A program made the position numbers and the translations under genes. From assembly GCA_965208835.1 (NCBI GenBank), contig OZ242358.1, forward strand, positions 4,928,001 through 4,992,000: DNA of 64,000 bases, given 5' to 3'. Source of the DNA: Candidatus Latescibacterota bacterium (GTDB taxonomy: Bacteria > Latescibacterota > UBA2968 > GCA-2709665). The notes beneath the pieces are model-generated. The model did no database searches, had not been told where the DNA came from, and saw only the letters and a program-made list of their open reading frames with translations. Positions 1-64,000 of this stretch are shown piece by piece (the stretch's first letter is position 1; each line of letters starts with the position of its first letter).

Positions 1-3000
1 GGCGCGCGGCGACGGCGAGCTTGCCGCCGGCAGGCGGTACGGCCGTGCGTCCGAACGATGCCGCCACGGTTGCGTAGTCGGAAAAGTCCACGACCCCGTC
101 GTCATTCACGTCGGCCTGCGGGTTGTAGGCCGCGTCGCCCCTCCGGGCGCCGAAGGCGCTCGCGAATGCGACGACGTCCTCGAAGTCAAGCTCGAGGGTG
201 CCGCCGCCGGACGGAAGCACGATGAGGTAAACCGGATCGCCCGCGGCGTCCACGAACTTCGCGCGGACGGAGATGTTGTCCACGGTGACCAATTGACCGG
301 GCGTGACGTTGTCGTCGTCAAACGCGTCGATGCGATAGGCCAGAGACGCCACGCTGTCCGGCAGGTGCTCGTCCGCGAACCCCGTGGAACCCGGAGGCAG
401 CGCGGCGATCTCCTCGAGGTCATCCGCTGTCGCGCCCCGCATCACCCTGTAGCCCTTCACACCCGGGACCGGAATGCTGTAACCCCGAAAGGGCCAGAAT
501 CCGACCGTCCGGTCATCGGCCGAAGCCGTCCACCGCAGTACCACACCGCCGGCGCCTTCGCCGCTGACGCCGGTAACCGGGGCGGGAGGAATATTGTCCA
601 CGGCGCCGGCCGGCGCCTCCGTAACCGTGCGGGCGGATACCAGCAGGCCGCCGCCCCCGGTGGACGTCCGGAGATGCTTCGGAACCGGGGCGCTGCCCGC
701 CAGTGCGCCCGCGTTGGGACGAACGGGAACAAAGACCAGGTCCCTCCGATCGCCGACGACGGACCCGGCGACGTCTTCGGGCGCGACGGACCCGTCCATC
801 GGTTCCTCGACCGACCGGACCGGTTCGTGCGGGATACCCAGCAGCCGTAGCGTCCGCTGTACGCTCTCCCTCGTAAAGACGCGCTTGCCGGGCGCGGCCG
901 CATCCGACCTGCCTCCGCCCCCCACGGACCTGACGCCCCAGCGGGTGGCCGCGTTGTCCAGCGCGGGGATCACGGCGCGCAGCAAGGCCCCTCCCGGGTC
1001 ACCGGTTTCACCGCCGCTGTCCGCGGCCGGGACGATGCTCGCCCAGTGCATCCACACTTTACCGGGCACTTCGCCGTGGACTTCGTTTCCTTCCTCATCG
1101 TACCCCTTGAGCGTCGTCTCGACTTCCCTTTCGATCAGATAGCGAATCACGGCGCCGTTCCGCGCGGGTTTCGGAAAGCCGATCAGCACCATGCCGCCCT
1201 GATCGCCCTGACCGTCCGCGCCAAGATAGTCCGCGACCACGATGTTCGCGGGCGCGGCCGGGGCGCCCGGCGCCGATCCGGGACCGCCCCCATGCGCGAA
1301 ACTCACCGTCACGCTGCCCGTCAGCGCGCCGGTCACGGCATCGCCGCCCGTACCGGTGACCAGGTCCCGGTCGACCGTGCGCACGGCGATCGTGGCGCTG
1401 CCTTCCAGATCGGCGGCCACCGCGCCGAAATCGGCGCCGCCAGCCGTTACTTCCTGCCGGCCGAAGGGCACGGTTACCGCGGCGTTGCTGGAAGCGAACG
1501 CAACGGCCACCGATTCATACGTCGCCGAATCGGGCGTTGGATCGATCTTCATACTCGGGTTGCCGAACTCGTCCGCGGGAACCACACGGACCGTAAACGC
1601 GCCGGAAACGGCGCCTGTAGCGTCGCGGCCCTCGATGGCCGTTACCACAAACCGGGACATTTCGGAGGCGCCGACGTGTACGAGGCCATCGAGCCACCCC
1701 GCCGTTGCCAGGGAGTCGGTGCCGGTGACCGGGTCGCTGAATCCCGCCTCGGCCATCACGGTGACGTTTCTGAGCGGTTTTGTCGATGTGAAACTGACGT
1801 CACGCCGGCCCGCGTTCCATCCGTCGCCGTCCAGAACGGCGGCTCTCGCCACCATGCCCGCGCCGGCCAGGTCGGCGGGGAGGGAATAGTCCGGCGCATC
1901 GGTTACGCCGGCCCCGCTGAAGCTCACGCCGGCGAGCGCGCGGGCCTGGTCTCCCGAAACGATGACCGCCAACGCCGCAACCCGATGATAGGTCACTGCG
2001 GGAACGTCGGTTTCCTCGTTGCGGGTCAGTGAGGTGTCCAGCGCGGTAATCCGCACCGAGAATTCCTGACCGGCAACCACGGAGTCCGCCTGATCCGGCG
2101 CGGCGGCGACCTTGAATACGTCGGCGTTCGGATTCAGGAAGCCCCTGGTGAACGTGAGCGTCCCGCCGTCGGTCACGCTGGCGTTGCCGGCGAGGTCGAT
2201 CGCCAGAATCTGCAGGTCGTACCGGGTCCGGTCCAGGAATCTCGTATCGTCCACCGGCCAGCTCGCAAGTACGCCGGTGGACTCCAGCCGGCGGTTGCCC
2301 GGGCCGAAACGCTGTACGACGGCCGCGCCGCCGCCGGTCTCGACGTAACGGATGGAAAGGGAATCCAACGCCTCGTCGATGGTGAAGACCGGATTTCGGG
2401 TGGCCAGGTTGATGGTGGGCTCGCCGCCGTTGTCCGCGTCTCTGGGCGCGGCGGCAGCGGATGGGAACAGCTCACCGATCACCGGCGCCTTCTCATCGTA
2501 CCAGATGCCCTTCAATTCCATCGAGGACATGTTCCCGAGGCTGTCCCAGACCTCGATCGTCAGGTCTGCCCGTTTCCCGCCGGCCCTGCCGTATTTCCAG
2601 GGAAGACCGAGCACGGCAGTGGAATCGCTGCCGGTTGGCGCCATACCCTCATCGGGTGCGCCTGCGTCATCGATAGCGACGCTGCCAATGCCGTGGGTGC
2701 TGTCTCCATGGGTGATCCTGATCGAGTCAGGAACTTCGCTGAGTTCAAACTCAAGCGGCTTCAACCTGCGGTTGGTTTGAACACCCTGTTCCTCGCCTGG
2801 CAGGGGTATATAACCCGAAAGCGTTTGCGTGACGGCCGCCGAGATCCGGTCATCCATGTTGTCCGGATGGGGGTGGACGATCGCAATCCGCGGCCGGGTC
2901 GCGTCCGCGATCCATTCCACACCGTTGGGATCGAAGACACCGGCCATTCCGTGCCCGGCACTGACGGGAGATGCGGTCGGAGCATCCATCGAAGTGCCGC

Positions 3001-3934
3001 CCAGGTTTCCGGCGGGATCCACGAGGTAGGCTTCGACGCGTACCCGCCGGTTATCGGCAAAATCGCCTTCCTCAAGTTCCTTCGAAGCCCGCAGGTTCGC
3101 GCTGTATAACCTGTCTCCGAGAATCTCAAAGGAAACCGGCGCCGTGGAAAACGCAGAGTCTTCCTCCACGATTCCCGCCCGAATGCCGTACGCTCCCGAA
3201 TTGATCACATGGCCGGTGTTGAGATCGAGTCTGATCCGGATTTCGTCTCCAATTCCGAACCTCACGCGTTCAATCAGCCCGGCCTCCGTGGTATCGACAC
3301 CCAGGTCTTCCGTTACAACGGAGAACGACGTGAACGCGCCCGTGTGGACCGGGCGATTGGCGTCGATGCCGAACCGCACCCCGTCGCCGACCCTGCTGGC
3401 GCCGAAACCCGAGGACGCGGGAGTGATCTTCCTGTCGTTCATCAGGTTGTTCAATTCGTTACCGGTCGTGATCGCGTCGAGGTCGACCACAACCTTCACC
3501 GCCCGGTTGTCTTTCGACCCAAAGGCTGCAGCTTGCGGGGATACGGTTATGGAAATACGGAACGTATCGACACCTGATGCCTCGCCGTCGCCAAACGTGA
3601 CGCCGTCCGGCGGATCAGCGGAATCGGGTATATATATATTGTAATAGATAAACCCATCGTCGTCGTCGGTCCCGCCGGGCGTGGCGCCGACGTCGTCGTC
3701 GTCGAGCGTTGCGTCAACCACCGAGACGCGGAAGCCGTGGTCGAGAATGCCATCGTACGTCAGAATGCGGATTTCGATCCGGTCGTCGATTCCAACCCAC
3801 GTACCGGCGGCAGGTTTGTCGACGCGAATTGCGATACCCTTCGTGTCCGCGACTTCCTGCGGCCACGCGACGCGGACAAAGCCAACAACCATCTGGAACG
3901 CCAGAACCGGACCCAGAACCCTGCGCAGCGCCAT
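1..3934 (-). CDS. Large secreted acidic protein (>1310 aa, C-terminus beyond window) with a dockerin-like double EF-hand motif near the window edge
   Basis: ATG at 3934 follows a GGAGG RBS. N-terminus MALRRVLGPVLAFQMVVGFVRVAWPQE is signal-peptide-like. No ORF-track entry ends in this frame, so it is open to the edge. Near 60-190 it reads LDFEDVVAFASAFGARRGDAAYNPQADVNDDGVVDFSDYATVAASFG. Confidence 0.85.
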   Translation of the reverse strand, partial: MALRRVLGPVLAFQMVVGFVRVAWPQEVADTKGIAIRVDKPAAGTWVGIDDRIEIRILTYDGILDHGFRVSVVDATLDDDDVGATPGGTDDDDGFIYYNIYIPDSADPPDGVTFGDGEASGVDTFRISITVSPQAAAFGSKDNRAVKVVVDLDAITTGNELNNLMNDRKITPASSGFGASRVGDGVRFGIDANRPVHTGAFTSFSVVTEDLGVDTTEAGLIERVRFGIGDEIRIRLDLNTGHVINSGAYGIRAGIVEEDSAFSTAPVSFEILGDRLYSANLRASKELEEGDFADNRRVRVEAYLVDPAGNLGGTSMDAPTASPVSAGHGMAGVFDPNGVEWIADATRPRIAIVHPHPDNMDDRISAAVTQTLSGYIPLPGEEQGVQTNRRLKPLEFELSEVPDSIRITHGDSTHGIGSVAIDDAGAPDEGMAPTGSDSTAVLGLPWKYGRAGGKRADLTIEVWDSLGNMSSMELKGIWYDEKAPVIGELFPSAAAAPRDADNGGEPTINLATRNPVFTIDEALDSLSIRYVETGGGAAVVQRFGPGNRRLESTGVLASWPVDDTRFLDRTRYDLQILAIDLAGNASVTDGGTLTFTRGFLNPNADVFKVAAAPDQADSVVAGQEFSVRITALDTSLTRNEETDVPAVTYHRVAALAVIVSGDQARALAGVSFSGAGVTDAPDYSLPADLAGAGMVARAAVLDGDGWNAGRRDVSFTSTKPLRNVTVMAEAGFSDPVTGTDSLATAGWLDGLVHVGASEMSRFVVTAIEGRDATGAVSGAFTVRVVPADEFGNPSMKIDPTPDSATYESVAVAFASSNAAVTVPFGRQEVTAGGADFGAVAADLEGSATIAVRTVDRDLVTGTGGDAVTGALTGSVTVSFAHGGGPGSAPGAPAAPANIVVADYLGADGQGDQGGMVLIGFPKPARNGAVIRYLIEREVETTLKGYDEEGNEVHGEVPGKVWMHWASIVPAADSGGETGDPGGALLRAVIPALDNAATRWGVRSVGGGGRSDAAAPGKRVFTRESVQRTLRLLGIPHEPVRSVEEPMDGSVAPEDVAGSVVGDRRDLVFVPVRPNAGALAGSAPVPKHLRTSTGGGGLLVSARTVTEAPAGAVDNIPPAPVTGVSGEGAGGVVLRWTASADDRTVGFWPFRGYSIPVPGVKGYRVMRGATADDLEEIAALPPGSTGFADEHLPDSVASLAYRIDAFDDDNVTPGQLVTVDNISVRAKFVDAAGDPVYLIVLPSGGGTLELDFEDVVAFASAFGARRGDAAYNPQADVNDDGVVDFSDYATVAASFGRTAVPPAGGKLAVAAR

Positions 3935-4299
3935 CGCCAACCTCCGTGTGAATCAGACCGTTCCCGTTAACCCGCCTTGCGGCGACCGAACCTCAGTCGG
4001 CGGCAAGTACGGCAAAATGCATGCCAGCGGATGGCGGAACGCCGGGACGGGTGACGCGGGAAGGATGACAACGTGAGTTGGGCGAGACGGGGATGCGGGA
4101 GACGTTGACGCCGCGGTTGCGGAAACCTGCGTCGACGCTGCGCTGGAAGGCGATATGGCGGGGAGTCGGGACAGAAACGCTGCGGCAGATACGAAAGATG
4201 CCTCAGCCATCAGGGAGATTCATGGCGTGAGGCATCGGGAGGCGAGATACGAAGGAGGATGGAACTTTTCGTTCAATTGGGTGAAAGAAAGAGGCTAAT

Positions 4300-4468
4300 G
4301 GCGGGCAGAGGTGAGAGGGGAGACGTTAGACGGGAGAGATTACCTGCCTTGAGAGGATACATTTCGTGCCGAAGGCAAGGAGGAAAAACATACCGGGCGA
4401 GGATTTCTTCTCCCGTCTCACCTCTCCCGTCTCCCCGCCTTTTTTCTACCGTCTTACCTCTACCCGCC
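4300..4468 (+). repeat. Heptamer-arm/hairpin-core intergenic element, copy 1 (core type A)
   Basis: Left arm ggcggg-cagagg-tgagagg-ggagacg-ttagacg, core attacctgccttg...tgccGAAggca...gggcgaggatttc, right arm cccgtct-cacctct-cccgtct...acccgcc. Confidence 0.9.
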
Positions 4469-4478
4469 TTTCGGCCGG

Positions 4479-4922
4479 CTATTCCTTCACAACCCACACC
4501 TTCACTGTGGCGCTGACGTCGGCGTGAAGCCGGATGGAGACGTCGTAGACGCCGAGAGCGCGGATGGGTTCCTCTAGCTCGATCAACCGCCGGTCGATCT
4601 CGAAGCCCTGCTCGACGAGATGCTCGGAAATGTGCTGCGTGGTCACGGAGCCGAAAATATGGTCTTCCTTGCCCACCGCAACCGGTATGGTGCAGGATGC
4701 CTTTTCGAGCTTCTTCGACAGCGCCACGGCGTCGCGCTGGGCGCGGTTGTGGCGGGCCTCCTTCTGGCGCTTGAGCTCCTCGTAGACCTTCATATTACCC
4801 CTGCTGGCGACGAGGGCCAGATTCCGGGGGAGGAGGAAGTTCCTGGCGTACCCGTCCTTCACGTCCACGACGGACCCGGCATCGCCCAGGTTGTCCAGTG
4901 TTTCGGTAAGAATGATTTTCAT
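4479..4922 (-). CDS. rplI: 50S ribosomal protein L9
   Basis: MKIILTETLDNLGDAGSVVDVKDGYARNFLLP and IFGSVT motifs; position after rpsF-rpsR. Confidence 0.98.
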   Translation of the reverse strand: MKIILTETLDNLGDAGSVVDVKDGYARNFLLPRNLALVASRGNMKVYEELKRQKEARHNRAQRDAVALSKKLEKASCTIPVAVGKEDHIFGSVTTQHISEHLVEQGFEIDRRLIELEEPIRALGVYDVSIRLHADVSATVKVWVVKE

Positions 4923-4980
4923 AGTGGTTCCCTTTCCATCTGCGCATTGGCCAAATGGCTGTTTGCGTTAGTAATTGAAA

Positions 4981-5010
4981 GAGGGTAGACGTAAGACGTA
5001 AGACGGGAGA
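4981..5010. repeat. Isolated heptamer arm downstream of the four-helix-bundle gene
   Basis: gagg-gtagacg-taagacg-taagacg-ggaga, the same heptamers as in the element arms. Confidence 0.85.
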
Positions 5011-5071
5011 TGATATGAGTGCCCTATCGGCTTAAAAGATGTAAAAACAATGGCTAAGTTATCCGCCTGGG

Positions 5072-5431
5072 TTAACGTGAAACTTTGCTAATCAATCCTG
5101 ACAGCAAACCAAACATTCGGTTCATTGTTTCTGTTATTGACTGAACGTCATCCTCCGAACACAATTGGAGGTTTAGTGCAATTTCAAGCTGAGTATCCAA
5201 CTCAACCAACGAACTCCTGGCTATTTCGAGAAATCTTCTACGTTCAGAATTCGAAGATCTCGCTGATCCTTCGGCGATGTTGGACGGTATTGAGACAGCA
5301 GATCGTCGCAACTGGCTGGTAATGCCAAAAAGCTCGGTGGAGGGGAATTCAGCGGTCAGGGTATAAATCTCGTTAACCAGATCAATGCTCTTTTGCCATA
5401 CTACAAGCTTCTTGTGGCTGAGTTCCATCAT
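5072..5431 (-). CDS. Four helix bundle protein (23S rRNA IVP family PF05635 / Avd-like)
   Basis: Family signature HKKLVVWQKS...FPSTELFGITSQLRRSAVSIPSNIAEG...FLEIARSSLVELDTQLEIA. GC is about 42-43% in two 60-nt lines counted, well below the flanking genes. Confidence 0.93.
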   Translation of the reverse strand: MMELSHKKLVVWQKSIDLVNEIYTLTAEFPSTELFGITSQLRRSAVSIPSNIAEGSARSSNSERRRFLEIARSSLVELDTQLEIALNLQLCSEDDVQSITETMNRMFGLLSGLISKVSR

Positions 5432-5502
5432 TGTGTCTTGGGTCTATCCTTTTTGACCCGCCACGGGACCAGGCAGCGAGGTTCTTTCTCCCAAGTCTTC
5501 CC

Positions 5503-5743
5503 GAGGTTAGACGAAAGACGTAAGAGGGGAGAAGACCACACCACACCCCACCTCCTGGTGAGACGTGAGCCGGGAGAGGGGGAAAAAACCGGGTAGACGG
5601 GAGACGTAAGACGGGAGAAGATGTCCTCGCCGGCTATCTTATCCCTCCTTGCCTCCGGCACGAAAAGAAGCCGCACAAGGCAGGAAATCTCTACCCTCTA
5701 CCGTCTTACCTCTTCCCGCCTTTCTTCTACCGTCTCACCGCCT
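5503..5743. repeat. Heptamer-arm element copy 2, with C-rich module; core inverted (on - strand, ~5617-5692)
   Basis: Reverse complement of ~5617-5692 reads agatttcctgccttgtgcggcttcttttcgtgccGGAggcaaggagggataagatagccggcgaggacatc. Right end abuts the rpsR stop codon. Confidence 0.9.
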
Positions 5744-5968
5744 TTACGACATGCTGTCCGTTGCAAAAGGCAACAGCGCGATCTGGCGGGCGCGTTTCAG
5801 GTGCCGGGTGAGGCTGCGCTGGTGCCGGGCGCACGTTCCCGATACGCGCCGGGGAATGATCTTTCCGCGGTCCGTGACGAACCGCTGCATCAGCCGTACG
5901 TCCTTATAGTCTATCGTCAACGCCTTGTCTTCGCAAAATCTGCAAACCTTCACCGTGGACCGGTTCAT
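5744..5968 (-). CDS. rpsR: 30S ribosomal protein S18
   Basis: CRFC...IDYKD...[15 protein letters not shown]...HQR...KRAR..ALLP. Confidence 0.98.
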
Positions 5969-6354
5969 GCTCCCTCCTCGTTCTCGACGCCGCTTTCGTC
6001 TTCCTCTTCCTCTTCGCCGCCATCCGCTTCGTCATCCTCGACCTCTTCCGGTTCTTCCTCCACCGGGGTTTCGTCCAGAACCACCAGGTGCCGCAGTAGG
6101 GACTCATCCAGCTTGAGTACGCGGTCGATTTCGGGAAGGGCCTCCGGCGGAGCCTCGAACCGGACGAACGTATAGTCTCCGCGGTTCTGCTTGCCGATAT
6201 CGTAGGCAAGCTTGCGGTTGCCCCAGCGATCCACCTCCACCGAGCGGCCGCCGCCTTCGGAAACGAGGCGATCGAAGCGCGCGACGAGATCGTCGACCGT
6301 GCCATCGGGCGCCTGCGGGTTGACAATGAGCGTGAGTTCGTAACGTCTGGACAT
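5965..6354 (-). CDS. rpsF: 30S ribosomal protein S6 with acidic tail
   Basis: RRYEL..I..P, WG.RKLAY.I motifs; ATGA overlap with rpsR. Confidence 0.97.
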
Positions 6355-6415
6355 GGAACCTCCCCCTGGACAAGTGGCCCGCGGGCAGCCCGACCGGGCG
6401 CGCGCGAGCGGGGTA
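6355..6415 (-). promoter_or_regulatory. Putative S6:S18 autoregulatory leader (rpsF leader)
   Basis: Minus strand reads ccccGCTC...GGGCCActtgtccagggGGAGGttccATG: a stem, a CCR motif, and a cccc able to pair with the SD region, as in known rpsF leaders. Confidence 0.65.
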
Positions 6416-6458
6416 ATTGGGAAAACAGCTATCAGTGGTCAGACAAAAGCGAAAAGGC

Positions 6459-6483
6459 GGGCGACCACAAGGGTCGCCCCTAC
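6459..6483 (-). repeat. GTAG-type REP palindrome
   Basis: gggcgacc-acaa-gggtcgccc-ctac (GTAG tag on - strand). Confidence 0.8.
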
Positions 6484-6504
6484 AAATACAATGTCGTTGC
6501 AGGA

Positions 6505-6564
6505 AGAAGTGATAGACGACAAAGTTACCGCCACTTCTTCTTTCTTCCTTTTTCCTTCTTCCTT
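6505..6564 (+). repeat. ~60-bp repeat with TTCTTCC heptamer tail (second copy at 12183)
   Basis: agaagtgatagacgacaaagttaccgccacttcttctttcttcctttttccttcttcctt is near-identical to 12183-12242. Confidence 0.85.
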
Positions 6565-6572
6565 TTGTTGAA

Positions 6573-8585
6573 TCAATCGATTAACAATGGCGCCAGAACC
6601 AGCGAGACAACGGACATGAGCTTGATCAATATGTTCAGCGAGGGGCCGGAGGTGTCCTTCAGCGGATCGCCCACGGTGTCGCCGACGACCGCGGCCTTGT
6701 GGGCGTCGGAGCCCTTGCCTCCGAAATTGCCCTCTTCGATGTGCTTCTTGCCGTTGTCCAGCACGCCGCCGCTGTTGGCCATCATCAGCGCCATGAGCAT
6801 GCCGCTCAACAGCGCCCCGGCCAGCATGCCGCCGAGCGCTTCCTTGCCGAGGATGAATCCGACCAGGACGGGCGTGAGCACGGCAACGATCCCGGGCGGC
6901 ACCATTTCCCGCAGGGCCGCGACCGTACTGATATCCACGCAGCGCCGTGTGTCGGGTTTGCCGGTGCCTTCCATCAATCCGGGGATCTCCCGGAACTGCC
7001 GGCGGACCTCTTCCACCATCCTGAATGCCGCCCGTCCCACCGAGGTCATGGTCTGCGCGGCCACGAGGAACGGGATGGAGCCGCCGATGAACAGGCCGAT
7101 TACCACCATCGGCGAGGTGAGGTTGATCACCTCCAGCTTCACGGTCGACGCATAGGCGGAGAACAGGGCCAGGGCCGTGAGGGCGGCCGAACCGATGGCG
7201 AAGCCCTTGCCGATGGCCGCCGTGGTATTGCCCAGCGCGTCCAGGCCGTCGGTAATCTTCCTGGTCTCCGGCCCGAGTTCGGCCATTTCGGAAATGCCGC
7301 CCGCGTTGTCCGCGATGGGCCCGTACGCGTCGACGGCCATGGTGATGCCCACGGTTGCCAGCATTCCCACGGCCGCGATGCCGATGCCGTATAGTCCGGC
7401 GAAGTGATAGGCGAACCCGATGGCGGCGCAGATGCACAGTACGGGCAGAAAGGTGCTCTGCATGCCGATGGCCAGGCCCGAGATGATATTGGTGGCGGGG
7501 CCGGTTTCAGACGATTCGGCCACTTTTCCTACCGGTGGGCCGCCGGTGTAGTATTCGGTGAGAAGGCCGATCAGAATGCCGGTGAGACCGCCCAGCAGGA
7601 TCGCCCAGAACACGCCCTCGGAGAGGCCCATGCCGTCCACCGCGAAATAGCTGCCGGCGAACATGACGCCCGCGGCCACGAAAGAAGCGTAGCGGAGGGC
7701 GGCCGCGGGACTGAAGCGCTGCAGGACCTGCATCGCCAGCACGCCGATCAGCGACGCCACCAGGCCGATGGTGGCCACGATGAGCGGCAGCTGCATGGCC
7801 GTCAGCTTCACGACCTCGACGTCAAATACGGAACTGCCGGCCAGCGTGGGTATCAGCGCCGGCGCCGCCGTGGCCGCAATGGCGATGGTCGCCACGATGG
7901 ATCCGACGTAAGACTCGAAGATGTCGGCCCCCATCCCGGCCACGTCGCCCACGTTGTCGCCCACGAAATCGGCGAGCGCCGCGGGGTTTCGCGGATCGTC
8001 CTCGGGAATGCCGGCCTCCACCTTGCCGACGAGATCGGCGCCCACGTCGGCCGTTTTGGTATAGATTCCGCCGCCCACGCGCGCAAAGAGGGCAATCGAA
8101 CTGGCGCCCATCGCGAACCCGTTGATGATCACCGCCTGTTCCGCGTTACCGTACAGAAGGAACAGCACGCCCACACCCAGCAGGCCCAGGCTGGCCACGG
8201 AGAGGCCCATCACCGTTCCGCCGGAAAACGCCACGCTCAGCGCGGTTGCCTGCCCCTCCTGGTTGGCGGCATACGCGGTGCGCACGTTGGCCTTGGTGGC
8301 TGCTTTCATCCCGAAAAAACCGGCGCATATCGAACAGATTGCGCCGGCCAGAAAGGCGAAGGCCGTGCTGAAGGGCCTGATGCCGATCGAAAGCAGGATG
8401 AATACCGCCACGACGAAGATCGCAAGCACGACGTATTCGCGCTTCAGAAACGCCATGGCGCCTTCGTGGATGGCATCCGAAATCTCCCGCATCCGGTCCG
8501 TACCGGCCGGTTTACGGGTAATCAGGATGTACACCAGGCCGGCGACCAGCAACCCGGCGATCCCAAATATTGGCGTCCAGAACAT
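6573..8585 (-). CDS. hppA: Membrane-bound pyrophosphatase, K+-dependent, probably Na+-translocating
   Basis: [25 protein letters not shown]..ADxVGDNVGD, [20 protein letters not shown] (Ala) indicates K+ dependence; DIFESY Glu is typical of Na+-PPases. Confidence 0.95.
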
Positions 8586-8601
8586 AAAACCCTCCAGAAA
8601 T

Positions 8602-8895
8602 CGGGGAGACGGAAGACGTTAGACGGGAGAGGATCCCACCCCGGCCCACCACCTGGTGAGACGTAAGCCGGGAGAGGTTAGAAAACCACACCCCGCCCCA
8701 CCACCTGGTGAGACGCAAGACGTGAGACGTTAGAGATTTCCTGCCCTGTGAGGTTTCCTCTCGTGCCGGAGGCAAGAAGGATTAGAATATAGGGCAAGGG
8801 CTTCTTCTCCCGTCTACCCTCTCACCTCTACCCGCATTTCTTCTACCGTCTACCCTCTTACCTCTACCCGCATTTTTTTTACCGTCTCCCCGCTT
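8602..8895 (+). repeat. Heptamer-arm element copy 3 (two C-rich modules, core type A)
   Basis: Fills the gap between the pth stop (8896) and the hppA RBS. Core atttcctgccctgtgagg...tgccGGAggca. Confidence 0.9.
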
Positions 8896-9453
8896 TTACG
8901 AATTGTACCTATTCATCGCCTCGTCGATTCCGCATTCCATCCAGCATTCCACGCCGCCGGCGGCTTCGCGGATCCCCGCGTCCACCGCGTCCCACTCATC
9001 GTCTTCGAACCGGCTGAGGACGTGTTCGACCCGGTCCGCGCCATCGGGCGGCGCGCCGATGCCCACTCGCAATCTGGGAAACGCCGCGGAACCTGCGAGG
9101 TCGATAATCGATCCCAGGCCATTGTGGCCCCCGTCGCTGCCCCGGCGCCGCAGCCGGATCCGGCCCAGATCCAGGTGAACGTCATCCGCAACCACCAGGA
9201 CGTCCCCGATATCGACGTCGAACCGATCCTGAACATCCGCAACCGCAACGCCGCTGCGATTCATGAAGGTAACGGGTTTCACCAGCAACAACGCGCCGGA
9301 TCCCTTCGCGATCCGGCAAAAAAAATACCAGGCGCCTTCCGACCAGGTTCCCTTCAGCCTTTCCGCCAGCAGATCCACCACCCGATAACCCAGGTTGTGG
9401 CGGGTATGAGCGTATTCGGAACCCGGGTTGCCCAGACCCACGACAACCTTCAC
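8896..9453 (-). CDS. pth: Peptidyl-tRNA hydrolase
   Basis: VVGLGNPG.EY..TRHN.G, KP.TFMN.SG, GGHNGL. GTG start at 9453 with GGAGG RBS; the ORF-track extension to 9570 is repeat-derived. Confidence 0.97.
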   Translation of the reverse strand: MKVVVGLGNPGSEYAHTRHNLGYRVVDLLAERLKGTWSEGAWYFFCRIAKGSGALLLVKPVTFMNRSGVAVADVQDRFDVDIGDVLVVADDVHLDLGRIRLRRRGSDGGHNGLGSIIDLAGSAAFPRLRVGIGAPPDGADRVEHVLSRFEDDEWDAVDAGIREAAGGVECWMECGIDEAMNRYNS

Positions 9454-9467
9454 GGAAAACCTCCAAA

Positions 9468-9623
9468 GGCGGGTAGACGTAAGACGTAAGAGGGGAGAGA
9501 TTTCCAGCCTTGTAAGGATTCTATTCGTGCCGGTGGCAGAAAGGAAAAACACACCGGGCAAGGATATCATCTACCGTCTAACGTCTTACCTCTACCCGCA
9601 TTTTTTCTACCGTCTCCCCACCG
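9468..9623 (+). repeat. Heptamer-arm element copy 4 (core type A)
   Basis: ggcggg-tagacg-taagacg...tgccGGTggca...ctaccgtctaacgtcttacctct; sits between the rplY stop and the pth RBS. Confidence 0.9.
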
Positions 9624-10307
9624 CTATTCCTCCTCTTCCTCCTCGTCCCTCTTGCCGCGTTCGATGACCTCGGGCTCCTGCATCTCTTCGTCTTCCTCGA
9701 GCACCTCTTCCTCTTCCTCTTCGACCTGGGCAATGGACGGCGGGACCACCACGAACACGGATCTGTCGCCGTCGGTGACGATCTCCACGTCGCCCGTGAC
9801 ACTCAGATCTGAAACGTGCACAGAGTCGCCTATATCCAGATTCGTAACGTCGAAGTTTATACTTTCAGGGATCTCGGCGGGCAGACACGACACCTCCAAC
9901 TGGTGCAGCAATTGCTCCAGTATACCGCCCTCCGTGCGGACGCCGGCCGGTATGCCTTCGGATTCGACACGGACTTCGACGACGATTTTCTGGGTGAGCG
10001 AGATCCGGTAGAAATCCGCGTGGAGGAGATGCCCGTCCACGGGATGGCGCTGAAGCTCCTTGACGATGGCGGTGTCCTCGGACTGCTCTTCTCCGTTGCC
10101 CACAACCAGGGACAGAAGCGAATTCCGACCATGCTCGTGAAGGACCGTTGACAACTCCTTCGCGTCGACCGAGCAGGCGACCGGCGCGCTCCTGTCGCCA
10201 TAGACGACCGCCGGAATCCTCCCGGTACGCCGCATGCGCCTCGCGTCGCCCTTACCGGTTCCGGTGCGTACCGCGGCCTGCAAACTTACACCGTCATTGC
10301 CAGCCAT
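9624..10307 (-). CDS. rplY: 50S ribosomal protein L25/Ctc
   Basis: R..TGKG.ARR.RR.G.IPAVVYG, Q.HP....LHADF, GG.L...L, LDIGDS.HV; acidic tail. Confidence 0.97.
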   Translation of the reverse strand: MAGNDGVSLQAAVRTGTGKGDARRMRRTGRIPAVVYGDRSAPVACSVDAKELSTVLHEHGRNSLLSLVVGNGEEQSEDTAIVKELQRHPVDGHLLHADFYRISLTQKIVVEVRVESEGIPAGVRTEGGILEQLLHQLEVSCLPAEIPESINFDVTNLDIGDSVHVSDLSVTGDVEIVTDGDRSVFVVVPPSIAQVEEEEEEVLEEDEEMQEPEVIERGKRDEEEEEE

Positions 10308-10351
10308 TTACAGAACCTCCCCAAAAGCTGTTCCATTTTATCATTAATATA

Positions 10352-10422
10352 CTGCCGGGCAGGGATTCGAACCCCGATAAACGGCTCCAAAGGCCGCTGT
10401 CTTACCCTTAGACGACCCGGCA
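10352..10422 (-). tRNA. tRNA-Gln (anticodon TTG), CCA not encoded
   Basis: tgccgggtcgtctaagggtaagacagcggcctTTGgagccgtttatcggggTTCGAATccctgcccggcag: acceptor stem, anticodon arm and T-loop present; canonical position after ispE. Confidence 0.95.
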
Positions 10423-10431
10423 TCACCAAAC

Positions 10432-10688
10432 GGTGAGACGTAAGACGTTAGAGGACCACACCCCACCACCTGGTGAGACGTGAGCCGGGAGAGGGTAGAG
10501 AACCAAACCCCGCCCGCCACATGGTGAGACGTGAGCCGGGAGACGGGAGAGATTACCTGCCTTGTGACGATTCTTATCGTGCCAAAGGCAAGGAGGAATA
10601 TCTCAGCTGGCAAGGATTTCTTCTACCGTCTTACGTCTACCCTCTACCCGCGTTTTTTCTACCGTCTCCCCTCTACCCTCTCCCCGCC
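10432..10688 (+). repeat. Heptamer-arm element copy 5 (two C-rich modules, core type A)
   Basis: Core attacctgccttgtgacg...tgccAAAggca...ggcaaggatttc; lies between ispE and tRNA-Gln. Confidence 0.9.
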
Positions 10689-10706
10689 TTTACGAATTGT
10701 ATCTAT

Positions 10707-11576
10707 TCATCGACGCGGCCGGTAGCGACACAGATAGACACGACGCCCACGGCCCCGCACACGAGGAACCGCGGCCGAAGCCTCCCGGGCCTCGCGAAAA
10801 ACCCCGAAGAGCGTGGAGCCGCTGCCCGAAACCGAACTGGCGACCGCGCCCGAGGCGGCCAGCGCTTCAAGGATCGGCGCCACGCCGCTGCCGGCGGCTT
10901 CCACGAGCGGAAGAAAATCGTTTTCCAGACAGGCAAACAATCGGCCCGCGCAGATCCGGCCGGATTTTTCCGCAAAGTCCAGAAATGTACCATACGCCCC
11001 TGATTCTGTCAAGCCAATTCTCACGTTTTGGTACGCCCGGGCCGTGGATACCGGGAACCCCGGATACACCAGCACATACCAGAATTCGTCCTCCCAATCC
11101 ACCGGCCGGATCCGCTCGCCGCGCCCCGTCGCGATCGCCGTGCCGCCGGTCAGGAAGAACGGGACGTCGGACCCGAGTTCCGCGGCGAGACCGGACAATC
11201 GTCCCGGACCCAGGCGCAATCCCCAGAGCCGGTCCAGCGCGCGCAGGGTTGCGGCCGCGTTGGAACTCCCGCCGCCGAGACCGGCGCCCGTTGGAATGCG
11301 TTTGTCCAGGTCCACGCGCACACCCCGGTTGGCGCCCGTTTCGCGGCGGAGGACCTCCACGGCGCGGGAGACGAGATTCTCCGGGCCCGCGGGGACGTCC
11401 GGATGATCGCACCGGACCAGCGTCTCGCCGGCGGCGGCGGGCGTGAACGTCAGGCGGTCGCACAGGTCCACCGTTTGAAGAACGGAGACGATATCGTGGT
11501 AGCCGTCCTTCCGGCGGCGAAGGACCTTCAGGCCCAGGTTCAGCTTTGCGGGCGCGATTTCGATTTCGGGATGCAA
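10707..11576 (-). CDS. ispE: 4-diphosphocytidyl-2-C-methyl-D-erythritol kinase
   Basis: APAKLNLGL..LRRR.DGYH, KRIP.GAGLGGGSSNAA, LGSDVPFF, SGSGS. Confidence 0.97.
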   Translation of the reverse strand: MHPEIEIAPAKLNLGLKVLRRRKDGYHDIVSVLQTVDLCDRLTFTPAAAGETLVRCDHPDVPAGPENLVSRAVEVLRRETGANRGVRVDLDKRIPTGAGLGGGSSNAAATLRALDRLWGLRLGPGRLSGLAAELGSDVPFFLTGGTAIATGRGERIRPVDWEDEFWYVLVYPGFPVSTARAYQNVRIGLTESGAYGTFLDFAEKSGRICAGRLFACLENDFLPLVEAAGSGVAPILEALAASGAVASSVSGSGSTLFGVFREAREASAAVPRVRGRGRRVYLCRYRPRR

Positions 11577-11621
11577 ATCAACATACCTCGCAAATCGGCG
11601 TCACACGGAGACACCAAGAAA

Positions 11622-11890
11622 ACCTGGTGAGACGTGAGCCGGGAGAGGTTAGAAAACCACACCCCGCCCCACCACCTGGCGAGACGCAAGACGGGAGACG
11701 GGAGAGATTTCCAGCCCTGTAAGGATTCTTCTCGTGCCGGAGGCAAGAAGGAAAAATAGGTGGGGCAAAGATATCTTCTATCGTCTACCCTCTTACCTCT
11801 ACCCGCCTTTCTTCTACCGTCTACCCTCTTACCTCTACCCTCTACCCGCATTTTTTCTACCGTCTCACCTCTACCGTCTACCCGTCTCTC
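11622..11890 (+). repeat. Heptamer-arm element copy 6 (C-rich module, core type A, long right arm)
   Basis: Left part is nearly identical to 8650-8740; core tgccGGAggca. Confidence 0.9.
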
Positions 11891-12004
11891 AACGACCTCT
11901 CTCCCCGGCCCTCTCTCCTAAAGGTAAGAGGGAGCAAGCCACGAAAACCGGCCTCACACGGAGACACGAAGGCACAAAGGGAAACCATTAAACAGCGACA
12001 AGGC

Positions 12005-12067
12005 GGGCACCCACAAGGGGTGCCCCTACAAACACAACGACGGCGTTCCGAGGGCAGGATGCCCTCG
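12005..12067 (-). repeat. Compound REP: GTAG-type palindrome plus second palindrome
   Basis: gggcaccc-acaa-ggggtgccc-ctac followed by cgagggcaggatgccctcg; same compound at 56389. Confidence 0.8.
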
Positions 12068-12182
12068 CTACCGGGGACCCCTCTCCCCAACCCGCAGAAA
12101 CGGGTAGACGACACCGCACGCCACGGTATTCCGCTCTCCTCAGCAATCCGCTTCCATTCGAATCTTGCGAGCGTCCCACTAC

Positions 12183-12242
12183 AGAAGTGACAGATGTCAA
12201 AGTTACCGCCGCTTCTTCCTTCTTCCTTCTTCCTTCTTCCTT
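12183..12242 (+). repeat. ~60-bp repeat with TTCTTCC heptamer tail
   Basis: Matches 6505-6564. Confidence 0.85.
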
Positions 12243-12436
12243 CAGGAAGGGGGTCAGGGAGTAGGTCGCGCCCATGATAACGCCCCGCGCGGTTCTGTCA
12301 AACGCCAAACCGCTGCGGCGGGCCAATGGGTCTGCCAATCTTGCAGGCGACGGCAGCCGGGAAAACCTCACGCATAGAAGCCGATCCACGCACGTTCCGA
12401 ATGCGGTGCGCGTGCCGGCGGGTTCAAAGTCAGGGG

Positions 12437-12465
12437 TTGACGTCCCACCGCAAATTCGATAAATT
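12437..12465 (+). promoter_or_regulatory. Putative sigma70 promoter for the TPR gene
   Basis: TTGACG-N17-TAAATT about 50 nt upstream of ATG 12515. Confidence 0.5.
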
Positions 12466-12514
12466 GAGATTGTCTGTCACGCGACACCCCAATCATCCAT
12501 AACCTCTATAAAAT

Positions 12515-15500
12515 ATGGATATTTCACGCATTTTCAATGCACCCGCGCCGTTGCCGCGTTTCCTTCGGGCCTCGGCCATCGGTCTCTGCGTTCTGTTTGC
12601 CTGGTCCGCGCCGGTTGCTGCACAGGGCGCCGAAGGAGAGCGCGAGAGTTTCGAACTCGCGCAACGGCTCTTCGACAACCGGGATTATGCCAATGCGGCG
12701 CAGGAGTTCCGGCGCTTCATCGCCGGATACCCCGCAAGCGCGCGGCTTCCGTCGGCACGCTATCAACTGGGAGAGGCCCATTTTCTTGGCGAACAGTACA
12801 GACAGGCCGTGGAAGCGTACGATGACTTTCTCGTGCGCTATCCCGGAGGCCTCGAAGCCGCCCCGGTGATGCGGCGGAAGGCCGTAGCGCTCGAACGGCT
12901 TTCCGAATACGCAATGGCGGGAGCGGCCTTCCGGGAAGCGCACGACCGTTTCCCTGCGGGGAAACACGCCGCCAGGAACCTCCTCGCATCGGGAATGAAC
13001 TTCCAAAAAGCGAACGATCCGGACGCCGCCGGGAAGGCGTTCGGCGCGCTGGCCGTGAATTTTCCGCAATCCGACCTCGCAGCGGAAGCCAACTTCAACT
13101 GGGGGCTCGTTCTTCTGGACGCCGGACGCCCCGAACAGGCGCTGAACCGGTTCAGGACGATAACGGCGCCGGGGGCCGATTCCAAGTGGGCCCCGGACGC
13201 CCTGCTGCAAACAGGCAAAATCGCGCTGGGCATGAAGGACGCAAAAGAGGCGGAGGCGGTCTTCGGCAGGCTGCGCAGGGCCTACCCGCACAGTTCCGCG
13301 GCTGGAGCGTCCTACCTGGCGCAGGCCGCCTGGTTCGAAAGCATGGGAAACTGGTCCAGGGCCGCCGAGATTTACGGGCTCGCAAGGAACAGCCTTCCAC
13401 AAAGCGAGGGCCGCCAGCAGGCGGTACTGGGCCTTGCCAACGCCTGGCGCGAACTTGGACGCGCGACCGAGGCGCTCGCGCTATTCACCGAGTTCATCAA
13501 CGTCCATGCCGCCGGCCCCCACCTGGACCGCGCCTGGCTGGGTCTGGGGCGCGCCCACGCCGATCTCGGTCAATACCGGGAGGCGCAGAACGCGTTCCGC
13601 CGTCTCCGTGAACTCTATCCGGAATCGGAAGCCGGCATTCAGGCGTACGCGGAGATGGGCGACGTCTGGCGCGCCGCGGGGGCCCCGCAGAGGGCATTGA
13701 GAGCCTACCGGGCCTACGCTGAGCGGATGGAAGCCCCCGGCGCCCGGGCATCGGCCCGGCTGAGGATCGGGCGCACGTACGAACAGGACCTGGGGTGGCA
13801 CGACCTCGCGCTGGCGACCTACCGCGACCTGGTGGCAACGGCCCAGGCCGCGGTCGCCGGCGAGGCGCAGTTCGGCATCGCCCGCATCCTGGATCGCACC
13901 GGACCGGCGGGCCCGGCCATTCGCGAGTACCATTCCTATCTGAAGAGATACCACAGGCGCGCCGCCGAAGCCCAGAACCGCATCCGGTACCTGCGGGAAT
14001 TCGGACGCGATTCCACCGGCATACCGCCGGCCGAACTCGCCGCGCTGCTTTCGAATCTCCCGGCAATCGCATCCGATCCGTACGCCCAGTTCGTTCTAGG
14101 CCGGTTCCTTCACGGCCGCAGGCAATATCCGGAGGCCGCCGAAAAACTCGCCGCGGCGCTATCGACGGATTCCCCGCAGGCGTTCGCGGCCGAAGCAACC
14201 TGGCTTCTTGGCGAGAGCGCCCTGAAAATGGCGCGGAAATCGGGGCTGCAGGGGCGGCCGGATACGGCATCCGTCTGGCTCGACAGGGGTTTCGCTGCGC
14301 TCCGGGAGGTTGAAGCGGGACATCCCGAAAGCGAGTACGCGGACGATGCCGCCCTTCTGCGCATCGAAACCGAATTCCGGGAGGCGGACCCGGATTCGGC
14401 GCTGGCGCGGCGCAAAGTGGCGGTATATGGCGAATTCAAAGAGGACTACCCCAGTTCCGACCGCCTCGACCGGGCGCTGCTGGCCATGGCCGACGCCATG
14501 CGAACACTGGGCGGGATCCAGCCCGCATGGATCGACACCGCCCTGACGACCTACCGTGGCATCCGGCAGGCATATCCTGAGAGCCCGGCCGCGGAACGGG
14601 CAGCCTACGGCATCGGCCTCTGCCAGGCGTTGAAGAAAGACCACGCGGCGGCCGAGGAGACGCTGCGCGATTTCCTCTTCGAGTTTCCGGAAAGCGATCT
14701 GGAGGGCCACGCCAGGTACCAGCTCGGCCGTATCCTCCTGGACCGGGGGTTCCCGCGCAGCGCGGCGGACGACCTGACCGAGCTTCTCGCAGGCCCCGCA
14801 CCGCCCGAACTGGCGCGGTCCGCGCGGGACCTGCTGGCCGAGAGTTATTTCAGAGCCGGTGACTACCGGCGCGCCATCGACGTCGGCGTTGAACTGCTGT
14901 TACTCGGGCCGGACGGGCCCGCTTTAGGGCGGCTCGCGCGGTCCTACGAGGCAAACGGACAGGCGGCGGAAGCCATCGAAACCTGCAAGGCCCTGCTGGA
15001 CGCTTTTCCGAACGCCGCTTACGCCGACAGCTTTGCATATGCCAGGGCCCGGCTTCTGGCGAAACTCGAGCGGAAATCCGAAGCCGTGTCGGCCTTCAAG
15101 GCGTTCCCGGAACATTATCCCGAGAGCCCGCTCAGGGCCGTAGCGGGCAAGACCCTCGCCTCCCTCCTGTTCGACACCGAAGACTACCAGGGCGCGCTCG
15201 CGGCCCTCGCGCAGGTACCGGCGGACGCGCGGGACGAGTCGGTTGCGGGGCGCGAAGTCCTCAGCCTGTACCGCCTCAAACGGGTGCAGGAGGCGAAGAA
15301 GGCATCGGGCGGATTCAAGAAGACCTACCCGAACAGCCGTGAATGGCTCGCCCGGTTCCAGAACGAAGAGGGCAGATATTATCTGAACGCCGGCAATTTC
15401 AAGAAGGCCCGCCAGATTTTCGAGGGTGTGGTCAGGAAACATCCAGGCGGGGAGGCCGCGGCCGAAGCCGCGTACTATCGCGTCAGGACGCTTAAAAGGG

Positions 15501-16207
15501 AAGGTCCGAAGGAAGCCTACCGCGAGGCGCTCGCCGCCTTTGTCAAGACCCGTTCAGGCAGCCGCCACTGGCCTGCCGCGGCCCTGGCGTTGGCCGATAT
15601 CCTTTATGATTCGGGCGATTACGAAAGGGCGTCCAGGGCCTACCGGAACGTGCTTGAGGCCGGCCTGACTCCCGAAGAAACGCCCAAGGTGCTGTCCAGG
15701 CTGATGAAGGTGTACAGACGCCTGAAACTGTTCGATACGGCGATCGCCTACGCCAACCGGCTCGTTCAGGAGTATCCCGGACACCCCCTTGCAACGGACG
15801 TCCGCATAGAAATCGGAATCATGCTGTCCGACAACAAGGAGTTCGGGCGGGCAATCGCCTGGCTGACCCCGTTGCTGAAAAACGCCGAGGAAGACGACTG
15901 GTCGACCATCCAGTACTGGCTCGCCGAGAGCCATTTCGGCCTGGGAGACTTCGAACGTGCGAAACGGGAATACCTCAAGCTCAAATACCAGTTTCAGGGT
16001 AGCACGCAATGGCTGGCGAGCGCACAGGACGGCCTCGCCAACTGTTACGAAGCCCAGGGGAACTATAATGAAGCGATCCGGGAACTGAAGGACATCCAGC
16101 GGCGGGAGGGCGCCGCCAGCGACTTCGGTCTGCAGGCCGGGAAACGCATCGAAATGCTGAAGGCGCTGCTTGACAGCAGCCAGGAATCCGACACGCCCGC
16201 GGAGTAA
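12515..16207 (+). CDS. Exported 1230-aa tetratricopeptide repeat protein (CpoB/BamD-like repeats)
   Basis: Signal peptide (..AWSAPVAA-QG). Many helical repeats ending in Y/FP.S (YPAS, FPQS, YPHS, YPES, YPSS, FPES). Confidence 0.9.
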   Translation: MDISRIFNAPAPLPRFLRASAIGLCVLFAWSAPVAAQGAEGERESFELAQRLFDNRDYANAAQEFRRFIAGYPASARLPSARYQLGEAHFLGEQYRQAVEAYDDFLVRYPGGLEAAPVMRRKAVALERLSEYAMAGAAFREAHDRFPAGKHAARNLLASGMNFQKANDPDAAGKAFGALAVNFPQSDLAAEANFNWGLVLLDAGRPEQALNRFRTITAPGADSKWAPDALLQTGKIALGMKDAKEAEAVFGRLRRAYPHSSAAGASYLAQAAWFESMGNWSRAAEIYGLARNSLPQSEGRQQAVLGLANAWRELGRATEALALFTEFINVHAAGPHLDRAWLGLGRAHADLGQYREAQNAFRRLRELYPESEAGIQAYAEMGDVWRAAGAPQRALRAYRAYAERMEAPGARASARLRIGRTYEQDLGWHDLALATYRDLVATAQAAVAGEAQFGIARILDRTGPAGPAIREYHSYLKRYHRRAAEAQNRIRYLREFGRDSTGIPPAELAALLSNLPAIASDPYAQFVLGRFLHGRRQYPEAAEKLAAALSTDSPQAFAAEATWLLGESALKMARKSGLQGRPDTASVWLDRGFAALREVEAGHPESEYADDAALLRIETEFREADPDSALARRKVAVYGEFKEDYPSSDRLDRALLAMADAMRTLGGIQPAWIDTALTTYRGIRQAYPESPAAERAAYGIGLCQALKKDHAAAEETLRDFLFEFPESDLEGHARYQLGRILLDRGFPRSAADDLTELLAGPAPPELARSARDLLAESYFRAGDYRRAIDVGVELLLLGPDGPALGRLARSYEANGQAAEAIETCKALLDAFPNAAYADSFAYARARLLAKLERKSEAVSAFKAFPEHYPESPLRAVAGKTLASLLFDTEDYQGALAALAQVPADARDESVAGREVLSLYRLKRVQEAKKASGGFKKTYPNSREWLARFQNEEGRYYLNAGNFKKARQIFEGVVRKHPGGEAAAEAAYYRVRTLKREGPKEAYREALAAFVKTRSGSRHWPAAALALADILYDSGDYERASRAYRNVLEAGLTPEETPKVLSRLMKVYRRLKLFDTAIAYANRLVQEYPGHPLATDVRIEIGIMLSDNKEFGRAIAWLTPLLKNAEEDDWSTIQYWLAESHFGLGDFERAKREYLKLKYQFQGSTQWLASAQDGLANCYEAQGNYNEAIRELKDIQRREGAASDFGLQAGKRIEMLKALLDSSQESDTPAE

Positions 16208-16462
16208 GGCCGGCATATTCGGAAAACGAATACGATCTACCCAATCAACCTCAACTTGAGAAAAGATCACCGTCAAATTGGCCACAAAAAGCACAGAAGG
16301 TACCGGTGCAAAACGGGGTATTGAGGTCGTCCGGAAGGACAATTTTTCGGTTCACGTAAAGTGACCTGGTTTATCCTGGTAATCCGCCTTCTAATCGCCT
16401 TTATTAACTAACACTTCTTCGAATTAACGTCCACGAAGACTTACGAATCATGGTTGAACGCC

Positions 16463-18010
16463 ATGGCCGACGCACACGGAAAAGACGCACTGATCGTAAC
16501 CGCCGATCCGGATATGGGCCAGTCCCTGCGCTCGGAACTGGAAGCACAGGGATGGAAGACCGTTCTGACCAATAGCGTGGGACCGGTGCCGAAGCTGCTC
16601 AGGCGCGGAGACGTCGGCCTGGTCCTCGTGGACGAGGCAAACCTCGCGCGCGCGGTATCGGACCCGGACTGCCCCCTGCCGGCGAGCTCAAGCGACGTTT
16701 CCCTCCTGGTTTTCCTGACGCCGGAAAAACGCCAGGACCGTACGCTGCTTCAGGGTCTGGAACCGCGGGCCATCCTGGACCTGCCGATGGACGTCGAGCA
16801 GGTCAGACAGGCGCTGCAGCTGGTCGCCGACCAATCCGTGTCGGCCGTGGACACGGACCTGCTGGGCAATTCAGAAGCCATCCGGCGAATCAGGGAAACC
16901 ATCCGTCAGATCGGTCCGGTGCCCGTCAGCGTACTGATCACCGGCGAGAGCGGTTCCGGCAAGAACATGGTGGTCCAGGCGCTGCACCGGTACAGCGCCC
17001 GGGGCAACGCGAGGCTCATTACCGTGAACTGCGGGGCCATTCCCGAGACCCTCCTGGAAAGCGAACTCTTCGGCCACGAAAAGGGCGCGTTCACGGACGC
17101 GCGGACCCGGAGGCAGGGCATCTTCGAGGCCGCGGACGGCGGCACCGTCTTTCTTGATGAAATCGGCGAGATGACCCTCGCGGCCCAGGTCCGCCTGCTG
17201 CGCGTGCTGGATACCCGGGAGATCACGCGCCTGGGAAGCACGGAGCCGATCACCGTGGACGTGCGGGTACTCGCCGCAACGAACCAGGACCTCGAGCAGG
17301 CCGTCAGCCAGGGGCGCTTCCGAAGCGACCTCTATCACCGCCTCAAGGTCGTCGAGCTTCGGGTGCCGCCGCTGCGGAGCCATCCGGAAGACATTCCCAT
17401 TCTGGTGGACCACTTCATTCAGATTTACCTGAAGGAACACGGCGTACCGCCCATCGAACTGGACGAGAGGGCGATGGACATCCTGCTCAACTACCGCTGG
17501 CCGGGCAATATCCGCGAACTCCGGAATCTGATCGAACGGCTGATGGTCCTTTCCGTCAACCGCAGAATCGGGCCGGCCGAAATCACGCAACACCTTGAAG
17601 GCATGGACCCTTCGCAGGTATCGGGACTTCCGGCTTCCAACCTCCCCGTCCAGGTGGGAAAGACGCCTGAGGAATCCCAACGCGACCTGCTGTACTGGGC
17701 CGTCCTCGAGGTCGCGAAAGACATCAAGGAACTCAAAGCCTACCTGATGGAGAACCCCGCCGGACTGCCCTCCCTGCCCGTCTATTCCCAGGGCGCCCCA
17801 CCTGTCGCGGACCGCGTCGCGGAAGTCGAATACACGGAAGCCGACGCCGCGCCGCCTCCCGGCGACGACGTCAAGTCCCTCCGTGAAGTGGAACGCGAGA
17901 CCATTGTCCGGGCGCTCAGGGCCACCGGCGGCCACCGCAAACGCGCGGCCGTTCTGCTGGACTTGCCCGAGCGCACGCTTTACAGGAAGATACAGCAGTA
18001 CGGGCTGTAG
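16463..18010 (+). CDS. Sigma54-dependent enhancer-binding protein (degenerate receiver + AAA+ + Fis HTH)
   Basis: GESGSGK, ESELFGHEKGAFTDA, FLDEIGE, FRSDLYHRL, WPGNIRELRN, C-terminal HTH RTLYRKI. Start chosen at ATG 16463. Confidence 0.95.
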   Translation: MADAHGKDALIVTADPDMGQSLRSELEAQGWKTVLTNSVGPVPKLLRRGDVGLVLVDEANLARAVSDPDCPLPASSSDVSLLVFLTPEKRQDRTLLQGLEPRAILDLPMDVEQVRQALQLVADQSVSAVDTDLLGNSEAIRRIRETIRQIGPVPVSVLITGESGSGKNMVVQALHRYSARGNARLITVNCGAIPETLLESELFGHEKGAFTDARTRRQGIFEAADGGTVFLDEIGEMTLAAQVRLLRVLDTREITRLGSTEPITVDVRVLAATNQDLEQAVSQGRFRSDLYHRLKVVELRVPPLRSHPEDIPILVDHFIQIYLKEHGVPPIELDERAMDILLNYRWPGNIRELRNLIERLMVLSVNRRIGPAEITQHLEGMDPSQVSGLPASNLPVQVGKTPEESQRDLLYWAVLEVAKDIKELKAYLMENPAGLPSLPVYSQGAPPVADRVAEVEYTEADAAPPPGDDVKSLREVERETIVRALRATGGHRKRAAVLLDLPERTLYRKIQQYGL

Positions 18011-18013
18011 AAA

Positions 18014-18147
18014 AGCGGGGAGACGTAAGCCGGGAGAGGGTAGAGATTTCCTGCCCTGTGAGGTTTCCTCTCGTGCCGAAGGCAAGAAGGAATAACATAC
18101 CGGCAAGGGTTTCTTCTCCCGTCTACCGTCTTACCTCTACCCGTTTT
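18014..18147 (+). repeat. Heptamer-arm element copy 7 (core type A)
   Basis: Begins right after the activator stop codon; core tgccGAAggca. Confidence 0.9.
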
Positions 18148-18149
18148 TC

Positions 18150-18178
18150 GGAACCTTTGCCCCGCCTTTCGGGTCTAA
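18150..18178 (+). promoter_or_regulatory. Putative ECF/sigmaE-type promoter for degP
   Basis: GGAACC-N17-GTCTAA upstream of degP, which is a classic sigmaE target. Confidence 0.5.
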
Positions 18179-18249
18179 CACCCGTAAACCAGGGTGTCAT
18201 CCTCGAATCTTCATGTAGACCATAACACAGTAGAAAGGGGCACTTCCCG

Positions 18250-19713
18250 ATGTCGATACAATCCATCCGCTTTCGGCAACTGACGCTTCTCATGGGCCTG
18301 TGCATTGTCGCCGGCGCATTCACGACGCCGGCATTCGCCTCCGAAGACCAGGCCATCGAGCAGCTTCGGAACCTCAACAAGGCCTTTACGAGCATTGCCG
18401 AGCGGGTTACGCCGACTGTAGTCACCATCAGCACCAGAGAGACCGTTTCCGGCCGAGGCTGGTCCCGGCGAATGCCTGAATTCTTCAATCCCTATTTTCG
18501 GATGCCGCGGGGCCGGGAACGGCAGGAGGAACGCCCGGGACTCGGCTCCGGCATTATCGTGACCGCGGACGGGTATATTCTGACCAACCACCACGTCGCG
18601 GGGCGAGCGGACGAGATCACCGTGATCCTCAATAATAATGAGGAGTTCGAAGCCCGGCTGGTGGGCACCGATTCACTCACGGACGTGGCGGTCATCAAAA
18701 TCGATGCGGAAGGCCTCCAGGCCGCCCCAATCGGCAACTCCGACGAGGTCCAGATCGGTGAGTGGGTCATGGCGGTCGGCGCGCCGCTGGCCCTGCGGTC
18801 GACCGTCACCTCCGGCATCGTCAGCGCGCTGGGCCGAAACCTCGATGTCATTCGCGATCGGGAAGGTTTCGCAGTCAATGACTTCATCCAGACCGATGCC
18901 GCCATCAACCCCGGCAACTCGGGCGGGGCGCTGATCAACCTCGACGGAGACGTCATCGGCGTCAACACGGCCATCGCGTCGAGTACCGGACAGTTTGTCG
19001 GGTACGGTTTCGCCATTCCGATCAACCTGGCCAAGAAAATAATGGATGATATCGTCGCGCATGGCGGCGTCCGCCGTGGTTTTCTCGGCATAGGCCTGAG
19101 GTCCGTCGATGCGGGTCTTGCCGACGCGTTCGGCCTGGACCGCCCGCGAGGGGTATTCATCTCCAAGGTATATTCAGACACCCCCGCGGACGTCGCCGGG
19201 CTCAGGGAAGGAGACATTATCCTGACCATCGATGGCGAAGAGGTCAATCGTTCGAACCACGTACAGAGCCTGATTACGCGAAAGCGACCCGAGGAGTCCG
19301 TTACGGTGAAAATACACCGGAAGGACAGGATAATCATGCTTCCGGTCAAGCTGGGGGAAAAGCCCTCGCGGATCGGCGACATAGCCACGGCCAGGACGCC
19401 GGCCGGACAGTCCGAGTTCCATGGCCTCACCGTGAGCAACATCACCCCTGAAATGGCGGAAAGATGGGGCCTGGAAGTCGGAATGGACGGCATTCTCGTG
19501 ACCGACGTGGCCGCCGGAAGCCGCGCCGCGAGAGCCCGCTTTGAGCGGGGAGACATCATCTTCAAGGTCCGCCAGGGGAATTTCGAACGGGATGTCCGTA
19601 CCGTGGTCGATTTCAAGGCATCCATGCGCAAACTCGAAAAGGGCCGAAACGCAGCATTTTTCGTCCGGCGGGGAACGCACAACCTGTTTCTGACCATGAA
19701 GACTCCTGAGTAG
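18250..19713 (+). CDS. degP: Periplasmic HtrA/DegP/DegQ serine protease with two PDZ domains
   Basis: Signal peptide; TNHHV, DVAVIK, TDAAINPGNSGG catalytic triad; two C-terminal PDZ-like domains. Confidence 0.95.
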   Translation: MSIQSIRFRQLTLLMGLCIVAGAFTTPAFASEDQAIEQLRNLNKAFTSIAERVTPTVVTISTRETVSGRGWSRRMPEFFNPYFRMPRGRERQEERPGLGSGIIVTADGYILTNHHVAGRADEITVILNNNEEFEARLVGTDSLTDVAVIKIDAEGLQAAPIGNSDEVQIGEWVMAVGAPLALRSTVTSGIVSALGRNLDVIRDREGFAVNDFIQTDAAINPGNSGGALINLDGDVIGVNTAIASSTGQFVGYGFAIPINLAKKIMDDIVAHGGVRRGFLGIGLRSVDAGLADAFGLDRPRGVFISKVYSDTPADVAGLREGDIILTIDGEEVNRSNHVQSLITRKRPEESVTVKIHRKDRIIMLPVKLGEKPSRIGDIATARTPAGQSEFHGLTVSNITPEMAERWGLEVGMDGILVTDVAAGSRAARARFERGDIIFKVRQGNFERDVRTVVDFKASMRKLEKGRNAAFFVRRGTHNLFLTMKTPE

Positions 19714-19762
19714 GAAGGCAGGCGCGGCGCGCGTCTGTTCGGGTCACCAGGACGATTCGTAC

Positions 19763-19800
19763 GAAGAAAGCCCGGCGGGAATGCACGCCGGGCTTTCTTC
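19763..19800. terminator. Intrinsic (probably bidirectional) terminator
   Basis: gaagaaagcccggcg-ggaatgca-cgccgggctttcttc perfect stem between convergent genes. Confidence 0.8.
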
Positions 19801-19822
19801 TTGCCGTCAGCTGTCAGCCAAA

Positions 19823-20017
19823 AGCGGGGAGACGGGAGAGGGGAGAGGGGAGAGGGGAGAAGACCACACCCCACCCTGCCACCTGGTGAGAGGGGAGACG
19901 TTAGACGGGAGAGATTGCCTGCCTTGTGAGGTTTCTTCTCGTGCCGGAGGCAAGCAGTAGAAAAAATATCGGGCGAAGATTTCATCTACCGGCTTCCGTC
20001 TACCCTCTCCCCGCTTT
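19823..20017 (+). repeat. Heptamer-arm element copy 8 (C-rich module, core type A)
   Basis: aaagcggg...(ggagagg)n...tgccGGAggca...ccccgcttt. Confidence 0.9.
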
Positions 20018-20058
20018 TTCGCGACCTCTCCCCCCGGCATCTAAGAAACAGCCCGTTT

Positions 20059-21813
20059 TTACGGGCCGTTCCTGTTGATTTTAATCACGTAGGTCTTGGG
20101 CGCTTCCGTGGTGTGTATCACCGTGAAGCGTTTCGGATATGCTTTTATTGCAGGTATAATGTACTTCAGTTTTTCCTTGAAAAACGGGATGTTGTCCAGC
20201 AGGATGTAGTCGTATTTCATCAGCGCCCGGAGCGCTTCAACGGGGTCCTCGACGCGAGGGTAGCCATTCGTCTCCCGCCCGGACCAGAACCAGACAAGGC
20301 CCGGCTTCCGCGTGGTGACCCGGCATTGTGCAGGGGTATTGTCCCTCATCCAGACGCTGGCCTCGTAGTACGACTTCCAGTACTTCCCATAGCCCGGCGT
20401 CATCCGGCGCGCTCGTACGGTTCCAAAATCCACGAACAGGGACGGCAGCAGGAATACGCATGCCAGAAACACGGGACTGTGCCTGACCAACACCCGGCGC
20501 TGAAATACTGCCAGGACTCTGCCCGGTGGCAGATTGCGTGAAGACCGTTTGGACCGTGAGATGGATTCCGGAAATCGGTTGCAGATCTTTTCCACGCCCT
20601 TGAAAATGTAAAAGACGATAAACGGCAGGACGGGAAGGAGATATCGATCCGGGGAACCGGGCAGGGTGAATAGCGTGGCAGCGTAGCCCAGGAAGTACCA
20701 ATCGTGGACCTCGAGGCTCCGCAAGAGCGAGAGGGGATTCCTGTTCGCCGGCCTTCTCCCGAACACAAATCCGATTCCGATCAGTATCAGAACGAGCCAG
20801 CCGATGAGGCTCCATTTTTCGAAAATTGGCAACTGCCTCATGTAATCTCCGGGAAGAAGGAGATATTCCAGGTTTTTCAGATAGCCGGCCGGGTTCTTCT
20901 GAAGGAAATAATAGAAGAAATTCTGCCAGAAGGAGCCCACTTCGCCCTCCGGAATATAGACACCTCTGGCGATCTGGTTTGTCATTCCCAGATAGCCCTG
21001 GGACTCCGGAAAGTTAACCTTCAGATAAATCGCCCAAGGCAGGACCCAGATGGAGGCGAATACAGCGAGGAGCAGCGGTTTCTTCACTTCCTTGCGAAGC
21101 ACCAGATATATCGCTGCCGCAATGACCAGGTAAATGGACGGGGACTTCACGTGGTAAGCCCAACCCACGGCGCAGGCGGCGGCGATCAACCAATTCAAGG
21201 AGATGCCGGGGCGCCTGATATACTGAAGGATAGCCCAGAGGGCGAGCAACGAGAAAGCGGGAAAGGGCATGTCCGCCGTGACGACGTTGGAATACCTCAC
21301 CGCCAGCCAGAAGGCGCCCGAGATCAGGGCTATCAGAAGCGCCCGGCTGTCATCGATAAATCCCCGGAGGACCAGGAACGTGCAGAGCGGAAACAGGATG
21401 CCCGATACGGCGATCGTGACTTTCAGTGCGGGAACACTGGCAGGAAACAGAATGACGGCGGGCATCAGCATGGTTTTCACGCCGAGACCGTACTGACTGT
21501 CTACGACCCCTTTGCCCTGAACCAGGCGCCTGGCGTCCCTGATGTACGCGATATTATCGCCGATAATCTCCACCCATTCGTTGCAGGTCAGGAGGTACAG
21601 GCCGCAAATGGCAAGGGTACCCGCCAATGCTGCATACATATACCTGTGTTTCGGTATCTGCCGGAACGCGGCCAGCGCGGCGACACACAGAATCACCAGT
21701 GAACACGCCATGACAGGCACGGCCGTGGCAATGTTGAGTTGGTGAATACACTGAAAAACCAGCAAGATAACCAGACAATACGGAATGATGAGACTGAGAC
21801 GCCGCACGTTCAT
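20059..21813 (-). CDS. Integral membrane GT-C-fold glycosyltransferase (ArnT/PMT-like)
   Basis: Many TM segments, GD...Y first loop, ADMPF, DRYLLP.LP, soluble C-terminal domain; coupled by ATGA overlap to the upstream GT2. Confidence 0.7.
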   Translation of the reverse strand: MNVRRLSLIIPYCLVILLVFQCIHQLNIATAVPVMACSLVILCVAALAAFRQIPKHRYMYAALAGTLAICGLYLLTCNEWVEIIGDNIAYIRDARRLVQGKGVVDSQYGLGVKTMLMPAVILFPASVPALKVTIAVSGILFPLCTFLVLRGFIDDSRALLIALISGAFWLAVRYSNVVTADMPFPAFSLLALWAILQYIRRPGISLNWLIAAACAVGWAYHVKSPSIYLVIAAAIYLVLRKEVKKPLLLAVFASIWVLPWAIYLKVNFPESQGYLGMTNQIARGVYIPEGEVGSFWQNFFYYFLQKNPAGYLKNLEYLLLPGDYMRQLPIFEKWSLIGWLVLILIGIGFVFGRRPANRNPLSLLRSLEVHDWYFLGYAATLFTLPGSPDRYLLPVLPFIVFYIFKGVEKICNRFPESISRSKRSSRNLPPGRVLAVFQRRVLVRHSPVFLACVFLLPSLFVDFGTVRARRMTPGYGKYWKSYYEASVWMRDNTPAQCRVTTRKPGLVWFWSGRETNGYPRVEDPVEALRALMKYDYILLDNIPFFKEKLKYIIPAIKAYPKRFTVIHTTEAPKTYVIKINRNGP

Positions 21814-22547
21814 TCTCCGGAAAAGCGGTATTTGAGGAGGGTTTTGATATTGACGAAGAAATCTGTCCAGCGCACCTTCTTCCCGGCGCTCACGTCCCGA
21901 CCCGTGTACGTAATCGGGACGTCAACGATTCGGCAGCCTCTTTTCAGGAGTTTGGCCGTAAGTTCGTGCTCCAGATCGAAGCCGTCACGCACCAGTGAAA
22001 TCTCACGCACGGTATCGGTCCGGTAGAGTTTGTACCCTGTGCACAGGTCCGTAATCCGTGAGAGAAAGAGGAGATTCGTAAACCAGGTGAGCAGTTTGTT
22101 GGCGATGAAGTTCGGCAGCATCATGCCTTCGATATTGCCCAGGAAACGAGAACCGAACACCGCGCCGATGGAAGGGTCCCGAAGAAACGGGGCGATCAGC
22201 TCGGGGTAGTCTTCGGGTGCGTATTCCAGGTCGGCATCCTGGATGAGGGCCCATTCTCCGGTCGCGTGGTCCAGGGCCGTGCGAACGGCCGCGCCCTTTC
22301 CCCTGTTTAAAGGATGGCGCACGACCCTGATGCCATCATCCTTCAGTGTCCTTAAAATAGCTTCGGTACCGTCAGTTGACCCGTCATCAACGACGATGAT
22401 TTCTTTGTCAACGCCTTCCTGAACCGGTACGGCCCTGACGCGGTCGATCACGGCGCCAAGCGTATTCGCCTCGTTGTAAACGGGAATCATGATGGAAAGC
22501 AGGTTTTTCCGTGAGGTTGTGTCAGAACGCGTGTTCACGTGGCGCAT
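21810..22547 (-). CDS. GT2 glycosyltransferase, polyprenol-phosphate sugar synthase (DPM1-like)
   Basis: IPVYNE, VDDGSTDGT, NRGKGAA, QDADLEY.P, GSRF; start trimmed to MRHVN. Confidence 0.92.
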   Translation of the reverse strand: MRHVNTRSDTTSRKNLLSIMIPVYNEANTLGAVIDRVRAVPVQEGVDKEIIVVDDGSTDGTEAILRTLKDDGIRVVRHPLNRGKGAAVRTALDHATGEWALIQDADLEYAPEDYPELIAPFLRDPSIGAVFGSRFLGNIEGMMLPNFIANKLLTWFTNLLFLSRITDLCTGYKLYRTDTVREISLVRDGFDLEHELTAKLLKRGCRIVDVPITYTGRDVSAGKKVRWTDFFVNIKTLLKYRFSGE

Positions 22548-23638
22548 CCCGGTGAAACCTGCTTCACCTTCAGGCCGGCGGGATCGACCGTGGCGGGAAG
22601 GATCCGCGCCGTGGGCACAGCGGACAATACTTCGCACCAGGCGGCCGAGAGTCCGGGTACGATATCGGCATGCGGCGCAAGCGCCCAGACGCAGCCGCCG
22701 TTGCCACTGCCCGCTGTTGCGAATCCCGCGCCGAATTCGGTGCAGACGGCCTGAAGCTTTTCTCCGAGCACGGTCATTCGGGCCGGCACGATCGCGCAGC
22801 GAATCGCGGTTTCCTCGTCCATCAACCTGCCCGCGGCCTCCCAGTCAGTCCGTTTCAGCGCCTCGGCGAACTCCGTGGCGATTTCATTGACGCGAAACCA
22901 CCGGCCGCGATGTCGACCTGCCAGGAAATCCTCGACCTGCCGACTGTTGACGTCGTTGGAATCATGCGGTTTGCCAATGTAGGCGATCAGTAGCCGGTCA
23001 CTGAGGGCGGCGTACTGGTCAGGCGGGAGAATCGCCGTCCTGAGAAACTTTCCACCCGGGTTTCCGTAGGTCCACCGCCAGGTGTTTACGCCCCCGTACG
23101 CGGCAGCGCACTGGTCCTGCCGGCCGGTATAGGAGAACCGGAGGCCGTCTTCGATATTGTAGACGATCTCCACGATTTCCTCCGGGGAAAGACGCTCGCC
23201 TCCAACCCGTTCTCTTGCGAGGGAGAGCGCTCCGGCCAGGGCTACGGAGAGCGTGCCGGACCCGCCCACGCCGCTGCGGGGCGGGCAGCCGTACGAGATC
23301 TCGATTTCGACGCCGCCCAGCGCGAAATGAGCCGCAATCGCGAACAGGAGTCCGAAATGGCCCGTCATGTCGGGCGCGTCCGCGAGATACGTCTCGCGAT
23401 GAAATTCGTCCAGAATCCGGACGTAACCCGGTCTGTACGCTCTGAGGCGGATGCTTGTGCGCACGGAAATGGCGATATTGGTGGTGGACGGATTGCGGCT
23501 GGCGTAGGGCAGTGCGAAACACTTGAGGTCCCACGTGCCGCCAACGTCCAGCCGGCAAGGCGCGGAAGACAGGATTTCGACCGTTTGCAGATGATCGCTG
23601 AGATCGGTGAATGCTTCTGGCATAGTTGTAGCCGTCAC
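22535..23638 (-). CDS. GHMP-family sugar kinase (HddA-like)
   Basis: APCRLDVGGTWD, PPRSGVGGSG, GRQDQ.AA.YGG, GSGNGG. Confidence 0.85.
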   Translation of the reverse strand: MTATTMPEAFTDLSDHLQTVEILSSAPCRLDVGGTWDLKCFALPYASRNPSTTNIAISVRTSIRLRAYRPGYVRILDEFHRETYLADAPDMTGHFGLLFAIAAHFALGGVEIEISYGCPPRSGVGGSGTLSVALAGALSLARERVGGERLSPEEIVEIVYNIEDGLRFSYTGRQDQCAAAYGGVNTWRWTYGNPGGKFLRTAILPPDQYAALSDRLLIAYIGKPHDSNDVNSRQVEDFLAGRHRGRWFRVNEIATEFAEALKRTDWEAAGRLMDEETAIRCAIVPARMTVLGEKLQAVCTEFGAGFATAGSGNGGCVWALAPHADIVPGLSAAWCEVLSAVPTARILPATVDPAGLKVKQVSPGCAT

Positions 23639-23652
23639 GATAGGTTCAACGA

Positions 23653-23676
23653 GGGCGACCGGCCGGTCGCCCCTAC
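23653..23676 (-). repeat. GTAG-type REP palindrome
   Basis: gggcgaccggccggtcgccc-ctac, identical to 56389-56412 and with a similar downstream linker. Confidence 0.8.
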
Positions 23677-23714
23677 AATTGCAATGAAGGCGCGGCGAGT
23701 GCTGAGCTCTCAGA

Positions 23715-23845
23715 AGCGGGTAGACGCAAGACGGGAGAGGGTAGAGATCGCATGCCGTGTAAGGTTTCTTCTCACGCCGCAGGCTAGTCGGAGGAACAAA
23801 TCGGCAAGGACTTCCTCTCCCGTCTACCGTCTTACGTCTAACCGC
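23715..23845 (+). repeat. Heptamer-arm element copy 9 (core type B)
   Basis: Core gatcgcatgccgtgtaagg...gccGCAggctagtcggaggaacaaatcggcaagg; abuts the xerD stop. Confidence 0.9.
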
Positions 23846-23846
23846 A

Positions 23847-24785
23847 TTATGCCCTTGGATGGAAAGTCCGGTGGACCTCTTTGAGGTATTCGCGGTCGAC
23901 GTGGGTGTAGATCTGCGTTGTCGAAATATCCACGTGGCCCAACATTTCCTGCACGGCCCGGAGGTCGGCGCCGCCTTCCAGCAGATGGGTCGCGAAAGAG
24001 TGACGCATCGTGTGCGGGCTGACCGATTTCCGGATACCGGAGTTCTGAACGTATCGCCTCAAAATCTTCCATACGCCCATTCGCGACATGGCCCCGCCGC
24101 GAAAATTCAGGAAAACCGTATTTCCCGACGCCGCACCGCTCAGTTCCTCACGTGCGCCCGTCAGATAGCGATTGACCCACGCCACGGCTTCCGTTCCGAT
24201 GGGTACGACCCGCTCCCGGCTGCCCTTGCCGATCACGCGAACCACCTCCAGGTCGAACAGGAGATGCAACCGTTCCAGGCCGATCAGCTCCGAAACCCGT
24301 AGACCCGCTCCGTACAACATCTCAAGCAGCGCGCGGTCCCGAAGGCCCAGAAGCGTCTCCACGTCCGGCTCCACCATCAGGCGTTCGACTTCGTATATGT
24401 TCAGGACGGATGGCAGTTTCCGCCCCAGTTTGGGCGACTTCATATGCTCGGTGGGGTCGTTTTCGATCATTCCCTCCGCGTGCAGGTACCGATGAAACAT
24501 CCGGACGGCAGTCAGGTTTCTCGCCACGCTGGACGCTTCCAGGCCGAGCTCTCCCAGCAAGTGAAGAAACGCGGATACGTCCGCCTGGGACACCTGGACG
24601 GGCGTTGTTACGCCCCGCGCCTCCAGAACCGTGGCGTACCGGTCCAGGTCCCTGGCATAGGCCGATACGGTATTCTCAGCCAGACCCTGCTCCAGGTGCA
24701 CGTAATCCATAAACCCGCGCAGCGCGTTGCGCCATTCCGCCGTCAGGCGTTGCTCGCCCGTATCAAAATCGGTCTCGACCGTCAT
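23847..24785 (-). CDS. xerD: Site-specific tyrosine recombinase XerD
   Basis: GLAENT..AY.RDL, RDRALLE.LY.AGLRVSEL, GKG..ERVVP, SPHT.RHSFATHLL.GGADLR.VQEMLGH.DISTTQIYTHV, HPRA. Confidence 0.95.
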   Translation of the reverse strand: MTVETDFDTGEQRLTAEWRNALRGFMDYVHLEQGLAENTVSAYARDLDRYATVLEARGVTTPVQVSQADVSAFLHLLGELGLEASSVARNLTAVRMFHRYLHAEGMIENDPTEHMKSPKLGRKLPSVLNIYEVERLMVEPDVETLLGLRDRALLEMLYGAGLRVSELIGLERLHLLFDLEVVRVIGKGSRERVVPIGTEAVAWVNRYLTGAREELSGAASGNTVFLNFRGGAMSRMGVWKILRRYVQNSGIRKSVSPHTMRHSFATHLLEGGADLRAVQEMLGHVDISTTQIYTHVDREYLKEVHRTFHPRA

Positions 24786-25314
24786 TCCCGCGTTCTCCCT
24801 TACCCCCGTTTTCCTCCAACGCCAGCAGGGCGGCTTTCCATTCGCCGCCGTAAGCGAAGCCCGTCAACGCCCCGGAAGTCCCCACAACCCGATGGCATGG
24901 CACCACGATTACAAAGGGGTTCTTCCCTAGCGCGGCGCCCACCGCGCGTGCGGCTTTGGGGCGACCGACGGCATTCGCGACGTCGCTGTAGGTACGCCGC
25001 ACGCCATATGGAATATCTCGAGTCGCTCTCCAGACCATCCCCTGAAAGGCCGTAAAGCCGGACATGTCAGGGAGGTCGTGAAACCGCACGGGCTCGCCGG
25101 AAAAGTAACCGGCCAGCGCGTCGATGAGGCGCTGGCCCGCGGGGTCCGGGGGATCGCCCTCAATCAGCGCGGGACGGGCGATATCCACCCGCCCGATGCG
25201 CCCCAACCGGATCGACGCCAGCCGGGTTCCGTCCCAGGCAACCTCGACCCGCCCCAGGGGTGTCTGAAGGACGGCGGATTGAATGGCCGAAGCCGTGCCG
25301 TTTCCGTTTTTCAT
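24763..25314 (-). CDS. ogt: Methylated-DNA-protein-cysteine methyltransferase
   Basis: T.FQ..VW....IPYG...TY, ARAVG.A...NP...VPCHRVV. Start MKNG with GGAG RBS; the upstream ORF extension is repeat-derived. Confidence 0.93.
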   Translation of the reverse strand: MKNGNGTASAIQSAVLQTPLGRVEVAWDGTRLASIRLGRIGRVDIARPALIEGDPPDPAGQRLIDALAGYFSGEPVRFHDLPDMSGFTAFQGMVWRATRDIPYGVRRTYSDVANAVGRPKAARAVGAALGKNPFVIVVPCHRVVGTSGALTGFAYGGEWKAALLALEENGGKGERGNDGRDRF

Positions 25315-25356
25315 TGCGTTCTCCACGTTAATGGGCCTTTTTCCCGGCCCCTCAGA

Positions 25357-25577
25357 AGCGGGTAGACGTAAGACGTTAGACGGGAGAGGACCACACCCTG
25401 CCCCACCACCTGGTAAGACGTAAGCCGGGAGAGGGGAGAGATTTCCTGCCTTGTGAGGTTTCTTCTCGTGCCGGAGGCAACGATGAATAACATACCTGGC
25501 AATGATTTCATCTACCGTCTTACGTCTCCCGTCTACCCGCATTTTTTCTACCGTCTACCCTCTACCGTCTAACCACC
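25357..25577 (+). repeat. Heptamer-arm element copy 10 (C-rich module, core type A)
   Basis: Lies between uvrC and ogt; core tgccGGAggca. Confidence 0.9.
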
Positions 25578-25596
25578 TTTTGGCATTCCGACATTC

Positions 25597-27486
25597 TCAC
25601 TGACTTTGTTTCGAAAGATCCATTGCCAATTGGTCCGCGATCTGTTCGGCGAGCTTCGGTCCGATGCCCTCCACCGCCGCGAGTTCCGCGACGCCCGCCT
25701 CCCAGACCTTTTTCATGGATCCGAAATGCGCCAGCAGCGCCTTCCGCCTGGCCGGACCCACGCCGTCGAGCTCATCCAGCCGGGAAGCCAGCGTTCGTTT
25801 TTGCCGCAACTTGCGGTGATAGGTGACGGCAAACCGGTGCGACTCATCCCGGACGGCCTGCAACAGCTTGAGCGCCGCCGACGCCTTGGGGATATTCTGA
25901 GGGTCCGGGTGAGCCGGGAGGAAGACTTCCTCGAGACGCTTGGCGAGACCGATCACCGGCTGATCCTTAACGCCCACCGCATTCAACGCCGCCACCGCGC
26001 TGGAGAGTTGCCCTTTTCCGCCGTCGATCAACAACAGATCGGGAAACGCGCGTCCCTCCTCCATCAGCCGTTTGAAACGCCGCGTCACCACCTGCCGCAT
26101 CATCGCGAAATCGTCCGGGCCCTCGATACCCGTAATCCTGAAGTGCCTGTACTCGGACTTTCGTGGCCTGCCGTCAACGAAACACACCAGCGACGCCACG
26201 GGGTCCGACCCCTGAAAGTTCGAAATGTCCACGGCCTCGATCCACTTCGGCGGCCGCTCGAGGCGCAGGTCGCGCTGCAGCGCGGCGACGGCGGCGGGCG
26301 CCTGGGACCTCCTGTTTTCCCGCCTCAACCGGCGCTCGCTGAGCAGCAGCGCGGCGTTGTTCTCCGCCATCTTCACCAGCCGCGCCTTGTCGCCCCGCTG
26401 GGGCACTCGGATCTCCACCAGACCCCCTGCCCGCCCCCGCAACCAGTCCAGCACGGTCTCGCGCGACTCGATATCGCACGGCAGGCAGATCTCCTCCGGC
26501 ACGAACGATGCCGTCAGATAGAGCAACTGGACGAAGGAGCCGACCACCTCTTCGATCGGCGCGTCCAGGACGCCGCCCAGGAAGTAGTGCTGCCTTCCGA
26601 TGAGCCTGCCCTCCCGGACCTCCATCACCACGCAGCAGGCTTCGTCGTCTTCCCTGGCGACCGCGATCGTGTCCCAGTCTTTCTGTTCCGCGGACACCAC
26701 TCTCTGGCGGTTGGTCGTCTGCTCCAGGTCACGCAGCCGGTCCCGGTAGACCGCGGCCTCCTCGAAGTGCTGTTCGGCGGCCGCATTCCGCATGCGTTCC
26801 TTCAGCGCGGCGACCACCTGCGTGTGGCGCCCAGTCAAAAACAGCACGGCCTCGCGAACGATCTTGCGGTACTCCGACGCCGGGATTAGCCCCTCGCAGG
26901 GCCCGTCGCAACGTTTGATCTCATAGTCGAGACAGAGACGGACGTTCGTCGCAGGCAGCGCGTAATCACAACTCCTTACCCGGAACAGCCGGTGCATGGT
27001 TTCGAGGGTCCGACGCAGGGCCTTGACGTCCGTATAGGGGCCCAGATAACGCGAACCGTCCTTGACGACGTCGCGCGTAAACAGGATTCTGGGAAACGGC
27101 TCATCGGTAATCCGGACGAACGGGTACTTCTTGTCGTCCTTCAGGTTGATATTGTACCGGGGCTTGTGCTCCTTGATCAGATTGGACTCCAGGATCAGGG
27201 CGTCCACCTCGGTATCCGCCACGATATATTCCAGGTCCCGCGCGTTGCGTACGAGCGCCCGGAACTGACGCCTGCCGTCGTCTGCGTTTGACCGGATGTA
27301 GGACTGCGCCCGGCTCCGCAGGCACTTCGCCTTACCTATATATATGATCCGCCCCAGTTCGTCTTTCAACATATACACGCCGGGTTCCCGCGGCATATGA
27401 GACACAATCTCATTGAGGCGCCTGCGCACGGCTTTACGGCTCAGTTTGGCCGGCGTCGCGCTACGGTTTCGGGATACCGGGTTCAT
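25597..27486 (-). CDS. uvrC: Excinuclease ABC subunit C
   Basis: PGVY..YIGKAK.LR, LE.NLIK...PRYN..LKDDK.YP, DISN, DGGKGQ, RDESHRFA, HhH. Confidence 0.98.
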   Translation of the reverse strand: MNPVSRNRSATPAKLSRKAVRRRLNEIVSHMPREPGVYMLKDELGRIIYIGKAKCLRSRAQSYIRSNADDGRRQFRALVRNARDLEYIVADTEVDALILESNLIKEHKPRYNINLKDDKKYPFVRITDEPFPRILFTRDVVKDGSRYLGPYTDVKALRRTLETMHRLFRVRSCDYALPATNVRLCLDYEIKRCDGPCEGLIPASEYRKIVREAVLFLTGRHTQVVAALKERMRNAAAEQHFEEAAVYRDRLRDLEQTTNRQRVVSAEQKDWDTIAVAREDDEACCVVMEVREGRLIGRQHYFLGGVLDAPIEEVVGSFVQLLYLTASFVPEEICLPCDIESRETVLDWLRGRAGGLVEIRVPQRGDKARLVKMAENNAALLLSERRLRRENRRSQAPAAVAALQRDLRLERPPKWIEAVDISNFQGSDPVASLVCFVDGRPRKSEYRHFRITGIEGPDDFAMMRQVVTRRFKRLMEEGRAFPDLLLIDGGKGQLSSAVAALNAVGVKDQPVIGLAKRLEEVFLPAHPDPQNIPKASAALKLLQAVRDESHRFAVTYHRKLRQKRTLASRLDELDGVGPARRKALLAHFGSMKKVWEAGVAELAAVEGIGPKLAEQIADQLAMDLSKQSQ

Positions 27487-27487
27487 A

Positions 27488-27991
27488 TCAAATGTCCAGA
27501 ATTTCGACCTGCAGCCGCCGCAAGTCCAGCAGCCCGACGGTGGACCGGCCGGTCACCCAGCCGCCCGCCTCTCCGGGATTGACGACCAGCGTGCCGCCGG
27601 AGCGGACGTCGATCTCGTGCGTATGACCGTAGACGATCACGTCGTAGGCGCCGCTTGCCGCCAGCGCGTCCACTTCGTCGGGTTCGTGAAGAACCAGCAG
27701 CCGCCTGTCCTCGTGTACGAATGCATAGGGCGCGCGATGGATGGCGCCCAGCGACTCGAACTGGGCGCGAAGCCCGAAGCGCTCACCGTCGTTGTTGCCG
27801 AATACACCCACCATGGGCGCGTTCAGGCCGGTCATCCATTTGGCGTTGAAGGGCGCGATATAGTCCCCGGCGTGCACCACCAGCCCGACTTCCCGCTCGT
27901 TGAACAACGCCGTCGCCTTCTCCACCGAAGCCTTGTTGTCGTGCGTGTCGGCAATCAGTCCCACCAGATGCGCGTGTGCCATCGAGACCAT
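27488..27991 (-). CDS. Metallophosphoesterase (YfcE/MJ0936 family)
   Basis: DTHD, HAGD, GNND, GHTH, NPGE; exact start uncertain. Confidence 0.92.
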   Translation of the reverse strand: MVSMAHAHLVGLIADTHDNKASVEKATALFNEREVGLVVHAGDYIAPFNAKWMTGLNAPMVGVFGNNDGERFGLRAQFESLGAIHRAPYAFVHEDRRLLVLHEPDEVDALAASGAYDVIVYGHTHEIDVRSGGTLVVNPGEAGGWVTGRSTVGLLDLRRLQVEILDI

Positions 27992-28286
27992 CCGTTCGTG
28001 TGCGGTTTTCAACGACGGGGATTCGGTTCATACAAGGAGAACGGCACCGGCCGCGGGCGCCTTCTGAATTCAAGACAAACTTACGCCTCTCCGGTGGTTT
28101 TGTCAACCGAAGGGCGGGACGTACCGCGAATTGACAGGCTGTAACGCGAATCGACGATTCGTGCTACCGGATCATTGCCTGTTTGCGATAGGTTTATGTT
28201 GACAAGAATGATGGATTATGTGAATTTTGTGATCGTCCATCACACAGGCGGGGATCAATAGTACTTCCGCCACAGGGGAAACTTCA

Positions 28287-29207
28287 ATGGCGGTTTTGAG
28301 AATCGCGCTGCCGTCGGGCAGCCTCCAGGAGTCCACGCTCGATCTGTTCGCGAACGCCGGCTATCGGATTCGCGCCAATCACAGGTCCTACATCCCGTCC
28401 ATCGACGATCCGGACCTGGAGGGCCTCTTCCTTCGCGCGCAGGAAATCGCCCACTACGTGGAACGGGGCGTGCTCGACGTGGGCCTGACGGGCAAGGACT
28501 GGATCCTGGAAAACGACGCCGACGTCGTCGAGGTCGCGGAACTGCCTTACAGCAAATCCACCGCACAGCCCGCGCGCTGGATCATCGCCGTGCCGGAAGA
28601 ATCCCCGGTGCGCACCGTGGAAGACCTCCAGGGCAGGCGTATCGCGACGGAACTGGTCAACGTCACGCGTAAGTACCTGGAAGCTCGAGGCGTACAGGCG
28701 AAGGTGGAGTTCTCCTGGGGGTCCACGGAGGCCAAGGTCCGGACGGCGGGCGCGAGCACGGGGGGAGATGGCGGCGGGGCCTACGAGCCCGGGCTGGTGG
28801 ACGCCATTGTGGAACTCACGGAAACCGGGTCTTCGATTCGCGCCAACAAACTTCGGGTTGTGGAGGACCTGCTCGAGACCACCCCTCGCTTCATTGCCAA
28901 CAGAAGCGCATGGGACGACCCGTGGAAGCGGGAGAAGGCTCAGAATATCGCCACGCTGCTCGTGGGCGCCTTCCAGGCGGAAGACAAGGTTGGCCTGAAG
29001 ATGAACGTACGCCGGCGGGACCTGGACGCGGTCGTGGGCCTGCTTCCGGCGCTGAACAACCCCACCATTTCCAATCTTCTCGACGGCGACTGGGTCGCCG
29101 TCGAGGTTATCGTGGACGAACGCGTCGTGCGCGACACCGTGCCCCTGCTGAAGAACAAGGGCGCCGAAGGCATTATCGAATATCCATTGAATAAAGTGAT
29201 CTACTGA
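28287..29207 (+). CDS. hisG: ATP phosphoribosyltransferase (long form)
   Basis: LRIALPSGSL, RAQEI..YV..G.LD.G.TGKDW, IATE, ETG.S.RAN.L, C-terminal regulatory domain. Confidence 0.97.
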   Translation: MAVLRIALPSGSLQESTLDLFANAGYRIRANHRSYIPSIDDPDLEGLFLRAQEIAHYVERGVLDVGLTGKDWILENDADVVEVAELPYSKSTAQPARWIIAVPEESPVRTVEDLQGRRIATELVNVTRKYLEARGVQAKVEFSWGSTEAKVRTAGASTGGDGGGAYEPGLVDAIVELTETGSSIRANKLRVVEDLLETTPRFIANRSAWDDPWKREKAQNIATLLVGAFQAEDKVGLKMNVRRRDLDAVVGLLPALNNPTISNLLDGDWVAVEVIVDERVVRDTVPLLKNKGAEGIIEYPLNKVIY

Positions 29208-30502
29208 TGATCGACGTTGTCACCCATGATCCGGAGAATCCACCCCCGAAACTCCGCGCCATTCTTTCGCGGACCACGGATTTCCAGCCGGACCTGCTGG
29301 CCTCCGCGCAGGAAGTCGTTCGTGCCGTGCGGGAACGCGGCGACGACGCGGTTCTGGAATACACCCGGGAATTCGACGGTGTGGACCTTGCGGCGGTTGG
29401 GATGCGCGTACCGGAGACGGACATCCGGGCCGCCTACCGGGAAGCGGACCCGGACCTGATCAGAACCATGAGGGCCGCTGCGGATAACATCCGGCGATTT
29501 CACGACGCACAGAAGCAGACCTCCTGGTTCATCGAAGACGGTGACGGCGTGGTACTCGGCAGGCGGGTGCTCCCGATCGAGCAGGTCGGCATTCTCATTC
29601 CCGGCGCCAGCGCTCCGCTTTTCTCAACGCTGCTGATGGCCGCCATTCCCGCCGGCATCGCCGGCGTGACGCGAATCTGCATGGCCACGCCCCCGCGTCC
29701 GGACGGATCGGTGCATCCGGCCGTACTGGCGGCCGCCCACGTCGTGGGCGTCAATGAAATCTATCGGATTTTCGGCGCCCAGGCTGTTGCCGCCCTGGCC
29801 TACGGCACCGAGTCGATCCCGGGGGTGGACAAGCTTGTGGGCCCCGGCCACCCTTCCGTCCAGATCGCCAAGAAGCTGGTCTTCGGAACCGTGGACATCG
29901 ACATGGTCGCCGGCCCCAGCGAAATCGTCGTGCTGGCCGACGAGAGCGCCAACCCCCGGCACGTCGCCGCAGACCTGTTGTCGCAGGCCGAACACGGGAG
30001 CGGCTTCGAAGCTGTCGTGTGCATTACGCCCAGTTCAAATCTCGCCGGGGAGGTCGCGGACGAAGTCGAACGGCAGGCCGCCCGCCTGGGACGCCGGGAC
30101 GCCGTCCGCAATGCCCTGCGCAACTTCGGCGCGGTTGTGGTGGTAAAGGATCTGGACGAGGGAGTCCGGCTCGCTAACCGGATCGCCCCGGAACACATCG
30201 AACTCCTTGTCCGCGACCCCTGGGACCGCCTGTACGAGGTCAAAAACGCCGGCGCGGTCTTCCTGGGCGCGGCGTCGTCCGAACCCGTCGGCGACTACTT
30301 CGCCGGCGTGAACCACATTCTGCCGACCGCCGGCGCCGCGCGCTTCGCCTCTCCTGTGGGCGTGGATACCTTCCTGAAGAGCTCGAGTGTCGTCTCCTAC
30401 ACGGAGCGCCGGCTGAAGAAAACGGCCGGCGATATCATCGCGCTGGCGGAAGCAGAAGGACTGGACGCGCACGCCAACGCCATCCGTGTCCGGCAGGAAT
30501 AG
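29207..30502 (+). CDS. hisD: Histidinol dehydrogenase
   Basis: GAQAVAALAYGT, DMVAGPSE, DLLSQAEH, APEH.E, GDY.AG.NH.LPT, EGL.AH. Confidence 0.97.
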   Translation: MIDVVTHDPENPPPKLRAILSRTTDFQPDLLASAQEVVRAVRERGDDAVLEYTREFDGVDLAAVGMRVPETDIRAAYREADPDLIRTMRAAADNIRRFHDAQKQTSWFIEDGDGVVLGRRVLPIEQVGILIPGASAPLFSTLLMAAIPAGIAGVTRICMATPPRPDGSVHPAVLAAAHVVGVNEIYRIFGAQAVAALAYGTESIPGVDKLVGPGHPSVQIAKKLVFGTVDIDMVAGPSEIVVLADESANPRHVAADLLSQAEHGSGFEAVVCITPSSNLAGEVADEVERQAARLGRRDAVRNALRNFGAVVVVKDLDEGVRLANRIAPEHIELLVRDPWDRLYEVKNAGAVFLGAASSEPVGDYFAGVNHILPTAGAARFASPVGVDTFLKSSSVVSYTERRLKKTAGDIIALAEAEGLDAHANAIRVRQE

Positions 30503-30591
30503 CGCCGGCAGCCTCAACAGTCGCCCGCTCGCGCGACCGCCGCACTCCGGCGGCATCGCGGGCGCGGCGTTCTCATTTTGGACCGTCTCCG

Positions 30592-31671
30592 ATGTTCGAT
30601 CCACCCCTGAAACGTATCAGGCCGGAAATCCGTTCCGTGGACGGGTACCACCTGACGCACCACGACTGCCCGGTAAAGCTGAATCAGAACGAGAGCCCGT
30701 TCGACATTCCGGACGATCTCAAGAACGAGATCCTGGCAGACGTCCGGGAGCGGCCCTGGTTCCGCTATCCCCAGCCGATGGAGATGGACCTGGTGGAAGC
30801 CCTGGCCGACTTCGCCGGCTGGCGTCCGGACGCGCTGATCGTGTGCAACGGCTCCAACACCCTCGTACAGCTCGTTCTGGCCGTCAGCACCCGTCCAGGC
30901 GCGCCGGTGGTCATCCCCTCGCCCGGTTTCTCGCTGTACGGGCTCTACGCCGGCTTCTTCGGAGGTCGCGTGGTTCCGGTGGACCTCAGGGCGGACTACA
31001 CCTTCGACGTGCCGGGAATCCGGGAAGCCGCCCGGCGGGAATCGGCGAACATGGTCATCCTCGGTTCCCCAAACAACCCCACGGGCTGCGTTGTTTCCAA
31101 CGCCGACCTGGAAGCCCTGCTCGGGGAAACCGACGCGCTGGTGATGGTGGACGAAGCCTACGCGGAATTCAGCGACGAGACGGCCCGCGACCTGATCGGG
31201 GAATATCCCAATCTCATCGTGTTGAAGACCTTTTCGAAAGCCCTCGGCGCAGCGGGCATCCGCATCGGCTACCTGATGGCGCATCCTGAAATCGCGCGGG
31301 AGGTCCTGAAAGCCAAAGTGCCGTTCGACATCAACGTCTTTTCACACTCCGCGGCGCTGCACATTCTGAAACACGATGGCCTCATCCGGGAACGCGTGGG
31401 TGCGATCCGGGAGGAACGCGAGCGGGTGTTCGCCGCCCTTCGGAACATCGACGGCGTCCGCCCCTATCCATCTCATGCCAACTTCATACTCTTCGAAGTC
31501 GGCAACCCGGCCCGGGTCTTCGACGGGCTCATCGAAAGGGGCATCCTCATCCGCAATGTAACTTCCTATCCGCTGCTGGACAACGCCCTGCGTGTGAGCA
31601 TCGGCAAGGCAGAGGAAAATACCCGCTTTCTGGATGCGCTCGCAGAGACACTCAAGGAGTCATGTGTATAA
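30592..31671 (+). CDS. hisC: Histidinol-phosphate aminotransferase
   Basis: KLNQNESP, RYP, SPNNPTG, DEAY.EF, KTFSKA.G.AG.RIGY. Confidence 0.96.
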   Translation: MFDPPLKRIRPEIRSVDGYHLTHHDCPVKLNQNESPFDIPDDLKNEILADVRERPWFRYPQPMEMDLVEALADFAGWRPDALIVCNGSNTLVQLVLAVSTRPGAPVVIPSPGFSLYGLYAGFFGGRVVPVDLRADYTFDVPGIREAARRESANMVILGSPNNPTGCVVSNADLEALLGETDALVMVDEAYAEFSDETARDLIGEYPNLIVLKTFSKALGAAGIRIGYLMAHPEIAREVLKAKVPFDINVFSHSAALHILKHDGLIRERVGAIREERERVFAALRNIDGVRPYPSHANFILFEVGNPARVFDGLIERGILIRNVTSYPLLDNALRVSIGKAEENTRFLDALAETLKESCV

Positions 31672-31765
31672 TTCACATCGTCGATCCTGCCCTGGAAACA
31701 CGCGGACATGCTTCCGCCGGTTCAGTCGGCGGGAGAGAGAAGTCATACGGGAAAGGTAACCCCCC

Positions 31766-32359
31766 ATGCCGGTCCTTCGCACCGCCCGCATACAACGCAA
31801 GACATCGGAAACCGACATTGACCTGACGCTGAACCTGGATGGGTCGGGCGACTGCCGGCTCGAAACCGGCATCGGTTTCTTCGACCATATGCTCAACGCG
31901 TTCGCTCGACACGGAGGCTTCGACCTGGACGTCGCCTGCCGGGGCGACCTGGACGTGGACGCGCACCACACGGTGGAAGACGTGGGCATCTGTCTGGGCA
32001 GGGCATTTTCGGAGGCGCTTGGCGACAAGGCAGGTATCACGCGTTTCGGACACAGTTTTGTGCCGATGGACGAAGCCCTGGCGCGCGCTGCCGTCGACCT
32101 CTCGGGACGGCCGTTCCTGGTCTACAACGCCGACATGCCCGACGAGATGGTCGGCGCGTACCCGACGGCGATGAGCCCGGAGTTCTTCCGGTCGCTCACA
32201 GACCACGGCCGTCTGAACGCGCACATCGACCTGATTCGCGGGACAAACGCGCACCACGCCACCGAGGCGATTTTCAAGGCCGTCGGCCGGGCGCTCAGGC
32301 AGGCCTGCGGGCTTGATCCGGAGGTTGAGGGGATCCCTTCGACGAAGGGCGTGTTGTAG
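31766..32359 (+). CDS. hisB: Imidazoleglycerol-phosphate dehydratase
   Basis: RKT.ET.I, TGIGFFDHML, GDL.VD.HHTVED, PMDE, N.HH..EA.FKA, PSTKG.L. Confidence 0.97.
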   Translation: MPVLRTARIQRKTSETDIDLTLNLDGSGDCRLETGIGFFDHMLNAFARHGGFDLDVACRGDLDVDAHHTVEDVGICLGRAFSEALGDKAGITRFGHSFVPMDEALARAAVDLSGRPFLVYNADMPDEMVGAYPTAMSPEFFRSLTDHGRLNAHIDLIRGTNAHHATEAIFKAVGRALRQACGLDPEVEGIPSTKGVL

Positions 32360-32433
32360 GAAACTGTCTCAAGGCCCGCACCTCCATCCGCATTGGGTTC
32401 CGTATGACTCCCGACGAGTCGCCCGTCTCGCAT

Positions 32434-32591
32434 CTTTCGACAGGCTCAGGGCAATGCTCAGGAATCGGCGCGTTAACCTTGAGCCGCTCCCTGAGCTTGT
32501 CGAAGGGTCGGCGAAGGGTATCCATGGGCCCCGTAGGGATAGCGAAACGCGGGCATTTCGACAAGCTCAATGACCACGTTTCGACGAGCTG
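32434..32591. repeat. Cluster of TTCGACAAGCTCA palindromic repeats
   Basis: ctttcgacaggctcaggg and ccctgagcttgtcgaagg form an inverted pair, with two more half-copies; the motif recurs at ~56609. Confidence 0.75.
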
Positions 32592-32609
32592 GGCTGAATC
32601 GGCGGGAGA

Positions 32610-33164
32610 ATGGCGGGGAAGTTTCTGGGCAGTTCACCTATGAAACCTCGATTCGATTCCGATTCCGGTGGCGGAAAGGTCCTCACACCGGATCAGGTCC
32701 GAGGGGTACGGCGGCGTCTCAAAGAGGCCGGCGCAACGCTGGTTTTCACCAATGGCTGCTTCGACCTGATCCATCCCGGCCACGTGGCGTTTCTTCAGCG
32801 GGCGCGTTCCCTGGGCGACGCGCTCCTCCTGGCGCTCAACAGCGACGACTCCGTGCGGCGCATCAAGGGCAGAGGCAGACCGATTCTGTCGATTGAGGAA
32901 CGGATCGGCGTGCTGTCCGGCCTGGAAGCCGTCGACTATATCTGTGTGTTCGAGGAAGACACGCCTCACGGTATCCTTCGAGACCTGCTGCCCGACATCC
33001 TGGTCAAGGGCGGGGACTATTCGCAGGACCAGATCGTCGCCCGCGAGGTCGTGGAGGACGCCGGCGGCCGCGCCGTAACCATATCCACGGCGTACCAAAC
33101 CTCAACCACCGCCGTCATCAAACGCATCTTAAAAACCAAGACATACAAAAGCGGGAAGACGTAA
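32610..33164 (+). CDS. rfaE2: Heptose-1-phosphate adenylyltransferase (RfaE domain II / HldC-like)
   Basis: FTNGCFD..HPGH, LNSD.SV..IKG.GRP, F.EDTP, LVKGGDY, STT. Start may be ATG 32640; the stop lies inside repeat copy 11. Confidence 0.92.
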   Translation: MAGKFLGSSPMKPRFDSDSGGGKVLTPDQVRGVRRRLKEAGATLVFTNGCFDLIHPGHVAFLQRARSLGDALLLALNSDDSVRRIKGRGRPILSIEERIGVLSGLEAVDYICVFEEDTPHGILRDLLPDILVKGGDYSQDQIVAREVVEDAGGRAVTISTAYQTSTTAVIKRILKTKTYKSGKT

Positions 33165-33279
33165 GCCGGGAGAGGGAAGAGATCGCATGCCGTGAAAGGT
33201 TTCTTCTCATGCCGCAGGCTAGTCGGAGTAACAAATCGGCAAGGGCTTCTTCTCCCGTCTTACCTCTACCGTCTCCCCG
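33150..33279 (+). repeat. Heptamer-arm element copy 11 (core type B)
   Basis: Core gatcgcatgccgtgaaagg...gccGCAggctagtcgg; ends 4 nt before the next ATG. Confidence 0.9.
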
Positions 33280-33283
33280 AATT

Positions 33284-34387
33284 ATGAGAATCCTCCACAC
33301 CATCTACGACGACGTGGACAACCCCTGGTGCGGAGGAGGAGGCGCGGTGAGGGCCATCGAGATCAACCGCCGCCTCGCCGGAAGTCACGAGATCACCCTC
33401 CTGACGGGACACTTTCCCGGCGCCGCCCGGGAGGAAGACCGCGACGGCATCCGCATCCGAAGGCTGGGGACCGGCCGGAACTATCTGCTCAGCCGGCTGA
33501 GCTTCTCGGCGCTGGCTTCCCGTGCGCTGGCGAAATGGCCCTTCGACCTCTGGGTGTACGACTTCTCCGCGTTCTCGCCCGTTTACGCGCTTCCATCCCG
33601 GCAGGCGCGGTCGGTGATGGTTTTTCACCATCCTATAGCCGCACACGCCACGCGGAAATACCCCGGGATCGGCCTGGCGGCCGCCGCCGCCGAAGGCCTG
33701 CACACGCGGCTGCACCGCCGGATCATCGCCGTTTCTCCGAGTACCGCCCGTCACCTGGAGAGACGAGCGCGCCCGAACACGGCCATCGAAACGATATGCA
33801 ACGGCGTGAGTCACCCTGCGCTGGCAGTGTCTCGCGAAGAGGACTATATTCTCTTCTTCGGGCGCCTGGACACCTACAATAAGGGCATCGACGTCCTGCT
33901 CCCGGCATTCGCCGGGCTGAAACCGGCGCACCCGGAGGTCCGCCTGGTTCTGGCGGGACGGGGCACCCAGGCGCGCCGGAACGAACTGATGTCCATCTCC
34001 CGTTCCCTGGGCATATCGGATCGGGTGGAGCTCACCGGTCCGGTCTCGGAAGCGGAAAAGTGGAACCTCTACGCCGGCGCGTTGTTCACCTGTCAGCCCT
34101 CCCGATTCGAGGGGTGGGGCATCGCCGCCATCGAGTCCGGCGCCGCCGGAAAAGCGGTGATCGGCACGGAGATCCCCGGGCTCGTCGACGCCATCCAGCC
34201 CGGCCGCACCGGCCTGCTTGTGCCGGCGGAAGACCCGGAAGCCCTCGCGGGCGCCATGAAGCACCTCCTTGAGAACTCCCGGCTGCGCGCGGACCTCGGC
34301 AGAAACGGGAGGGCGTGGGCCGTCAACTTTTCCTGGGACCGGATTGCCCGGGAACAGGAGCGCGTGTATGAACGGTCGCTGAGGTGA
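33284..34387 (+). CDS. GT4 family glycosyltransferase
   Basis: MRIL...GGG, FGRL...KG.D.L, PSRFEGWG....E, FSWD; start trimmed to MRILH. Confidence 0.92.
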   Translation: MRILHTIYDDVDNPWCGGGGAVRAIEINRRLAGSHEITLLTGHFPGAAREEDRDGIRIRRLGTGRNYLLSRLSFSALASRALAKWPFDLWVYDFSAFSPVYALPSRQARSVMVFHHPIAAHATRKYPGIGLAAAAAEGLHTRLHRRIIAVSPSTARHLERRARPNTAIETICNGVSHPALAVSREEDYILFFGRLDTYNKGIDVLLPAFAGLKPAHPEVRLVLAGRGTQARRNELMSISRSLGISDRVELTGPVSEAEKWNLYAGALFTCQPSRFEGWGIAAIESGAAGKAVIGTEIPGLVDAIQPGRTGLLVPAEDPEALAGAMKHLLENSRLRADLGRNGRAWAVNFSWDRIAREQERVYERSLR

Positions 34388-34436
34388 TGGCGGGCGTTCC
34401 TGTCTGTTCACAAATCATCAAACCGATGCCGCAACC

Positions 34437-34465
34437 GTAGGGGCAGGTTTGAAACCTGCCCCTAC
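34437..34465. repeat. GTAG...CTAC REP palindrome
   Basis: gtaggggcaggttt-g-aaacctgcccctac. Confidence 0.8.
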
Positions 34466-34521
34466 CTCCCAGTGCCACCTTCGCAAACGCTTCCTCTTCG
34501 GCTCGTTGAGCCATTGTGCAT

Positions 34522-35718
34522 ATGACCACCGGATACGCAAATGACATCTGCATTGTGGGCGGGGCCGGCCGGGTGGGTCTGCCGCTGGCGCTGACCTTCG
34601 CCGGCAAGGGCTTTCGCGTCATCGTCTGCGACATCAACGAAGCGGCTCTCGAGTTGATCGGCGACGGACAGATGCCGTTTGCGGAAAAGGACGCCGGGGA
34701 CCTGCTCGCCAGCTCGCTCGAGGAAGGCCGCCTGAGCGTCTCGTCCGACACATCGTCCGTGTCCCACGCTGCCAACGTGATCGTCACCATCGGCACGCCC
34801 GCGGACGAACTCTCGAAGCCGATTCTCTCGACGTTCAAGAGCCTCGCGGACGATATGCTGCCCCATCTTTCCGACGATCAGCTTGTCGTACTCCGGTCCA
34901 CGGTCTCCCCCGGAACGACGGACTGGCTGTACGACTACCTGCGGGCTAACGGCAGAAACACCAGGGTCTCCTTCTGTCCCGAGCGCATCGTTCAGGGCCA
35001 GGCCATCGAGGAGATCCAGCTACTCACCCAGATCGTCAGCGGTACCACGCCGGAAGCCGAGCGGGAAGCGGCCGCCCTCTTCAGGCAGATCTCGCCCGGG
35101 ATCGTTCGCCTCACGCCAATCGAAGCGGAATTCGCAAAACTGTTCAGCAATGCGTACCGGTATATCCAGTTTGCAACCGCGAACCAGTTCTATACGATCG
35201 CAAACGCCGCGGGCGTGGACTACAGCCGGGTGCTCGAAGGCATGAAGAGAGACTATCCGCGCGCCCGGGACATCCCCTCCGCCGGATTCGCGGCGGGCCC
35301 GTGCCTGCTGAAGGATACCATGCAGCTGGCCGCCTTCGCCAGCGACGGATTCACTCTGGGACAGGCGGCCATGAACGTCAACCAGGGCCTGGTGAACTAC
35401 CTGGTCGAGGAGATTCGCAACCGGTACGGCGACCTGCGCCGCCTCCGCATCGGCCTGCTTGGCATGGCCTTCAAGGCCGACAGCGACGACACCCGGTTTT
35501 CGCTGAGCTACAAGATGAAAGACATCCTTGCTTTCCGGGCCAGGGAGGTGTTGACCACGGACCCGTACGTGACCACGGACCCGAACCTGCTGCCCGTCCG
35601 GGAGGTGATGGAACGGAGCGACCTGCTTGTCCTGTGCGTGCCGCACGCCGCGTACCGTCGGCTGGACCTGAAAAACAGACCTGTCGTGGATATCTGGGGG
35701 TTTCTGAATCGTGAGTAA
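34522..35718 (+). CDS. Nucleotide-sugar 6-dehydrogenase (UDP-Glc/GDP-Man/WecC family)
   Basis: GGAGRVGLP, LRSTV.PG.T, PER...G, AEFAKL.SN, AGPCL, G.AFK...DD.R.S. Confidence 0.92.
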   Translation: MTTGYANDICIVGGAGRVGLPLALTFAGKGFRVIVCDINEAALELIGDGQMPFAEKDAGDLLASSLEEGRLSVSSDTSSVSHAANVIVTIGTPADELSKPILSTFKSLADDMLPHLSDDQLVVLRSTVSPGTTDWLYDYLRANGRNTRVSFCPERIVQGQAIEEIQLLTQIVSGTTPEAEREAAALFRQISPGIVRLTPIEAEFAKLFSNAYRYIQFATANQFYTIANAAGVDYSRVLEGMKRDYPRARDIPSAGFAAGPCLLKDTMQLAAFASDGFTLGQAAMNVNQGLVNYLVEEIRNRYGDLRRLRIGLLGMAFKADSDDTRFSLSYKMKDILAFRAREVLTTDPYVTTDPNLLPVREVMERSDLLVLCVPHAAYRRLDLKNRPVVDIWGFLNRE

Positions 35719-36673
35719 GCTCTACCTGGTCACGGGCGGCGCCGGATTCATCGGTTCCTCACTGGTACGGCGCCTGCTTCGCGACGGCCACCGGGTCCGG
35801 GTTTTCGACGATCAGTCCAGGGGGTGCGCCGGCCGCCTGAAGGACATACGGGAACACGTGGAATTCATCGATGCGGATGTCCGGGATGCCGATGCCGTCC
35901 GGAGGGCCGCCCGGGGTGTGGAAAGCCTCTGCCACCTGGCCTCCGTGAACGGCACCGAGTGGTTCTACAGCAAACCTGAACTCGTCCTCGACGTGGGTGT
36001 GAAGGGCATCGTGAACACCATCGACGCCTGCCTGAAGCACGACGTGCCCGAATACGTCCTCGCCTCCAGCTCCGAAGTGTACCAGACCCCGCCGAACATT
36101 CCCACGGACGAAGCCGCTCCCCTTTCCGTTCCGGACCCCCTGAATCCGCGCTATTCTTACGGCGGCAGCAAGATCATCAGCGAACTCATGGCCCTGAACT
36201 ACGGCCGGAGGCACTTTGAGCGCGTCTTCGTCATCCGCCCGCACAACGTGTACGGACCTGACATGGGCCGCGAGCACGTCATTCCTCAACTCATTCTGAG
36301 GGCGGCCGCACTCGCAACCGAACATCCTCGCGGCGCGGTACCGTTTCCGATACAGGGCGACGGCTCGCAGACCCGGGCTTTCGTACACATCGACGACTTT
36401 ACCGACGGGCTTGCCATTGTCCTGGGAAAAGGCGCACACCTCAATATCTATCATATCGGCGACGACGCCGAAGTCCCCGTCCGGCGTCTCGTGGAGCTGA
36501 TTTTCGAACGCATCGGCAGGGATTTCAAGATCATCCCGGGCGCGTTGACAGCGGGCAGCCCCCACAGAAGGCGCCCCAGCATCGACAAACTCAGGGCCCT
36601 CGGATACCGGCCCCGCGTGTCACTTCGCGAGGGTCTGGCGGGCACCGTGGACTGGTACCTCGAAAATCGTTAA
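35711..36673 (+). CDS. NAD-dependent epimerase/dehydratase (extended SDR, UXS-like)
   Basis: TGGAGFIG, ASSSEVY, R.SY..SK, NVYGP, GDGSQTR.F. Confidence 0.92.
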   Translation: MSKLYLVTGGAGFIGSSLVRRLLRDGHRVRVFDDQSRGCAGRLKDIREHVEFIDADVRDADAVRRAARGVESLCHLASVNGTEWFYSKPELVLDVGVKGIVNTIDACLKHDVPEYVLASSSEVYQTPPNIPTDEAAPLSVPDPLNPRYSYGGSKIISELMALNYGRRHFERVFVIRPHNVYGPDMGREHVIPQLILRAAALATEHPRGAVPFPIQGDGSQTRAFVHIDDFTDGLAIVLGKGAHLNIYHIGDDAEVPVRRLVELIFERIGRDFKIIPGALTAGSPHRRRPSIDKLRALGYRPRVSLREGLAGTVDWYLENR

Positions 36674-36705
36674 CGAACCCGCGACAACGAGCAGGAGGCG
36701 CACGC

Positions 36706-37956
36706 GTGCCGCCCGCAACCTCCCGAGACGTCACCCGCTGCCAGATCAGCCAATCCGCGAACCTTCAGTCCGTTCTGTTCCTGGGTTTCGTGCCCCCGGT
36801 GAACGACATGCAACCGGTGGGCGCGCCTCCCGTCGAACGGCCCAGGTACCCCCTGGAGCTTCTCTACTGCCCGGACTCGCACCTGGTGCAAATCGGCTGC
36901 CAGGTGGACCCGGAAATCCTTTTTCCGCCGGGGTATCCCTACACGAGCGGCACCACACGCATTCTCAGGGAGAATTTCGCGGACCTGTTCGAACGGTGCC
37001 GGGACCGGCTGGGCGTCGACGCGTCCTCATTTGTCATCGACATCGGCTCCAACGACGGCACCCTGCTGGCCAACTTCAAGACCGGGGGCTGCAGGGTCCT
37101 GGGCATCGACCCCACGGACAGGGCGAGGCTTGCAAACGAAAGGGACATTCACAGCATCCAGGCCTTTTTTTCTCGGGAGACCGCGCGGAGGGTTGCCGAC
37201 GAATACGGCCTCGCCAGCCTTGTGACCGCAACCAACGTCTTCGCGCACATGCCCGAAATCGATGAGGTCGTAGGCGGGATTCTGGACGTCCTTGACGAAA
37301 CCGGGGTTTTCGTCTCCGAGTCCCACTACCTGCTGGACCTGATCGGGACGCTGCAGTACGACACCGTCTACCACGAGCATCTCAGGTACTATTCCCTGCA
37401 CAGCTTGAAATTCCTCCTGGAAAAACACGGGCTGGAGATCTTCCACGTCGAACGCATCCCCACGCACGGCGGTTCCATCCGCGTCTTTGCCGCCCGCAAG
37501 GGTCGATACCGGGTGGATCCGTCCGTTTCGAATCAGCTGAAAGAAGAACAACGGGCAGGCCTGCTCGACCTCGAAACCTACCGCCGCTTCGCCTCGGACG
37601 TTCTGCAGAGCAAACTCGATCTCCTGGACCTGCTGCGGGACGTCAGGGCCCCCGGCGGGCGGATCTACGGTATCGGCGCTCCCTCCCGCGCCAGCACCCT
37701 CATTGCCTATACCGGACTGGACCACGAAACGATCGACTGCGTCCTTGAAATCAAGGGATCGTACAAAATCGGGAAATACATGCCGGGCACCCGCATCCCC
37801 GTTCTCGAAGAGTCCGTACTGTTCAGCGATCAGCCCGAATACGCGCTGCTCTTCTCCTGGCACATCGCCGGGGAGCTGATGCCCAAACTCACACGCAGGG
37901 GTTTCAGGGGGAAATACATCGTCCCGCTTCCGTCGCCGCGAATCGCGGCGAAATAA
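36706..37956 (+). CDS. NDP-sugar C-methyltransferase family protein
   Basis: YPY.SG, DIGSNDG.LL, NVFAH, YD..YHEH..Y.S, HGGSIR, K.GKYMPG..IP, L.SWH. Confidence 0.9.
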   Translation: MPPATSRDVTRCQISQSANLQSVLFLGFVPPVNDMQPVGAPPVERPRYPLELLYCPDSHLVQIGCQVDPEILFPPGYPYTSGTTRILRENFADLFERCRDRLGVDASSFVIDIGSNDGTLLANFKTGGCRVLGIDPTDRARLANERDIHSIQAFFSRETARRVADEYGLASLVTATNVFAHMPEIDEVVGGILDVLDETGVFVSESHYLLDLIGTLQYDTVYHEHLRYYSLHSLKFLLEKHGLEIFHVERIPTHGGSIRVFAARKGRYRVDPSVSNQLKEEQRAGLLDLETYRRFASDVLQSKLDLLDLLRDVRAPGGRIYGIGAPSRASTLIAYTGLDHETIDCVLEIKGSYKIGKYMPGTRIPVLEESVLFSDQPEYALLFSWHIAGELMPKLTRRGFRGKYIVPLPSPRIAAK

Positions 37957-38002
37957 AACACCGTGCGAAGTTTCTGTCGATTCGAAAGCGTGAACACGGA
38001 CC

Positions 38003-38746
38003 ATGCCCGATCTCGACATCGTCATCCCCGTGTACAACGAGGGCGGCAACATCCTGAACGTGCTCAACGCACTGTGCGACGCGACAAGAACGTCATTCCG
38101 GGTGCTGATCTGTTACGACGATGAGTCCGACGATACGCTGGAAGCCCTGAAGGATTTCAACGACGCCCGATGCGAGATCGTCAGAGTCCGGAACCGTGGA
38201 CGCGGGGCGCACGGGGCCGTCGTCACGGGCTTTGACGAAGGCGACGCGCCCGCGGCGATCATGTGGCCTGCCGACGATACCTTCAACGCCGGCATTATCG
38301 ATTCGATGTATCGGGAATACCTGAACGGCTGCCACGTCGTCTGCGCCAGCCGGTTCATCCGGGGCGGTTGCATGGTCGGCGCGCCCTGGCTGAAATCTCT
38401 GCTTGTCAGGAGCTCCGCCTTCACCCTTTATTATCTGGCGCGGCTTCCCGCAAGGGACGCAAGCAACGGACTTCGCCTGTTCTCCAGGCGACTGCTGGAC
38501 CGAGCGAGGATCGAATCCTCGGCCGGTTTTGCGTACGGTATCGAACTGCTGGTCAAATGCCACCGGCTGGGTTGGAACATCGCGGACGTCCCCGCGGGGT
38601 GGTTCGAAAGGACCTCCGGCCGAAGCCGCTTCCGAGTCATCCGCTGGCTGCCGGAATACCTGCGCTGGTATTTCTACGCTTTTGCAACCACGTATCTTGG
38701 ACGGGGTCCCGAGACCGTACCCGAAACGAGGCGCGCGGATACCTGA
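38003..38746 (+). CDS. GT2 glycosyltransferase (DPM1-like)
   Basis: VIPVYNE, PADD, ASRF..GG, D.SNG.R.F, ER..G.S.F. Confidence 0.9.
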   Translation: MPDLDIVIPVYNEGGNILNVLNALCDATRTSFRVLICYDDESDDTLEALKDFNDARCEIVRVRNRGRGAHGAVVTGFDEGDAPAAIMWPADDTFNAGIIDSMYREYLNGCHVVCASRFIRGGCMVGAPWLKSLLVRSSAFTLYYLARLPARDASNGLRLFSRRLLDRARIESSAGFAYGIELLVKCHRLGWNIADVPAGWFERTSGRSRFRVIRWLPEYLRWYFYAFATTYLGRGPETVPETRRADT

Positions 38747-38767
38747 CATGAACCCTGGAGATCAAAC

Positions 38768-41209
38768 GTGAGCAAGAATAGAAAAAGAGCCGTCCGACGT
38801 TCCGCAACGCCACGGCCGGAGCCTTCGAAAAGCCCCTCCGACCGTTTCGGACCCTGGCTCGCCTCGCCGTGGGCCCCGGCTTTGTTCTTCCTCCTCCTGA
38901 GCGTGGTCTACTTTTCCGGTTTCGTGTTTACCGATCACGTCATTCTCGGACAGGACACGGGAAGGGAATTCCACAAGGGACGAGAGCCATTCGTGGAAAA
39001 ACTGGCCAACCTGGCCCCGGCCAACTGGATGCGTTACCTGGGCGGCACCCCGGTGACCGGACAGAGGACGACGGACTATTTCCCGCTGGAGATCATCGCC
39101 CTGTTTACAACCCGGCACCGCCTTATCGGATGGCGATATTTCTTCGCCATGTTCATGGCGGGGTACTTCATGTACCTATGTATCCGCGGCTTCGGCATGA
39201 AGCCGCTCACCGCCTGGCTCACCGGCATCGCGTACGCCTCTGCGCCCGCCCTGCTCACCTTCATCTACGCGGGTCATGACGCAAAGATGCTGGTTATCGG
39301 GCTTTTCCCGTTGATGGTCTGGGGGCTGTACCGCGGCATGGAGACAGGTCGCCCCATCTACTACCTCGTTCTGTCCGTCTCCATCGGCGCGGGCATCTTC
39401 ACGGGGCACCTCCAGATGCTCTACTACGCCCTCTGCGGCCTGGGCATCATTTTCGCCGCCAGACTCGTCCAATCCTTCTACGGCGAGAGAGACATCGCCG
39501 CAGCCCTGCGGCGAGGCCTTCTCAGCGCCTGCGCGGTCTGCCTGGGCATGGGCATCGGCGCCATGGGCGTGTTCCCACAATTCTGGTACACACAAACGGA
39601 GTCCAGACGGGCACTGAAGGATGGCGAAGGCAAGGGCCTCGAATACTCGCAGACATGGTCGCTGCACCCCGAGGAAATCGCGTCGCTGGTGGTACCTGAA
39701 TTCGCGCACTTCGACGATCCGGACCGGAGACAGCGAAACTACTGGGGCCGCAATCCATTCAAGATCAATTCCGAATATTTCGGCATCGCCGTACTCTTCT
39801 TTGCCGCGCTCGCCGTGGGCCGCGTCCGCCGCGACCCGAGAATCTGGATCTTCCTTCTGCTTTCTTTCTTCGCCATGGCGTTCGCTCTCGGACCCCATAC
39901 CTTCCTGCATGGATACGCGTATCGCTATATTCCAGGGATGAAAGTGCTCCGGGCGCCGGGCATGATTGCGTTTCTGTTCGCGTTCCCCGCGTGCGTTCTC
40001 GCCGCCATCGGATTGCAGCGGGTCCTCTACCCGACCGCCGTTTCGCCCCGGACGCGACGCAATCTCGCCATCGTCGCCGGGGTCGCGGTGGCCCTTCTGC
40101 TGGGTGTCGCCCTGGCTCCCCTGAGCGCCGTGAACGCGTGGACCGGACTCTTCTGGTCCGACATTCCGGAATCAGCCCTCCGCGTCGCTAAGGCGAACGC
40201 GCCCAACCTCAGCCGCGGCGCCATCTTCGCCGCCCTTCTCGTGTCCGTCCTGGCCATTCTGACGTGGAGACGCCTGGGCGGAGCTATATCCCCGGCCGCC
40301 TATGCATGCCTGCTGGTTCCCCTGATGCTCTTCGACACCTGGCGGATCGACCGGCAGTTCCTCCGATATTTCGATCCGGACCTGCAGCCGCCGCCCGAAC
40401 GCGTCTACGGCGGTGTGCTGCGCCACTTCGAGCAGGACCCCGACCTGTACCGCGTGCTGTTCGTATCGCAATTCTCCATTCCTCCGCCGCATATGGGCGC
40501 CGGCAAGCGAACGATCGTGGACCGGGTGCGCGTGGACTTTCACGAACCTTTCACCATGCTGCGCTACGACCGGATGACCGAACCCCAATACCTCCGGCAT
40601 TTCCCAATCCTGAATCTGCTGAACACCCGCTACGTGGTGACCCGGGAACCGTTTCCCGACGGACCCGCGTCCGTGGTCACCAACGGCCTGCATATCTACA
40701 GGAACGAGTTCGCGCTGCCCTGGTTCTACCTGGCGCCGGGATACCGGATCGAGACCGACGAAGACCGGATCCTGGAGCTGCTTTCGGAGCCCGGGTTCAG
40801 GCCCGATGAAACCGCTATCCTGGAGGCCGAGCCGGGAGGATTTTCTCCTGACAGCGCGGACACGCGATCTCAGGACCAAGTCGAGAAGGTCGCGTATGAC
40901 GATCGCAGCGGATATATCGAACTCAACGTCAAAGCCGGCGGCCCCCGCCTGCTTGTGGTCTCCGAGAATTACCATCCCTTCTGGCACGCCTGGGTGAACG
41001 GGGAGAAGCGGCCGCTGTTCAGGGCCAACTACGCCTGGAAGGCGGTCGCCGTACCCGCGGGCGAACACCGGATCGTACTCCGCTTCCACGATCCCATTGC
41101 CACGGCCTGCCGCTGGATTACCCTCCTTTCCACCCTCTTCGCCATCGCCTGCGCCGCTGCATGGTATTGGCGGCAGCGCTCCGTTAGACCGGCCGCCGCC
41201 GCGGAGTAA
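38768..41209 (+). CDS. YfhO-like GT-C membrane glycosyltransferase
   Basis: Multiple TMs, W.....GG.P, GH.Q..YY, S.R, LNLLN.RY, C-terminal SENY.P.W.A.V.G....RAN...AV.VPAG.H. Confidence 0.88.
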   Translation: MSKNRKRAVRRSATPRPEPSKSPSDRFGPWLASPWAPALFFLLLSVVYFSGFVFTDHVILGQDTGREFHKGREPFVEKLANLAPANWMRYLGGTPVTGQRTTDYFPLEIIALFTTRHRLIGWRYFFAMFMAGYFMYLCIRGFGMKPLTAWLTGIAYASAPALLTFIYAGHDAKMLVIGLFPLMVWGLYRGMETGRPIYYLVLSVSIGAGIFTGHLQMLYYALCGLGIIFAARLVQSFYGERDIAAALRRGLLSACAVCLGMGIGAMGVFPQFWYTQTESRRALKDGEGKGLEYSQTWSLHPEEIASLVVPEFAHFDDPDRRQRNYWGRNPFKINSEYFGIAVLFFAALAVGRVRRDPRIWIFLLLSFFAMAFALGPHTFLHGYAYRYIPGMKVLRAPGMIAFLFAFPACVLAAIGLQRVLYPTAVSPRTRRNLAIVAGVAVALLLGVALAPLSAVNAWTGLFWSDIPESALRVAKANAPNLSRGAIFAALLVSVLAILTWRRLGGAISPAAYACLLVPLMLFDTWRIDRQFLRYFDPDLQPPPERVYGGVLRHFEQDPDLYRVLFVSQFSIPPPHMGAGKRTIVDRVRVDFHEPFTMLRYDRMTEPQYLRHFPILNLLNTRYVVTREPFPDGPASVVTNGLHIYRNEFALPWFYLAPGYRIETDEDRILELLSEPGFRPDETAILEAEPGGFSPDSADTRSQDQVEKVAYDDRSGYIELNVKAGGPRLLVVSENYHPFWHAWVNGEKRPLFRANYAWKAVAVPAGEHRIVLRFHDPIATACRWITLLSTLFAIACAAAWYWRQRSVRPAAAAE

Positions 41210-41212
41210 TCC

Positions 41213-42652
41213 ATGGGCGGCAAGTCACCGGTCAGACGGATTGCGGGCAACACCGCGGTCCAGGTATTCGGACGAGCCATTGAGTTCGCGATCTTCCTGT
41301 TCCTCGTCCACTACCTGGACCTCAAGGCGTTCGGCGCCTATACGTTCATCCTGACCAACCTGATGTTGTGGGGGGTTCTCGCGGACGCGGGGACGTACAA
41401 TGTCCTGATCAGGGAAGCCGCCAGCCGGGAGAACGCCGACCGGCTTCTGGGGAACGCCCTGTCGATAGGGCTTATCGCGTCCATCGCCGCCGTGCTGACC
41501 TCAAACGCGTTTCTCTACCTTGCGGGCCAGGACAGGGAAACCCTCATACCCGCGCTTATCGCCTCGCTCACGCTGTTCGCATCGCCGCGCCTGAACGCAT
41601 TTCGCAGGATGTTCCAGGTCCGGTTTCAGGCAGAACTCAGGATGGGATACGTGGTGGCGTGGAACACCGTTTCCCACCTGCTCATGGCCGGCTTGCTGGT
41701 TGTTGTTGTCCTCAACAAGGGCCTTCTCGTCGCCATCTTCTGCGCGCTGATCGCCGCCGAGTTCCTCTCGTTCGCCGGTCTGTGCATCACACACCGGCGT
41801 CTCTTCAAGCTTCCCCGGTTTCGTTTCGACCCGCAGATCGTCAGATCGCTTCTGCGGCAGAGCATCCCGCTCATGCTGGCGGCGATATGCGCCACGGTCC
41901 ACGACAAGATCGGCATTATGCTGCTCGAGTTCATCAAGAGCAAGGAAGCCGTAGGCCTCTACAACATGGCGGCCCGAATTCCCGACAGCCTTCCCTTTCT
42001 GGCTTCGATATTCATCGCTTCCGTCTTCCCGGTTATGGTCAGACACCGGGAGACCGACCCGGTCGCGTTCGACAGAATCTACCGCCGAAGCGCGCGCTAC
42101 CTGTTGCTCTTTATTGTCCCCATTGCCGGGTTCTGCACGCTCGCCTCGAATGACATCCTGAATCTGCTCTTTCCCGGCAGGATTCCCGTAGCCATGTTCG
42201 GCCACGCCAGCCTGACGCTCGTCCTGCTCATCTGGGCAATGGTCTTCAAATACATGGGCATTGCCTTCAGCTTTCTGATCGTGGCCGTCGGCCAGGAGAA
42301 ACGCCGGCTTGCCTGCCTGGGCGCGGCGGCGCTGCTCGGCATTCTTCTAAACGTTGCCCTCATCCCGGCCCACCATATCCTCGGGTCGGCCGCGGCCGTC
42401 CTTATCGGGTCCATTGCGTATCCGGTTGTGGGGCTCTTGTTCGCTCCGCTGCGCAAGTACGCCGCCTTGCTTGGCGCCGCAGCCGCCAGGCCGGTGCTGG
42501 CGACCGCACTGACGGCCATTTGCGTGTCGGCCATAACGGATCACTTCGTGGTCGCGGCCGTATCGGGGGTCCTCGTCTATGGCGCGCTGATCCTGCTCCT
42601 CAAAGGCGTCACGCGGGAAGACATCGCGCTGTTGAAGGAGCTGCGGAAATAG
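41213..42652 (+). CDS. Wzx-like flippase (polysaccharide biosynthesis/export)
   Basis: About 12-14 hydrophobic segments; D.G, VG.Y..A, LN..LIP....G.A.A. Confidence 0.88.
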   Translation: MGGKSPVRRIAGNTAVQVFGRAIEFAIFLFLVHYLDLKAFGAYTFILTNLMLWGVLADAGTYNVLIREAASRENADRLLGNALSIGLIASIAAVLTSNAFLYLAGQDRETLIPALIASLTLFASPRLNAFRRMFQVRFQAELRMGYVVAWNTVSHLLMAGLLVVVVLNKGLLVAIFCALIAAEFLSFAGLCITHRRLFKLPRFRFDPQIVRSLLRQSIPLMLAAICATVHDKIGIMLLEFIKSKEAVGLYNMAARIPDSLPFLASIFIASVFPVMVRHRETDPVAFDRIYRRSARYLLLFIVPIAGFCTLASNDILNLLFPGRIPVAMFGHASLTLVLLIWAMVFKYMGIAFSFLIVAVGQEKRRLACLGAAALLGILLNVALIPAHHILGSAAAVLIGSIAYPVVGLLFAPLRKYAALLGAAAARPVLATALTAICVSAITDHFVVAAVSGVLVYGALILLLKGVTREDIALLKELRK

Positions 42653-42767
42653 CTGTCAGCCAACAGCCGTCTGAAGCCATTGAACAAACAAAAAACGGCG
42701 CCACGCCAAGTCGCGTGGTACCGTCTGGATACGAAAAATGCGGTATCGATGAGTCCCTTTGGGCCGG

Positions 42768-43445
42768 TCATTCGTTTCCGGGATCGACCTCGGCAACGGG
42801 TTTCATCAACAGCGCCCCCTTTCCACCAACGCGAACGAACGACAGGCCGTGCCGGTCGATGAACTCGCGGCAGGCCTGGAAGGCGCCGTCGAACCAGGCG
42901 GGCTCCACGCAGTCGTCCAGAACGACGCCTCCGCCGGGGACGATCAGGGGCCAGAGGGCTTCCAGCGTCGCCGACGTGGGCAGGTAGAGGTCGACGTCGA
43001 GGAAGACCGCGCCGATGGGGCCGATTTCCTTCCAATCCACCTTCGAGCAGTCGCCCTCGATGATGCGGTAGTTGGTATAGCCGAGACGAGCGAGGCTGTA
43101 ATTGAAGACCCCGGCGCTACCGTAGGAGTAGTCAGAGATCTCGGAGGCGCGCTTCCGCCGGTTCGCCACCTCGTAGTCGACACTTTCAGGTGTAAAGCCA
43201 CTGAAGGTGTCAACCAGCACGAGGGTGCGCGCATCACCGGTGGTCCTCAGGTGTTCAAGGATAAACACAGACGTTTCTCCCCTCGCGACGCCGATTTCCA
43301 CAATGGCGCCACCGGTGCCGCGGGTGGCGTCGATCAGCCCGATCATGGCGGATAGCTCGCCCGGATCGACCCAATAGCGGTATGCGGGGAACATCGAATT
43401 GCGGAGTACGGGCAGCCGGTAGACAATGTGTTTAATTAGGGTCAT
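42768..43445 (-). CDS. TylF/MycF/NovP-type sugar O-methyltransferase
   Basis: G.IVE.GV..G, DTFSGF, LD.DLY, L...GG....DD; start uncertain (43445 or 43469). Confidence 0.85.
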   Translation of the reverse strand: MTLIKHIVYRLPVLRNSMFPAYRYWVDPGELSAMIGLIDATRGTGGAIVEIGVARGETSVFILEHLRTTGDARTLVLVDTFSGFTPESVDYEVANRRKRASEISDYSYGSAGVFNYSLARLGYTNYRIIEGDCSKVDWKEIGPIGAVFLDVDLYLPTSATLEALWPLIVPGGGVVLDDCVEPAWFDGAFQACREFIDRHGLSFVRVGGKGALLMKPVAEVDPGNE

Positions 43446-43799
43446 GAGCCGGCGAGCCCGGCGAGTCATTGCGCGCACCAGCGAAGCGGATGGGCTGGCG
43501 CCCGTGAACCGCGGCGTTCGTGGCAAAGTCGGTGTCGGCGATGACGGCATGGCTTTCATCCCCGTTCGGATGGCAAAGTCCCGGTGATCTGTGAATTTAA
43601 TCTACTCTCCGCGTTGTGTCAACAGGCCCTAACCGCTTCCACACAGGAACCTCTGTTTGGAAGCGACTCTGAAGGGCCTGACGGTGTCAATACGCAGGTC
43701 TCCGGATTCTTCAGGGACGGTTTGCAAACCGCCCCCGCGTTGTGTTGAATATGGGAAGCGATTGGATTATCATTCGTATTCCACCCGATCGGATTTTCA

Positions 43800-43818
43800 C
43801 TGTCGCATTTTGCGACAG
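43800..43818. promoter_or_regulatory. Perfect inverted repeat, candidate transcription-factor site
   Basis: CTGTCGCA-ttt-TGCGACAG in a divergent intergenic region. Confidence 0.4.
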
Positions 43819-43887
43819 GTTTCGGTGCAGGTCCGACGGCCGGAGCGAGGGGATCAGCAGACGTCAACGAAAGTCGGGAGACGCGGG

Positions 43888-44616
43888 ATGGCATCCGAAA
43901 AAGCGGTAAGGGGTACCGAAGAAGACATCGCTGGGGCGTTCGATCGCGATGGTTTCTACATCGCGAAGGGGCTCTACCCGGCGGAAGAGATACTGGACTG
44001 GAAGGCGCGCATCATCGACATCCTCGATGCGGGCGGCCACATCAGCAAGGATCCCACGTCTGCCGGCGTCCACGTCTTCATGGCGGACGTACTGGACCCG
44101 TTCTTCAGGGAACGAATGAAGGATGATTGCGTGGTTTCGGTTCTGAACCGGATCATCGGTCCGAACGTGGAGTTTCTGAGCGTGAAGTCGGTCTACAAGA
44201 ACAAGTTCACGAGGTTCGGTTCCCCCTGGCACCAGGACTGGTACTACTGGAAGGGCGCGAACAAGATATCCGTGTGGATCGCCCTGGACGACGCCGCGCC
44301 GGAGAACGGTTGCCTGAAAATGATCGCCGGCAGCCATCTCAAGCGGTTCAAAGTGAAACAGGTCAGGGCACAAAACGGGTTCGGGTGGCGTATCGGAAAC
44401 GAAGAGATCGCCGGGCTTCCCGAGACCACGCTGGCGGTCAGGCGAGGAGATGCGGTCTTCTTTCACGATCAGACCTTGCACAGTTCCTTTCCGAACACCA
44501 CGGGCGCGGACCGCTGGAGCTTTATTTCCACCTATCGCGACGGGTCAGAGCGGGACGAATCAACGGTGTGGAAGCATCCGATGGTCGTCACCGGCGAGAG
44601 TGTGAACGTCGGATGA
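43888..44616 (+). CDS. Phytanoyl-CoA dioxygenase (PhyH) family Fe/2OG enzyme
   Basis: F.RDGF, WHQD, WIALDD...ENGCL....GSH, H.S.PN.....R; start MASEK with GGGAG RBS. Confidence 0.92.
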   Translation: MASEKAVRGTEEDIAGAFDRDGFYIAKGLYPAEEILDWKARIIDILDAGGHISKDPTSAGVHVFMADVLDPFFRERMKDDCVVSVLNRIIGPNVEFLSVKSVYKNKFTRFGSPWHQDWYYWKGANKISVWIALDDAAPENGCLKMIAGSHLKRFKVKQVRAQNGFGWRIGNEEIAGLPETTLAVRRGDAVFFHDQTLHSSFPNTTGADRWSFISTYRDGSERDESTVWKHPMVVTGESVNVG

Positions 44617-44735
44617 TCAGAGCAGGCAGAAATGTCCGCCCCACCCTCACACCGGCCTGTTCTCCACAGAAACGTCGAGAACGGATAGGTGTTTGACAAG
44701 ACAGCATGCCGCGGGGTATTTTCTGACGACGAAAA

Positions 44736-47471
44736 ATGCAAACAGCACGCGGGGACGTCGGAGCGGATATGCCGGAAACGGAACTTGAACTGAAGTCGAA
44801 AATACATTTGCGCAGGACGGTGGTGGTGGAAGGGCGGTACGCGCGGCGATGGCATCAGACACAGGCCGCCATCAAGGGCGAGCATGGACTGCTGGTCGTT
44901 TCGATGGAAGAGCTTGCGGCGCGGCTTGCGGGAGGGTTCCTCCGATCGGTCCGGACCGATACCCTGAAGACCAGCGTCAGGGAAGCCGTTGCAGCGGGAC
45001 CGCTCGACGATCTGGAGACAATCAAAGACCTTCCCGGATTTCAGCGGGCCGCGGCGGCCACCCTGGCAAAAGCCTGGCGCGCGGGACTGAATCTGGGGCA
45101 CAGCGGGAATCCACGCACCCGCTCGCTGGCTGCGCTCGAACGGAACGTGCGTTCCAGGCTGCCGAAGAATCAGCTCCCGCATGCCGAACTGGCGAAGGCG
45201 GCCATGGAGCGAGCGGCCCTTGCCCCGGCCATCCTTGGCCGAATCGAGATCCACGGCCGCACCGAATTGTCGCCGGTATGGCGAGACCTCTTATTGCGCC
45301 TCAGCAGGGCAACGGACCTGACCTGGGTGGCTGGCGCAAGGTCGACGCCGGAGTGGCTGTCCGAAACCGATCTTGCCGTGTCGACGAAACCGGCGGAGGA
45401 ACCCGATATCCGGGCGGTGTCCTGCGCCACACCCCGTCACGAGATCCGGGAGACCTTGCGGTGGGCCCGGAAACATCTCACCCAGGGGATTCCAGCCCAC
45501 CATATCGCGATTTCCGCGGCGTCTCCAGCGTTATGGGACGATCATATGATGGCGCTGGCGCAGGACGCGAATCTGCCGGTCCACTTCATCCACGGCCGGC
45601 CGGCGCTTGCAAGCCCGGACGGACAGCTTGCCGCCGCGCTCGCCGAAGTCCTCCTGCGCGGGCTGTCGCGCTCCCGCATGGTCCGTGTGGCCGGTTTGCT
45701 TCGGTCTTGCGTTATGCATTTCCGAGCCCTGCCGGAAGACTGGTGGGAGGTCCTGCCGGACGATGCCCCGCTGCTTACCGCTGACAGTTGGGACCGCCAC
45801 CTGGACAACCTCACGCGTGACGACTTTTCCGACGACAACGACCATCGACCGCTGCTGCAGCATATCATCGAGGTACTCCGCCTGGGCCTTGTCAGGGCGG
45901 AAGACATAGGTGAAGCGCTCCTGAAGGACTCGGAAGCGTTGGCAATCTGGCAAAGGGCCCTGGTCGAGGGACCGCCGGCCGCTCTGGACGTGACCCTCGC
46001 CGGACTTCGCGTGCCGGACGAAGAAGAACCGGGCGCCGCCGTCGTTTGGGGGCCGGCATCGGCCGTCGCGGCGGTTCCCCGGCCCTTCTGCTGGCTGGTG
46101 GGCCTCACTTCACGCTCCTGGCCCCGCCGCGCCGGTGAGGACCCGCTGCTTCCAACACACGTGGTGCGGCAGGAAGACCTGGAACCACTTCCCATTCATG
46201 AATCGGACCGCCGGGATTTCGAAACGATATGCAGGACGGCGGATCGGCAGGTCGTCTGTTCGCGGGCGCGGAGGGACAGCGAAGGCCGGCTCAACGGCGT
46301 CTCGCCACTCTATCCCGATGACGTAAATGAAGAATTCCTCGCCCAGAGCCGGGTACCCGGGCATGCGGCCAGCGAAAGCGACCGGCTCACGGCCAGACCC
46401 GGCGAATTTGCCGCGCTGCCATTGGCCCGGGCAACAACCGGGACGTGGATCGACTGGCACAGCGAGAAGCTGACAGCCCATGACGGTCTGATCTGCAAGG
46501 GGCATCCGATGCTTCTTCGCGCTCTGGACCGCACGCAATCCGCCACATCGCTCGCCCGACTGCTTCGGGACCCCCTTGGCTATCTCTGGACCTACGGATT
46601 CGGCTGGAGGGCGCCCGAAGAAACGGAAGAACCTCTGACGCTTGACGCGCTCGCGTTCGGGTCGCTTCTGCACGAGTTTCTCGGGGAAAGCGTGAACCGG
46701 CTGGAGAGCGCCGGGGGAGCCGGATTCGCCGGCGCTTCCCGGCGGGACGTCGAACGAACGGTGGCATCGGCGGCAGACGCGGTTGCGGGACGATGGGCCT
46801 CCGAACGCCCCGTTCCACCGCCCGTCATCTGGCGGCGGAAGTGCGACGAGGCAAGAATGCTGGCGGTCCGCGCGCTGGCGCGCGAAGAAACCCCGCTTCT
46901 GGGGCAGAGAACCTGGGCGGAAGTTCAGTTTGGCTATGCGCGTTCCAGGAACACATCCGATGGAACCGCCAGCCTGCCATGGGACCTGGCAACGCCGGTT
47001 TACATTGAAGGCACCCGGATTCGAATCGGCGGTTTCATCGACAGGCTCGACCTTTCGGAAGACCGGCGCCAGGCGCGCGTTACGGATTACAAATCAGGGA
47101 AATACCCCCGCAGACCTCCCCAGATCAATGGCGGCGCGGAACTGCAGAGATGTCTTTACGCCTTTGCGGTGAGGACGCTCGTTTCGACGCGGCCCGAAGT
47201 CGAAGCCCGCCTGGTCTATCCTCGCAATGACGATATGGATCTGGTGCTTGACGACACAGAGGAAACGCTCGCGGGACTGGTGAAATACCTCAACGCAGCC
47301 ACGGAGCTTTTCGTGGAAGGCAAAACGCTGAACGGCCCCGCCGCCGCTGATCGGTATTACGACCTGTCATTCGCACTGCCCGGAGGATCGAAGCAGATGT
47401 ACCTGAAGACCAAGGCGTTCAGGTCAACACCGGCTCTAATGCCGCTATCCGATCTTTGGGAGCAGCCCTGA
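44736..47471 (+). CDS. AddB-like protein with C-terminal PD-(D/E)XK nuclease
   Basis: SAT......DP, G.L.H, G.IDRLD, VTDYKSG, LQ..LY; inactive-helicase-like N-terminal region. Confidence 0.85.
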   Translation: MQTARGDVGADMPETELELKSKIHLRRTVVVEGRYARRWHQTQAAIKGEHGLLVVSMEELAARLAGGFLRSVRTDTLKTSVREAVAAGPLDDLETIKDLPGFQRAAAATLAKAWRAGLNLGHSGNPRTRSLAALERNVRSRLPKNQLPHAELAKAAMERAALAPAILGRIEIHGRTELSPVWRDLLLRLSRATDLTWVAGARSTPEWLSETDLAVSTKPAEEPDIRAVSCATPRHEIRETLRWARKHLTQGIPAHHIAISAASPALWDDHMMALAQDANLPVHFIHGRPALASPDGQLAAALAEVLLRGLSRSRMVRVAGLLRSCVMHFRALPEDWWEVLPDDAPLLTADSWDRHLDNLTRDDFSDDNDHRPLLQHIIEVLRLGLVRAEDIGEALLKDSEALAIWQRALVEGPPAALDVTLAGLRVPDEEEPGAAVVWGPASAVAAVPRPFCWLVGLTSRSWPRRAGEDPLLPTHVVRQEDLEPLPIHESDRRDFETICRTADRQVVCSRARRDSEGRLNGVSPLYPDDVNEEFLAQSRVPGHAASESDRLTARPGEFAALPLARATTGTWIDWHSEKLTAHDGLICKGHPMLLRALDRTQSATSLARLLRDPLGYLWTYGFGWRAPEETEEPLTLDALAFGSLLHEFLGESVNRLESAGGAGFAGASRRDVERTVASAADAVAGRWASERPVPPPVIWRRKCDEARMLAVRALAREETPLLGQRTWAEVQFGYARSRNTSDGTASLPWDLATPVYIEGTRIRIGGFIDRLDLSEDRRQARVTDYKSGKYPRRPPQINGGAELQRCLYAFAVRTLVSTRPEVEARLVYPRNDDMDLVLDDTEETLAGLVKYLNAATELFVEGKTLNGPAAADRYYDLSFALPGGSKQMYLKTKAFRSTPALMPLSDLWEQP

Positions 47472-47472
47472 G

Positions 47473-50400
47473 ATGCCCGGCAATCCTCAACCGGCGCCGC
47501 TTTCCGACCTGGAAGCGCGCATCGAAGCCCTCACGCACCACGATCGTTCGCTTCTTGTCGAGGCCGGAGCGGGCAGCGGCAAGACGGCCCTCATGGCCGG
47601 CAGGGCGGCCCTCCTCGTGGCGGGCGGGATTGCGCCAAGAAATATCGCCGCCATCACCTTTACCGAAGCGGCGGCGGCCGAGCTTCTGGAGCGAATAGAA
47701 CGCATCGTGAAGGTCCTCCTGTCCGGCAAACCGCCTGCCGAACTTGCGCCGGCCCTTCCGACGGGTCTCAGCGACGGGCAACGCGCCAATCTCAAGAGGG
47801 GCGCGGCGACGCTGGACGAGTTGACGTGCACGACCATCCACGGCTTCTGCCAGAAACTGATCACGCCTTATCCGGCGGAGTCCGGGCAAGACCCCGGCGC
47901 CACCATTATCGACCCGGCTGTCGTGGAACTCGTCTTCGACGACCTGCTGGACCGATGGCTGTCCGCGCGATTCGGACGAAACCCGGCCGAAGACAACCTG
48001 GGGCGCATACCCCCGATTCGGCAACCGGGCGACGAAGGGGAGGACCTCTTCGCCTCTCTCCTGCAGAAATCGCCGGACCAGACGCTGCGGCTGATCCGGG
48101 ACACGGCCCATTTTCTGAGACAGCACCGCACGGCGGGAGCCGCGGATTACGAAATCGACAGGGAAGCCCATACAAAGCTGGTCGACGCCGCGCGCGCATT
48201 CTCGGCCTGGTACGACGGCACGGGAATTGAGGAACCCGGCGCCGCCGCCATTGCGAATGATCTCCTGGGTACCGTTGAGAAGATGGGCGAGCCCTGTGCG
48301 GATCGGATTTCGGCGGAACACCTCGCCGAACTCCTCCATCACAGTCCCCCTGACGCCTGCAGGAAGAGCGAGCGCGGCTTCAGGCAGTGGCGCGCCAAAG
48401 GTAAGTGGAGAACGGCCGCGAAAACGGCCGGACGGAGCGCCGCCGACGGAGAACAGCTTTATGTGGCGGGACTGGCGCTTTACGGAGCGTGCAACGAGGC
48501 GTACGCCGAATTCTGCAGCACGCTCGGCGACGTCGCATTCCGCAGCTTCATTGCCGAATTCAATGCAATCCGCGAGCTCTACAGTAGATTCAAGCGCGAC
48601 GCGGCGCTGCTCGATTTCGACGACCTGCTGTACCTGGCCAGGGATCTCCTGCGGGAACAGGAATCGATCCGCCGCGCTCTGTCCGGGCGCTACACACACA
48701 TCCTTGTGGATGAATTCCAGGACACCGATCCGCTTCAGGCCGAAATCATCTGGCAACTGGCCGGTGATGGAGACCCCGGGCGACCATGGCAGGAACGCGT
48801 GATTCGTCCGGGCGCGCTCTTCCTGGTGGGCGATCCCAAGCAGGCGATCTACCGGTTCCGCGGCGCGGACGTGCAGACGTACCTCACGGCTCGGGACGCG
48901 CTTTCGCAACGCGACCCGGCGTCCATTCTAAGTATTACTGCCAATTTCCGGTCGCGGGCGCAAATACTGGATTACGTGAATCGCCACTTCGAGGACCTGC
49001 TGGACGCAGAGCGGGGACAACCCGGATTCACCCCGCTGACGTCAACGCGCGACGCGGGCGACGGCGCGAGCGTCGCGGCCTTCGATATTCCACTTGGCGA
49101 CGAACACAAAACCTCCAGGGGTAAGCTGATTGTCGAGAGCGTCCGCGAGGAGGAAGCCATTGTCGTTGCCAAAATCGCGGCCCGGCTGATCGGGTCTTAT
49201 CCCGTGTACGACGCGGACACCGGGGAAACCAGGCCCGCGAAGGCCTCCGACATCGCCCTGCTCGCCCCCACCGGAACCAGCCTCTGGATCTACGAGCGGG
49301 CCCTGGAGGAAAACGGCATTCCCATCGCCACGCAGGCCGGCAAGGGGTTCTTCCGGCGGCAGGAGGTCCAGGACCTGATCGCGGTGGCCAGAACAGTCGC
49401 CGATGCCCGTGATACGCTCGCGTTCGGCGCATTGGTCCGGGGGCCGCTGGTCGGCCTTTCCGATGAACAGATTGCCGACGAGATTCTGGCATTGCCGGTG
49501 GATCCGGACCGAAGCGTCCACCTGGACGTCAACACGGACCCTTCGCTGGTCACCAGCCCGGTTCTGGCGCAAACGCTGCGTGTCCTGCAGGACCTCCGAA
49601 AAAAACGCCGCGGCACCACGCCCTACCAGATCATGGCGGAAGCGGTCGAGGCGCTGCATGTTCGCCCGATTCTCATGGCGCGCCACGGAGGAGGCGCCCA
49701 GCGCGCGCATGGGAATGTCGACCTGTTGCTGGAAATGGCGCGTCCCTACGCAACGCGAGGCATTGAGGACTTCGCCCGTGCGGTATGGCAACGGTGGGAA
49801 GACGCGGAAGACCAGGTGGAAGGCCGTCACGACGCGGCGGCGGATGCCGTTTCCATTATCACCATGCATTCGGCCAAGGGCCTGGAATGGCCTGTCGTAA
49901 TTCCCATCAATTCCACAACCGGACTCAGGCACCAGGAGGGTTTTCTTTACAGGCGCCGGGACGACAGCGTACATTTCAAGGTACTGGATTTTGCGGGTTC
50001 GGAATATGCGGAGACCATGCTGGAGGAGGTGAAAGAACTCAACCTGGAGCGCGTGCGTCTGTGGTACGTGGCGCTGACCCGCGCGCGGGACCTCCTGCTT
50101 TTGCCCAGGCAGAGCGAACGCGTGGATGGCGACTGGATGAGCCTGATCGACATCGACGTGGATTGGCTTCCTGCCCTCGACGCCGAGCGTCTTGAAAGGG
50201 CGCATGCGGTTCAGGATGACACCGGCACAAACAGGCAGGACCGGGAAACATGGCTGGAGGAGGCGTCAGCCATTGCCGACAACAGGCGGACGATCACCTG
50301 GCACCGGCCCAGCCGTCACGTGGACGCGGAGCAGACCGAAGCAGAAGTGCCGCCGGCCGTATATGCGGGTGAGGAGGAGGCCAAGGAAGCCGGCGAGGAG

Positions 50401-50916
50401 CCCGTTGGATCGAACACCGACAATCACGCGTTGATACGCGGCCTGATCCTTCACAAGCTGATGGAGGAAGTGCTCACGGGAGAAACAGGGGATGCGGCAG
50501 CCAACGTTCGGGCTCGAGCCGCAGAACTCATTGCCCAGCAGGAGCTTGAAGACTCACCGGATGCCTCGCACCGAATTTCCAGCGCCGGAATGGCGGAAAT
50601 GGTTTCCCGTACCCTGATACGTCCGGAGATTGCGGCCCTCCGTCCGCGTCTGGTCCCCGAGTACTGGGTCTATGGCGGCGAGGTCAGCGGCCGGGACATG
50701 GCCATTACCGCGGGCATCGCGGATGCCGTCGCGTTCGATGCCAGGGGCGACATCGACGTTGTCGTGGACTGGAAGAGCGACGCAAGTCTCAGGGAGAGGC
50801 AGGTCCAGTCGTACCGGGAACAGGTGCGATTGTACCTGAAGGCCACGGGAGCAAATACCGGACACATCGTATTTCTGGGTCTGGATCACATTGAAACGGT
50901 CGTACGCGAAAACTGA
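47473..50916 (+). CDS. AddA-like UvrD/SF1A helicase with C-terminal nuclease
   Basis: AGAGSGKT, TIHGFC, LVDEFQDT, VGDPKQAIYRFRGAD, NFRS, T.H.AKGLE, YVALTRA, G.AD...VVDWK. Confidence 0.93.
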   Translation: MPGNPQPAPLSDLEARIEALTHHDRSLLVEAGAGSGKTALMAGRAALLVAGGIAPRNIAAITFTEAAAAELLERIERIVKVLLSGKPPAELAPALPTGLSDGQRANLKRGAATLDELTCTTIHGFCQKLITPYPAESGQDPGATIIDPAVVELVFDDLLDRWLSARFGRNPAEDNLGRIPPIRQPGDEGEDLFASLLQKSPDQTLRLIRDTAHFLRQHRTAGAADYEIDREAHTKLVDAARAFSAWYDGTGIEEPGAAAIANDLLGTVEKMGEPCADRISAEHLAELLHHSPPDACRKSERGFRQWRAKGKWRTAAKTAGRSAADGEQLYVAGLALYGACNEAYAEFCSTLGDVAFRSFIAEFNAIRELYSRFKRDAALLDFDDLLYLARDLLREQESIRRALSGRYTHILVDEFQDTDPLQAEIIWQLAGDGDPGRPWQERVIRPGALFLVGDPKQAIYRFRGADVQTYLTARDALSQRDPASILSITANFRSRAQILDYVNRHFEDLLDAERGQPGFTPLTSTRDAGDGASVAAFDIPLGDEHKTSRGKLIVESVREEEAIVVAKIAARLIGSYPVYDADTGETRPAKASDIALLAPTGTSLWIYERALEENGIPIATQAGKGFFRRQEVQDLIAVARTVADARDTLAFGALVRGPLVGLSDEQIADEILALPVDPDRSVHLDVNTDPSLVTSPVLAQTLRVLQDLRKKRRGTTPYQIMAEAVEALHVRPILMARHGGGAQRAHGNVDLLLEMARPYATRGIEDFARAVWQRWEDAEDQVEGRHDAAADAVSIITMHSAKGLEWPVVIPINSTTGLRHQEGFLYRRRDDSVHFKVLDFAGSEYAETMLEEVKELNLERVRLWYVALTRARDLLLLPRQSERVDGDWMSLIDIDVDWLPALDAERLERAHAVQDDTGTNRQDRETWLEEASAIADNRRTITWHRPSRHVDAEQTEAEVPPAVYAGEEEAKEAGEEPVGSNTDNHALIRGLILHKLMEEVLTGETGDAAANVRARAAELIAQQELEDSPDASHRISSAGMAEMVSRTLIRPEIAALRPRLVPEYWVYGGEVSGRDMAITAGIADAVAFDARGDIDVVVDWKSDASLRERQVQSYREQVRLYLKATGANTGHIVFLGLDHIETVVREN

Positions 50917-51040
50917 ACGGCTGGTTCGTACGACGGGCAATCCGACAGGAATGGTACTGCACACCCGTGTTGCCGGTTCCGCGCGCCGGTCGCCGGTTTG
51001 CAAATTCGCAAACGATTGAGGGAAATTCGGAGCGTACAGA

Positions 51041-52705
51041 ATGGGTCGGACATCAGATACGGAGATTCGGTACAGCGACGGAGAAGCCGCCGAGAGGGAT
51101 CTGCTCGCCGCCCTCAGGAGTACCTCGGATGTAAGCCTCGAATCCGAGGAACTGATGGGGAAGGTGAAGGATATCGCCTCATATTACTACCTCGGGATTG
51201 GCAGGTCGGCGATATTGAGGTGTCTGGACTTGCCCGCCGAGAGCAGGGTCCTGGAACTTGGCGCTGGGTGCGGGGCCATTACCAGGTACCTTGGCGAAAC
51301 CTTTAAATCCGTGGACGCTATAGACGCAAGTCCTATACGTGCGGAAATCGCCCGTGAGCGGTGCAGGGACCTCGACAACGTTTCGGTACTGTGCAGGGAC
51401 CTTAGAAATGAGAACTTCGATTCCAACTACGATATCGCCGTAATCGTTGGCGTCCTCGAATACGCGCCGGTATTCATCTACCCGGGAGAGGCGCCACGGG
51501 ATGCCTGTTTAAGGTTTCTGAAGCTGGCCCGTAGCGCATTGAACGAGAATGGCAACCTGGTCCTGGCCATAGAAAACCGGATCGGTCTGGACTTCTGGGC
51601 GGGCACTCCGGAGAACCACACGGGAAAACCGTACGACGGCGTTCACGATTACCCGAGTGCAGGATCCCCGATAACGTTCACCCGGACGGAATTGCAGAAA
51701 CTCCTGGCCGATGCGGGATTTGCCCACACGGCATTCCACTATTGTTTTCCGGATTATCATTACGCCTCAACCATCCTCAGTTCAATAGGTGCAGAACGAG
51801 ATTTCTTCCTCCACAACTGGGTTGGTTTTTCTCTTGATTCGCCCAGGAATACAAAAACCCAGACGTTCAATAAACCCCTCGCGGCGAAGACGCTGAGCGA
51901 ATCCGGACTGCTCAGGGAGTTTGCAAACGCGTTTCTGGTGGTGGCAGGCTGCCATCCCGTCCCCGCCGCCAACTGGGTGGCCAGAAAGTACAGCATGAAA
52001 CGCCAACGCCCGTTCCGAATCGTCACCACGCTGTACACGCATTCGGGACCCTTTGTAGAGAAGATCCCACTTCACCCGTCACCAGGGGATTCCCCCGATA
52101 CTGAACATGACCTCGTGAGACTGCGGACGGAAGATGCCGGTTGGGAACCCGGCAACCTGCTCTCTTTCGAGATCGAACAGGCAGCTCTTGGCGGAGACTT
52201 CCCGGATTACCTGGCCAGCCTGATCGACAGATATCACGGAGAGCTCGAATCCAATTATGGAACGGGCCGGAGCGATTCGGAAGGCTATCCCCTGCTCAGT
52301 TCCAGATCTCTGGACGCGGTTTTCGCGAACATCATTCAGAACGAAGACGGCAAATGGCACTTTATCGATGAAGAGTGGCAGACCGAATCGGAAATCTCGA
52401 TCGACTTCATGCTCTACCGGTGTATCCGGTTCTGCCTCTTCAGCCACGGTGTCCGTGACGCGCAGGCGAAAGCGATGATACGATCCCTGTATCCTTCATA
52501 CAGTCGAACCAGACACAAAAAAAACCGCGCACTGGCGGATGCCTTTCAGCGGGAGACTTACCTGGAAACAATCGATCTCAGAGTGTTTAAAGGGAATCTG
52601 CTGGGACGCATCGTCAGGAACGACGTGGTCCGCCCCTGCCTGGAGAAGCTCTGGCGCCGGACACCACACGGTATCCGGTCATTCATCAGGCGTCATCTTC
52701 TGTAA
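51041..52705 (+). CDS. Class I SAM methyltransferase of glycan loci with C-terminal extension
   Basis: VLELGAGCGAITR, GVLEY, LAIENR.G....AG.PE.H, PDY. Confidence 0.85.
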   Translation: MGRTSDTEIRYSDGEAAERDLLAALRSTSDVSLESEELMGKVKDIASYYYLGIGRSAILRCLDLPAESRVLELGAGCGAITRYLGETFKSVDAIDASPIRAEIARERCRDLDNVSVLCRDLRNENFDSNYDIAVIVGVLEYAPVFIYPGEAPRDACLRFLKLARSALNENGNLVLAIENRIGLDFWAGTPENHTGKPYDGVHDYPSAGSPITFTRTELQKLLADAGFAHTAFHYCFPDYHYASTILSSIGAERDFFLHNWVGFSLDSPRNTKTQTFNKPLAAKTLSESGLLREFANAFLVVAGCHPVPAANWVARKYSMKRQRPFRIVTTLYTHSGPFVEKIPLHPSPGDSPDTEHDLVRLRTEDAGWEPGNLLSFEIEQAALGGDFPDYLASLIDRYHGELESNYGTGRSDSEGYPLLSSRSLDAVFANIIQNEDGKWHFIDEEWQTESEISIDFMLYRCIRFCLFSHGVRDAQAKAMIRSLYPSYSRTRHKKNRALADAFQRETYLETIDLRVFKGNLLGRIVRNDVVRPCLEKLWRRTPHGIRSFIRRHLL

Positions 52706-53774
52706 CGATTTTGCTGTACACATCGAGCGTTTGTTGAGCTGTGCGGCGCCATGAAAATTCCAAAGCCCTCCGAATTCCCTTCGCACTCAGTTCAGCGCAC
52801 ATTGCCGGGTCATTCGTCAGTCTGCAGATGGCATCCTCAATGTCTTCGACCTTGTAGGGGTCCACTAACAACGCGGCATCGCCCGCAACTTCCGGCAAAC
52901 TCGATGTATCGCTGGTGATTACGGGACATCCGCACGCCATTGCCTCCAGAACGGGCAGGCCGAAACCCTCGTACATGGATGGATACACAAAACAGCGGGC
53001 GGTTTGAAACAGCCGAATCAACTCTGCTTCGGATACGTAGCCGGTGAAGTCAATGTCATCCTGAAACGCTGCCGGGAAGCGCATTATATCGTCGAAGAGC
53101 CATCCCTCCTTTCCAACAATGACCAGTCTGTCCCTGGTTTTTTCTTTTTCCCGAAGAGAGACAAAAGCTTCGATAATCCTGTTGAAATTCTTCCTGGGCT
53201 CCAGAGTGCTTACCGCCAGGATGAATTCTTCCCTCGATGCCGACCCCGGTTTAAATTGCTCAGAGACGCCCTCGTGGATGACGTCGATCTTGTTTTCCGG
53301 TATGTTAAAGTGGTGAATGAGGTCCCTTGCGGTACTGTGGCTGACGGCGATGAACCTGTCGACGAATCGGAATCTGTGCTTCAGGATGTATTTGAAGTAG
53401 AGAACCCGTCTGCGTGTCTGCCACTCGGGGAACAGAAGAGGGACGAGGTCGTGCACGGTCATTACAACCTTTGCATCGGGACGAAAGAAAAACGGGGCGG
53501 TCACGGTGGGACAGTGAACCAGATCGAATTCTGAGAGACGTCGAGGCGGCGCGAAAACGGCCGAGAAAAGACCGCTGCCAAACACCAGAGGGGGCGTGTG
53601 GTAAATCAAACCGGCACGTCCGGGAAAGAGCGAACGAGGGGACCGGGACGACGCGATCAGCGTCAGGTCGAGGTCCTCGCTATCGGCAAGCCGGTGGATG
53701 AGATTGTGGATATACTGCTGTACGCCCGCGAAATGTCTGTCTCTCAACGCCTCAACAGTGATCGCGATCTTCAT
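52686..53774 (-). CDS. GT4 family glycosyltransferase (MtfB-like)
   Basis: TVHDL, LEPRKN, PS.YEGFGLP.LEAMACG.PV; start trimmed to MKIAI. Confidence 0.93.
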   Translation of the reverse strand: MKIAITVEALRDRHFAGVQQYIHNLIHRLADSEDLDLTLIASSRSPRSLFPGRAGLIYHTPPLVFGSGLFSAVFAPPRRLSEFDLVHCPTVTAPFFFRPDAKVVMTVHDLVPLLFPEWQTRRRVLYFKYILKHRFRFVDRFIAVSHSTARDLIHHFNIPENKIDVIHEGVSEQFKPGSASREEFILAVSTLEPRKNFNRIIEAFVSLREKEKTRDRLVIVGKEGWLFDDIMRFPAAFQDDIDFTGYVSEAELIRLFQTARCFVYPSMYEGFGLPVLEAMACGCPVITSDTSSLPEVAGDAALLVDPYKVEDIEDAICRLTNDPAMCAELSAKGIRRALEFSWRRTAQQTLDVYSKIVTEDDA

Positions 53775-53938
53775 GGATCGTTGTATCTCCGGCTGATATG
53801 ACGGTTCCGGTCCACTATGATCCAAGAATATATCACGGTAGCGTGTAAGTTGTCAAACGGCCAGCGCATGATTCCCTGTCCGTCCATCCTGTACAACCAG
53901 TCGCACCTGAAGAATCCGCACAACGCGAGGGACCGGAC

Positions 53939-56317
53939 TTGAACAGGAAACGAACGACTGGATCGACCCAGCCAGGGGGGGCCACAATTTCACGACCGGC
54001 CATTATCGCGTCGGCGTTTCTTGGTCTCCATATCCTGCCGCTCATCTGGCGACCCAATCCCCTATGGGGCGTGGACTTTCTTTTCTATCTGCCCACTCCG
54101 GTCCAGGGCCTGTTTGTTTTTCTTTCGGCCCTGTTGTTCGTTCCTGGCGTCCGTCGCGGAATCCGTGCGTGCGCAAACGCGCTCCCGCTCGCGCTCTGGG
54201 GTCGGGGTCGGCGCGTCTGGTTATCCCGAGCACTTGTTGTCCTGATCGCCCTCGTCGGCTTTGTCCTGCTCTCCACCGCTCGCCACTTCCTGGGCGACGG
54301 CTACCCCGTGCTGGAGAATCTGGAAGCGGGAATCTGGATCAATTCCCCCAGGGCGCCGCTTAGCTGGGCGCTTATTCGCGCGCTGCACGACGTGTGCCAA
54401 CCATACTGGAAGACTGCTGAAAACACGTATCGCATGTACAGTTATGCGTCGGGAGTTCTCTATGTCCTGCTCGCCTTCCCCGTTGCCGGCGCGATAGGGA
54501 AGACAGGTCGGGATAGATCCATCGTATTTGCCTTCCTGCTCACGGCGGGATACATCCAGCTGTTCTTTGGATACGTAGAGCACTATCCCCTTTACATGCC
54601 CGGTCTCCTCCTTTACCTCTTCCTGGGCTTGCAGGCACTGAAACTACGTTTGACCCTGTTTGCCCCCGCGTCCGTACTAGGGGTGCTGATCGCCCTTCAC
54701 ACGGCCTTTACTGTCTTCGCACCCTCGCTGGTCTTCCTTGCATATCGCGCCTTTCGCCAACGGCCGGACCTCATCCCATCCTGGAAAAACGCACTCACGA
54801 AATTTGCGGCGTTGTGTTGTGTCCCGGTCACGGCCGCGTTTTTTGTCGGTTTATGCGACATCGGCTTCGAAGCGTACGTGAGTCGTATGGGCGGCAGGAA
54901 CTTCCTTCCTCTTTTTTCGGAACCCGGATATCTTTCGCAATACCGAATCTTCTCGCCGGCGCATGTCCTGGACTTCCTCAATCAGCAATTACTCGCGGCC
55001 CCGGCCGTGTGTATGTCCCTTTTCCTGGTCGACAGGAAAAACTTCGCCATTCGACCCTTCCTCGCCGTCTGCGCATTTCTTCCGCTCTTGTTCACGTTTG
55101 TCGCCAACCCGGAGATCGGCGCTTTTCGAGACTGGGATGCCTTCTCCTTGCCGGCGCTACCGCTCACGCTGTGGACCGCCGCAGCGTTTCTCGAGAGCAA
55201 AAACACCGGCAATAGCCGCTTCGATACCGCTTTCGTCATCTGCGGCGCGGCGGCGCTGCATACGCTTGCATGGGTCGGCGTCAACTCCAGCGCATCTGCC
55301 ACCCACGCCCGCTTTATCCATCTGACGGGCCGCCTCACCGGCAGCGCCGGTGTCAACAGCTGGACGGTACTCGGCACCTTCCACGAGGCGAGAAAGAATG
55401 ACCCGGCAGCCTTACGGGCATACAAGCGGGCACTGCGTGTGGATCCGACCAATCCCAATCGATGGTTAATCGTCGGCAACTTTCTTCGCACGACCGGTCG
55501 GCACACGATCGCCATCAAATATTATGAAAGAGCCGTCGCACTCATCCCCGCCGACGCGATCCCGTATTTGAAACTCGGCTCTGTCCATAGTGATCTCGGC
55601 CAGTTCGACAGCGCCATAGAATACACCAGGAAGGCCATCGCGCTCGATCCCAATCTCGCTGTCGCTCACATTAACCTCAGCACCATTTACAGGAAAACCG
55701 GCAAGTTCGACAAAGCCGTCCAACACCTCGAAAAAGCCGCCGCGTTACGACGAAATGACGCCGAAATCCACGAGCATCTTGCCGAGATGTACCAGGACAT
55801 GGGAGAGAATGAAAAAGCCATCCGCTACCTTGAAAGAGCGAGTTTGCTGCGACCCCGCCATACCCGGACTCTGGTGAACCTAGCACTTGCCAACAGCGAC
55901 GCAGGGAAGAACAAACGGGCTATCGAACTCCTCAAGGAAGCGGCTGCGCTGGAACCCGAATTCGCGGCGGTCCACTTGAACCTCGGTGTTATCTACATTA
56001 GAATCGACCAGCACGCCACCGGCATCAAATCTCTTTCAAAGGCCAATGAACTCAAGCCGGAAGATCCGCTCACTTTGCAGAACATCGGCTTCGCGTACTT
56101 CGACCTCGGGAAACACGAAAAAGCGGTACCATATCTTCAAAGGGCCATCCAACTGGACCCCGGCGCCGCAGACGCGCACATTTTGCTGGGAATGGTCTAC
56201 CGTGCCCTGAAACACGGCGACGAGGCCAGGGTCCATTTCGAGAAGATCCTGGAACTGGAGCCCGGCCACCCTCAGGCCGCTCAGATCAGAGAATGGTTGG
56301 GGCAGACCCCAGAATAG
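53939..56317 (+). CDS. Polytopic membrane protein (GT-C-like) with C-terminal TPR array
   Basis: Hydrophobic N-half with FLGDG, FFGYVE.Y and RDWD motifs; roughly 9-10 canonical 34-aa TPRs in the C-half. Confidence 0.8.
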   Translation: MNRKRTTGSTQPGGATISRPAIIASAFLGLHILPLIWRPNPLWGVDFLFYLPTPVQGLFVFLSALLFVPGVRRGIRACANALPLALWGRGRRVWLSRALVVLIALVGFVLLSTARHFLGDGYPVLENLEAGIWINSPRAPLSWALIRALHDVCQPYWKTAENTYRMYSYASGVLYVLLAFPVAGAIGKTGRDRSIVFAFLLTAGYIQLFFGYVEHYPLYMPGLLLYLFLGLQALKLRLTLFAPASVLGVLIALHTAFTVFAPSLVFLAYRAFRQRPDLIPSWKNALTKFAALCCVPVTAAFFVGLCDIGFEAYVSRMGGRNFLPLFSEPGYLSQYRIFSPAHVLDFLNQQLLAAPAVCMSLFLVDRKNFAIRPFLAVCAFLPLLFTFVANPEIGAFRDWDAFSLPALPLTLWTAAAFLESKNTGNSRFDTAFVICGAAALHTLAWVGVNSSASATHARFIHLTGRLTGSAGVNSWTVLGTFHEARKNDPAALRAYKRALRVDPTNPNRWLIVGNFLRTTGRHTIAIKYYERAVALIPADAIPYLKLGSVHSDLGQFDSAIEYTRKAIALDPNLAVAHINLSTIYRKTGKFDKAVQHLEKAAALRRNDAEIHEHLAEMYQDMGENEKAIRYLERASLLRPRHTRTLVNLALANSDAGKNKRAIELLKEAAALEPEFAAVHLNLGVIYIRIDQHATGIKSLSKANELKPEDPLTLQNIGFAYFDLGKHEKAVPYLQRAIQLDPGAADAHILLGMVYRALKHGDEARVHFEKILELEPGHPQAAQIREWLGQTPE

Positions 56318-56388
56318 CACCCGCACCGTCCCCAAGCCGTTAACGATATGTACACGGGATGTAGATCAGCGATATCCGCGCCAGCAGC

Positions 56389-56450
56389 GGGCGACCGGCC
56401 GGTCGCCCCTACAAATGCAATTAAGGCGCGGCGAGGGCAGGATGCCCTCG
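56389..56450 (-). repeat. Compound REP (GTAG palindrome + second palindrome)
   Basis: gggcgaccggccggtcgcccctac...cgagggcaggatgccctcg, as at 12005 and 23653. Confidence 0.8.
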
Positions 56451-56897
56451 ATCCCGGGGATCTCTCCACCCGGCGCTCGGAAGGAGCCGTCAGCTATCAG
56501 CCATTAGCTGTCAGTTAAAGACAAAAACCGAATCGTGTGACGTCAACGCCATTTTGTATCCGACCGCGAAAGGAGGATCTCCCCCCACCGCATCAGCCTT
56601 CGCCGGTCCTTTCGACAAGCTCAATGCAGGCAAGCTCAGAGCAAATGCTCAGATGACCGGCTCGGCTTCTGCGACTCCCCCTCAAGGGGGGAGTGATTGG
56701 ACCGTCAAGCGGGCGCTCTGGTTCGCAAATACCTTCTGGTCGCGGCTGAACAAATCGAAGCCGCGATACGTACCCTTAATGTATCCCCCCTTCAAAGGAA
56801 CTATCCCTAAGCACCCGGATTCCTGCGTGGGTCCGGGGACTTTTTTTGCGTGAGGTCACGCCCCCGAATCAGTGAGGCAGATTTGGCAGAACTAATA

Positions 56898-56940
56898 CGC
56901 CATTTTGGCATTACCATAAATCGTATATGCCAAAATGGCA
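56898..56940. promoter_or_regulatory. Paired upstream activator sites for a sigma54 enhancer-binding protein
   Basis: cGCCA-ttt-TGGCA and TGCCA-aaa-TGGCA, 30 bp apart, 120-160 bp upstream of the sigma54 site. Confidence 0.6.
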
Positions 56941-57006
56941 TATACATACCTCAGAAACGGGACTTATATTCCGATTCTTCAAGTGTCATTTTTCGGTATA
57001 TTTACA

Positions 57007-57019
57007 TAAACTATTGATT
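57007..57019 (-). promoter_or_regulatory. IHF binding site
   Basis: TAAACTATTGATT is the reverse complement of consensus WATCAANNNNTTR, in an AT-rich tract between the activator sites and the promoter. Confidence 0.6.
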
Positions 57020-57059
57020 TTTATGGATATGATTGAAGCGTGATTCAGTCTCGGCGATA

Positions 57060-57075
57060 TTGGCACGGGGCTTGC
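57060..57075 (+). promoter_or_regulatory. Sigma54 (-24/-12) promoter of hsp20
   Basis: TTGGCAC-GGGGC-TTGC with exact spacing. Confidence 0.8.
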
Positions 57076-57176
57076 GAAGGGTTATTGGCACAGGCTCGAG
57101 GGCGAGCAGGAAGTTCTCGAAACCCTCAACAGCAACAATTCGTCGGGAAAACCGTTAACCAAAAGGAGGATTTACC

Positions 57177-57611
57177 ATGACACTCACCAGGTGGCAACCC
57201 AGGCGGCGCTTCGGGCTCGTTCCCGAGATCGATCGGTTCTTCGACAGCTTCTGGAGAGGTCCGCAACACGATCTCCCGGTACTGTCCACGTGGAGTCCGG
57301 CGACCGACGTGCAGGAGACCGACAAGGAACTGCTGGTTCACGTGGAGCTTCCCGGCCTGTCCAAGAATGACATCAAGGTCAACATGGACAACGGCGTGCT
57401 GACCGTCCAGGGCGAGAAGCAGCACGCGTCCGGGGAGAAGGAGAATCGGTACCACGTCTCCGAGCGGGCCTACGGTCGCTTTGCACGGTCGTTCACGCTT
57501 CCGTCCGAAGTGGACGCGGAGAAGATCAAGGCCGGATTCGAAAACGGCGTGCTCACGCTCACCCTTCCGAAGCTGAAGGCGGCCACGCCCACCGCGATCG
57601 AGATCGCGTAA
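57177..57611 (+). CDS. Hsp20/alpha-crystallin small heat-shock protein
   Basis: P..DV.E......VELPG....I.V, L.V.GEK, ER.YG.F.RSF.LP, A...NGVL..TLPK; AGGAGG RBS. Confidence 0.96.
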   Translation: MTLTRWQPRRRFGLVPEIDRFFDSFWRGPQHDLPVLSTWSPATDVQETDKELLVHVELPGLSKNDIKVNMDNGVLTVQGEKQHASGEKENRYHVSERAYGRFARSFTLPSEVDAEKIKAGFENGVLTLTLPKLKAATPTAIEIA

Positions 57612-57625
57612 CACGCAGCGCGCAC

Positions 57626-57664
57626 AAAAAAAGAGACCGACTGAAACACTGTCGGTCTCTTTTT
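57626..57664. terminator. Bidirectional intrinsic terminator
   Basis: aaaaaaagagaccgac-tgaaacact-gtcggtctcttttt. Confidence 0.85.
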
Positions 57665-57676
57665 CTCTAAGCCAAG

Positions 57677-57866
57677 AGCGGGTAGACGTAAGCCGGGAGA
57701 GGGGAGACGTAAGCCGGGAGAGGGGAGAGATCGGATGCCGTAAAGGGATTCCTTTTTTGCTGCAGACAAGTCGGAGGAACAAGCCGGCATAGGCTTCTTC
57801 TACCGTCTACCCTCTTCCCTCTACCCGCATTTTTTCTACCGGCTTCCCTCTCCCGTCTCACCGCCT
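57677..57866 (+). repeat. Heptamer-arm element copy 12 (core type B variant)
   Basis: Core gatcggatgccgtaaaggg...gctGCAgacaagtcggaggaacaagccggc. Confidence 0.88.
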
Positions 57867-57888
57867 TCAGGGGGTAGGTACTCATCCG

Positions 57889-58218
57889 TCAGAATTCGAG
57901 GTCCAGCGCGACGGCGAGCGCGCTGTCCAGCGCCCGGACCTTTTGCGGAGACAGGGCTCCGATGAAATGCTTCAATGCGGATTTTGGAATGCTGATCAGC
58001 TGGTCGCAGAAAATGCTGCTGTCGTGTTTCAGGCCCTCATCCACCCCCACGAGTACCTGCGTGGAAAGCGCGTCGAATGAAGAAAAAATCGGCGCACAGA
58101 TCACGCTCGAAAACCTGGAGTCAATAAGCGCCTGGCGGCTGACGATGACAAATACCCGGTAGTTCCGCGGGTCCTCACGCGATCCCCTGTAGACTCTGTA
58201 GAGCTCTCCGCGAGTCAC
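57889..58218 (-). CDS. PemK/MazF family toxin
   Basis: M.RGE.Y, R.FVIVS, VICAPI, EGLK..S...CDQL.SI.K..L...IG.L. Confidence 0.9.
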
Positions 58219-58454
58219 AGGTCGACCTGCCAGGAGAGTACGTCCTTCGCCTCATCGTTCAACTCCGACGCCTTCCGGTCCAGAATCTCCGCATCGCGGG
58301 AATCCCGGATCCGCCGTCTCAACAGAGCGACGTATTGACTCAATGCCGCTTCCAGGAACGCGGACCGGTTTTTCGGCGTATCGGGCGCCTTCAGCAGGCT
58401 GTCCATATCCCGGACCAGCCCCTCGGACAGGGTAATGGAAGTTTTTATTTTCAT
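58215..58454 (-). CDS. Ribbon-helix-helix antitoxin
   Basis: KTSITL...L...D...NRS.F.E.AL; GTGA overlap with the toxin gene. Confidence 0.85.
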
Positions 58455-58488
58455 CCGGCCATCCTCATGAAAATGCGAAAGGTAGTAT

Positions 58489-58530
58489 ATTTATCTTACT
58501 AAAAGTAGGATAAATGGATATGTTTGTCAA
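58489..58530 (-). promoter_or_regulatory. Toxin-antitoxin promoter with overlapping palindromic operator
   Basis: Minus strand TTGACA-N17-TACTTT; inverted repeat atttatcttact-aaa-agtaggataaat overlaps the -10. Confidence 0.7.
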
Positions 58531-58548
58531 ATAAAGCAGTCGGCTAAG

Positions 58549-58735
58549 AGCGGGAAGAGGAAAGACGTTAGACGGGAGAGTAACACACACCCCGACACCA
58601 CCTGGGGAGACGTGAGCCGGGAGACGGGAGAGATTATCTGCCTTGTAAGGATTCTTCTCGTGCCGGAGGCAGAGAGGAAAAACACACCGGGCAAGGATAT
58701 CATCTACCGTCTAACCTCTTACCTCTACCCGCCTT
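58549..58735 (+). repeat. Heptamer-arm element copy 13 (C-rich module, core type A)
   Basis: Core tgccGGAggca; tandem with copy 14 through linker gcgacctctctccccggcccctcagaa. Confidence 0.9.
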
Positions 58736-58766
58736 TAGGCGACCTCTCTCCCCGGCCCCTCAGAAC

Positions 58767-58931
58767 CGGTAAGAGGTGAGACGTTAGACGGGAGAGATTG
58801 CCTGCCTTGTGAGGATTCTTTTCGTGCCAAAGGCAACGAGGAATAACATGCCCGGCAATGATCTCATCTACCGTCTACCCTCTCACCTCTACCCGCATTT
58901 CTTCTACCGTCTACCCTCTTCCCTCTCCCCG
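58767..58931 (+). repeat. Heptamer-arm element copy 14 (core type A)
   Basis: Core tgccAAAggca; the right arm overlaps the 3' end of the methyltransferase gene. Confidence 0.9.
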
Positions 58932-59902
58932 TCTTTTACGACCGGTCTCATGGATTCGATGTGCTCGGGGCCGGTCGCACAGCAGCCGCCGATGATCTGC
59001 GCACCCATGGCCTTCCACGCGCCGGCGTAATCGGCAAGTCGATCGGGGGTGTTGTCGCCCTGCTGCAGGATTTCGGCCGGATCATCCGGCGTTTCTTCGC
59101 CCTCAGCCGGTCCCAGCGGCGCGAGCGGACGGTATCCGATATTCGGGTACGCGCCCACGCAGCCGTCGAATGCCTCCCTGAGGAGGGGAAGGCCGGCCGA
59201 GACCTCTTCCGGCGGCGTGCACATGAGCAGCACGCCGGCGACACCGCGGCCTTCCAGAGACGCGGCGAGGTCCTCCAGACGTTCCTCGTATTGCATGGTC
59301 CCGTCTTCCCGGATATGCCGGACACCCAGAAAGACAGGCAGGCCGGACGCCGCACCGGCATCCGCGGCCGCCACACAGTCGGCAACATATCCCACGTATT
59401 CCACCCAGACCGCGTCCACGCGCACCCCGGCCAGCAGCTTCGCGTGGTCGCGAATCTCCTTCCGGTACGCGTCCTCCCCCAGAATGTCCACGTCGGACGC
59501 GGTGCCGCCAACCCGCCTCTGGACACACGGCGGCGCGATGCCGCCGGCCACAAACGCATCCGGATTCACGGCATCGCGCGCGGCTATCGCGTTTTCGCCC
59601 GCGGCTGTCGCGTACGCTTCCCACCTGTCGCCCAGGCCGATGGGTTCCATCCGCGTGGGGCTCGTCCAGAAATTGTTGCTGATGATGATATCGGCGCCCG
59701 CCCGCAGGTAGTCCCCGTGGACCTCCCTCACCGCTTCGGGCGCGTCGATATTGGCCGTGGCGGACCAGGCCTGGAGGCCGTCCTCCGTTGTGGCGCCCTT
59801 CAGCACGTCGACACCTCGACGCTGCAGCTCAGATCCCGTTCCGCCATCCAGGAGCAGCGTATCACCGCTCTCGAGTCGATCCAGAATTCCATTTGTAGAC
59901 AT
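58904..59902 (-). CDS. Homocysteine S-methyltransferase family protein
   Basis: LLDGG.GSEL, H..YLRAGADII, MC, YPN, IGGCC..GPEHI. Confidence 0.92.
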   Translation of the reverse strand: MSTNGILDRLESGDTLLLDGGTGSELQRRGVDVLKGATTEDGLQAWSATANIDAPEAVREVHGDYLRAGADIIISNNFWTSPTRMEPIGLGDRWEAYATAAGENAIAARDAVNPDAFVAGGIAPPCVQRRVGGTASDVDILGEDAYRKEIRDHAKLLAGVRVDAVWVEYVGYVADCVAAADAGAASGLPVFLGVRHIREDGTMQYEERLEDLAASLEGRGVAGVLLMCTPPEEVSAGLPLLREAFDGCVGAYPNIGYRPLAPLGPAEGEETPDDPAEILQQGDNTPDRLADYAGAWKAMGAQIIGGCCATGPEHIESMRPVVKDGEREEGRR

Positions 59903-59921
59903 CGATTCCTCCTTATAAAAA

Positions 59922-60122
59922 CGGGGAGAGGGGAGACGTTAGACGGGAGAGATCGGATGCCGTAAAGGGATTCTTTTTTGCCGCCGGCAAGTCGGAGGAA
60001 CAAATCGGCAAGGGCTTCTTCTACCGTCTACCCTCTTCCCTCTACCCGCATTTCTTCTACCGTCTCACCTCTACCGTCTACCCGCATTTCTTCTACCGTC
60101 TACCCTCTTACCTCTACCCGCC
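59922..60122 (+). repeat. Heptamer-arm element copy 15 (core type B variant)
   Basis: Core gatcggatgccgtaaaggg...tgccGCCggcaagtcgg; right arm in three blocks. Confidence 0.9.
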
Positions 60123-60143
60123 TTTAGGCGACCTCTCGCCCCG

Positions 60144-61403
60144 TCACGACAATCGCGAATCGATATCCGGCAGAGTAAATCGCACCGTATCGAACCGCCG
60201 GGCCATCGCGACCGCGCGTTCCCTTGCGCCGTCCGGGTCCCGTTTGCTCACCACGTCCAGAATACAGCCGGCAATTTCGGGAGCATCCTCCTCCGTCATG
60301 CCGTATCGGGTCACTTCCTGCACGCCAATGCGGAGGCCGTGTCTCCCCATCTCTTTCGGCGCGCCGGCGGCGTTGACCAGAATATGGCAGGCCTCCAACT
60401 CTCTGACCAGCGCGCCGCTTTCGCCGAACGCATCCACAACCGGCAGCACGGTGTGAGATTCCGTAAACCCCCGGTCCGCGCCCACCACCGGCGCGCCCTG
60501 TTCGTGCAGCGCCCGGCCCAGCGCTTTGGCATTGCCGATGATCGCGTCGGCGTGTGCCCGTCCGCACGCCATCCACTCCAGGAACGTACCCGCGAGCGAC
60601 GGCAGACGGCTGAGGTGGTGGTTGGCAATCATCAGCGGCGATATCGCCTTCGCGATCCGTTCCGCGACGTCCCTGTCGTTGGTCAAAATCATACCCCCCT
60701 GCGGACCGGCCAGCGTCTTGTGCGTGCTGGTGATGATGACGTCCGCGCCTTCCGTGAGCGGAGACTGAAACCGACCGCCGGCAATCAGCCCCATCACGTG
60801 GGCCGCGTCGTAAACGAGGATCGAACCGGGACTGTACCGATCCATCGCGGTCCGCAGTTCCCGCACGGGCTGGGGAAAGACGAAATGCGCCGATCCGATG
60901 CTGACGAGTCCGGGGCGATGCTCGCGGATCAGCGAAACCGTTCGATCCAGGTCGATATTGGCGTTCATGGCGTCCCACGGGACCGGAATCGACTTCAGTT
61001 CCACGTTCAATCCCGAGTTCGCCAGCTTGGCGGCGTACATGTGCCCATTATGCACCTCCAGTACTGTATCACCGGGACGCCCAAGCGCGAACAACGCGAT
61101 GAGGCCCGCGATATTCCCCGAGAGCGGACGCAGGTCCACGTACGCCGCCCCGAAAAGCTGCTTCGCCAGGTCCTGCGCGACCTCCTCCATCTGCGTGAGG
61201 AACGCATTTCCCGGATACCCCCGGTTTCGCGGATCGATACCGGTATACGACCCGTACCTGTGGTCGAGATCGTTCACGATCAGACGCTCCACCAGCGGAC
61301 TGGGCCTGGTCTCCGAGGCGATCAGATTCAGACAGCTTTCCCGGAAGGTTTTGTGTTTTTCGACCAGGGCATCAATTTCCGCGACTTTACGTTTATAGTC
61401 CAT
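60144..61403 (-). CDS. Serine hydroxymethyltransferase-like PLP enzyme (atypical)
   Basis: LIASE, PLSG, YDAAH..GLIAGG, TSTHKTLAGPQGG, R.G..E.TR.G; lacks the YAEG and GGHL.HG motifs. Confidence 0.85.
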   Translation of the reverse strand: MDYKRKVAEIDALVEKHKTFRESCLNLIASETRPSPLVERLIVNDLDHRYGSYTGIDPRNRGYPGNAFLTQMEEVAQDLAKQLFGAAYVDLRPLSGNIAGLIALFALGRPGDTVLEVHNGHMYAAKLANSGLNVELKSIPVPWDAMNANIDLDRTVSLIREHRPGLVSIGSAHFVFPQPVRELRTAMDRYSPGSILVYDAAHVMGLIAGGRFQSPLTEGADVIITSTHKTLAGPQGGMILTNDRDVAERIAKAISPLMIANHHLSRLPSLAGTFLEWMACGRAHADAIIGNAKALGRALHEQGAPVVGADRGFTESHTVLPVVDAFGESGALVRELEACHILVNAAGAPKEMGRHGLRIGVQEVTRYGMTEEDAPEIAGCILDVVSKRDPDGARERAVAMARRFDTVRFTLPDIDSRLS

Positions 61404-61416
61404 GGGGTAATCCCGT

Positions 61417-62475
61417 CTATATCGCTTTTCGGGTTAACGCCTCGATCAGGTCGACCTCGCTATAGAGAAGCGCGCGCGCAAAGGCGCCCTCGCCCAGGTA
61501 ATCGGTTGCGTTCCACACCCGGGGCGTGCTGTAATAGGCCGTTACGAGCCGCTCCCCCAACCGGACGGTGGAGGGATAGCCCAGGTCGCGGTTCCCCAGG
61601 TCGTCGCACACAATCAGGGGACCGCTCCAGGTCCGGCCCGAGTCTTTGCTCACCCTGGCCTGGACGCCGAACGGTTCGCGGCGGACGCCATACACCATCA
61701 GAACCCAGTCGTTGGACAGCAGCGTGAGGTCCGCCGGGTGTTCCCGCTCCCTGGTCACCTCCGACGGTTCGTCCCAGGTGCAGCCTCCATCCGTGGATCG
61801 GGACACCGAGACGAGGCCGCTCCGGTCCGCCGAACGCATCGCGGCCAGAAGAACCCCGTCGGACGTCAGGAGCAGGGCCGTTTCGTTGTACCGTTCGGCA
61901 ATCAGCGACGGCCGATCCCAGGTCCGGCCGTTGTCGTCGGAACGAAGGATATACGCGCAGTCGTCCGCTTCGTCTGCGGAATCGTTATCGGAACCGTAGA
62001 GCGGCAGCAGCATTGTCCCGCCGGGAAGGGTCACTATGTGGCCGAACGCGGAGTGCTTTTTCATCGCAGGGAATCCGAGGGGCCGATCGTCTTCCCAGCT
62101 TCGCCCTCCATCGCGTGAACGGACGACGCGCATCTGCACCCGACGCAACTCCGGAGACCAGGTACCGTCTTCGCCGTAGGACCCCTGTGTGTGGTACGCC
62201 AGCACAACGGTCTCGTCGGGCGCGACGCCCACCGCGGGATTCCGGTCGTCCGCCTGCGAGTCGACGATCACGACCGGCGATTCCCACGTACGCCCACCGT
62301 CCGTCGAACGGATCGCCTCCAGGCGGCCGGTAACGCCCACGTGACCCGCACCGGCGCGGATCACGGCCAGGACTTCCTCGCCGCGTACGCTGGCGAGTAC
62401 GGGAAAATAGCCCCGGTCCCTGCAGAGATACACCTCGGAAGCTGAAGGAAAATGGCGGAAATCAATGGTGGCCAT
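61417..62475 (-). CDS. BNR/Asp-box (exo-alpha-sialidase-like) protein
   Basis: Five S.D.G.TW-type Asp-boxes (STDGGRTW, SRDGGRSW, SDDNGRTW, STDGGCTW, SKDSGRTW); DLGYP. Confidence 0.9.
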   Translation of the reverse strand: MATIDFRHFPSASEVYLCRDRGYFPVLASVRGEEVLAVIRAGAGHVGVTGRLEAIRSTDGGRTWESPVVIVDSQADDRNPAVGVAPDETVVLAYHTQGSYGEDGTWSPELRRVQMRVVRSRDGGRSWEDDRPLGFPAMKKHSAFGHIVTLPGGTMLLPLYGSDNDSADEADDCAYILRSDDNGRTWDRPSLIAERYNETALLLTSDGVLLAAMRSADRSGLVSVSRSTDGGCTWDEPSEVTREREHPADLTLLSNDWVLMVYGVRREPFGVQARVSKDSGRTWSGPLIVCDDLGNRDLGYPSTVRLGERLVTAYYSTPRVWNATDYLGEGAFARALLYSEVDLIEALTRKAI

Positions 62476-62643
62476 GAGAAACCCCTTTCAATAATCAACT
62501 AACGGCGGGGGCGAATGCGTAAGTCAGCTCACACGAAGACACGAAGAAAAGCTGTCAGCTAAAGGCATAAAACAAAAGTCAGAAACCAAATTCAACATCC
62601 ACATCTCCCCAAATTCCCTGCCTACGGTGTGTTCCTTGAAAAA

Positions 62644-62775
62644 CGGGGAAGACGTGAGACGGGAGAGGGTAGAGATTGCCTGCCTTGCGAGGTTTCTTTT
62701 CGTGCCAGAGGCAAGAAAGATGAAAATATCGGGCAAGGACTTCCTCTACCGGCTTCCCTCTACCTTCTCACCGCC
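62644..62775 (+). repeat. Heptamer-arm element copy 16 (core type A)
   Basis: Core attgcctgccttgcgagg...tgccAGAggca...gggcaaggac. Confidence 0.9.
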
Positions 62776-62997
62776 TTTAGAATTGTCGCCGCTGGGCGCG
62801 GGGCCTGCCTTATGCATGGCGCGAATTCCCTCACAGGACTCACCCGATACGATGGCCTGCCAACACCGGCGGATAACGTAACGCAGTGCGGGACGGAACA
62901 ACGCGCCCTGCTTTGGAAGTACTCGCGAGAGACGTCGCCCACCAAAACCGAATGCCTATCTGATAACGAGACCTCTCCGCCGTGGGTCGCGGTGATT

Positions 62998-64000
62998 TCA
63001 CAGGCTCCAGACATGCGGTATGCGCCAGGTGTCGCCTGGAGCGACGTCGTAGATGTAGAACGGTTTTCCGGAAAACGCCTCCGCCTGGCCGGCGTCCGCG
63101 AGCGTAAACCTGCCCTTCTCAGCGGCCTTCAATCGCGTTCCGGTCTGCCCGCGCGTGTGCGAAATTGCCTTTCCATCGTACAGATCGCGCACCACCTCCA
63201 GCTTCAGCATGGGCGTGTCCGTCAGCAGCGTTGCGCCATCCACCTTCCCGATCCGTCCCTCGCTCAACAGCAGGTCCATCTCCTCCAGCGCGATCAGATA
63301 ACGGCCCTCCCCGGCATCCTCCACGCCCGCGACCCCGTACGACGAGTTACAGATGTAGTTGGGATGCCCGATGACCGCCGTCCGGCCTGTCAGCGAACCA
63401 TCCAGCGGAAGCGGGACGCGCGACGAGACGAGGATCCGGCGGTCGTCGATATCCACCGCACGCACCTCTCCCCCCCACGCTCCCGGGCCCTCCATCCCGA
63501 TCTCTCCAAATCGGAATTCCCTGCCGTTCACCACCTGCGCCCGCGGGAAGGAGTCGCCCTCACGCTCGACGAACGCCCAGTCCCCGTCGAATCGAATCGG
63601 CAGGCCGTCCACCTCGCCATCCAGAACCCCGTCGATGCCGTGCAGAATATAATGGACCCGATTGCCGATTTCGACCCTCATGCCCGCGGTGCGTCCATCC
63701 ACGGACAGCGGCGCAACCTCGTCAATATAGGTCGTCCCGGAAAACGGCTCGAGAACGCTCATGAACCGGTTTTCCTTCTCATGCAGTCCCGAACGCCGCA
63801 CGATCACGTACCGGTCCCACGGGCTGTGGCCCTGCAGTCCCGTCCCCTCCGCGAGCCCTGTGATCGCCGTCGAACCTGCCTCACCGATCATATGCAGACG
63901 GATTCCGGCGCCGTTTTCTTCGGTCCGCCAGGTCGCCGCCAGTCCGCCGGCCGTGCGGGCCCTCGCCACGTCCTTCACATACCCGTATCCGGGCGCCTCT
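62998..64000 (-). CDS. C-terminal part of a large protein, possibly heparinase II/III-like (N-terminus beyond window)
   Basis: Frame open to the right edge (..APGYGYVKDV..). RR.....F.SV.EP and a beta-rich tail resemble heparinase II/III-family C-termini. Confidence 0.5.
   Translation of the reverse strand, partial: EAPGYGYVKDVARARTAGGLAATWRTEENGAGIRLHMIGEAGSTAITGLAEGTGLQGHSPWDRYVIVRRSGLHEKENRFMSVLEPFSGTTYIDEVAPLSVDGRTAGMRVEIGNRVHYILHGIDGVLDGEVDGLPIRFDGDWAFVEREGDSFPRAQVVNGREFRFGEIGMEGPGAWGGEVRAVDIDDRRILVSSRVPLPLDGSLTGRTAVIGHPNYICNSSYGVAGVEDAGEGRYLIALEEMDLLLSEGRIGKVDGATLLTDTPMLKLEVVRDLYDGKAISHTRGQTGTRLKAAEKGRFTLADAGQAEAFSGKPFYIYDVAPGDTWRIPHVWSL

Follow-up and report, generated by a model that had tools for sequence, protein, structure and literature searches.

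The window analysed here, a 64,000-nt stretch of a Candidatus Latescibacterota genome, carries a repeat that is probably a genus-restricted, non-coding, non-autonomous selfish DNA element of the MITE/ERIC kind. The family is new; its unusual features are a heptamer skeleton, the lack of target-site duplication and its orphan status. Searched with an nhmmer profile of the window copies, the 5.18-Mb genome yields 184 cores, all of them intergenic and none in the 3′ portion of any called gene. In the window the profile gives exactly 16 matches, 15 on the plus strand and one on the minus strand, and the full-length 83-nt core is present at all 16 positions at which an earlier sequence-only reading had placed a copy. 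That reading had also suggested a non-autonomous mobile-like element, with which the sharp-ended discrete units, a scored copy number of 1 to at least 86 among the genomes of the genus, variable spacer occupancy and near-identical copies megabases apart are in agreement.

The basic repeat unit is discrete, approximately 135 bp long and an imperfect palindrome along its full length. It consists of an A-rich edge, GCGGG, about three NNAGASG heptamers, the 83-nt core, about three CSTCTNN heptamers, CCCGC and a T-rich edge. The tip of the palindrome is the TGCC-GGA-GGCA stretch at the middle of the core, and the unit folds as one rod rather than, as had been described, with the core forming its own hairpin between the arms. 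The proposed GCGGG...CCCGC termini hold genome-wide: the left one begins 26 nt upstream of the core in 129 of 148 units and the right one finishes 20 nt past it in 126 of 157. At the unit edges, A is found at -3 in 121 of 135 cases and the three bases of TTT in 141, 137 and 118 of 154. The heptamer arms greatly exceed chance expectation: arrays of at least three units number 217 (purine-type) and 207 (pyrimidine-type) across the genome, where a shuffled 1-Mb sequence gave 0 and 1; 411 of these 424 arrays lie no more than 500 nt from a core. Among pairwise alignments over the core (n=9005), 6231 stop 20-39 nt to its left and 6092 stop 10-29 nt to its right. Within the heptamers A, G, A and the final G are invariant, the remaining positions varying freely and independently between arms, and left arms differ from reverse-complemented right arms in their base preferences. 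In the core, 29 of the 83 columns are at least 95% conserved, even though pairwise identity averages 0.745.

Simple units of 100-149 nt account for 119 of 182 repeat clusters, the longer copies being composites with additional half-arms and the C-rich module (Table 1). The idea of expanding arms is only partly correct: most inner arms have a fixed length, and growth does not proceed by single heptamers. Longer copies gain a whole module at a time, either one right half-arm of ~29-43 nt or a new left arm together with a C-rich module. The copy at 5503, which had been assigned the common layout, does possess the core, but its unit is inverted with respect to the plus-oriented outer modules alongside.

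Table 1. Copies of the repeat in the window, with one core-less heptamer array
Position	Strand	Core	Organization	Location
4300..4470	+	4335-4417	unit with one additional right half-arm	adjoins rplI (4479-4922, -)
4978..5005	+		core-less orphan purine-type heptamer array	adjoins 23S-rRNA-IVS-protein gene (5072-5431, -)
5503..5748	-	5610-5692 (-)	composite: + left arm, C-rich module and arm, then whole inverse unit, then additional half-arm	
8602..8897	+	8732-8814	composite: three left arms split by two C-rich modules; ~3 right arms (36-nt period)	H+-PPase / pth spacer
9468..9625	+	9496-9578	simple unit with short additional half-arm	occupies whole L25-pth spacer, stop codon to ribosome-binding site
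10432..10695	+	10548-10630	composite: two C-rich modules, two right arms	between tRNA (10352-10422, -) and GHMP-kinase gene
11622..11890	+	11703-11785	composite: one C-rich module, ~3 right arms	
18012..18147	+	18042-18123	simple unit	sigma-54 activator gene / HtrA-like protease gene spacer
19821..20022	+	19910-19992	composite: GGGGAGA-type left array, one C-rich module	
23713..23848	+	23743-23824	simple unit, core subtype B	right end 1 base off stop codon of adjoining - strand gene
25355..25580	+	25437-25519	composite: one C-rich module, two right arms	
33148..33283	+	33178-33259	simple unit, core subtype B	
57675..57866	+	57726-57807	unit with duplicated left arm (21-nt period), two right arms	
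58547..58745	+	58629-58711	composite: one C-rich module	
58767..58935	+	58793-58875	unit with two right arms	immediately downstream of 58547..58745 copy
59922..60125	+	59948-60028	unit with three right arms (36-nt period)	
62644..62775	+	62671-62752	simple unit	divergent spacer

The density of cores along the chromosome is very uneven, from 0 at 2.6-3.0 Mb to 32 at 4.8-5.0 Mb. Units are indifferent to the orientation of genes (72 antisense, 59 sense); 36 of the 184 are found in divergent spacers, an enrichment over the 12.5% that these make up of all spacers, and 17 in convergent spacers, which are not enriched. Adjacent cores share a strand in 117 of 183 pairs, where about 93 are expected (permutation p ~1e-4); these same-strand runs fit local copying, with regional strand bias accounted for only in part. 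Units also bunch and nest with other repeat families. Beside some of them lies a GTAG-headed, REP-like palindrome, which is a distinct repeat.

Evidence for recent copying comes from 25 of the 184 units, whose best partner is at least 95% identical, and from 38 pairs of at least 93% identity, many with members 0.4-2.5 Mb apart. Alignment of 15 near-identical pairs reveals unrelated flanks and, in most cases, sharp ends. In these, similarity ends at the right terminus (CCCG/CCCGC) or a few bases beyond it, at the left terminus or within the arms, or at the edge of an enclosing larger repeat. The absence of a target-site duplication, already remarked upon in the window, extends to the genome: the best 4-mer flank match occurs in 3 of 52 simple units and in 1-4 across 20 permuted controls, and young copies (partner at least 95% identical) likewise lack a duplication at their sharp ends. 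Local recombinational copying is documented by 24 nt (10692-10715) at the 10432 copy, which elsewhere in the genome occur only beside the 8602 copy (8898-8921). This stretch belongs natively to the 8602 locus, being present there in a species that has no core at that site. In a relative and at locus L148, where the tRNA spacer is empty, it is missing. The 10432 copy was made locally, carrying along 24 nt of flank from its donor, the 8602 copy.

The core model matches 15 of the 53 genomes of the order, namely the window's own genome and all 14 congeners; there are no matches among seven genomes from other genera of the family or 31 genomes of the second family. The scored copies number 1, 9, 10, 38, 44, 55, 59, 60 and 73 per genome, and at least 86, the scoring cap, in six further genomes. 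Heptamer arrays of the same kind, but core-less, occur in another genus, in two of the 16 genomes searched. No similarity to the repeat was found in the plasmids, phages and viral contigs searched, and no Rfam family matches it, even with E allowed up to 1 over window positions 8500-12000. Occupancy of orthologous spacers differs among species, as expected of a mobile element; a syntenic 20-kb region contains 9, 8, 8, 2, 0 and 0 cores in six genomes. In a relative's tRNA spacer the core is, by eye from printed sequences, identical to the window core at 8732, which lies in another spacer. The sole comparison of a filled and an empty site, also of the tRNA spacer, involves replacement of 13 nt rather than plain insertion. 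Copies also turn over in place: similarity between cores at orthologous loci (0.75-0.77) does not exceed that between non-orthologous ones from those species pairs (0.75-0.76), and four-fold sites of flanking genes are 0.74-0.77 identical. Against a selfish nature, the conserved blocks and this near-neutral, not greater, ortholog divergence could reflect a selected host function.

One such function, which we consider unlikely, is that of a host-useful RNA cis-element, a hairpin in operon transcripts that would stabilise the mRNA, be processed by RNase III/E or attenuate weakly in both directions, and whose repetition would stem from recruitment to many operons. Units do lie within the conserved gene clusters L25-pth, kinase-tRNA and rpsF...rplI, which we take to be usually co-transcribed, and three of five folded units form long rods on either strand with strong z-scores (-7.4/-9.1, -4.6/-3.8 and -5.1/-6.2), but the other two are hardly better than shuffles (-2.1/-1.8 and -1.9/-2.4). 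The G+C-rich stem base beside the A-rich edge and TTT would also suit such an element, yet a simple terminator scan flagged no unit. Wobble-compatible mismatches favour the plus reading (120 vs 53), which is explained by the arms preferring different bases. Compensatory change is absent from both arms and core: variable arm positions are complementary at 21.7 of 30, compared to 22.3 of 30 in permuted arm pairs; the top covarying core columns represent non-Watson-Crick subfamily linkage; and RNAalifold assigns 32 cross-species cores a covariation term of -0.08 kcal/mol, with a double change in 1 of 16 pairs. These results and the indifferent orientation speak against the structured ncRNA family that the sequence-only reading had offered as its other option. 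The enrichment in divergent but not convergent spacers is also at odds with a transcript-borne function, and sister species get by on 1, 9 or 10 scored copies.

Quite unlikely, in our estimation, is a DNA-level protein-binding array of iteron-like inverted heptamers round a conserved middle, recognized by a putative lineage-specific nucleoid or topology protein in the manner of E. coli BIME/RIP elements (gyrase, IHF) or centromere-like sites. The invariant heptamer skeleton with its free, arm-independent other positions, the primary-sequence conservation of the core, the immateriality of gene orientation and the core-less arrays of another genus are all congruent with it. However, no candidate binding protein was identified, and a range of 1 to 184 copies in one genus and unconserved orthologous occupancy argue against a needed chromosomal function. 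The very uneven distribution along the chromosome also counts against such an array, and a spacing of 7 bp is out of step with the helical repeat of DNA.

A classical MITE driven by a transposase, with an autonomous partner that is missing here or too diverged to recognise and with decayed target duplications, is very doubtful. The terminal inverted repeats, small size, intergenic location, the bursts seen in certain species and the tendency to cluster and nest with other repeats would fit such an element, and both the fading of flanking direct repeats with age and the insertion of bacterial repeats into each other are described in PMC10969869. However, target-site duplication is absent even from the young copies. 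The genome encodes no transposase or reverse transcriptase attributable to the repeat family: family searches for Y1/RAYT, IS110, TnpB, DDE_Tnp_1 and RVT_1 returned no match in the genome, which extends the earlier observation that the window has no transposase, and the only four rve genes (1.095-1.124 Mb) are unlinked to units. Among repeats of at least 500 bp none has arms or exceeds a few copies, one segmental duplication excepted, and the core-less arrays flank no ORF-bearing element save one 119-aa IVS-protein gene. Small structured RNA genes, each independently transcribed, are extremely improbable despite conservation of the 83-nt stretch in 15 genomes, for there is no Rfam match, no covariation and, in a scan of 4000-23999, no promoter-like site that recurs consistently with the units, both orientations to genes occur, and spacers are filled from stop codon to ribosome-binding site.

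For the selfish MITE/ERIC-like repeat that we favour, a putative trans-acting activity would insert units end-precisely and without duplication, reading the invariant AGA-G heptamer skeleton and the invariant middle blocks as DNA sequence rather than as a perfect hairpin. The 29 conserved core columns and the lack of excess complementarity in the arms point to such recognition by sequence rather than pairing. Host recombination and replication slippage among the many similar heptamer arrays might then overwrite resident copies, invert units, produce local copies in the same orientation that at times bring flanking bases along, and assemble composites by adding half-arms and C-rich modules. Any influence on neighbouring genes, for example through a hairpin in the mRNA of an operon, would be incidental. 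Two points count against this reading: the missing target-site duplication, which is a defining MITE feature, and the failure of the family searches and of the inspection of larger repeats to turn up a mobilising enzyme.

The closest parallel is ERIC (IRU), listed as an imperfect palindrome of ~127 bp and classed as a MITE (PMC3184786, Table 1). The units resemble it in size, in being one long imperfect palindrome, in their strictly intergenic location, often within operons, in occurring in either orientation, in the widely varying copy number among related species, in having longer variants and in encoding no transposase. They differ in sequence (20,395 E. coli records contained no blastn match), in a host of another phylum and in stems made of 7-nt units; where ERIC-type copies are described as having TA and target duplications on both ends (PMC3184786), the A-rich and T-rich edges here lack duplication. 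Bacterial MITEs in general are described as multicopy, intergenic sequences of <500 bp with terminal inverted repeats and a non-coding middle, able to fold into long hairpins (PMC3184786, PMC10969869). The present family shares all of this with Correia, RUP, Nezha and Chunjie; unlike them it has no target-site duplication and no parent IS or matching transposase, and it is G+C-rich, not A+T-rich.

BOX elements of Streptococcus pneumoniae are given as modular (boxA-boxB(n)-boxC), 67-637 bp and 'MITE-like' (PMC3184786), and as bunching with and inserting into other repeat families (PMC10969869). The units are likewise modular, with a variable number of internal or lateral modules, and bunched with or inserted into other repeats, but their modules are palindrome half-arms plus a C-rich spacer instead of tandem boxB units, and the sequence is probably unrelated. 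With the REP/BIME/REPIN systems and their RAYT transposase (PMC3733652; PMC3116915) they share palindromic structure, intergenic location, mosaic clusters with other motifs and the lack of target duplication. REPs, however, measure 20-40 bp as opposed to ~135 bp, and their defining RAYT/Y1 gene is absent here. The cyanobacterial STRR are short tandemly repeated heptamers, the Foldback elements of Drosophila have inverted arms of short tandem units in variable number, and small dispersed repeats nested in hairpins were reportedly described by Elhai and co-workers in 2008. The intergenic tandem heptanucleotide arrays, the repeats within repeats and the inverted arms of variable unit number are features shared with these systems. 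Sequences and hosts differ from theirs, and the arrays here are short (mostly 3-4 units) and arranged as inverted pairs about one conserved middle.

In the window, the sequence-only reading had described one common layout at 16 positions; it is seen at each of them by inspection, and a profile built from the window copies recovers exactly 16 full-length cores. The genome is a single contig of 5,180,620 bases and 59.5% G+C, of which the window covers bases 4,928,001-4,992,000; in it the same profile identifies 184 cores (103 on +, 81 on -). NNAG[AC][CG]G arrays with three units or more number 217 and those of the complementary type 207 (0 and 1, respectively, in 1 Mb of shuffled sequence), and all but 13 of these 424 arrays have a core within 500 nt. 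The 16 of 16 cores and the array counts against the shuffled control establish the heptamer-armed family as real and well beyond chance.

The ends of the unit were set by motif distances and by the ends of pairwise alignments; MFE folds of single sequences with 70-nt flanks proved too noisy for this purpose. The left terminus ([CT]GG[GT]-N-AGASG) starts exactly 26 nt upstream of the 83-nt core in 129 of 148 units, and the right terminus, with the consensus CSTCT-N-M-CCGC, ends 20 nt past it in 126 of 157. Among 9005 core-spanning pairwise alignments, the left end falls 20-39 nt out in 6231 and the right end 10-29 nt out in 6092. Outside the left terminus is an A-rich edge, with A at position -3 in 121 of 135 units; outside the right terminus is a TTT (141, 137 and 118 of 154 units at the three positions). 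The units are small non-coding multicopy elements of less than 500 bp. Their terminal inverted repeats, GCGGG and heptamers on the left and heptamers and CCCGC on the right, stand at constant spacing to the core.

Simple units of 100-149 nt make up 119 of the 182 repeat clusters, the remainder being composites with the largest below 400 nt. The arms had been thought to expand. Longer copies do exist, but they have grown by extra right half-arms, or by a C-rich module with a new left arm. Each extra right half-arm begins by repeating the end of the core (TRF periods of 36 and 43 nt), and the C-rich module is present in about 28 of 180 units by a crude regex parser and in 20 by a stricter pattern. 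In the copy at 5503 a complete unit lies inverted beside + oriented outer modules, and the identical junction occurs at one more locus.

On either strand the unit folds as one long imperfect rod with its tip, TGCC-GGA-GGCA, in mid-core. The core had been described as a conserved hairpin between the arms; since the tip of the whole-unit rod falls inside it, it is instead the distal half of the palindrome and not a hairpin of its own. The z-scores of the folds against shuffles are uneven (-7.4/-9.1, -4.6/-3.8, -5.1/-6.2, -2.1/-1.8 and -1.9/-2.4 for five units). In 88 standard units the two arms are complementary at 21.7 of 30 positions, compared to 22.3 of 30 when arms are paired randomly between units; the skeleton of constant bases (A, G, A and the final G) thus accounts for all of the pairing. 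Between the two arms of a unit, the C/G position and the two variable bases vary independently, and left arms and reverse-complemented right arms prefer different bases, which produces a recurrent mismatch.

Of the 83 columns of the core, 29 are conserved at 95% or more, 47 at 85% or more and 15 at less than 70%, the mean pairwise identity among cores being 0.745. The 25 most strongly covarying column pairs are mostly non-Watson-Crick and track two core subtypes. For 32 cores, taken from this genome and from 16 loci in others, RNAalifold returned -7.65 kcal/mol; the covariation term was -0.08, and a double change was present in one of 16 pairs. For 183 distinct cores it returned no structure on either strand. 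Averaged pair probabilities suggest an outer helix and a tip hairpin, yet with almost no varying pairs. Compensatory base-pair changes were found neither in the arms nor in the core, with a power that is limited because many columns never vary. Rfam at gathering scores detects only the tRNA in the whole window, and at E values up to 1 the interval 8500-12000 contains only that tRNA and a chance overlap upon it. The proposal of a structured ncRNA family is therefore not supported, there being no covariation in arms or core and no Rfam family that matches the units. Hairpin pairing matters little or not at all for them. An invariant skeleton and conserved blocks that lack complementarity suggest sequence recognition by a protein, which may be a mobiliser or a host factor.

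Gene context was taken from a rough purpose-made gene caller (3590 genes). None of the 184 cores lies inside the 3' part of a called gene; 72 are antisense and 59 sense between tandem genes, 36 occupy divergent and 17 convergent spacers, and all spacers of the genome are 75% tandem, 12.5% divergent and 12.5% convergent. The neighbours in the window are housekeeping genes (rplI, rpsF, H+-pyrophosphatase, pth, L25, GHMP kinase, a tRNA, a TPR protein, a sigma-54 activator and an HtrA-like protease), which we take to be co-transcribed. Several units span their spacer wholly, from stop codon to the next ribosome-binding site, and must therefore be tolerated within normally operonic transcripts. A simple terminator scan of 4000-23999 detected 16 terminator-like sites, none within a unit. 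When the closeness of unit ends to start and stop codons was examined, 28 of 137 putative starts had a ribosome-binding motif; open frames are very common at this G+C content.

Core density is very uneven, from 0 at 2.6-3.0 Mb to 32 at 4.8-5.0 Mb, and adjacent cores share a strand in 117 of 183 pairs, where about 93 are expected (p ~1e-4). Gene orientation is rejected as the source of this regional bias by the antisense and sense counts. Replication-strand bias is likewise rejected: GC skew turns near 0 and 2.67 Mb, and orientation against the local sign of the skew gives 65/53/38/28.

Coordinates of units, neighbouring repeats and genes in the window (w), the whole contig (g) and related genomes
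Feature	Location	Strand	Description
Core of copy 8602	w 8732-8814
24-nt stretch beside copy 8602	w 8898-8921
24-nt end of copy 10432	w 10692-10715
Separate ~230-bp repeat, example	w ~16230-16470	-
Cores on one strand	g 4,923,195-5,176,552	+	33 of 34 cores
Core cluster	g 4,206,000-4,216,000	-	Ten cores in 10 kb, partly via a ~1.6-kb segmental duplication
rve-domain ORFs (four)	g 1,094,952-1,124,237		All within 30 kb; two inside a duplicated ~1.4-kb segment
First IVS-protein gene	w 5072-5431	-	119 aa; PF05635, E 1.7e-37; weak bAvd-like match; within rpsF...rplI cluster
Purine-type heptamer array	w 4978-5005		Runs into a shared ~20-nt stretch; first IVS-protein gene directly behind it
Second IVS-protein gene	g 5,107,564-5,107,878		Arrangement as for the first
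Third IVS-protein gene	g 607,400-608,200		Inside a long tandem array of a ~43-nt pyrimidine-rich unit
GTAG-headed REP-like palindrome	w ~23650-23690		Perfect, ~18-24 nt; also in many flanks, often adjoining units
Two recurrent modules left of many units	e.g. w 58740-58770, 25330-25356		C-rich, ~25 nt, ending ...TCAGAAG; ~40 nt, ending ...GTTCCTTAAAAG
Tandem CSTCTNN arrays, other genus	G022 and G034 (L126-L147)		Long, without the 83-nt core, beside a different GTAG-type palindrome
Miniature hairpin, other genus	L131		Arm, 20-nt loop, arm
Tandem cores, relative	G014		Four, identical-scoring, ~200 nt apart

Several other repeats share these spacers. Relatives carry variants of the GTAG-headed palindrome, and the genome of the window has no Y1/RAYT gene. 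Arrays of a different, CAGC-type heptamer also occur in these spacers in several species. Two of the four genes for 23S-rRNA-intervening-sequence (IVS) proteins lie beside heptamer arms and the remaining two are set in different repeat arrays; a general link between the units and such genes is rejected, as arms adjoin only 2 of the 4.

A sequence-only core model was scanned against 53 genomes of the order. It matches 15, namely the genome of the window and all 14 congeners, and none of the 7 genomes from the family's other genera or the 31 from the second family. The scored copies per genome are 1, 9, 10, 38, 44, 55, 59, 60 and 73, and at least 86 in six genomes; how far above this lower bound the true values go is illustrated by the genome of the window, with its 184 by profile. 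Core-bearing public records are labelled Candidatus Latescibacterota, "Gemmatimonadota bacterium RHO..." or "uncultured bacterium". A collection scan with a loose pattern, which is no census, found the core in 20 of 113 loci among the matches listed. With a whole-unit query, 2 of 16 genomes of another genus match in the arms only. Plasmids, phages, viral contigs and E. coli genomes gave no match, and from a single metagenome scan came one close relative (L148, 87% protein identity) but nothing at the level of strains. Among sequencing runs, DNA runs were found with shares of 0.13-0.95, and no RNA run.

Occupancy of orthologous spacers differs between relatives, here at the species level: a syntenic 20-kb region contains 9, 8, 8, 2, 0 and 0 cores in six genomes, and the core-free species often carry other repeats in the corresponding spacers. 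Cores at the same locus are 0.75-0.77 identical between species and those at different loci 0.75-0.76, so that the cores retain no memory of orthology; at the four-fold degenerate sites of six flanking genes, identity is 0.77 and 0.74. Either orthologous cores would have been overwritten from the pool, or their variable columns would have become saturated while the invariant ones were held. The tRNA-spacer core of one relative is, as judged by eye, identical to the window core of copy 8602, which lies in a different spacer.

The genome has young copies. A partner at least 95% identical exists for 25 of the 184 units, and 38 pairs reach 93% identity or more, often over distances of 0.4-2.5 Mb. 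Fifteen such pairs were aligned; in most, similarity stopped on the right at the terminus (CCCG/CCCGC) or a few bases beyond it, on the left at the terminus or inside the low-complexity arms, or else where a larger repeat enclosing the unit ends. Their flanks are unrelated. The lack of a target-site duplication, first noted in the window, is borne out: the best 4-mer flank match is 3 of 52 simple units, compared to 1-4 in permuted controls, and no duplication is apparent by eye (unscored) at the printed boundaries of the 15 young pairs. Neighbouring cores are slightly more alike, core identity being 0.768 within 2 kb and 0.742 beyond 1 Mb, with the closest-sequence partner less than 50 kb away for 25 of 184 cores compared to 7.6 expected.

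One copying event can be followed in the window. The copy at 10432, in the kinase-tRNA spacer, ends in 24 nt whose sole other occurrence in the genome is beside the copy at 8602. The stretch is native to the latter locus in a species without a core there; the empty tRNA spacers of one relative and of L148 lack it and have 13 other bases in its place. From this donor flank it follows that an entire spacer was copied over 1.8 kb with its orientation kept, and that the copy took the place of the resident sequence without duplication. Judging from these spacers, the origin of copy 10432 is recombinational or replicative copying, not transposition.

Units also travel inside other repeats. A separate repeat of about 230 bp, variable in its middle and bounded by imperfect inverted ends of its own, has 86 matches in the genome; 19 of these hold a unit in mid-element, where it replaces some 60 nt of the usual middle, and one such unit-bearing composite subfamily is dispersed along the chromosome. 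Larger repeats are scarce: only 34 intervals of at least 500 bp at 85% identity or more were found, nearly all two-copy, and among them heptamer arms are confined to a segmental duplication at 4.21 Mb, where both halves have them.

The window had been reported to contain no transposase, and this extends to the genome for the six families searched: PF01797 (Y1/RAYT), PF01548 (IS110), PF07282 (TnpB-type), PF01609 (DDE_Tnp_1), rve and RVT_1. There is no match to any of these profiles except the four rve genes at 1.095-1.124 Mb. As a control, the PF01797 search had matches in 6 of 14 control genomes. Retro-copying of the units is rejected, as RVT_1 has no match.

At the population level the family behaves like selfish mobile DNA: its units are discrete, have multiplied in bursts in some species while sisters almost lack them, include young dispersed copies, nest with other repeats and are indifferent to how genes are oriented. 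Of the two earlier proposals, a non-autonomous mobile element or a structured ncRNA, the former agrees with this behaviour and the latter is not supported, covariation being absent. Protein binding is a possible secondary role of the units, as is a role at the RNA level; both lose weight because covariation is missing and copy number runs from 1 to 184 in a single genus.

A bolder proposal, which we consider improbable, is that the units spread by a mobilisation route undescribed in bacterial repeats, in which a lineage-specific activity outside the searched families is combined with host recombination. What this activity would read, as double-stranded sequence, is the AGA-G periodicity of the heptamers together with the constant blocks of the middle part; insertion or conversion of units would be exact at GCGGG/CCCGC and would leave the target unduplicated. 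The remaining rearrangement would be host recombination between heptamer arrays, and the core-less arrays of the other genus might represent an older landing or recognition substrate. If this mobilisation reading were true, the units would constitute an orphan palindrome system that renews itself without a transposase, within a genome almost devoid of other mobile DNA.

What is gained is a well-delimited repeat family from an uncultured lineage, and a sharper form of the old question of how ERIC-like palindromes multiply without transposase or target duplication. The question is unusually testable here because the genome is nearly without other mobile DNA, sister genomes carry 1-184 copies, several genomes are closed and one copying event has been reconstructed base by base. 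In practice, the 184 units and the neighbouring repeat families occupy many operon spacers, and should be masked or modelled in annotation, assembly and binning.

The layout had been considered unlike REP/BIME, CRISPR, attC and classical MITEs, and for each of these systems some defining feature is indeed missing. Integron attC sites are imperfect palindromes that end in GTTRRRY/RYYYAAC core sites, whereas the unit terminates in CSTCT-N-M-CCGC; attC cassettes form one-directional arrays beside intI, and the genes between the units are syntenic housekeeping genes, present also in species without units. CRISPR has regular short direct repeats separated by unique spacers; the units are palindromes of 135 nt, with window cores spaced from 164 nt to about 24 kb and genes between them. 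Intrinsic terminators and SPRITE-like elements have a G+C-rich stem with a U-tract and favour the 3' ends of genes, above all convergent ones. A short TTT follows the stem of the units, but 17 of 184 cores lie in convergent and 36 in divergent spacers, each class making up 12.5% of spacers across the genome. The REP/REPIN-RAYT system is characterized by a Y1 HUH (RAYT) gene, absent here (PF01797, 0 matches), and by a 20-40 bp palindrome headed GTAG/CGTC, in contrast to a unit of about 135 nt with GCGGG/CCCGC ends. With MITEs the units share small size, terminal inverted repeats and, at the species level, presence/absence differences between relatives, but they lack two defining features, target-site duplication and, for the families searched, a cognate IS or transposase with the same ends. 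ERIC is the nearest system in form and habits, yet it shares no sequence with the units (blastn, E. coli genomes only); PMC3184786 describes ERIC-type copies with TA and duplications. Literature on heptameric or dispersed repeats and on ERIC provided general context only, and in searches for the lineage with repeats and for heptamer strings in text, supplementary files being outside their reach, the family is undescribed. MITE-like in form, without target duplication, a transposase of the searched families, RAYT or ERIC sequence, the units are therefore best regarded as a new family of the MITE/ERIC kind that stands outside the named families.

Follow-up and report, generated by a model that had tools for sequence, protein, structure and literature searches.

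What is a gene for a four-helix-bundle protein doing between the ribosomal protein genes rpsR and rplI of a Candidatus Latescibacterota bacterium (GCA_965208835.1), and do the heptamer repeats on either side of it belong to it? PF05635/TIGR02436, to which the protein belongs, is a small and very widespread protein family with solved structures and no assigned function. A preliminary description of the locus had proposed that the gene, framed by heptamer arms, is the coding form or the driver of a family of intergenic elements. The window analysed here is a stretch of 64,000 nucleotides (OZ242358.1:4928001-4992000), and positions are counted from its first letter unless given as genome coordinates. 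Read along the host operon, the features are as follows:

5965..6354, minus strand: rpsF, the upstream member of the operon rpsF-rpsR-rplI
5744..5968, minus strand: rpsR (ribosomal protein S18; PF01084, E 1e-24), upstream host gene, same strand as the cassette gene
5557..5742, no strand assigned: complete foldback element without a gene, immediately behind the rpsR stop codon (nhmmer 154.6 bits)
5500..5535, no strand assigned: additional solo arm, direct and not inverted with respect to the 3' arm (16.2 bits)
5486..5502, minus strand: remains of the 5' purine arm, two to three degenerate heptamers long, aligned to the arms of copies L015 and L016
5432..5485, minus strand: leader, from the 5' arm remnant to the ATG, holding the words 'atagacc-caagaca' (5433-5448)
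5072..5431, minus strand: PF05635/TIGR02436 four-helix-bundle gene, an intact ORF of 119 aa
5013..5071, minus strand: trailer, from the stop codon to the 3' arm, cassette-specific
4983..5012, minus strand: 3' arm of four AGACGNN-type heptamers, pyrimidine on the gene strand
4479..4922, minus strand: rplI (ribosomal protein L9; PF01281 and PF03948), downstream host gene, same strand
4308..4472, no strand assigned: complete foldback element without a gene, immediately behind the rplI stop codon (nhmmer 158.7 bits)

The cassette gene lies between rpsR and rplI and is co-oriented with both. The spacer that holds it measures 821 nt here. A distant relative (L122) has just 17 nt at this place, and in 11 close relatives, whose rplI genes are 82-96% identical to that of this genome, the length is 325-1102 nt. 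The cassette gene is present in the spacers of only two of these 11. Among the ORFs of at least 60 aa in the gene-less rpsR-rplI spacers of 10 relatives, listed without a Pfam scan, none looked conserved. GC content over 4900-5399 is 0.41-0.475, compared with 0.55-0.65 in the adjoining DNA. That an AT-rich gene breaks the rpsR-rplI junction, as first described, is thus borne out. A look for the empty site in relatives had also been suggested; it yields the 17-nt spacer of L122 and, at the orthologous position of L133, a short, plain element. About 57 nt separate the end of this element's pyrimidine arm from the rplI start, the same distance as for the cassette arm here. Rfam models run over 3800-6500 found no rRNA; the gene is outside any rRNA helix.

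The 119-aa protein matches the PF05635 profile (23S_rRNA_IVP) at 128.3 bits against a cut-off of 33.8, covering model positions 1-105 of 106, and the TIGR02436 profile ('four helix bundle protein') at 123.4 bits against a cut-off of 24. PADLOC, run on the locus, gave no match. We know of no catalytic motif in this four-helix bundle. The closest solved structure by sequence is 2gsc_A (XCC0516 of Xanthomonas; E 6.7e-29, residues 5-117). A homopentameric ring is known for XCC0516 only, through a citation in the available part of PMC4990558. The subtype to which the protein belongs, here called type A, is intact at 119 aa in all eight cassette copies found, and dN/dS among these copies is 0.10-0.33 (27 of 28 pairs computable). 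Purifying selection acts on the type-A protein, and since all eight copies are also intact, the protein must be in use.

A search of the gene strand upstream of the gene for a sigma-70-like promoter found none, although this consensus may not fit the host phylum. In an RNA-library run (X1) a 256-nt contig lies over 5078-5243 with 8 differences and another contig lies over rpsR; DNA may have been present in the library, and the contigs cannot reveal strand, ends or transcription. We take joints within the contigs to be repeat cross-matches, with sides of at most 43 letters (most below 30) that lie in repeat arms.

The heptamers belong to a large repeat family. Counting pairs of AGACG in the genome gives 273 at period 7 and 170 at period 14, compared with 4-34 at each spacing other than a multiple of 7 (both strands summed); period-7 spacing is enriched about 10-fold over chance. 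A pattern of three heptamers in a row has 68 matches in this genome and its reversed control none. A profile built from 124 full-length copies gave 452 strand-hits, which reduce to 214 loci, 183 of them with a conserved core of about 70 nt. The complete unit is a palindrome of about 160 nt that consists of an A-run, a purine arm of about four AGACGNN heptamers, the core, the complementary pyrimidine arm and a T-run. This foldback family is the commonest 7-base-repeat element of the genome, in which a stricter threshold finds 167 period-7 arrays in 5.18 Mb, with none of the remaining periods between 4 and 12 above 41. The divergence of the copies, which are about 75-85% alike, shows that no burst occurred recently.

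Nowhere in the genome is the foldback repeat denser than in the window (21 loci, 16 with the core). The arms abut host stop codons and ribosome-binding sites. The complete elements on the two sides of the cassette, at 5557..5742 and 4314-4444, are 82% complementary over 131 nt. Two Rfam miRNA-precursor models resemble the foldback element below threshold (24 bits against 73 and 22.6 against 100); these look-alikes arise from the long hairpin and do not indicate a known RNA family. Identity with a 164-nt MITE of the IS5/IS1182 type that occurs about 1.1 Mb away was rejected, the sequences being unrelated. That MITE has 237 BLAST hits, 88-99% identical among the matches listed, and one copy of it (genome 3749195-3749358) is inserted inside a heptamer element.

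How does the gene sit within such a unit? On the downstream side the match is clear: nhmmer aligns window positions 4978-5031, the 3' arm with about 20 nt of trailer, to positions 95-148 of the repeat profile (26.4 bits). A pyrimidine arm had been described as following the gene directly; the arm is there at 4983-5012, but it starts about 60 nt past the stop codon. The 20 nt or so of the trailer next to the arm resemble the end of the foldback core, and a 16-nt trailer motif beside the arm is found only at the two cassettes of this genome. On the upstream side the true arm lies 55-71 nt before the ATG and its profile match is below significance. The corresponding purine arms of L015 and L016 are intact; their matches, to profile positions 8-61 and 12-56, share the strand of the 3' arm. 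The words 'atagacc-caagaca' directly before the ATG, first taken for the 5' arm, were rejected as a mini-arm: they are not conserved in the alignment of eight copies, and both AGAC words occur only in two same-site copies, with a third copy coming close. The proposed layout of arm, core and arm, with the ORF in place of the core, therefore holds by half: the 3' arm is strong, and the 5' arm is farther from the gene than described and decayed, which leaves this copy without a stem.

Across copies the cassette ends match the 160-nt foldback beyond the heptamers, at model positions 8-61 upstream and 93-148 downstream. Since both matches are on one strand, gene, leader and trailer replace the apex of a single foldback unit. 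The block common to copies in other gene contexts runs in the window from 4986/4995 to 5450/5457, nearly the 4981..5450 given for the element in the preliminary description. The solo arm at 5500..5535 resembles the 3' end of an adjacent unit of which the rest is gone, and its arrangement recurs in L003 and L012.

Pairing of the flanks was compared with shuffled sequence. For the copy in the window z is +0.6, and the other rpsR-rplI copies give -0.7 and +0.3. At another junction the stem is kept (L012, z -4.0; L015, z -2.9; L016, z -3.2). Because its 5' arm is decayed, the copy in the window has no stem. We propose that it is an old copy in which the 5' arm has decayed and the gene has stayed intact.

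This genome has four PF05635 genes, and two of its 214 foldback loci carry the gene. The second cassette of the same type (5107537-5107896) aligns with the one in the window over 482 nt at 84% identity and over a further 62-nt leader segment (window 5444-5505) at 93.5%, above the 84% of the gene. Relatives contribute to a set of 31 PF05635 loci, from 17 of 31 related genomes. AGACGNN arms stand beside the gene at eight of these 31 loci, and all eight encode type A. Three junctions are occupied by type A: rpsR-rplI in this genome (G000), G011, G006 and the records behind L112 and L113; a junction between an HlyD-like gene and an ABC ATPase gene in G000, G014, G003 and G008; and one between L25(Ctc)-like and Pth-like genes in G013 (L25/Ctc and peptidyl-tRNA hydrolase are names read from the translations, not from Pfam). 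At all three the cassette lies between co-oriented genes and in the host orientation. Arms, leader and trailer are common to seven of the eight type-A copies. In the remaining one (L014, in G013) only the gene matches by BLAST and the arms are at other spacings. Arms, leader, gene and trailer are thus inherited and relocated as one unit.

The HlyD-like/ABC junction was compared across 15 genomes of the genus. Four carry type A with AGACGNN arms and another four carry a second type, B, whose protein is 40-43% identical to type A and whose arrays, in the three genomes with a readable spacer, are built from the word GCTGANN. Five have no intact gene; two are unreadable, where the contig ends or a neighbour gene is missing. 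Among the gene-less spacers, those of G012 (246 nt), G002 (345 nt) and G005 (390 nt) retain the leader and the beginning of the gene (start codon and first 7-11 codons) as well as its last codons, with trailer and 3' arm behind them, and that of G012 also retains the cassette's own 5' arm. These spacers are therefore internally deleted cassettes, and for these units the direction is from coding to non-coding by internal deletion. The claim that the gene is the coding form of the element family gains support from them, from the ends shared beyond the heptamers and from the plain element of L133. In the short elements, the 70-nt core is only weakly similar to the leader and trailer of the cassette, over about 20 nt at each end, so descent of all 183 core-bearing elements from cassettes is not proven.

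Arrays of this kind are not peculiar to the genus. We collected the 31 loci of the relatives and the best 80 of 585 relatives of the protein in contigs of one genome per species, of which 109 loci were usable; this sample was ranked by similarity to the protein of the window and is therefore non-random, and it spans phyla. The best local pairing between the two 220-nt flanks of the gene scored above 18 at 41 of 109 loci, compared with 2 of 213 shifted controls from the same loci. Period-7 arrays within 220 nt occur at 70 of 109 loci (on both sides in 38), compared with 12 of 213 control windows. Period 7 accounts for 108 flanks, period 8 for 20 and the remaining periods combined for 10. The arm words are specific to lineages, for example CCAGTAG, AGTTCAC, GTGGCCA, TAGGCAA and GGAAGAA. 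Across phyla, genes of the PF05635 family are surrounded by this build of inverted period-7 arrays, with words that differ between lineages.

Chance adjacency of gene and arms is rejected, since all four PF05635 genes of this genome have an array within 300 nt while the genome holds 167 such arrays in 5.18 Mb at the stricter threshold. Two of the four are flanked by AGACGNN, one by GGAGTGA and one by AAGAATT, the last found only at its own locus (L004). CTGAGTG is a comparably private word, with five of its six matches at its own cassette. Such private arms imply that the arms come with the gene. In G031, labelled as Desulfobacca, eight of nine PF05635 loci adjoin arrays, with seven different words; G032 has a single PF05635 gene. 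The preliminary description had also proposed to test whether the flanking heptamer matches an abundant intergenic family of the same genome. It matches an abundant dispersed family in all three genomes examined, which belong to different phyla: this genome, G031 (CCAGTAG 148 and TAGGTTT 74 matches) and G032 (AGTTCAC 107 matches), with reversed controls at 0.

We read the locus as an IVS-type selfish gene cassette that is the gene-carrying member of the genus's (AGACGNN)n foldback family, and give this explanation as a whole an even chance of being right. The unit would consist of a purine arm, a leader of about 55 nt, the PF05635 gene, a trailer of about 60 nt and a complementary arm, lying in sense orientation in an operon spacer; in this structural reading our confidence is high. 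The cassette would rely on read-through transcription of the host operon and would have no promoter of its own. The arms of intact copies would pair in the RNA and be cut by RNase III, which by analogy with the 23S IVS would keep the insert harmless. With a z of +0.6 the copy in the window has no stem potential, so such insulation cannot apply to it now. The protein, probably ring-forming, would recognise its own heptamer array and, together with host replication or recombination enzymes, would promote copying of the arm-bounded unit into further spacers, into which gene-less derivatives would spread likewise. That the protein acts on its own arms is a possibility we hold with reserve.

The co-variation of protein type and heptamer word is what leads us to infer recognition of the protein's own array, though it may instead reflect common descent of each cassette. 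Extended to the family, the idea becomes that PF05635 proteins are sequence-specific binders of heptamer arrays, with one word per paralog, that disperse units with the help of host enzymes, and that the foldbacks of the genus are their non-autonomous offspring. We put this forward tentatively and consider it rather doubtful.

The evidence on a possible driver role points both ways. G019, a 98% complete genome in one contig, has 679 AGACGNN arm matches; a search for PF05635 relaxed to E<=1 found nothing there. In G005 (35 arm matches) and G012 (11 arm matches) there is no intact gene, only deleted cassettes, and G018 has two PF05635 genes and no AGACGNN arms. Arrays thus persist, and perhaps expand, in G019, G005 and G012 without an intact gene. 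An element-rich genome that lacks PF05635 had been named in advance as an observation that would speak against a driver. G019 is such a genome in its number of arrays, but these share the word and not the core, and in 12 loci viewed they are mostly long, one-sided and not inverted pairs, so it is not a clean counter-example. A Y1 transposase gene in G019 is followed by 13 AGACGGR heptamers.

A reverse transcriptase encoded in trans, another part of the original proposal, has no candidate here: the genome (97.8% complete, single contig) has no PF00078 match. The Y1 transposase profile PF01797 had no match in G000, G011 or G013, all of them arm-rich. With neither a reverse transcriptase nor a Y1 transposase, any copying would need host replication or recombination enzymes.

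The gene could also be a passenger. The repeats would then be made and spread by slippage, by recombination or by the enzyme of another element, and the gene would land in hairpins, or be captured by them, and spread through recombination between arms, its protein having a function unrelated to them. The arrays of G019, G005 and G012 fit this, as do the transposase gene beside heptamers in G019 and the mere two gene-carrying loci among 214 in this genome. The plain element of L133 is also what insertion into a pre-existing element would leave in a relative. Against it, AGACGNN arms accompany all eight type-A copies, with the same leader and trailer in seven, at three independent junctions, and type B comes with another word at the same junction. 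Random landing in existing arrays would mix words and types, so the seven words of the nine paralogs in G031 also count against a passenger, and the private arms CTGAGTG and AAGAATT are equally hard to obtain in this way. The absence of the Y1 transposase from the arm-rich genomes G000, G011 and G013 counts against a passenger as well. On balance we regard a passenger as unlikely.

A role in the service of the host is quite improbable in our judgement. The protein would bind the arrays, as DNA or RNA, at many spacers and act as a global regulator or RNA chaperone, with its own flanks autoregulatory. Strong purifying selection and the position of the arrays in spacers between co-oriented operon genes would suit such a protein, and the accessible part of a study of Geobacter metallireducens attributes paired hepta- and octanucleotide sites to binding by unidentified global regulators (PMC2700814). 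A regulator would hardly be so patchy within the genus (17 of 31 genomes), be lost from G005 and G012 or be absent from array-rich genomes. Nor would it be expected to have a GC content foreign to the host, to come in mutually exclusive types at one junction, or to have many paralogs with private words and relatives inside rRNA genes as excised inserts.

Displacement of the accessory protein (Avd) of a diversity-generating retroelement (DGR) from its reverse transcriptase is scarcely credible and is refuted as far as profile searches reach, since similarity to Avd is weak (NF033474, 22.2 bits; PF22296, 20.7 bits; phrog_3206 'Avd protein of DGR', the sole PHROGs match, E 1.2e-7), both curated cut-offs are missed (80 and 40 bits), the genome has no PF00078 match and the neighbours are ribosomal protein genes.

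The selfish-cassette reading has consequences beyond the locus. To our knowledge, rRNA intervening sequences with an ORF have lacked an explanation since the 1990s. Reports of over-represented heptamer repeats in bacteria have come one genome at a time. The present locus, together with its relatives, connects both with the PF05635 family, and the gene may join a protein family that lacks an explanation to bacterial 7-base repeats that lack one too. If PF05635 proteins do bind arrays, one mechanism would serve the '23S rRNA IVS protein' family, rRNA intervening sequences and lineage-specific heptamers. A protein that reads its own array would be a new programmable repeat-binding module and would represent a new type of selfish element that does without a transposase. 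Should the protein not read its array, the cassette remains an occupant of operon spacers that recurs, has apparently not been described and deserves the attention of annotators. New here are the link between the cassette and a large foldback family whose core is conserved, an operon junction where two protein types come with two heptamer words, a deletion series from coding to non-coding, and an array-rich genome without the gene as a natural control. We found no paper linking PF05635 to flanking heptamer arrays as a class; the lists of repeat-adjacent genes that supplement PMC2700814 might contain genes of this kind.

Parts of the build are known from other systems. The available parts of two sources (PMC10053308; bioRxiv 10.1101/2024.02.27.582315) describe PF05635 as uncharacterised, Avd-like and encoded in rRNA intervening sequences. 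ORF-bearing 23S IVS, such as those of Coxiella burnetii (helix-45), Leptospira and others, share with the cassette a PF05635 gene, a length of about 0.45-0.5 kb and an ORF between complementary ends. The Coxiella IVS also has tandem heptamers at its 5' end: according to the available text of PMC4990558, GACAGAT repeats precede the S23p ORF and the RNase III site is at the first repeat. Unlike these, the present cassette is in the spacer of a protein operon and not in an rRNA helix, the stem of this copy has decayed, and its arms belong to a dispersed family of 214 loci with a conserved non-coding core. With the Avd of DGRs the protein shares a four-helix-bundle fold family and a weak profile similarity, but the cut-offs are missed and this genome has no reverse transcriptase.

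The arrays themselves resemble the abundant heptamer repeats of Xanthomonas (GGGAATC) and Nostoc (GGGGAYT), often convergent pairs between co-oriented genes (PMC4692102, in the part available), and the Geobacter repeats: dispersed arrays of about four 7-nt units, often in convergent pairs capable of forming a stem-loop. The arrays described here differ in being tied to a coding cassette, and no associated protein, of the PF05635 family or any other, is named in the available text of PMC4692102 or PMC2700814. REP/BIME elements with their RAYT genes are likewise high-copy intergenic palindromes at operon spacers, but there is no Y1 (RAYT-type) gene here or in the arm-rich G011 and G013. Finally, pairs of MITEs and autonomous elements differ from the present family, which has no transposase domain, has the 119-aa PF05635 protein as its only ORF and ends in tandem heptamer arrays rather than unique terminal repeats. 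As in such pairs and in foldback elements, however, many short palindromes share their ends with rare coding copies, and deletion derivatives accompany them.

The two cassettes that this genome carries are more alike in part of the leader than in the gene. A 62-nt leader segment (window 5444-5505) is 93.5% identical between the window cassette, which occupies the rpsR-rplI spacer, and the second cassette (gene at 5107537-5107896), compared with 84% for the PF05635 gene. The same segment is retained in the internally deleted cassettes of two relatives (G002 and G005). The segment may act as a functional RNA or serve as a binding site. The second cassette is also adjoined by a further stretch (within L003) that has the appearance of another unit in tandem with it, this one lacking the gene. 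This stretch and three other features discussed below are as follows:

L003 1906-2075 (own genome, about 5107969-5108138): arm that adjoins the second cassette, together with the start of a cassette-type trailer and roughly 130 nt of unique sequence.
Own genome 3749195-3749358 (outside the window): copy of a 164-nt MITE inside a heptamer foldback element.
L177 (G019:C1:3764692-3768051), about 2037-2120: Y1 (IS200/IS605-type) transposase gene; downstream of it lie 13 AGACGGR heptamers and a small GC hairpin.
L193 (G031:C7:66-603): inverted pair of CCAGTAG arrays, 343 nt apart.

Heptamer foldback elements are concentrated around the window: 21 of the 214 loci in the genome fall inside it (1-64000), and 30 lie in the 100-kb bin that surrounds it, compared with an average of about 4 per bin across the genome. 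The MITE is itself a high-copy repeat, with 237 BLAST matches (88-99% identity among the matches listed). Its copy at 3749195-3749358 splits the host element at the apex region, leaving matches to profile positions 8-85 and 87-176.

The Y1 transposase gene of G019, an array-rich relative lacking PF05635, may lie beside its heptamers by chance, given 679 array matches in 5 Mb. The 343 nt between the inverted arrays of L193, from a Desulfobacca-labelled genome, contain no PF05635 match; this pair may hold decayed or different cargo.

A second set of tandem arrays in the window's genome has a period of 8 (41 arrays, for example at 1557422, 2003222 and 4727030; their words include TTCGTAGT and CTCGTAGT). 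None of these adjoins any PF05635 gene of that genome; among the other sampled loci, period-8 arrays are found at 20 of 218 PF05635 gene flanks. The rpsR-rplI spacers of relatives (L115, L116 and L121) have an additional conserved stretch in common, visible as similar spurious ORFs containing ‘IRAMHKAGPAP’, which suggests that another repeat family occupies the same spacer.
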